Source: an uncultured bacterium (GTDB lineage Bacteria > Hydrothermota > UBA3073 > NMUJ01). From it: DNA of 26,674 nucleotides. Below are positions 1-26,674 of the stretch, one piece after another. The notes under the pieces are model-generated. The model was given only the letters and a program-made list of their open reading frames with translations. It had not been told where the DNA came from and ran no database searches. Positions within the stretch are counted from its first letter, which is position 1, and each line of letters opens with the position of its first letter. Where the stretch lies: the NCBI GenBank assembly GCA_965612795.1, contig CBFDTI010000010.1, positions 1-26,674 on the forward strand, written 5' to 3'. Made by a program: the position numbers and the translations under genes.

Positions 1-5
1 CGCAT
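1..5 (-). CDS. Possible 5' end (ATG CG...) of a divergent gene leaving the window
   Basis: CAT at 3-5 on the + strand, with a perfect TTGACA on the - strand at 40-35 and an AT-rich stretch between them. Only 5 nt are visible. Confidence 0.3.
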
Positions 6-87
6 CTTATAGAAAATCAACCAACTCTATCATTTGTCAACTCAGTTCATGGCTATCGATTAACTGATATATGTTAAGGTATCGCAA

Positions 88-115
88 TTGACGTATACCA
101 TGTATTGCGTATTTT
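88..115 (+). promoter_or_regulatory. Putative promoter for the ATPase A-rph-rluD-miaB-GT4 unit
   Basis: TTGACG (88-93), N16, TATTTT (110-115). A leader with a GGAG Shine-Dalgarno-like site precedes ATG 169. Confidence 0.6.
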
Positions 116-168
116 AACAAAAATAAATTATTGAACATATATCTGATCGCTAACAAAGTGGAGCAAAG

Positions 169-2013
169 ATGGAAAAAGCAGGTGAGGTAATAAGAGTAGC
201 AGGTCCGTTAGTAGTAGCTAAGGGTATGGAAGGGTCGCGCATGTACGATGTGGTACGTGTGGGTGAGTTGCGGCTTATAGGTGAGATTGTTGAACTTCAA
301 GGTGATCGTGCCTCCATACAGGTATACGAGGATACAACCGGCGTAGGACCAGGTGACCCTGTTTACCCAACGTTTGCCCCTCTCACAGTGGAGTTAGGTC
401 CTGGACTCATTGGTAATATATACGATGGTGTGCAACGTCCGCTACCTAAGATTATCGAAACCACCAACAGCCCGTATATCCAAAGGGGTATCGACATACC
501 CGCACTCGATCGTACCAGAAAGTGGAAATTCACCCCTTTAAAGAATAAAGGTGACAAGGTAGTAGCTGGTGACATATTGGGTGAGGTACAGGAGACACCG
601 CTTGTGGTACATAAAATATTGGTACCACCCCATATCGAATCCGGTACATTGGTGGAGATCGTCCCCAAAGGCGAGTATTCAGTTGACGACATTATCGCCA
701 GAATCGAAACCCCCGATGGCGATAAGGAGCTCAAACTATACCATAGATGGCCAGTACGTATACCACGACCGTATAAACAGCAATTCAACCCCATCATACC
801 ATTATATACCGGGCAGCGTGTTATAGATACGTTCTTCCCGATAACAAAGGGTGGTACCGCATGTGTTCCTGGACCGTTTGGTTCCGGTAAGACTGTAATA
901 CAGCATCAGCTGGCAAAATGGGCGGACGCCGATATAGTAGTGTTCGTAGGTTGTGGTGAACGTGGCAACGAGATGACCGACATGCTTATAGAATTTGCAC
1001 ACTTAAAAGATCCGCGATCGGGCCGTCCATTGATGGAACGTACTGTGTTGATTGCTAATACTTCCAACATGCCAGTAGCTGCACGTGAAGCTTCGGTATA
1101 TACCGGGGTGACGATTGCTGAGTATTTTCGTGATATGGGTTACAATGTAGCGTTGATGGCGGATTCTACTTCAAGATGGGCGGAAGCCATGCGTGAGATA
1201 TCTGGTAGGCTTGAGGAGATGCCCGGTGAGGAGGGCTATCCCGCATACCTTGCAACCCGAGTAGCTGAGTTCTACGAGCGTGCGGGTTGGGTTGAAACAC
1301 TTGGTTCAGACAACCGGAAAGGCGCTGTATCCATTATAGGGTCGGTATCACCACCAGGTGGTGACCTTTCCGATCCCGTTGTACAGGCAACGTTGAGGGT
1401 GACGAAAGTGTTCTGGAGCCTCGAAGAGGCGCTCGCACAGGCACGTCACTTCCCCGCAATCAGTTGGCTCAGAAGTTATTCACTCTACTGGCGTAATATA
1501 GAGGGGTGGGTGAAACAGAACATAGGTGAAGATTTCCCCAACCTCATGCGTGAAGCCATGCGCATATTGGAGAAAGAGGCTGAACTACAGGAGATAGTGC
1601 GGTTGGTCGGCTATGAGGGGTTGTCATATCTCGATATATTCCTGTTGGAAGTGGCACGCTCCCTGCGTGAGGATTTCCTCTACCAGAACGCATTCGACCC
1701 TGTGGATACATATTGCTCACCTAAGAAACAGTACCATATGCTACAGATCATACTCAAACCTTACTATATCTTTCGTACAAGTTGGGATACGTTTATCGCC
1801 GAACGTGGTGCAGGCTGGCGTAGTGTGGTGACACCTACCGAGTTTGTAACCTTTGTACATAACTTAGAGTTTTGGCAGGATCTCGCCAAGCTGAGATTTA
1901 TGGAGGATGACGAGATTATGAAATCCATGGATACTATTATTAACAAGATAACCACTGAGATCAACGATAAAGTCTTCCCTTACCTTGCAGGTACAACGTT
2001 AGAGGTGAAATGA
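169..2013 (+). CDS. atpA: V/A-type ATP synthase catalytic subunit A
   Basis: N-terminal GPLVVA...VRVGELRLIGE, Walker A GPFGSGKT, GCGERGNEM, ANTSNMPVAAREAS, ADSTSRWAEA, EMPGEEGYPAYL and SPPGGDLSDPV. Contains the non-homologous region typical of V/A-type A subunits (also called ntpA). Confidence 0.97.
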   Translation: MEKAGEVIRVAGPLVVAKGMEGSRMYDVVRVGELRLIGEIVELQGDRASIQVYEDTTGVGPGDPVYPTFAPLTVELGPGLIGNIYDGVQRPLPKIIETTNSPYIQRGIDIPALDRTRKWKFTPLKNKGDKVVAGDILGEVQETPLVVHKILVPPHIESGTLVEIVPKGEYSVDDIIARIETPDGDKELKLYHRWPVRIPRPYKQQFNPIIPLYTGQRVIDTFFPITKGGTACVPGPFGSGKTVIQHQLAKWADADIVVFVGCGERGNEMTDMLIEFAHLKDPRSGRPLMERTVLIANTSNMPVAAREASVYTGVTIAEYFRDMGYNVALMADSTSRWAEAMREISGRLEEMPGEEGYPAYLATRVAEFYERAGWVETLGSDNRKGAVSIIGSVSPPGGDLSDPVVQATLRVTKVFWSLEEALAQARHFPAISWLRSYSLYWRNIEGWVKQNIGEDFPNLMREAMRILEKEAELQEIVRLVGYEGLSYLDIFLLEVARSLREDFLYQNAFDPVDTYCSPKKQYHMLQIILKPYYIFRTSWDTFIAERGAGWRSVVTPTEFVTFVHNLEFWQDLAKLRFMEDDEIMKSMDTIINKITTEINDKVFPYLAGTTLEVK

Positions 2014-2723
2014 GGCGTACACAACGTGCAGCTGACGAGTTACGCCCTATATCCATAACCATGGACTACCTCGATAATACTGAAGGCTCGGTATTCTTTC
2101 AACTGGGTAACACCATGTGTATAGCGACTGCTACACTGACAACTGATACACCTGCATTCGCACGTAACGAGGGTATCGGTTGGATATTTGCCGAGTATGG
2201 GATGTTACCACGTAGTGTGGACGAACGTATACCACGTACCCGCATAACAGGTAGGGCGATGGAGATACAGCGGTTCATAGGTAGAGCATTAAGGGCAGCA
2301 GCCGACCTATCTTTACTCAAGGGGTACAGTGTTACGATAGACTGTGACGTTATACGTGCGGATGGTAGCACCCGCTGTGCTTGTGTGAATGCTGGCTTCC
2401 TTGCACTATATCGGGCGATGCAATACGCGGTAGCACAGGGGTTGGTACCACAGAATCCTATCAAATGTTTTATAGCAGCAGTGAGTGTGGGGTTGGTAGA
2501 TGGTGAATATTTGCTCGACCTTGACTATGCAGAAGATTACAATGCGGCAGTGGATTTCAACCTTGTACTTAATGAAAAATATGAATTGGTAGAAGTTCAG
2601 GGTACTGCCGAAAAGTCAGCGTTTACATTTGACGATATGACACAGTTTTACGAGCTTGCCAAGATAGGGGTGGGCCAACTTATCACCGAGATGCGACGTG
2701 CACTCTTCCCGCAAGCTACATAG
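2010..2723 (+). CDS. rph: Ribonuclease PH (phosphorolytic tRNA 3' exonuclease)
   Basis: DELRPISI, EGSV, GW..AEYGMLPRS, GR..EIQRFIGRALRA, DCDV..ADGSTR, LDLDYAED and EVQGTAE. ATGA overlap with the upstream stop. Confidence 0.93.
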   Translation: MRRTQRAADELRPISITMDYLDNTEGSVFFQLGNTMCIATATLTTDTPAFARNEGIGWIFAEYGMLPRSVDERIPRTRITGRAMEIQRFIGRALRAAADLSLLKGYSVTIDCDVIRADGSTRCACVNAGFLALYRAMQYAVAQGLVPQNPIKCFIAAVSVGLVDGEYLLDLDYAEDYNAAVDFNLVLNEKYELVEVQGTAEKSAFTFDDMTQFYELAKIGVGQLITEMRRALFPQAT

Positions 2724-2726
2724 TTT

Positions 2727-3677
2727 ATGGAGATAATTTTTGAGCGTACGGTACGTGTAACCGACGGGATACGACTTGATAAGTATTTATATGAATCAGG
2801 TATTGGGCTATCACGTACCGCGATACAGAAGTTGATCAAGGAAGGTAAGGTACTGGTAAACGATAAACCCACGAAACCGCATAGGATATTACGGCCAGGT
2901 GATAGAGTAATTGTCAAGTATACCAAACCTGAACGTCGGATGTTGAAACCCTTCCCTATGCCGTTGGAAATAGTCTACGAAGATGATGCGTTAATCATTA
3001 TCAACAAACCCGCAGGTATAGTGACACATCCCGCACCCGGTAACCTTGACGAAACCCTCGTCAGTGGTGTGTTATACCACACGAAAGTGGAGGGTGGTGA
3101 ACCGTATCGACCTGGTGTGATACATCGGTTGGATAAAGACACGACAGGGTTGATAATATTTGCGAAAACCGCAGCTACCCACAGTAAGCTAGCGGAGATG
3201 ATGGCCAGCCGTGAGATACACCGATATTACCTCGCATTCGTATGGGGACGCTTACCCATGGAACATGGTACAATAGATGCACCTATAGGGCGGCACGTGA
3301 TCGATTCACAACGTATGGCGGTAACGCCGATAAATTCACGTGACGCTATAACGCATTTCAAGGTACTACGGTATTATAGATGGGCTACACTTGTGGAGTT
3401 GCAACTGGAGACTGGCAGGACACACCAGATACGTGTGCATATGGAGCATATAGGGTATCCGGTGATCGGTGACCCACTCTACAGTGGACGTAAGCGGCCA
3501 CCTAACCTGAACACGGATATATTCGATAGAATCATGGAGATCATGTCACGTCAGGCACTACACGCGTATAGGTTGGAGTTCATCCACCCCATAACCGGTA
3601 AGCCGATGGAGTTCGAAATACCGATGCCAGACGATATGCGTAGATTACGTGAATACTTAGAGACGTTAGATGAGTAA
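2727..3677 (+). CDS. rluD: RluA/RluD-family 23S rRNA pseudouridine synthase with S4 domain
   Basis: S4 domain (RLDKYL...SRTAIQKLIKEGKVLVN), NKPAGIVTHP, catalytic HRLDKDTTG, LETGRTHQIRVH, GDPLY and RQALHA. Confidence 0.92.
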   Translation: MEIIFERTVRVTDGIRLDKYLYESGIGLSRTAIQKLIKEGKVLVNDKPTKPHRILRPGDRVIVKYTKPERRMLKPFPMPLEIVYEDDALIIINKPAGIVTHPAPGNLDETLVSGVLYHTKVEGGEPYRPGVIHRLDKDTTGLIIFAKTAATHSKLAEMMASREIHRYYLAFVWGRLPMEHGTIDAPIGRHVIDSQRMAVTPINSRDAITHFKVLRYYRWATLVELQLETGRTHQIRVHMEHIGYPVIGDPLYSGRKRPPNLNTDIFDRIMEIMSRQALHAYRLEFIHPITGKPMEFEIPMPDDMRRLREYLETLDE

Positions 3678-4944
3678 GCGGTTCCATATCATCACATATG
3701 GGTGTCAGATGAATGTGTACGATTCACGTGTAGTGGCTGAGATATTACGTAGACAGGGGTGGGAAGAGGTCGATTCACCTGAGGTTGCTGATGTGATCAT
3801 GGTTAACACTTGTACCGTACGTGCACATGCGGAACGACGTGCATTGGGTAGGCTTAGGGTGTTGGTTGGCCTGAAGAAGCAACGCCCAGTGAAGGTAGGT
3901 GTGTTGGGTTGCATGGCGCAACATCTGAAGGAGAAAGTATTCGAACTTGTGCCGGGGTTGGATTTCGCGGTCGGACCAGACGGCTACGAACGGTTGCCTG
4001 AGCTTATCGAGGCTGGTGGTGCATATTTTCCGCCACTTACACGTTTGTATACAGGGGTACATCCACAACCTGATCGCCCATACTCTGCGTTTGTCACCAT
4101 CATGCGTGGTTGTGATAGCTTCTGCACGTATTGTATAGTGCCATATGTACGGGGTAGGGTGAGATCACGTCCGGTTAATGACATATTGGAGGAAATACAG
4201 GGGTTATTGGATCGCGGTATAAAGGAGATTATACTCATAGGGCAAAACGTGAACCTATATAATTACGATGGGATAGATTTTACGGAGCTACTCGATAAAG
4301 TAGCTGATATGGGGATCGAGAGGATAGGGTTCTTAACGTCGCATCCAAAGTATTTCGATATGCGGTTGATTGAGGTGATCGCAAGCCATCCCAACATCAT
4401 ACGTGAGTTACACCTACCTGTACAGGCGGGGTCGAATAAAATTCTGCACAGGATGAACCGCGGCTACACAGGGGAGGAATATCTCGCACTTATTGATAGA
4501 ATACGTGAAGCTATACCAGATGTGGCATTAACCACCGATATTATGGTGGGATTTCCGGGTGAAACCGAAGCCGATTTCGAAGCTACACTCGATCTCGTTA
4601 AACGCGTACGTTTCCACTACGCATATATGTTCAAGTACTCAATGCGTCCCGGTACTGTTGCAAGTAAGTGGCAGGATGATGTACCGGAGACGGAGAAATT
4701 GCGCAGGTTACGCGAACTTATACAGCTACAGAATAGCATAACACGTGAACGGCGGTTGGAGATGATCGACAACACTTATGAGGTGCTGGTTGAACGTAAA
4801 TCCAGGAAGGGTGATGAATATTTCGGACGTACGATACAGAACATACCTGTGGTTATAGACGGTGACGTGCAACCCGGCAATACGGTTAGGGTGAAGATTA
4901 TTAAGCTGGTAGGTTGTACCCCATATGGTGTTGTATCTGGTTGA
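3670..4944 (+). CDS. miaB: tRNA i6A37 methylthiotransferase MiaB (radical SAM)
   Basis: UPF0004 domain (GCQMN, NTCTVR, GCMAQ), CxxxCxxC (GCDSFCTYC), IVPYVRG, GQNVN, HLPVQAGS, VGFPGET and a C-terminal TRAM domain. Confidence 0.92.
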   Translation: MSKRFHIITYGCQMNVYDSRVVAEILRRQGWEEVDSPEVADVIMVNTCTVRAHAERRALGRLRVLVGLKKQRPVKVGVLGCMAQHLKEKVFELVPGLDFAVGPDGYERLPELIEAGGAYFPPLTRLYTGVHPQPDRPYSAFVTIMRGCDSFCTYCIVPYVRGRVRSRPVNDILEEIQGLLDRGIKEIILIGQNVNLYNYDGIDFTELLDKVADMGIERIGFLTSHPKYFDMRLIEVIASHPNIIRELHLPVQAGSNKILHRMNRGYTGEEYLALIDRIREAIPDVALTTDIMVGFPGETEADFEATLDLVKRVRFHYAYMFKYSMRPGTVASKWQDDVPETEKLRRLRELIQLQNSITRERRLEMIDNTYEVLVERKSRKGDEYFGRTIQNIPVVIDGDVQPGNTVRVKIIKLVGCTPYGVVSG

Positions 4945-6049
4945 CCCACGTAATACAACCAAACCGTACAATTTTGAGCTAATGTGGGGGTTACGACGTA
5001 ACGGGTATCCGTTCGTGTTCATTGGGTACGTACCTAAGTGGTGGGGTAAGTATTCGCCGGTCAAAGAGGTTAACCCATTTCTACCTATAAGTCGTGGTGT
5101 GTTCGAAAATAAACATATCCAGTATATGATAGCCAATATTACGCAATCGATGGAGATGTTCTTTGGGTATTTGAGGTTTATGCCGAGCTTAAAAGAAGAT
5201 GATGTGATACACTTTCTGTGGTTTACGAGCCCATCGATCGAAACACATATCGTGCCACGTGTTAGCTGGCGTGTTGGTAAACTTGTACATACTGCACATA
5301 ATCTGTTACCCCATAGGGAACGTAAGGGCGATATCAAGCTATTCAGTAACCTCTATCGATATATGGATACAGTCATTGTACATGCGGAAGCTACACGTGA
5401 TGAGTTTCATGAAATGTTCGGCACCAACACGCAGGTAGTCGTCATACCGCACGGCAATCTTGAAAATTTCTACAATACGTTTGATGAAACGGATTACCAA
5501 CAGTCGAAACGGTTTTATGAACAGCGGTTGGGTAAGCTAACCCGTCCAATATTTCTGTTTATGGGACCGATCAAGCGTTACAAAGGGTTTGAGGTACTTA
5601 TGAAGGCGGTAGATGTATTGAACCAAAAGGGGTTACAGTTCAGTGTAGTAGTAAAGGATAAGCCACGTAAGGTTATACCTAAGCTCCACTATCTGGCAGC
5701 CGAGCTACCGTATTCGCATGTTGGGTTGATATACCGGTACGTAGATGTGGTGGTATTACCACACACGAGGATATCACAGAGTGTGACATTGTTTGAAGCT
5801 GGCTATTTCAGCAAACCCGTAATCGTATCGCGTGTGGGTGGACTACCTGAAGTCGTACGCGACGGTATGGATGGGTTTGTTTTTGACAAAAATGACCACT
5901 TGCAGCTTGCGGATAGGATGGAGCACTTCATAAGGCAACCAGATATGATAAAGCTGATGGGTGAAAGCTTCAAATCACACCTAATAAAAAATTATGGTTG
6001 GGACGCAATCATCGACAAGTATGTCAGGATTTATGGGTTAACACACTAA
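4925..6049 (+). CDS. Glycosyltransferase, GT-B fold, family 4-like
   Basis: VHTAHNLLPH, VIPHG, LFMGPIKRYKG, VVVLP..SQS...EA...KPVIVSRVGGLPEVV and DGFVF. Overlaps miaB by 20 nt. Confidence 0.85.
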   Translation: MVLYLVDPRNTTKPYNFELMWGLRRNGYPFVFIGYVPKWWGKYSPVKEVNPFLPISRGVFENKHIQYMIANITQSMEMFFGYLRFMPSLKEDDVIHFLWFTSPSIETHIVPRVSWRVGKLVHTAHNLLPHRERKGDIKLFSNLYRYMDTVIVHAEATRDEFHEMFGTNTQVVVIPHGNLENFYNTFDETDYQQSKRFYEQRLGKLTRPIFLFMGPIKRYKGFEVLMKAVDVLNQKGLQFSVVVKDKPRKVIPKLHYLAAELPYSHVGLIYRYVDVVVLPHTRISQSVTLFEAGYFSKPVIVSRVGGLPEVVRDGMDGFVFDKNDHLQLADRMEHFIRQPDMIKLMGESFKSHLIKNYGWDAIIDKYVRIYGLTH

Positions 6050-7773
6050 TCGCTCGAACTGGGCTTTATTGCACCTACCTTGCATACCTGTTTGCACAGA
6101 TCGCATCCGTAACAGAGAAGTGTATCAATACGTACTTTAGCATCGGTTGGCACAATAGCGGGACAACCGAGTTCAAGGCATAGCCTACAGCCGATACATT
6201 TGGATGTATCTACCTCATATGGTGGTTTCCTTGGTGCCAGGAATATACATGGTGCACGTACGACGATGAGTGATGGTCCATCATATGAGGTTGCTTTCTG
6301 TAATGCGGATTTGATCGCATCCAAGTCGTATGCATCCACCACGTGTATGTCGTCTATACCCATTGCGCGTGCGATATCTTCTGGCATTATAGATTTTGTC
6401 TGTTCACCCATGAGTGTCCTACCAGTACCGGGATGATCTTGATGCCCTGTCATCGCAGTCGTACGGTTGTCGAGTACAACAACTGTGGCTTTGCCCTTGT
6501 TGTAGACCACATCCATGAGCTCAGGTACCCCTGTGTGTAAGAATGTGGAGTCACCAATCACTGCAACCGTTTTTCGTGCAAGCTCGGGTATGGCTTTCTC
6601 CATACCTAATGCGTTACCGATGCTTGCACCCATACAGACACAGGTATCCATGGCATCCAGTGGTGGGAACGCACCCAATGTGTAACACCCTATATCACCC
6701 GTAGCGTAGAGGTTAAGCTTATGTACCATGTAGAAGAAACCGCGATGCGGGCATCCAGGACATAGTACTGGTGGGCGTGGCGGTAGAGCGTCGAACATAA
6801 CATACTCTTTCTTATCTCTGTTGAAAGCTTCACGCAATACGGTGGGGTTGAGTTCACCGATGTTGGGTAGCAATTCCTTACCTATGACATTGATACCCAT
6901 GGCACGTATTTCGGTCTCCAGGAAGGGATCACACTCTTCGATCACATAGATCTTTTTCACCATGTTTGCAAACTCACGTATCAGCTGTCGAGGTAACGGC
7001 CATGTGAGTGATAGCTTCAAAAACGTAGCTTCTGGTAATACCTCCTTTGCATACATGTACGCGACACCGCTGGCGATGATGCCGATCTCTGTATCCCCCT
7101 TCTCTATGCGATTGTATTCGAACACGTTGGCAAACTCCTCCACCTTACGTAACCGTTCTTCAAGATATAGCCTGCGACGTCTGGCGTTCACAGGTAAAAG
7201 GTTACGTTTCGGCATATCCTTGATGTAACCGGTGGGTGAATGTTCTTCACGCCCATTGAGCTCAACAATACTTCGTGAATGTGCTATCCTTGTGGTGATA
7301 CGTAACAGGACGGGTAGGTCGAACTTCTCACTTAGGTCAAACCCTATTTTGACAAACTCCTTGGCTTCTTGGCTGTCGGAAGGTTCAAGCATCAACAACT
7401 TAGCTGCACGTGCGTAGTTGCGATTATCCTGTTCGTTCTGCGATGAGTGCATGCTGGGGTCGTCCGCCGTTACTATTATAAGGCCACCCGTTGTCCCTAT
7501 GTATGCAGCAGAAAACAGTGGATCAGCTGCTACGTTAAGCCCTACGTGCTTCATTGCTACCAATGCACGTGCACCCGCAAACGATGCACCCATAGCGACA
7601 TCGAGTGCCACCTTTTCGTTGGTCGACCATTCACAATAGATTTCGGGATACTTGGCGATATTCTCCAAAATCTCAGTACTGGGGGTACCTGGATATGCGC
7701 ACGCTACGAGACAACCACCTTCGTATGCACCACGTGCAATAGCTTCGTTACCGGAGAGCAACGCTTTCGCCAT
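6046..7773 (-). CDS. iorA: Indolepyruvate:ferredoxin oxidoreductase alpha subunit
   Basis: LSGNEAIARG, YPGTPSTE, NEKVA, MKHVGLNVAAD, DDPSMHSSQNEQD, RPPVLCPGCPHR, GDIGCYTLG, IGDSTFLH, DNRTTAMTGHQ and a C-terminal 2x[4Fe-4S] domain. Confidence 0.95.
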   Translation of the reverse strand: MAKALLSGNEAIARGAYEGGCLVACAYPGTPSTEILENIAKYPEIYCEWSTNEKVALDVAMGASFAGARALVAMKHVGLNVAADPLFSAAYIGTTGGLIIVTADDPSMHSSQNEQDNRNYARAAKLLMLEPSDSQEAKEFVKIGFDLSEKFDLPVLLRITTRIAHSRSIVELNGREEHSPTGYIKDMPKRNLLPVNARRRRLYLEERLRKVEEFANVFEYNRIEKGDTEIGIIASGVAYMYAKEVLPEATFLKLSLTWPLPRQLIREFANMVKKIYVIEECDPFLETEIRAMGINVIGKELLPNIGELNPTVLREAFNRDKKEYVMFDALPPRPPVLCPGCPHRGFFYMVHKLNLYATGDIGCYTLGAFPPLDAMDTCVCMGASIGNALGMEKAIPELARKTVAVIGDSTFLHTGVPELMDVVYNKGKATVVVLDNRTTAMTGHQDHPGTGRTLMGEQTKSIMPEDIARAMGIDDIHVVDAYDLDAIKSALQKATSYDGPSLIVVRAPCIFLAPRKPPYEVDTSKCIGCRLCLELGCPAIVPTDAKVRIDTLLCYGCDLCKQVCKVGAIKPSSSD

Positions 7774-7778
7774 AGTGT

Positions 7779-7806
7779 AAAATAACTATCGCAGGCAAAT
7801 ACACAA
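7779..7806 (-). promoter_or_regulatory. Putative leaderless promoter of iorA
   Basis: Minus strand reads TTGTGT, N16, TATTTT, ACACT, ATG. The TTG is 33 nt before the ATG and there is no SD. Confidence 0.55.
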
Positions 7807-7817
7807 CCCCGATACAC

Positions 7818-7860
7818 TTATGTAAAGCATAATTTACATAATGTTAAGTTTACTTGACAT
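7818..7860. promoter_or_regulatory. Two tandem 20-bp palindromic operators, probably for XRE autoregulation
   Basis: ATGTAAAGCATAATTTACAT (7820-7839; perfect 9-bp arms TTATGTAAA/TTTACATAA across 7818-7841) and ATGTTAAGTTTACTTGACAT (7841-7860). The second covers the TTGACA. Confidence 0.75.
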
Positions 7861-7880
7861 AATGAGGTATTCGGTATATT
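7854..7880 (+). promoter_or_regulatory. Putative leaderless promoter of the XRE operon
   Basis: TTGACA (7854-7859), N15, TATATT (7875-7880), N6, ATG (7887). Confidence 0.7.
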
Positions 7881-7886
7881 GTCATG

Positions 7887-8096
7887 ATGAAGCTTATATG
7901 TCATCTACGTAGGGTGAGGTTTTTGCATGGTGAGGTGACGCAGCAGCAGCTTGCGCAGGCTGTTGGTGTATCACGTCAAACGATAATCGCTATTGAGAAA
8001 GGCAAGTATACGCCATCGGTTTTACTTGCATTGAAGATAGCGAAATATTTTGGTCTTAAGGTAGAGGATATTTTTGAGCTGAAGGAGGACCCATGA
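7887..8096 (+). CDS. Small XRE/Cro-family helix-turn-helix transcriptional regulator
   Basis: TQQQLAQAVGVSRQTIIAIEKGKYTPSVLLALKIAKYF..VEDIF is the typical ~65-70 aa XRE signature. The second ATG of ATGATG (7887) fits the promoter geometry; 7884 is the alternative. Confidence 0.92.
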   Translation: MKLICHLRRVRFLHGEVTQQQLAQAVGVSRQTIIAIEKGKYTPSVLLALKIAKYFGLKVEDIFELKEDP

Positions 8097-8746
8097 AGTT
8101 ATTGGCATTGATACTATCCATACTCACTGTAGGGTTTGTGCTTTTGGCTTTGGTTTCGCCTTGGTTTTTGCTTGCTGCGCTCGTAACTGGCCTGATCTTA
8201 CCGGTTTTGCGTTTCGCTGGTGTAGTAAGGGATCAAGACGAGATGCACCGCTATGTGGATTACAGGTCATCACATATTGCGTATTACTTAATGTTGTCGA
8301 TCGCTATAATTACACTCATGTTGACAACCCTATCCAGGCATGAGGTCTCTCCCGAACTTACCCTGCTGATCCTCGTACCCCTGATCACAAAGTTTTACCT
8401 CCAATCCATACCCACCCGTAACCTTGCACGTACCGGTATTTACTTAGGCTCAATAGTCGGTGGTGCCTGGCTACTATTCGCTATATTATCGCATGGATTT
8501 ACCATCGAAGGGGTGATCGAGTCTTCCATCGGCTTAAGCTTACTGTTATTTTCGTTGCTTGGGTTACGTTATCGGCTCATCTCCGCCAGCTTGTTGATAG
8601 CGATGGGTTTGGTAGCTACGTGGTTCGTACTGCGATCACATATCTTAACCGTCACTAAGCTGCTTGTGGGGTTATTCCTGCCACTACCTGCATTTGTTGC
8701 AGGTACCAGCTTGTTAATTTCTAAATTCAAGGAGGAAATCCCATGA
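8093..8746 (+). CDS. Multi-pass membrane protein with a DUF2178-like DE motif
   Basis: About 7-8 hydrophobic segments and a loop reading RDQDEMHRYVDYRSSHIAY. Strong SD (AAGGAGG) and ATGA overlap with the XRE gene. Confidence 0.75.
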   Translation: MKLLALILSILTVGFVLLALVSPWFLLAALVTGLILPVLRFAGVVRDQDEMHRYVDYRSSHIAYYLMLSIAIITLMLTTLSRHEVSPELTLLILVPLITKFYLQSIPTRNLARTGIYLGSIVGGAWLLFAILSHGFTIEGVIESSIGLSLLLFSLLGLRYRLISASLLIAMGLVATWFVLRSHILTVTKLLVGLFLPLPAFVAGTSLLISKFKEEIP

Positions 8747-9177
8747 TACAGCTAACCCTGATTTCATCCTTATGGTTAGGTGTACGTATCACTATAACGG
8801 GTGCGATAATACCATCACTCGTGATAGCAGTTGACCATACCGAATACGTAAGTACCAGTGTATCGGTGGGCGGTTTCCCCATATCTCACGGTTTATTACT
8901 ACGTAGTGAGGTTGACATCCGTTACACCGCTGTAGCGGAAGCATTAACTCCACTGTTTTCAACTGGGTTTGGGTTCATGTCAACCCTCGGGAGCGATGAT
9001 TCCAAAACCATCGTCGATATACATCCAAGGTTGGGCCTCCTCTACCGTGGTCTATCCGGTCGCCTGCTATCGTTTGATTGCGAACTTTTATGGTTTCCAC
9101 CTTATTTAAATCGCACGAAACTCAACCGTCCATTCGCTCCCGCCATTAACACCGAGTTCCTCTATAAGTTGCGGTGA
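8743..9177 (+). CDS. Hypothetical protein, possibly a small exported beta-barrel
   Basis: SD AAGGAGG and ATGA overlap. Short hydrophobic N-terminus, alternating beta-strand-like segments and a C-terminal EFLYKLR. Confidence 0.6.
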   Translation: MIQLTLISSLWLGVRITITGAIIPSLVIAVDHTEYVSTSVSVGGFPISHGLLLRSEVDIRYTAVAEALTPLFSTGFGFMSTLGSDDSKTIVDIHPRLGLLYRGLSGRLLSFDCELLWFPPYLNRTKLNRPFAPAINTEFLYKLR

Positions 9178-9193
9178 ACACCCCGATGATAGC

Positions 9194-9221
9194 TTGTTTA
9201 TTGGAAGTTCAACCTTACTTT
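9194..9221 (+). promoter_or_regulatory. Putative leaderless promoter of tatD
   Basis: TTGTTT (9194), N16, TACTTT (9216-9221), N5, ATG (9227). The TTG is 33 nt before the ATG. Confidence 0.5.
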
Positions 9222-9226
9222 ATAGG

Positions 9227-9997
9227 ATGCGACTCATCGACACACATGCACACCTACAAGGGCCCGAATTCAACCGCGACCTCGAACCCGTACTTGCACG
9301 TGCAGTAAAAGCTGGTGTCCAGCTGATCATAAACGTAGGGTATGACCTGAACTCCTCCAAACGTGCCATCCAACTCTATCGCAAATACCCCATGTTACCA
9401 CCAGCTGTGGGTATACACCCACATGATGCAAAGACATGGTCGGATGAGGTTGAATCCTCACTCCGCAGGTGGGCAGGTTCACCCCACGTAGTTGCTATAG
9501 GTGAGATAGGGCTCGACTTTTACAAAGACTATTCACCACGTGCACAACAGTTGCAGGTGCTCGAGAAGCAACTCCAGATAGCGCTCGATTACAGGTTACC
9601 CGTCATCCTACACGTACGCAATGCGTACATGGATATACTTAATGTTTTAAAGAACTTCCCCTCACTACGTGGTGTACTGCATGCATTCTCCGGTAGCCCC
9701 GCCATCGCTGATAAGTTTGTATCCATGGGTTGGCACATAGGTGTGGGTGGTGTCATCACATTCTCCAACGCACGTAAGTTACAGGAAGTGGTTCAACGCA
9801 TACCGGTTGAATACATAGTCCTGGAGACAGATGCACCATTCCTTACACCACACCCATATCGAGGTAAAAGGAACGAACCTTCATACCTTAAATTTATCTG
9901 CCAGCAGCTGGCTGCTATTCTGCAACGTACCCCAGATGAGGTTGCTGAAATCACCTACTTGAATGCCAAACGCCTATTTCCGCGTTTAAGAAGCTGA
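9227..9997 (+). CDS. tatD: TatD-family metal-dependent hydrolase/nuclease
   Basis: LIDTHAHL, GIHPH, AIGEIGLDF, ILHVR, VLHAF, LETDAPFL and RGKRNEP. The start is moved to ATG 9227 (MRLIDTHAH). Confidence 0.93.
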   Translation: MRLIDTHAHLQGPEFNRDLEPVLARAVKAGVQLIINVGYDLNSSKRAIQLYRKYPMLPPAVGIHPHDAKTWSDEVESSLRRWAGSPHVVAIGEIGLDFYKDYSPRAQQLQVLEKQLQIALDYRLPVILHVRNAYMDILNVLKNFPSLRGVLHAFSGSPAIADKFVSMGWHIGVGGVITFSNARKLQEVVQRIPVEYIVLETDAPFLTPHPYRGKRNEPSYLKFICQQLAAILQRTPDEVAEITYLNAKRLFPRLRS

Positions 9998-11182
9998 TCA
10001 CTCTTCATGTATCAATTTCCTGTCACGTTTCTTCACACCTAACCACAGCAGATCACGTGGCTCATCATGCTCCATAACGTAGCGGATGGCAGCTTCTATC
10101 ATCTCAGGTGTTACATCTCTACCACCCAACCCTGTGACAAATCCCCACATCGGTATGTACTCTGCACGGTTATACAATGCGGATTTTACCTCCTGAAAGA
10201 ATATCCCACTTTGGCCAAAACTTATGTTACGGTCAAGTACTAACACCTTCTTTGCACCCTTAAGTGCATTAACCACATCTTCAGCAGGGAACGGCCTAAA
10301 CACCCGTATTTTCACTAACCCAACCGGATAGCCCTTTTTCTGTAGCTCATCCACTATCACCCTCGTTGTACCTGTAACATCGCCAGCTGTCACCACCCGT
10401 ATATCGGTACCTTCGGTTTTGTATTCCTCTATCAACCCATACCTGCGACCAAAGTATTGATAAAACTCGTCATCCACTTCCCTTATCACATGTTTCGCAT
10501 CCTCCATAGCTTTCTGTATCTGATAACGTAGCTCAAAGTACCAGTCAGGTCCTGTGAGCCCACCGAATGCGGCTGGGTTGTCGGGATCCAAGTAATATCT
10601 TGGCTGATACGGTGGTAAGAACTTATCCACAAGCTCCTGATCAGGTATCTCCACAGGTTCTGACGTATGTGATAACACAAATGCTGCCAACACTATCATG
10701 CTGGGTAATAACACCTTTTCCGACACCTTATATGCCTGTATCACCGTGTCCAGCACCTCTTGGTTGCTTTCAGCGTAAAACTGCATTATACCGGTATCAC
10801 GTTGTGCTAAACTATCGTTCTGTTCTGTCCATATCGACCATGGTGGTGCCATAGCGCGGTTGATGTTACCCAGCACGATCGGTAACCTCGCACCCACCGC
10901 CCAGTGTATCACCTCATGCATATACGCTAACCCCTGTGCCGAAGTTGCGGTAAATGCACGTACACCAGCTGCTGATGCACCTACAACCGCTGCCAGTGCG
11001 GAATGCTCGGATTCTACCTTTATGAACGTAGCATCCAGCTCACCGGTTGCACACATATCGGCGAGCAACTCCACCACCTCCGTCTGTGGTGTGATGGGGT
11101 ATGCAGCTATAACTTTCACGCGTGCAAGTTTCACTCCATACGAAAGAGCATGGTTGCCCATCAAAAGTTCAACAGTGGCCAT
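9998..11182 (-). CDS. porA: 2-oxoacid (pyruvate/ketoisovalerate):ferredoxin oxidoreductase alpha subunit, four-subunit type
   Basis: GNHA, AAYPITPQT, VESEHSA, RAFTATSAQGL.YMHE, NRA..PWSI, KIRVFRPFP, VLDRNISFG and GLGGRDV. Substrate specificity cannot be assigned from sequence. Confidence 0.88.
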   Translation of the reverse strand: MATVELLMGNHALSYGVKLARVKVIAAYPITPQTEVVELLADMCATGELDATFIKVESEHSALAAVVGASAAGVRAFTATSAQGLAYMHEVIHWAVGARLPIVLGNINRAMAPPWSIWTEQNDSLAQRDTGIMQFYAESNQEVLDTVIQAYKVSEKVLLPSMIVLAAFVLSHTSEPVEIPDQELVDKFLPPYQPRYYLDPDNPAAFGGLTGPDWYFELRYQIQKAMEDAKHVIREVDDEFYQYFGRRYGLIEEYKTEGTDIRVVTAGDVTGTTRVIVDELQKKGYPVGLVKIRVFRPFPAEDVVNALKGAKKVLVLDRNISFGQSGIFFQEVKSALYNRAEYIPMWGFVTGLGGRDVTPEMIEAAIRYVMEHDEPRDLLWLGVKKRDRKLIHEE

Positions 11183-11188
11183 CCTTCT

Positions 11189-11215
11189 AAGATAAGAGTT
11201 TTAAATTAGCGTCAA
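11189..11215 (-). promoter_or_regulatory. Putative leaderless promoter of porA
   Basis: Minus strand reads TTGACG (11215-11210), N15, TATCTT (11194-11189), AGAAGG, ATG (11182). Confidence 0.7.
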
Positions 11216-11261
11216 GGATATCTGTTATTTACAGGTTAACTTCGGGATAAAGCTTGCCCTT

Positions 11262-14021
11262 TTAAAACTCAGGGCCGAACGATACATACCAATAAGGTAC
11301 AGAGTATCTAACCAAATCCGTATGCCACGCACATGTAACCTGTAACACAAAATAGCCAAGGTTCATCCTTATCCCCGTACCGAAGCCCAACTTTAGATCC
11401 TTTAACCTACCATTCTCGTACAACCTAAGTTCGCGTAGGTTATTGGTTGCAAACCCCATATCAACAAATACCCCTCCTCTTATATTACGCAGGTACAGAG
11501 GTAACGGGAACGCTATCTTGAGGTTATCGATGAACGGATATCGTAACTCGGTATTCCATACACCAATATGGTAACCACTAAATTCACCATAGTCGTAACC
11601 ACGTAAATCGTCCGGCCCCCCAATCCACAACGGCGTATAGTGGTATAGCTGTCGGCTGAGCAATCCCGCAAATATAAACCTATTCGCCCAAGTATAACGT
11701 GCAGTCAACCTCGTATAGTGTCGATAGTCCAGCTCATAATATGTGGCGGATGCTACCTTTGGCTGTATAGGTACTACGTGTTCTAATGATAACGATGCAC
11801 GTGTACCTATTGCCGGGCCGGTACTCCTCCATAGTGCATTATCGATTACGTATGAGGTACGTATATCCAGCAGATCGTAGTACTGGGTGTAAATTCTAGC
11901 AAGATACATCTCTTCCTTAACATCAACAAACCCTACCCATAAGTCAACCCTATGAAACCTATCTATTGGATATGAAAATGCATTACCTATCCCCAACATC
12001 CGCAAATATGTCCAACACCCATACTTGTAGTTGTAGTAATAACCGCCAACCTTCGAGAAATAGAATAGCCAATCCCATCTCTTGGGTAGATACCAGTAAA
12101 TAAACAGTATGTTCGAGTTGGCGAGATCGCTAGGATTGTCCAGATCCACGTAAAACCTATGGTTACCCAATATATCCGAAAATGCGAGGTTCAACCTCGT
12201 GTATATCCCGCCATAACTTGAATATTCGATACTACCAAATATCCAGTCAGGTGCAAGCTCAAACCCCATCGCACGTGTCTTGAAGGGCGCAAACTCCGTA
12301 GGTACCGCATGCACGTACTCTACCTCCGGTGGTGTATATTGTGAACCTAATTGCTTAAGCGGTTCTTTCACTATAAATATGTCCCATCCACCGTTATTAT
12401 ACACACTCATTGCAAGATATTTGCCGTCTGGTGTTACTGTTGGCGAGTATATACCGCCCATAATTTCAAGTTTATGATATAGCTCTTCTTTGCCAATGTC
12501 CCAAACATATAAATCGTAGCTACCCTCCCAATCCGCTACAAACATTATCTTATCACCCACCACCATGGGGTATCGCATATACTTTGCCCTGTATGGCATG
12601 ATACTATAGAGGTAGCCATCACGTACGTTAAGCACATAAAGTCCATAAACCCCATAATACCAAACTGTATCCTTCCTGTTCTGCCTGTCAGATACGAAGA
12701 CTATGGTGCTGCTATCCATCCACCACGGATCTTTATCATCGTATACATCGTCTGTGAGCTTTCTTATCTCGTCAGTGGCAATATCCACAATATAAAGGTC
12801 AGCTTGTCCATCCTTTGTCCCTCTAAACACTATGTATTTACCATCTGGTGAATACTTTGGCTTATATACTGCATCGAGGTGCGGCTTTATCGTGTGTCTG
12901 ATCTTGCCACGCTCAACATCATATATGTAAAGTACGTCTTCTTTACCTTTTTTGGCTACAAAGACCACTTCACGTCGCTGTGGATGCCAATCGATACCAC
13001 CCCATGCCAGATGTAGCGATTCGAACATTTCACTTTGACCACCCGTGATCAACTTCTTCCGTATTTCTCCCGTAAACGTAGATGCCAAGTATATCGCATC
13101 ATATCCATCACGATCCGATATATAGACCAGCTCCTTACCATCCGGCGATATAGCAGGCGCTATATTGAACACATAATCGGTATGTTTTGTCACCATGATC
13201 GCAGTCTCTGGTACCCTGCGCTTTTGTGCCCATAACGACCAGTACTTCCTACGTAAGAAGTCACGCCACATTAGGTTAAGCTCCTCCAACGACACGTGTA
13301 ATACCTTCTCTATGCCACCCTTCAGGCCTTGCCTTAGGTTCATGGAATAGAATATTTCGCCAATCTTTTTCTCCCCATATGTTTGTGCAATAAAATACAT
13401 TATAGATTGGCCCTCTTTGTACATAAGGTATGTACCTTCGATAAGATCCAGATCCTGTATGGATACCAACCTCTCGTTAAACAGCGCATCTCCGATTATC
13501 ATTTGTGTTTCGACATCCCAGCCTAACGAAAAATACTCAGCCATACCTTCGATATACCATAATGGTATGTTGTAGATTGTGGTCTTGGGTATCAATGCAG
13601 ATAACCCGGTACCGTACAGGATATCATATTGGAACGCATGTACAAGCTCGTGCACCAATACGTGTCTAAAATCTTCATATGAACCATTAAATGGTACCAC
13701 TATACGGTTTTTGAACATCTCCGTGAACCCACCCACTGACTCCTCTATCAGGTACGGTATCACATTTGTACCTTCGAAATCTATGTATGACGTGTACAGT
13801 ATAACCGGCACCTTTCTTGACAGCTCATGTGCAAGCGCCTCCGCAATACGTTTTTGTGCATCTTCCAACACATATGCAGCAAACTTGGCTAACTTTTCGC
13901 CTCCTTCGTAATAGTATATGTCAAAATGTTCGGTCTCCATAACATGCCAATCATACTCCCTATACTGTATTTTGTTCTGCCCAAACTGCCACTGTGCTAA
14001 TAGTATAATTAACCAAATCAT
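11262..14021 (-). CDS. Outer-membrane fusion protein: Zn-metallopeptidase-like domain, TolB/PD40 beta-propeller and Omp85/BamA-like barrel
   Basis: FGQNKIQY, HELVH plus PLWYIEGMAEY; repeats such as PAISPDGK, PKYSPDGKYIVF and PTVTPDGK; the Omp85 loop motif GGPDDLRGY, ELRYP, GFGTGIR and a terminal Phe. The start is set at ATG 14021 (GGAG SD, ATGA overlap with the upstream gene). Confidence 0.82.
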   Translation of the reverse strand: MIWLIILLAQWQFGQNKIQYREYDWHVMETEHFDIYYYEGGEKLAKFAAYVLEDAQKRIAEALAHELSRKVPVILYTSYIDFEGTNVIPYLIEESVGGFTEMFKNRIVVPFNGSYEDFRHVLVHELVHAFQYDILYGTGLSALIPKTTIYNIPLWYIEGMAEYFSLGWDVETQMIIGDALFNERLVSIQDLDLIEGTYLMYKEGQSIMYFIAQTYGEKKIGEIFYSMNLRQGLKGGIEKVLHVSLEELNLMWRDFLRRKYWSLWAQKRRVPETAIMVTKHTDYVFNIAPAISPDGKELVYISDRDGYDAIYLASTFTGEIRKKLITGGQSEMFESLHLAWGGIDWHPQRREVVFVAKKGKEDVLYIYDVERGKIRHTIKPHLDAVYKPKYSPDGKYIVFRGTKDGQADLYIVDIATDEIRKLTDDVYDDKDPWWMDSSTIVFVSDRQNRKDTVWYYGVYGLYVLNVRDGYLYSIMPYRAKYMRYPMVVGDKIMFVADWEGSYDLYVWDIGKEELYHKLEIMGGIYSPTVTPDGKYLAMSVYNNGGWDIFIVKEPLKQLGSQYTPPEVEYVHAVPTEFAPFKTRAMGFELAPDWIFGSIEYSSYGGIYTRLNLAFSDILGNHRFYVDLDNPSDLANSNILFIYWYLPKRWDWLFYFSKVGGYYYNYKYGCWTYLRMLGIGNAFSYPIDRFHRVDLWVGFVDVKEEMYLARIYTQYYDLLDIRTSYVIDNALWRSTGPAIGTRASLSLEHVVPIQPKVASATYYELDYRHYTRLTARYTWANRFIFAGLLSRQLYHYTPLWIGGPDDLRGYDYGEFSGYHIGVWNTELRYPFIDNLKIAFPLPLYLRNIRGGVFVDMGFATNNLRELRLYENGRLKDLKLGFGTGIRMNLGYFVLQVTCAWHTDLVRYSVPYWYVSFGPEF

Positions 14022-14464
14022 TTTATACTCCTGACCCAAAATCCAATCGCCATACCCAATGCAAATGTTATCACTAATATCAACACCAGCAACCGCACCC
14101 GTACCACATGTAGACTTTTACCCCTGAGTATAGCGAATAATGCCAAAATGTACGCTAACCCGTTAAGAAACCATACCACTGGCAAGCTTATAACACGTGC
14201 AAGATAGTGCCCTATACCGGGTATGAGATTTACCAATCCAACAAAAAACGTAAATAGCTGGCTGAATACCGATACTATCAGTACACCCAGCGCTATCAAC
14301 CACTTATGCCAATGTAATCGCCACCCTAATATTACAATTATCGCAACTGCTAGGATACCGGCTATCAATATCTTATACCTGCGCCGCCAGAAGCCTGGCT
14401 GTATCGTGAATTGCTCAAGCTCCTCAATATATTCCTTACCAGCGCACGCTTCTGAGTCTGACAT
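14018..14464 (-). CDS. Hypothetical membrane protein (about 4 TM helices)
   Basis: Hydrophobic segments and NLIPGIG. It fills the gap between dnaE and the Omp85 gene. The start is uncertain (overlaps the dnaE end by 29 nt). Confidence 0.7.
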   Translation of the reverse strand: MSDSEACAGKEYIEELEQFTIQPGFWRRRYKILIAGILAVAIIVILGWRLHWHKWLIALGVLIVSVFSQLFTFFVGLVNLIPGIGHYLARVISLPVVWFLNGLAYILALFAILRGKSLHVVRVRLLVLILVITFALGMAIGFWVRSIK

Positions 14465-17400
14465 TTGGCTTACCCAGTAAATTTTGTAGTCTTTTGATTA
14501 ACCTATCATCTGGTGACACCAATATCTTACGTGGCCGTAACGTGTATAGTGTTTCACCATTTTTAACAAAGTTGAGCCTCACCTCAGTCACACCCGAACT
14601 CCCCATAAGTAATTGATGTAACTTATTTAGGTCATCCTCCGTAGTTGTTACAATGTTGAGGTATAGATCGATCCAACTTGTCAACCGCTTCCTTGCTTCT
14701 TGTAGCGATACTATTTTATCAGCTATTATACGGGGTGCTTCTTCTCCTTCTTGGTGTGCAACTTTACCTTTTACAAGTAACTCATCACCTTTGGCTATCT
14801 CTCTTTCACCAAACAGGTCTGGGAACACGGTAACCTCAACTTTGCCCGTCATATCTTCAAGTTCAGCAAACGCCATCTTCTGTCCCTTCTTGTTTTTAAT
14901 AACTTTAACCCGTGTAACAATCCCTGCTATGCTTACAGACTCGGCTTCCCCATAATGATGAAGCTCCGCTATCGTGGTTGTAGTGAATGCATCGATCACA
15001 TCCTCGTATTTGTTTAACGGGTGTCCCGAAAGGTAAAACCCAAGTGCTTCACGTTCCATCGAAAGCACCGAGGCGCTTTCGCTCTCGTCTACCTTCTCAT
15101 CTGTCATCGTTTCGGTAAATAGTGATAACTGTTGTGATGCCTTATTTTCCAGCATCTGCAACAACCTGTAGCGGTCGGGGTTAAGGTTGTCGAAGCTACC
15201 CGCTTTTATGAGGTTTTCCATCGCCTTTTTATTTATATTTTTGACGTCTCTACGTTGCATAAAGTCGTTGAAGCTACTGAATTTACCTCTTTTACGCTCT
15301 TTAACAATGCTATCAATAGCTTTTTTGCCAACATTTTTGATAGCCCCCAACCCAAACCTTATTTTACCATCAACTGGCTTAAACTCGTAGTCACTTTCAT
15401 TTATGTCAGGCGGCAATATCTCAATCCCCATACGTCTACATTCGCTTAGGAGTATCCTAATTCTATCGGTATCGTTCATCTCACTAGTAAGTAAAGCTGC
15501 CATAAACTCTACGGGGTGGTTTGCCTTCAAATATGATGTCCAATACGCTATGAGTGCATAGCCGGCAGAGTGTGACTTATTGAACCCATATCCAGCAAAT
15601 GGTTCCATATACTCAAATATTTTACGTGCAGTGCTCTCATCTACACCTTTCTTCTTTGCACCTTCAACAAATTTCTCCTCCATCTTGCGCATAACTTCTT
15701 TCTCTTTTTTACCCATAGCACGTCGCAAGAGGTCAGCCTCACTGAGTGAGAACCCCGCCACTTGATGTGCTATTTGTATCACCTGTTCCTGATACAGGAT
15801 CACACCATAGGTTTCTTTGAGTATAGGTTCGAGCATCGGATGTAGGTAAGTTACAGGTTCTTCACCTCGTTTACGTTTTATGAAGGTTTCCTTTTGTTCC
15901 ATAGGGCCAGGCCTGTATAATGCAAGTACGGCCATAATATCTTTGAAATTTGTGGGCTTCAACCGCTTCAATATGCTGCGCATACCTTCGCTTTCCAATT
16001 GAAATACGCCCACTGTCTCGCCACGCTGCAGTAACCTGAACGTCTTGCTATCATTGAGTGGTATTTTATCTATTTCAATACCTCTTTCCTTGAGATATTG
16101 TTTAGTCTTCTCGATCACTGTCAACGTACGTAACCCCAGTATATCTATTTTCAATAAACCTATCTTTTCGAGCGATTTCATAGAATACTGTGTCATTATA
16201 TTGCCATCGGGTGCCTTGTACAGTGGGACGAACTCCGTCAACTCCTTGGGAGTTATAACAATACCGGCTGCATGGGTTGACACGTGACGTGCCACCCCTT
16301 CTAACCGTTTGGCGATCTCTATCATCCGCTTATATTCATCTTTGGAAGCTATCAACTTACGTAACTCCTTATCCTCCATGGCCTGTTCGAGTGACATACC
16401 CATCGGTATCTTCTTAGCGATCCTATCAACCTCACCATAGGGTATACGCAATATGCGGCCTACATCACGTACAACTGCACGTGATGCCATGGTACCAAAC
16501 GTTATTATCTGTGCAACATTATTTTTACCGTATCTCTCCTCAACATGTGCAATGATCTTATCTCGCTGTTCATCACCAAAATCTATATCCACATCGGGTA
16601 ACGACACCCTAGAGGGGTTAAGGAAGCGTTCAAATAACAGATTATACTTAAGCGGATCTATCTCCGTAACACCTAACACATACAGTGTGAGGCTACCAAC
16701 AGCTGAACCGCGCCCCGGACCGACAGGTACACCCATGGTCTTAGCTGACTGCACAATATCGTTTATTATAAGGAAGTAACTGGCGAAATTGAGCTTATTT
16801 ATAACACTGAGCTCATACTTGAGCCGCTCCTCAGCTTTTTTGTTACCAGTTGGGTAGCGACGTCGAAACCCTTCCCACGCAAGATGTTCAAGGTATGCGG
16901 ATGGAGTGTCGAACCCCTCCGGTAGCTCGCAACTCGGCAGGTGTGCATTTACAGGATCAAGCTCTATGAGTAGGTTGCATTGTTCGGCAATCTTAAGTGT
17001 ATTTTCGATAGCTTCAGGATGATCCGAGAACAAACCCACCATCTCATCCGGTGACTTAAAGTAGATCTCCTCACTCTCCATACGGAAACGGTCGGTCTCA
17101 TCTATGTAAGTGTTCGTCTGTATGGCGAGTAGCGCATCGTGTGCCTCTTTATCTGTACGATCGATAAAGTGTACATCATTTGTTGCGACGATAGGAATGC
17201 CCAGGTCGCGACTTAGTTTGACCAACCCCGCATTCACGATATCGTTCTCCTTGAACCCAAGTCGCATCATCTCGAGGTAAAACCGGTTATGACCAAAGAT
17301 TTCAAGGTATTCCTTTGCCACTTTATATGCAGTTTCGTAATCGTTACGTAATAGATAATACGGGATTTCGCCCTTAAGGCAGCCCGACATCCCTATTAAT

Positions 17401-17792
17401 CCTTCACTGTAGTTTTTGAGTGTCTCCTTATCTATGCGTGGTTTATAATAGAAGCCCTCAAGATATGCGAGGCTGGTCAGCTTCATCAAGTTCTTGTAAC
17501 CACGTTCGTTCATCGCCAACACTGTAAGATGGAAGTTCGATATTCCACCAACTGTTTTCTTATCTCGCATGGAGGTAGGTGCTATGTAGAACTCTTCACC
17601 TATTATCGGTTTCAGGCCCGCCTTCATCATAGCATCATAGAATTCAATTACACCGAACATATTACCGTGATCAGTGATGGCGATTGCACGATATTTATAG
17701 TCGATGGCTTTCTCGATTAACTTATCAATACGACATGCACCATCCAATAGACTATAATCAGTATGTACATGTAAGTGTATAAATTTATCCAT
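14436..17792 (-). CDS. dnaE: DNA polymerase III alpha subunit
   Basis: PHP domain (HLHVHTDYSLLDG, AITDHG, ATNDVH), GPGRGSAVGS, FERFLNP.R...PDVDIDF, GLLKIDILGL, YGFNKSHSA and an OB fold. No intein-sized insertion. Confidence 0.97.
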   Translation of the reverse strand: MDKFIHLHVHTDYSLLDGACRIDKLIEKAIDYKYRAIAITDHGNMFGVIEFYDAMMKAGLKPIIGEEFYIAPTSMRDKKTVGGISNFHLTVLAMNERGYKNLMKLTSLAYLEGFYYKPRIDKETLKNYSEGLIGMSGCLKGEIPYYLLRNDYETAYKVAKEYLEIFGHNRFYLEMMRLGFKENDIVNAGLVKLSRDLGIPIVATNDVHFIDRTDKEAHDALLAIQTNTYIDETDRFRMESEEIYFKSPDEMVGLFSDHPEAIENTLKIAEQCNLLIELDPVNAHLPSCELPEGFDTPSAYLEHLAWEGFRRRYPTGNKKAEERLKYELSVINKLNFASYFLIINDIVQSAKTMGVPVGPGRGSAVGSLTLYVLGVTEIDPLKYNLLFERFLNPSRVSLPDVDIDFGDEQRDKIIAHVEERYGKNNVAQIITFGTMASRAVVRDVGRILRIPYGEVDRIAKKIPMGMSLEQAMEDKELRKLIASKDEYKRMIEIAKRLEGVARHVSTHAAGIVITPKELTEFVPLYKAPDGNIMTQYSMKSLEKIGLLKIDILGLRTLTVIEKTKQYLKERGIEIDKIPLNDSKTFRLLQRGETVGVFQLESEGMRSILKRLKPTNFKDIMAVLALYRPGPMEQKETFIKRKRGEEPVTYLHPMLEPILKETYGVILYQEQVIQIAHQVAGFSLSEADLLRRAMGKKEKEVMRKMEEKFVEGAKKKGVDESTARKIFEYMEPFAGYGFNKSHSAGYALIAYWTSYLKANHPVEFMAALLTSEMNDTDRIRILLSECRRMGIEILPPDINESDYEFKPVDGKIRFGLGAIKNVGKKAIDSIVKERKRGKFSSFNDFMQRRDVKNINKKAMENLIKAGSFDNLNPDRYRLLQMLENKASQQLSLFTETMTDEKVDESESASVLSMEREALGFYLSGHPLNKYEDVIDAFTTTTIAELHHYGEAESVSIAGIVTRVKVIKNKKGQKMAFAELEDMTGKVEVTVFPDLFGEREIAKGDELLVKGKVAHQEGEEAPRIIADKIVSLQEARKRLTSWIDLYLNIVTTTEDDLNKLHQLLMGSSGVTEVRLNFVKNGETLYTLRPRKILVSPDDRLIKRLQNLLGKPNVRLRSVRW

Positions 17793-17802
17793 TAACCTTT
17801 AA

Positions 17803-17830
17803 ATGTTATCCGAAAACCTTCGCTCATCAA
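17803..17830 (-). promoter_or_regulatory. Putative promoter of the dnaE operon (very short leader)
   Basis: Minus strand reads TTGATG (17830-17825), N16, TAACAT (17808-17803), N10, ATG (17792). Confidence 0.45.
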
Positions 17831-17845
17831 TAGAGATACAGCTGC

Positions 17846-17872
17846 TTGACTGTTGGATTTTATTTTTATCTT
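17846..17872 (+). promoter_or_regulatory. Putative promoter of the tRNA-Gly/tRNA-Leu/obg unit
   Basis: TTGACT (17846-17851), N15, TATCTT (17867-17872), ending 19 nt before the tRNA-Gly. Confidence 0.65.
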
Positions 17873-17891
17873 TATACAGAAGGATATAAAA

Positions 17892-17963
17892 GCGGGAGTA
17901 GCTCAGTGGTAGAGCACAACCTTGCCAAGGTTGGGGTCGCGGGTTCAAATCCCGTCTCCCGCT
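17892..17963 (+). tRNA. tRNA-Gly (GCC), CCA not encoded
   Basis: Acceptor stem GCGGGAG/CTCCCGC, D-arm GCTCAGTGGTAGAGC, anticodon arm CAACC-TT-GCC-AA-GGTTG, T-loop GTTCAAATC and discriminator T. Confidence 0.97.
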
Positions 17964-17964
17964 T

Positions 17965-19430
<1,466 letters not shown>

Positions 19431-19436
19431 GAAAGG

Positions 19437-19463
19437 TTGACCATCTCCCATGGGCTGTATTTT
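19437..19463 (+). promoter_or_regulatory. Putative promoter of the str operon
   Basis: TTGACC (19437-19442), N15, TATTTT (19458-19463). The rpsL ATG is 10 nt later with no SD. Confidence 0.6.
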
Positions 19464-19473
19464 TAATAATGAA

Positions 19474-19854
19474 ATGCCAACTATTAACCAACTAATAAGG
19501 TACGGTAGGAAGCCAAAGAAACGTAAGTCTAAGGCACCGGCGTTGGAAGGGTCACCCCAAAAGCGTGGTGTATGTTTGCGTGTTTATGTAGTGAACCCCA
19601 AGAAACCAAACTCTGCTATGCGTAAGGTGGCACGTGTACGTCTGTCTAATGGTAGGGAGGTCATCGCTTATATACCGGGCGAAGGTCACAATTTACAGGA
19701 GTACTCCAACGTACTTGTGCGTGGTGGCCGTGTCAAGGATTTGCCAGGTGTGAGGTACCACATAGTTCGTGGTGTATATGATGCAGCTGGTGTCGAAGGT
19801 AGAAAGAAGAGCCGCTCAAAGTATGGCACCAAGAGACCTAAAGAGGAGAAATGA
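19474..19854 (+). CDS. rpsL: 30S ribosomal protein S12
   Basis: [44 protein letters not shown] and RSKYG. The true start is the MPT at 19474. Confidence 0.98.
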
Positions 19855-20315
19855 GGCGCAAACGTGCGGAACCACGTGAGATACCACCCGACCCCAAATA
19901 CGGTAGTGTATTGGTACAGAAGTTGATCAATTGCGTCATGTGGGACGGCAAGAAACGATTAGCTGAAAAGATCGTCTATAAAGCGTTTGAACTCATTGAG
20001 AAGCGTACTAACCAAAACGCACTCACTGTGTTTGAAACCGCACTCGAAAATGTGAAACCCATCATGGAGGTAAGGCCACGTCGTGTAGGAGGTGCCACCT
20101 ATCAGGTGCCGGTGCCTGTGCCACCGCGGCGCCGTGTATCACTTGCAATAAGGTGGATCATTCAAGCTGCACGTGCAAGGAAAGGTGCTCCCATGTATCA
20201 GAAGCTGGCCGAAGAGCTAATATTGGCCAGCCGCAAGGAGGGTGCCGCCTACAAGAAGAAGGAAGATACCCACAGGATGGCAGAAGCCAACAAGGCTTTT
20301 GCCCATTTTAGATGA
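19851..20315 (+). CDS. rpsG: 30S ribosomal protein S7
   Basis: [28 protein letters not shown] and [23 protein letters not shown] and ATGA overlap. Confidence 0.98.
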
Positions 20316-22360
20316 TCGATCTTCGCAACATCCGCAATATTAGCATTATTGCGCACATAGACGCAGGTAAGACGACAACTACTGAACGTATCTTATACTA
20401 TACCGGCAAGATACAGAGGATGGGTGATGTCGACGAAGGTACCGCTACTATGGACTATTGGGAACAGGAGCGTGAACGTGGTATCACAATAATTGCAGCC
20501 ACCACCACATGTTATTGGCGTGATACACGTATAAATATTGTTGATACACCAGGTCATGTGGATTTCACTGCAGAGGTGGAGAAGTCATTAATGGTGATCG
20601 ATGGTGCCGTGGTTATCTTCAGTGCAGTTGAGGGGGTTGAGTCACAATCCGAAACTGTTTGGTATCAAGCTGATCGCCACAATTTGCCACGTTTGGTCTA
20701 TATCAACAAACTCGATCGCATAGGCGCAGATTACGAATCCGTTATAAAGATGATGGAGGAGCGTCTCAATATCGTAACATTACCGTTACAGTTACCAATA
20801 GGTAAAGAAGCTGAATTTCATGGTGTGGTCGACCTCGTATCCGAACGTGCACTTATTTGGCAGCTGGGTACTGATGGTTCACAGTATGATGTAACAGATA
20901 TACCGGAACCCTTTATTTCCGAAAGCAAGGTGGCACGCGAAGAGTTAATCGAGAAGCTAGCCGATCTAGACGATGAGTTTGCTGAACTATACCTCGAAAA
21001 GGGTGAAATATCACCAACCTCCATCAAACATGCTATCCGACGTGTAACCCTATCTACAAAGGCGTTCCCGGTATATCTTGGTGCATCGTTACGTAACGTA
21101 GGGGTGCAACCATTACTCGACGGTATAGTCGACTATCTACCATCGCCGGTCGAACGTCCTCCGATAAAAGGTGTCTCAATCAAAACTCACAAGGAGGTAG
21201 AACGTGCACCCAACCCTGAAAGCGCATTTCTGGGCAAAGTATTCAAGATACAGGCTACCCCACACGGTGATCTCGGTTACCTGAGAATTTATGCAGGTAA
21301 GTTAAAAAAGGGCGATGTGGTGCTAAACACTACACGTAACGTAAAAGAAAGGATTTCACAGATATTTCTATTGCATGCGAATGAACGTACACCTGTCAAA
21401 GTAGCCCATACAGGTGAAATAGTAGGGATAATGGGTATCAAAGCAACCCGTACGGGGGATACACTTGCGGCACCATCCAGCCCCATCGTGCTGGGTAGTA
21501 TGAAGTTCCCCGATCCCGTCATCTACGTCAGTATAGAGCCTAAGACACTTGCTGAAGAGAGTAAACTCGAGTCCGTACTCGAAAGGTTGGTACATGAAGA
21601 CCCAACCCTTAGGGTGCGGCTGGATGAGGAGACTGGCCAACGTTTACTCGAAGGTATGGGTGAGCTACACCTTGAGGTGATCATCGAACGCTTGCGACGT
21701 GAGTTTAAGCTCGACGTACGTACTGGTAAACCACAGGTAGCGTATCGTGAGACTATCACTGAAACTGGTACAGGGGAAGCTAAGGTTGATCGTGACGTCG
21801 GCGGTAAACACCACTACGCATATGTGAAGCTGCAGGTGGAACCACTACCACGTGGCGAATACTTTGCATTTGTGAACCAAGTACCTGATATACCTGCAAC
21901 CTTTTTAAACGCAATCGAACGTGGTATACGTGAAAATATGGGGGTGGGCCCGCTCGCCGGTTATCCGGTTATCGATGTAAAAGCTACGTTGGTAGGGGTT
22001 GATATACATCCAACAGATTCAAGTGAACTTGCCTTCCTTGAGGCGAGTGCACTCGCATTTAGGAAAGCACTCGGTACCGCCAAACCGATCCTGCTCGAAC
22101 CCATCATGAAGCTCGAAATAATTATACCCATGGAATATCTCGGTGTGATATTGGATGACCTCAATGCACGTGGTGGCAAAATAAAAGTGATGGAAAATCG
22201 TGGCCCCCACTATGTGGTTATAGCCACATGTCCGTTACGTAAGCTGTTTGGCTACGCAACAACTATAAGGTCGCTAACCCAGGGTAGGGGAATCTATATG
22301 ATGGAGTTTGAAACGTACGAACCACTAACCGAAAGCATACCGGGGTTAACAACTACATAG
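20312..22360 (+). CDS. fusA: Elongation factor G (divergent, possibly EF-G2/recycling type)
   Basis: [61 protein letters not shown] and LLEPIMKLE; located in the str operon. Confidence 0.93.
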
Positions 22361-22387
22361 TTGACAATTACGTCTATCCCACAATTT
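22361..22387 (+). promoter_or_regulatory. Putative leaderless promoter of the second GT4 gene
   Basis: TTGACA directly after the fusA stop (22361-22366), N15, CAATTT (22382-22387), N6, ATG (22394). Confidence 0.6.
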
Positions 22388-22393
22388 TCTAAG

Positions 22394-23539
22394 ATGGTTC
22401 CTTACATCCGAAATAAGAGATTGCGAATCCTGGTAATTAATTGGCAAGATAGAAATAACCCACTTTATGGAGGAGCAGAAGTGCATCTTCATGAAATATT
22501 CAGTAGAATCGTACAATACGGACATGAGGTTACCTTATTGTGTAGTTCGTTCCCCAGTGCGAAAAGAGTAGAAGTGATCGATGGCATAAAAGTATTACGT
22601 GTAGGTAAACGCTATAATTTCAATTTCTGTGTACCTATGGTCATAAAGCGCCTTCTGAGAAAGAAGCGATACGACGTTGTTGTAGATGATATAAATAAGA
22701 TCCCTTTTTTCACCCCCTTATACATAAAACATATCCCCATATTAGCGATCTTACATCATCTTTTTGGATGCAGCATCTATAGGGAATTAAACCCTATTCT
22801 CGCCACATATGTGAGGTTAGGCGAGAAGCTAATCCCTCTGGTTTATAGGAATGTGGTCTTCTCAGTCGTATCTGAAAGCACCAAAAACGAGCTTGTAAAA
22901 TTAGGGATACCAGAAAAAAACGTTTTCATCATTTATAACGGTATCCCCAAAGAACTAAAACCCGATCCTCTCAAAAAGTCGGCAACACCTCTTATTCTGC
23001 TATACGGTAGGGTCAAAAGGTATAAATGTCCCGAATTTTGTCTGTATGCGATGAAGAAGGTGATCGCTCACATACCGGATGTAAAGCTTGTTGTTATGGG
23101 GACGGGTGACTATTTGCCAGCCCTTATGAGGTTATCCCAAAAGTTGCAGTTACATGAACACGTGGAATTCTTAGGATACGTACCTGAAGATGAAAAGCTA
23201 AAAGTTCTACAGAGCAGTTGGGTGATGGTAAACACTTCTTCACGAGAAGGTTGGGGCATCTCTGTAATAGAGGGGAACGCATGTGGTGTTCCTATCATAG
23301 CGAGTGATTCACCCGGCCTTCGTGACGCAGTAGTTCACGGGAAAACGGGCTTCCTTGTGAAACATGGCGATATTGAAGAATTAGCTCAAAAGATCATATT
23401 AATTCTGAAAGACAAGCAGCTGCGGGAGAAATTATCCCAAAATGCATTGGAGTGGGCTTCCCAATTTGATTGGGAGAGGGCTGCACGTGAAACACTAGAC
23501 CTTATAGAGTACACGATATCCAAGTCCCGTAGTAATTAA
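22394..23539 (+). CDS. Glycosyltransferase family 4
   Basis: RILVINWQD..NP..GGAE, VSESTK, YGRVKRYK, SSREGWGISVIEGNACGVP and PGLRDAV..GKTG. The start is moved from TTG 22361 to ATG 22394. Confidence 0.92.
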   Translation: MVPYIRNKRLRILVINWQDRNNPLYGGAEVHLHEIFSRIVQYGHEVTLLCSSFPSAKRVEVIDGIKVLRVGKRYNFNFCVPMVIKRLLRKKRYDVVVDDINKIPFFTPLYIKHIPILAILHHLFGCSIYRELNPILATYVRLGEKLIPLVYRNVVFSVVSESTKNELVKLGIPEKNVFIIYNGIPKELKPDPLKKSATPLILLYGRVKRYKCPEFCLYAMKKVIAHIPDVKLVVMGTGDYLPALMRLSQKLQLHEHVEFLGYVPEDEKLKVLQSSWVMVNTSSREGWGISVIEGNACGVPIIASDSPGLRDAVVHGKTGFLVKHGDIEELAQKIILILKDKQLREKLSQNALEWASQFDWERAARETLDLIEYTISKSRSN

Positions 23540-23556
23540 TAGTGCAACCCGTTACT

Positions 23557-24273
23557 TTATGAGTTTGGTAGTGTGTCACGTTTATGGAGTAATATCACAT
23601 TCGTCCATTTATTATGGTATTTCAACATCCTATGGGGAGGGTCAGCTTCGTACCAGAAGTAGTGACTGGTACGGTTCACACGTAAGCAAATTTTGATACC
23701 TTCCTTAACTCCGTACGATAGGGTTACAGGTTCGGTATCACATACCTCGATACTTACGGGTACAAACCGTGCCGCAAATGTGCTCATCAGATAAAAGCGT
23801 GCTTTATAGCCGGTGTAATAAGGTATGGTACGTAATAGGTGGTAGATCTCCTCGTTATCATAGATGGGGCGCCTTATGTGGATGATACGTTCACGCGATC
23901 CAGTGGATGGTACCATTCGCACGACGACTTTTGATGTACCATATTTGGCCTCGACAAGTAGCGGGTTCTTGCCACCTGTCAAATATTTATGACATAGGAG
24001 TGGATTAAGCAAACTATCGAGTACCAAATATGTACTATCACGTAAGGTGACTGTATCTTCTCTGATGTTTACCAAACTGGTAATTTTATAACCACCATCT
24101 ATGCTCTCTATGGTAGTTGACATACTGCCGATCACTGTATCATGGCGTATTATCTCGTAATTGGAGTGCTCAACTTTCGTCCATGGTATACGCTCTATGT
24201 TTACTCCTTCATAATGAGGAGGCTCGCACGCAATAAAAATCGACATTATTACTATAGGCCACAAATTCTTCAT
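23557..24273 (-). CDS. Putative lipoprotein, DUF3108-like beta-rich protein
   Basis: Signal peptide with lipobox (MKNLWPIVIMSIFIA-C) and beta-strand-rich sequence, with YDNEE.Y.LLR.IP and a C-terminal FWYE....RMLKY. The family assignment is tentative. Confidence 0.65.
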   Translation of the reverse strand: MKNLWPIVIMSIFIACEPPHYEGVNIERIPWTKVEHSNYEIIRHDTVIGSMSTTIESIDGGYKITSLVNIREDTVTLRDSTYLVLDSLLNPLLCHKYLTGGKNPLLVEAKYGTSKVVVRMVPSTGSRERIIHIRRPIYDNEEIYHLLRTIPYYTGYKARFYLMSTFAARFVPVSIEVCDTEPVTLSYGVKEGIKICLRVNRTSHYFWYEADPPHRMLKYHNKWTNVILLHKRDTLPNS

Positions 24274-24279
24274 CGATTT

Positions 24280-24306
24280 AAAATAATCAATTCATACGAT
24301 CATCAA
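24280..24306 (-). promoter_or_regulatory. Putative leaderless promoter of the lipoprotein gene
   Basis: Minus strand reads TTGATG (24306-24301), N15, TATTTT (24285-24280), AAATCG, ATG (24273). Confidence 0.65.
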
Positions 24307-24315
24307 CTCGATATA

Positions 24316-24342
24316 TTGACACAAAACCAAAAATGATAGCTT
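24316..24342 (+). promoter_or_regulatory. Putative promoter of the C25 peptidase gene (leadered)
   Basis: TTGACA (24316-24321), N15, TAGCTT (24337-24342). Strong SD AAGGAGGT at 24393-24400. Confidence 0.65.
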
Positions 24343-24403
24343 TAAAAGTGTGTGGAACGTATCATATTTTGAAATAGGGTGATACAGGGTGTAAGGAGGT
24401 ACT

Positions 24404-26674
24404 ATGGGATGGCTCGTTTTGATATTCTTTGTCATCACAAGTAGTCCTGTGGGAGGTTGGATCCCATTAGCTGACAAGCCAGCCTCTTCGATGGAGGTTA
24501 TGCTTGTCAAGTCAGACATGGATGAAGTTGTGTTAGAGGTTGAAGTTCCGGCGCTCAAGTACGAGTATGTGGATACCAAAGCTGGTAAGTTTACCCGTTT
24601 GTATGGAGGTACAGGTGTAACAGGTAAGATAGGTAGACCCGAACTACCGCTTATCCGTAAGCTTGTGAGTATACCCGAAGCTGCTGATGTGAAGGTTGAG
24701 CTACTAAATATGGAAGTAGCTGAATATTCGCTTGAAGAGCTGGGGCTCAAATACCCAATATATCCGGTACAACCTCCAGTACCTAAGCTACCAGGTGCCA
24801 AAGAGAATATGCCATTTGAGTATGATGTTATAGCGTATACAACCGATAAGTATTTCCCCGATAAGGTATGTGAGTTAGGTGAAATCGGTGCAATAAGAGG
24901 TGTACGCTATGTGAGACTGGATATCACGCCTGTGCAATACAATCCCGCTAAGAGCACACTTAAGATTGTGAAGAAAGTAACCATCAAGCTGATATTCACA
25001 GGTGCTGACCTGAACCATACCAGGATACGGAGGGAGCGTTACGCATCACCGTATTTCGATGCTATCCTAAAGAAGGTGATCGTAAACTATGAACCCATCA
25101 AGGGTGTACCACCATTGCCGGTAGGTTACCTGATCATCGTATACGACGATTTCTACGATAACATACAGCCGTTGGTTGAGTGGAAAAAGAAAAAGGGGTT
25201 CCATGTGATAGTAACAAAAACCTCAGACATACCCGGTGGTGCTACCGTACAAAATATTACCAACTATATACGGGATGCGTATGAGGATTGGGACATACCT
25301 CCTACATTTTGTTTGTTAGTGGGTGATGTTGGTCAGATACCTGCACATACAGGTGATGAGACCGGATACGTAACCGATTTGTACTACTTTACGGTAGATG
25401 GTGAGGACTTTATACCCGATATATTCTATGGTAGGTTCTCGGGGTCTACTGACACGCATATCGATGCTATGGTGGATAAGCTTGTTGAGTACGAACGTAA
25501 CCTATGGACACAAGGTACGGAATGGCTTAGTAGGATGTACTTCATGACATCAGATGATGGGGGGCATCATCACGAAGTTGAATACATCTGTAACGTCTGT
25601 ATGGCTATAGCACGTGAGCATGGGGTGATATGTGACTCACTGTATTGGTATTACCAGTCGGGTACTCCGATAGCTACCGCAATTAATGAGGGTAAGACAT
25701 TAGCACTGTATACTGGACATGGTAGCACAACAGGTTGGGCTGGCCCACCATTCTCGCAGTCCGACGTCAATGCGTTGGAAAATCTCGACAAATATCCATT
25801 CGTCGTCGGGCATGCATGTGTTACAGGTAATTTCAGTTATCCAGAATGTTTTGCCGAAACCTGGACACGTGCACAAGATAAAGGTGCAGTAGCGTATTTT
25901 GGGTCCGCACCCAGCACTTATTGGGTATGGGATGATACCTTACAGATAGGGTGGTTCCGTCCATTATTTATCGAACCGACAACTACATTCATAGGTGGGG
26001 CGACACAGCTTGGCCTTTACAATGTGTATGAATGGGGTGGCAATGGTTGGACCACCGTCCAATACTACTACGAAGCATATCACGTATTTGGTGATCCATC
26101 CATGGATCTCTACACCTCAGAACCTACCGAATTTGCTGTAAGCTACCCCAACATTCTACCTTTAGGGGCATCAAGCTTCACAATAAATGTAGATACGGAT
26201 TCGGCGCTCGTCGCTCTATACATGGACGGTATCCTCTATGGGGTAGCGTATTCGAGTGACGGTCATGCAGTGGTGGAGCTCAACCCACCACCCACACAAC
26301 AGGGTTATATGTATATCACCATTACTAAGCATAACTATGTAACTTATGAAGATTCGGTACTTGTTGTGCTACCCGGCAATATAGAGGTAGAACCTGACAC
26401 GATACCGGTGGCACAAACGACAGAAGTTACGGTCACAGTAACCGATACAGCAGGTGCACCATTACAAGATGTATGGGTAAGGATAAATGGTTGGGGTGTA
26501 AGTGTAGAAGGGTATACGGATTCGGACGGTCAGGTTATGTTCTCGATCTTTCCACCATACGGTGAACCGTTAGTATTAAAGGGTAGAAGGCCAGGTGAGA
26601 CGTTCGATGTGTTCACCGATACGATATGGGTTATAGGTGCAACCAGCTTCACCGCAGACTGTGAGGTTGAGGTA
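24404..26674 (+). CDS. Gingipain-like peptidase family C25 precursor (propeptide, catalytic and Ig-like domains), 3'-truncated by the window
   Basis: Translated by hand; the frame is open for 757 codons to the window end. MGWLVLIFFV..., propeptide motifs GRPELP and PVQYNP, then YLIIV...LVEWKKKKG, LLVGD, TDLYY, PDIFYGRF, catalytic YTGHG (His at 25718-25720), HAC (Cys at 25817-25819), CFAETW, GAVAYFG, FGDPS and ITITKHNY. Confidence 0.92.
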   Translation, partial: MGWLVLIFFVITSSPVGGWIPLADKPASSMEVMLVKSDMDEVVLEVEVPALKYEYVDTKAGKFTRLYGGTGVTGKIGRPELPLIRKLVSIPEAADVKVELLNMEVAEYSLEELGLKYPIYPVQPPVPKLPGAKENMPFEYDVIAYTTDKYFPDKVCELGEIGAIRGVRYVRLDITPVQYNPAKSTLKIVKKVTIKLIFTGADLNHTRIRRERYASPYFDAILKKVIVNYEPIKGVPPLPVGYLIIVYDDFYDNIQPLVEWKKKKGFHVIVTKTSDIPGGATVQNITNYIRDAYEDWDIPPTFCLLVGDVGQIPAHTGDETGYVTDLYYFTVDGEDFIPDIFYGRFSGSTDTHIDAMVDKLVEYERNLWTQGTEWLSRMYFMTSDDGGHHHEVEYICNVCMAIAREHGVICDSLYWYYQSGTPIATAINEGKTLALYTGHGSTTGWAGPPFSQSDVNALENLDKYPFVVGHACVTGNFSYPECFAETWTRAQDKGAVAYFGSAPSTYWVWDDTLQIGWFRPLFIEPTTTFIGGATQLGLYNVYEWGGNGWTTVQYYYEAYHVFGDPSMDLYTSEPTEFAVSYPNILPLGASSFTINVDTDSALVALYMDGILYGVAYSSDGHAVVELNPPPTQQGYMYITITKHNYVTYEDSVLVVLPGNIEVEPDTIPVAQTTEVTVTVTDTAGAPLQDVWVRINGWGVSVEGYTDSDGQVMFSIFPPYGEPLVLKGRRPGETFDVFTDTIWVIGATSFTADCEVEV

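Follow-up and report, generated by a model that had tools for sequence, protein, structure and literature searches.

The spacer between the −35 and −10 hexamers, 17 ± 1 bp, is regarded as invariant for primary-sigma holoenzymes, and 17 bp predominated in a survey of 49 species (Kuo et al., PMC12641261); no WOR-3 is among the lineages listed there. Escherichia coli tolerates 15–19 bp, with a peak at 17 (PMC8695583). In Bacteroidota, sigmaABfr promoters carry TTTG at −33 and TAnnTTTG at −7 (PMC7366714), and a TA[ATC][ATC][AT]T promoter element is described for Chlorobaculum tepidum (10.1101/172254).

Here we analyse a 26,674-nucleotide stretch, the window, of contig CBFDTI010000010.1 (GCA_965612795.1) from an uncultured WOR-3 bacterium, for which a preliminary description had proposed a shortened grammar, TTG(AC)n-N15/16-TAnnTT, at 11 transcription-unit starts. 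The genome under study (G000; 128 contigs, 99.5% complete) was compared with a congener (G070) and with a member of a sister family in the same order (G001). Our literature searches returned no account of such a 15-bp grammar.

Promoter sites of the window

All 11 sites agree letter for letter in coordinate, strand and spacer with the preliminary description (Table 1), and 7854 is indeed the only one of the seven N15 sites at which TAnnnT can also be read at 17 bp. The TAnnTT label fits nine of the 11, leaving out 22361 (CAATTT) and 17830 (TAACAT). Under a model trained outside the window, the top nine of 159,834 placements hold eight of the 11 sites; the weak scorers are 17830, 7806 and 9194. 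A further strongly scoring site, at 24117, lies antisense within a gene.

Table 1 Promoter sites in the window, with rank among all placements
Site	Promoter	Positions	Strand	Downstream	Rank
88	TTGACG-N16-TATTTT	88..115	+	V-type ATPase subunit A, ATG 169	3
7806	TTGTGT-N16-TATTTT, weak-scoring	7779..7806	-	iorA ATG 7773, 5 nt on, likely leaderless	46
7854	TTGACA-N15-TATATT	7854..7880	+	ATGs 3 and 6 nt on start small Cro/C1-type HTH gene	1
9194	TTGTTT-N16-TACTTT, weak-scoring	9194..9221	+	tatD ATG 9227, 5 nt on, likely leaderless	55
11215	TTGACG-N15-TATCTT	11189..11215	-	PorA-like oxidoreductase alpha-subunit ATG 11182, 6 nt on, likely leaderless	4
17830	TTGATG-N16-TAACAT, weaker	17803..17830	-	dnaE ATG 17792, 10 nt on	21
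17846	TTGACT-N15-TATCTT	17846..17872	+	tRNA-Gly (17891) 18 nt on, then tRNA-Leu, obgE	5
19437	TTGACC-N15-TATTTT	19437..19463	+	rpsL-rpsG-fusA, ATG 19474	2
22361	TTGACA-N15-CAATTT	22361..22387	+	site begins directly after fusA stop; glycosyltransferase ATG 22394, 6 nt on, likely leaderless	7
24306	TTGATG-N15-TATTTT	24280..24306	-	ATG 24273 of 238-aa unknown ORF, 6 nt on, likely leaderless	9
24316	TTGACA-N15-TAGCTT	24316..24342	+	C25-family peptidase gene, ATG 24404 with AAGGAGG ahead	8

A genome-wide 15/16-bp grammar

Gene starts come from a gene caller of our own, which called 1352 genes. On 555 upstream regions excluding the window's contig, an EM fit that began from the E. coli consensus under a flat spacer prior assigned a 15-bp spacer to 190 sites, a 16-bp spacer to 117 and a 17-bp spacer to 9. 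The −35 element emerged as T.99, T.96, G.94, A.83, C.80 and A.50; in the −10 element, T-12 (.89), A-11 (1.0) and T-7 (.90) dominated, and the fifth position was T (.76) rather than A, bearing out the T-rich −10 proposed for this lineage. The genome-wide grammar is TTGAC(A)-N15/16-TAWWTT.

Simple pattern counts agreed. TTGACn-Nk-TAnnTT occurred 18, 136, 62, 24 and 16 times in the whole genome at k = 14–18 (18, 131, 61, 23 and 16 without the window's contig), and about 10–37 times at the remaining values of k between 8 and 27. The −10 lay in called non-coding DNA at 120 of the 136 N15 sites, and 109 had a same-strand start no more than 150 nt downstream. TTGACn-N15-TAnnnT was found in 113 of the 555 upstream regions, compared with a mean of 1.4 (maximum 5) in 20 dinucleotide shuffles. 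In an unseeded ranking of gapped trimer pairs, TTG/GAC..TAT/TTT at this geometry came next after the Shine-Dalgarno–ATG pairs. Among 47 stable-RNA genes, a TTGA site was present at N15 in 12, at N16 in seven and at N17 in one. Matches at 17 bp were mostly shifted reads of 15-bp sites, with T and A enriched directly before the hexamer. The genome-wide spacer histogram that the preliminary description had called for thus has its mode at 15 and its second class at 16, with no 17-bp mode, in keeping with the shortened reach predicted there. These N15/16 sites are likely to be the housekeeping promoters of the organism.

The congener G070 is 91% identical, and a comparison over 40 stretches, taken from 40 contigs out of about 130, gave 67 orthologous sites. 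TTGA showed no change in 268 positions, T-12/A-11 three in 134 and T-7 none in 67, compared with 186 in 1027 for the spacers. Judged by these substitution counts, the promoter boxes are under purifying selection. Of four spacer indels, three switch a spacer between 15 and 16 bp; sites 7854 and 17846 each have a 16-bp spacer in G070.

Predicted transcription starts

At N15 sites, a start codon lies 6 nt past the hexamer in 39 of 233 cases, and no other offset exceeds 15 (ORFs of at least 80 aa). Start codons so placed, at +7 counted from the hexamer, are probably leaderless and would put TTG at about −33, where the preliminary description had placed it. We consider it highly probable that initiation occurs 6–7 nt after the −10, which would set the −10 at −12 to −7 with TTG starting at −33. 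Contigs from RNA libraries (four metatranscriptome runs of one sample, from a related strain mostly 90–99% alike) cross promoters as DNA would, and starts are not readable from them. Contigs of X1 and X2 break off at 7873, and one of X1 does so at 19461; these ends all precede the predicted starts and were counted neither for nor against them.

Spacer length across WOR-3 and beyond

We surveyed 121 WOR-3 genomes, counting pattern matches and matches to a reversed-pattern control at 15, 16 and 17 bp. Counts were 205/113/77 (control 51/48/60) for G000, 189/101/65 (40/37/39) for G070 and 524/138/168 (107/107/109) for G001. Four- to fivefold enrichment at 15 was confined to these three genomes of the order; the others had their modes at 16–18. 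One genome (G078) had more than twice the control at 15 (24 versus 11, small counts), with its mode at 16 (43 versus 5). The grammar of G001 is near-textbook, TTGACA-N15-TAWAAT, and its EM fit (775 kb of about 2.2 Mb) gave 169 sites at 15, 22 at 16 and none at 17, so that no residual 17-bp class is seen.

RpoD-bearing WOR-3 had modes of 16, 17 or 17/18, differing by family. In one family (f9), each of the 12 genomes examined had a single match to the sigma query, which was a long RpoD in at least eight; as the mode of this family is nevertheless 16 bp, spacers in WOR-3 can move without a sigma swap. In 40 genomes outside WOR-3 (Bacteroidota, Gemmatimonadota, Latescibacterota, Krumholzibacteria and Spirochaetota), none reached twofold over control at 15 (highest 100 versus 62), in a scan whose pattern requires the TTGAC that Bacteroidota promoters mostly lack.

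Probable loss of rpoD and a short sigma factor

A long RpoD was found in 18 of 19 other genomes of the class and in none of the three of this genus. In G000 and G070, dnaG lies mid-contig and a DUF4159 gene follows it, whereas rpoD follows dnaG in G001 and in three further genomes (G050, G075 and G015). Searching G000 with three long RpoDs returned a short sigma, P0001, as the sole match.

P0001 is a 275-aa Bacteroidota-type protein and the only full-size sigma-70-family factor of the genome. It has regions 1.2-2-3-4 with an intact RERVRQ −35 helix and FL/ISYAVWWIRQ in region 2.3–2.4, and no region 1.1; against TIGR02393 it scores 184, below the cut-off of 354. As the preliminary description had suspected a link to Bacteroidota, it is of note that this sole group-1-like sigma falls in a short-sigma clade with the Bacteroidota sigmas (support 0.959 in one FastTree tree of 49 sequences and 234 columns). 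Its neighbourhood, degP-sigma-M23, is kept across the class. Because rpoD is missing from its usual place behind dnaG, the short sigma is the predicted reader of these promoters and very probably reads them in this genus; as the product of the sole full-size sigma-70-family gene, P0001 would be the primary sigma.

The sigma3–sigma4 linker of P0001 is 2–3 residues shorter and the canonical C-terminal helix is missing, features shared with the short sigmas of class members using 16–17 bp. No conserved-column substitution common to the G000 and G001 short sigmas only was found. The RpoD of G001 is off consensus at 21 conserved columns, compared with 1–10 in 18 other WOR-3 RpoDs, and its terminal branch exceeds all others in length (0.78, next 0.38), while the RpoB branch of G001 is ordinary (0.26). 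Such faster change could equally reflect adaptation or decay.

A shifted extended −10 (TGnn) was considered as a fingerprint of short sigmas and rejected: it occurs at 36 of 130 sites in G001, but at eight of 162 in G000 and two of 41 Bacteroidota loci. Literature searches gave no match for this motif.

What sets the spacer?

The explanation we favour, with somewhat more confidence than doubt, is that a short Bacteroidota-type sigma replaced the lost rpoD and reads the N15/16 housekeeping promoters. We are evenly divided on whether the same sigma, in taking over housekeeping, also sets the shorter reach. If it does, its shorter sigma3–sigma4 linker and missing C-terminal helix might place sigma4 about 2 bp nearer sigma2, since that helix packs on the beta flap in canonical sigmas. 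A beginning of the swap in the ancestor of the order is a proposal about which belief and doubt weigh the same; under it, the sister family's RpoD would survive as a demoted relic, and the drift to a T-rich −10 would be a later change confined to this family. Speaking against a short-sigma reader in G001 are its long RpoD and RpoD-type −10 (TAWAAT); because both are kept, an adapted RpoD could read the 15-bp promoters there. The gene for the short sigma is a vertically inherited WOR-3 paralogue, and its takeover would therefore be independent of that in Bacteroidota. That the whole housekeeping set moved to 15 bp by such an independent RpoD replacement, in two stages, seems to us a balanced call; the first stage would be seen in the family whose RpoD is eroding, the second in the one that has lost it.

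A possible, though rather unlikely, alternative is that the core polymerase (beta flap, beta′ dock or zipper) or an order-specific cofactor sets the 15-bp reach, so that any sigma-70-type factor reads 15 bp, with rpoD loss and the T-rich −10 as later, separate events. It would account for the 15-bp mode of G001, which combines RpoD and an RpoD-like −10 with a lack of any residual 17-bp class, and for the family-specific modes of RpoD-bearing WOR-3. The 15-bp genomes also have ten RpoB and five RpoC (residues 1–400) substitutions in common, including beta K890R, F1265A, M1304V/T and K1328R/S and beta′ E42D and S353A, which we take to lie near the sigma4 seat; region 4 of the G001 RpoD carries changes including L540I, F563Y and R603K. 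However, ten substitutions fall inside the range of control clades (3–19; the partial RpoB of G122 was dropped from tree and counts), and the shortened beta-i9 insert is also found in relatives using 16/17. No order-specific indel was seen in the flap-tip helix, beta′ zipper, zinc-binding domain or clamp helices, with RpoC compared between G000 and G001 only and G025 and G008 lacking an anchor in the flap alignment. The comparison of sigma and beta flap that the preliminary description had suggested brought out differences in sigma (linker and C-terminal helix) and no order-specific indels in the flap. At 330 aa, the alpha subunit is complete. As for cofactors, no stand-alone CarD was found in five genomes, where PF02559 gave one match each, to Mfd-sized ORFs of 839–1063 aa. 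Canonical sigma-28 (FliA) promoters have an 11-nt spacer, and a putative FliA promoter ahead of the G001 flagellin retains it, which at this one site would speak against a general effect of the core; loose FliA patterns were not clearly enriched over the control (119 versus 93, and 25 versus 32 genome-wide), with the flagellin site as the sole fit.

Thermophily or positively supercoiled DNA might instead favour shorter spacers with the proteins unchanged. Reverse gyrase is present in all three 15-bp genomes and in none of 17 other class genomes surveyed, but 20 further WOR-3 genomes (23 of 121 in all) carry it with modes of 16, 17 or 17/18, or with no clear TTGAC mode at 15–17, and never with a 15-bp mode, making reverse gyrase insufficient as a cause. 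G000 and G070 have gyrase A as well, and a 2-bp shift, about 70 degrees of twist, exceeds by our own estimate any plausible change in supercoiling; we regard this account as very improbable.

Equally improbable is that a canonical or divergent rpoD, absent from the assembly only, is the true reader. The genome is in 128 contigs, the other two congeners are 87% and 66% complete, and a further genome (G100, 84% complete) likewise has no long-RpoD match; against this, completeness of 99.5%, the shared absence in all three congeners and the intact dnaG junction, occupied by another gene in two genomes, speak for real loss.

The three weak window sites and the antisense 24117 site could suggest that the motif arises by chance, misreads a 17-bp promoter or serves a transcription factor. 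This reading is largely refuted by an excess of about 80-fold over shuffles, replication in held-out regions, selection confined to the boxes, a constant distance to start codons, sites at tRNA, rpsL and dnaE units, and 17-bp matches that are mostly shifted 15-bp reads.

Comparison with known promoters

With tRNA, ribosomal and replication genes at 15 bp, the promoter ruler can apparently be reset genome-wide, about 70 degrees off a near-universal geometry, even with the textbook boxes of the sister family. Relatives at 16, 17 and 17/18 make the cause of spacer length testable; if real, the WOR-3 series of 15-16-17-18 could show where the molecular ruler of bacterial promoters lies. It may also preserve an intermediate stage of a second, apparently independent replacement of a housekeeping sigma by a short FCB-type paralogue. 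An orthogonal class of promoters could be obtained with such a sigma, and software that predicts promoters at a fixed 17 bp will misread genomes of this kind.

Compared with canonical sigma70/sigmaA promoters (E. coli RpoD), those described here have the same −35 hexamer, the same T-12/A-11/T-7 and a predicted discriminator of about 6 nt, and the RER(V/I)RQ helix of region 4.2 is common to RpoD and P0001. They differ from canonical TTGACA-N17±1-TATAAT in a spacer mode of 15, with 16 second and 17 nearly absent, and, in this genus, in TAWWTT instead of TATAAT; P0001 has none of the group 1 RpoD features (region 1.1, dnaG-rpoD synteny, TIGR02393 above cut-off).

With Bacteroidota the likeness lies in a short, putatively primary sigma of the same clade, a missing canonical RpoD, a predicted TTG position of about −33 and T at the fifth −10 position. 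Unlike Bacteroidota promoters, those here have a full TTGAC; no TTTG tail was seen (T 44% or A 41% after TAnnTT, then G 8%), TTG-N-TAnnTTTG has no genome-wide peak at 15, and the C-terminal helix of Bacteroidota sigmas is absent or replaced in P0001. At 56 Bacteroidota loci, the hexamer-equivalent spacers of TTG...TAnnTTTG counted 41 and 45 at 16–17 and 16 at 15. Because Bacteroidota peak at 16–17, the 15-bp spacer lies beyond both known grammars, and the suggestion that this one is intermediate between them does not stand; nor does a short-type sigma force 15, since those of Bacteroidota use 16–17. The T-rich −10 is a separate trait, because the sister family pairs a 15-bp spacer with TAWAAT. 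Also close are the 16-bp-mode promoters of other WOR-3 families, with the same TTGAC and TAnnnT boxes and a short, lineage-fixed spacer; they are one base longer than those here, in genomes that retain the long RpoD.

Genome-wide spacer length

Promoters with a 15-bp spacer between the −35 (TTGACn) and −10 (TAnnTT or TAnnnT) hexamers are a real set in the WOR-3 genome under study, G000 (1.42 Mb in 128 contigs, 99.5% complete; the window is its contig C10), and are a variant of sigma-70 promoters. Counts of TTGACn-Nk-TAnnTT for k = 14–18 were 18, 136, 62, 24 and 16 genome-wide, and 18, 131, 61, 23 and 16 without the window contig. Across 555 upstream regions outside the window, with gene boundaries from a simple caller made for the present analysis, the N15 TAnnnT form was found in 113 regions (20 shuffles: mean 1.4, maximum 5). 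An EM fit to these regions, seeded with the E. coli consensus TTGACA/TATAAT and given a flat 13–20 spacer prior, placed 190, 117 and 9 sites at 15, 16 and 17 bp with the consensus TTGAC(A) and TAWWTT, and an unseeded gapped-trimer scan ranked the same geometry directly behind Shine-Dalgarno–ATG pairs. The mode is thus 15, with 17 nearly empty, in line with the shortened reach proposed from the window in the preliminary description. TTGA sites before 47 stable-RNA genes comprised 12 at N15, 7 at N16 and 1 at N17.

All 11 promoter sites in that description matched the window sequence exactly, and its statement that, of the seven N15 sites, only 7854 can be read as TAnnnT at 17 bp was borne out. 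Each site has a gene or tRNA unit downstream; at six of the 11, the ATG opening the gene lies 5–6 nt past the hexamer. By model scoring, eight are among the nine best of 159,834 placements in the window; 17830, 7806 and 9194 rank 21, 46 and 55.

Coordinates of features in G000, in the window and in the sister-family genome G001
Feature	Location	Observation
Short sigma, 275 aa	C15:3357-4184	Regions 1.2-2-3-4, without region 1.1
rpoB	C18:3117-6668	
rpoC	C31:6972-11075	
Unlisted high scorer	window 13-40 (-)	TTGACA-N16-GATTTT, directed off contig end; rank 10
Unlisted high scorer	window 24117-24143 (+)	TTGACA-N15-TATCAT, antisense within 23557-24273 ORF; rank 6
V-ATPase subunit A and RNase PH	window 169-2723	Subunit A with its own promoter, then RNase PH; scattered operon
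rpsL-rpsG-fusA and glycosyltransferase	window 19474-23539	fusA followed by glycosyltransferase, not tuf; scattered operon
Membrane-protein ORF	window 8093-8746	650 bases (8090-8741) skipped by related strain in metatranscriptome runs X1, X2, X4
C25-family (gingipain-like) peptidase gene	window 24404-26674	With propeptide; cut by contig end
G001 flagellin upstream	L238:1402-1428	Putative sigma-28 promoter TTAAGTTA-N11-GTCGAAAT

Conservation and start codons

Comparison with 407 kb of the congener G070, drawn from 40 of its roughly 130 contigs and 91% identical, gave 67 orthologous sites. Changes numbered 0/268 in TTGA, 3/134 at T-12/A-11, 0/67 at T-7 and 186/1027 within spacers. Spacer indels numbered four: three convert a 15-bp spacer to 16 bp or the reverse, and the other removes 3 bases at a poor site.

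Start codons of ORFs of at least 80 aa peaked 6 nt past the hexamer in G000 (39/233 N15 sites, 16/135 N16 sites). This peak fits leaderless transcripts, which would put the −10 hexamer at −12 to −7 and TTG at −33. The G001 peak lay 5 nt past the hexamer. Many genes look leaderless both in G000, by this distance, and in G001 (5–6 nt, 67/156 N15 sites).

Distribution across WOR-3 and beyond

We scanned one set of 121 WOR-3 genomes for spacers of 15, 16 and 17 bp, with the reversed pattern as control. Enrichment at 15 bp was 4- to 5-fold in G000, G070 and G001, all three surveyed genomes of the order, and below 2-fold in the remaining 118, with G078 the sole exception (24 vs 11; mode 16). Because the three are kin and non-independent, they count as a single event in evolution. 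Outside WOR-3, 40 genomes were scanned and all stayed below 2-fold at 15 bp. The mode differs among WOR-3 families, ranging from 15 to 17/18: it is 17 in f4, f8, f12, f22 and f26, and 16 in, for example, f9, f15, f17, f23, f24 and f27; f3, f5, f6 and f31 peak at both, and G107 (f29) peaks at 17/18 with many 18-bp sites. Class outgroups, each sampled in part, showed 17 alone in f4 (179 kb) and both 16 and 17 in G050 (200 kb).

Promoters of G001 (775 kb of about 2.2 Mb) read TTGACA-N15-TAWAAT, with 169, 22 and 0 EM sites at 15, 16 and 17 bp. The short spacer therefore belongs to the whole order and the T-rich −10 to G000's genus alone; the single 'intermediate' grammar of the preliminary description has to be given up, as its two elements part ways in G001.

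G001 promoters (L159-L217) also carry a TG step at spacer position 12–13 from the −35 box (36/130 15-bp sites, 11/22 16-bp sites), in register with the −35, whereas a normal extended −10 keeps register with the −10.

Sigma factors and RNA polymerase core

Region-2 matches in G000 were two, the short sigma and an ECF-like fragment; a 99%-identical copy of the former occurs in two WOR-3 records (L033, L034), which places G000 in that phylum. Of the 19 other genomes of the class, 18 have the long, canonical RpoD; it was found in 0/3 from G000's genus, and the gene after dnaG is DUF4159 in G000 and G070 and rpoD in G001, G050, G075 and G015. The short sigma clusters with short sigmas of Bacteroidota, Gemmatimonadota, Latescibacterota and Spirochaetota (support 0.959); its degP–sigma–M23 locus (gene labels from reading of the sequences) is conserved class-wide, which marks it as a native paralogue. 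Across the class, the linker of the short sigmas is shortened by 2–3 residues (9 in f4) and the canonical C-terminal helix is absent. RpoD of G001 is the most eroded of 19 WOR-3 RpoDs compared, with 44% identity to consensus over E. coli 433–465 (69–91% in others), 21 departures (1–10 in others) and a branch length of 0.78 vs 0.38.

The f9 genomes have a single sigma match each (12/12), the long RpoD where listed, an apparent loss of the short paralogue that is the reverse of G000's genus.

In G000, rpoB and rpoC are unlinked, with different neighbour genes; rpoC follows rpoB at 27 of 30 loci fetched, the three exceptions being G000's genus. The RpoB beta-i9 insert (E. coli 957–1035 equivalent) is much shortened in this genus and partly shortened in G001, G022, G040, G050 and G075.

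Origin of the short spacer

The favoured explanation is a sigma swap: in the ancestor of the order the short sigma would have taken over the housekeeping role, placing sigma4 about 2 bp nearer sigma2, with RpoD subsequently decaying and then being lost. Against such a swap, the G001 −10 is RpoD-like, f9 reaches 16 bp with one sigma match, a long one, the linker and C-terminal features are not confined to genomes with a 15-bp mode, and the short sigmas of Bacteroidota work at 16–17, not 15.

That the core polymerase or a cofactor lies behind the 15-bp reach is less likely than the swap but a serious alternative. Order-specific indels were not found in the compared RpoB/RpoC, which showed no surplus of substitutions, and the putative G001 flagellin promoter, a single site, retains with its N11 the canonical sigma-28 spacing. 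Reverse gyrase, or thermophily, is a most improbable cause, as the enzyme is encoded in 3/3 15-bp genomes but also in 20 further members of WOR-3, none of which has a mode at 15.

Spacers are predominantly 17 bp across 49 species in PMC12641261, whose Fig. S3B could bear on uniqueness. E. coli accepts spacers of 15–19 bp, with its peak at 17 (PMC8695583). The primary sigma of Bacteroidota recognizes TTTG at −33 and TAnnTTTG at −7 (PMC7366714), and Chlorobaculum tepidum promoters have the element TA[ATC][ATC][AT]T (10.1101/172254). A literature search reaching few subscription papers found none on WOR-3 promoters or sigma factor, or on a 15-bp spacer with a housekeeping sigma. Sigma-70-type promoters with 15 bp are unexpected for specialists and directly testable. 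Bacteroidota promoter loci peak at a spacer equivalent to 16–17, as against 15 in G000.
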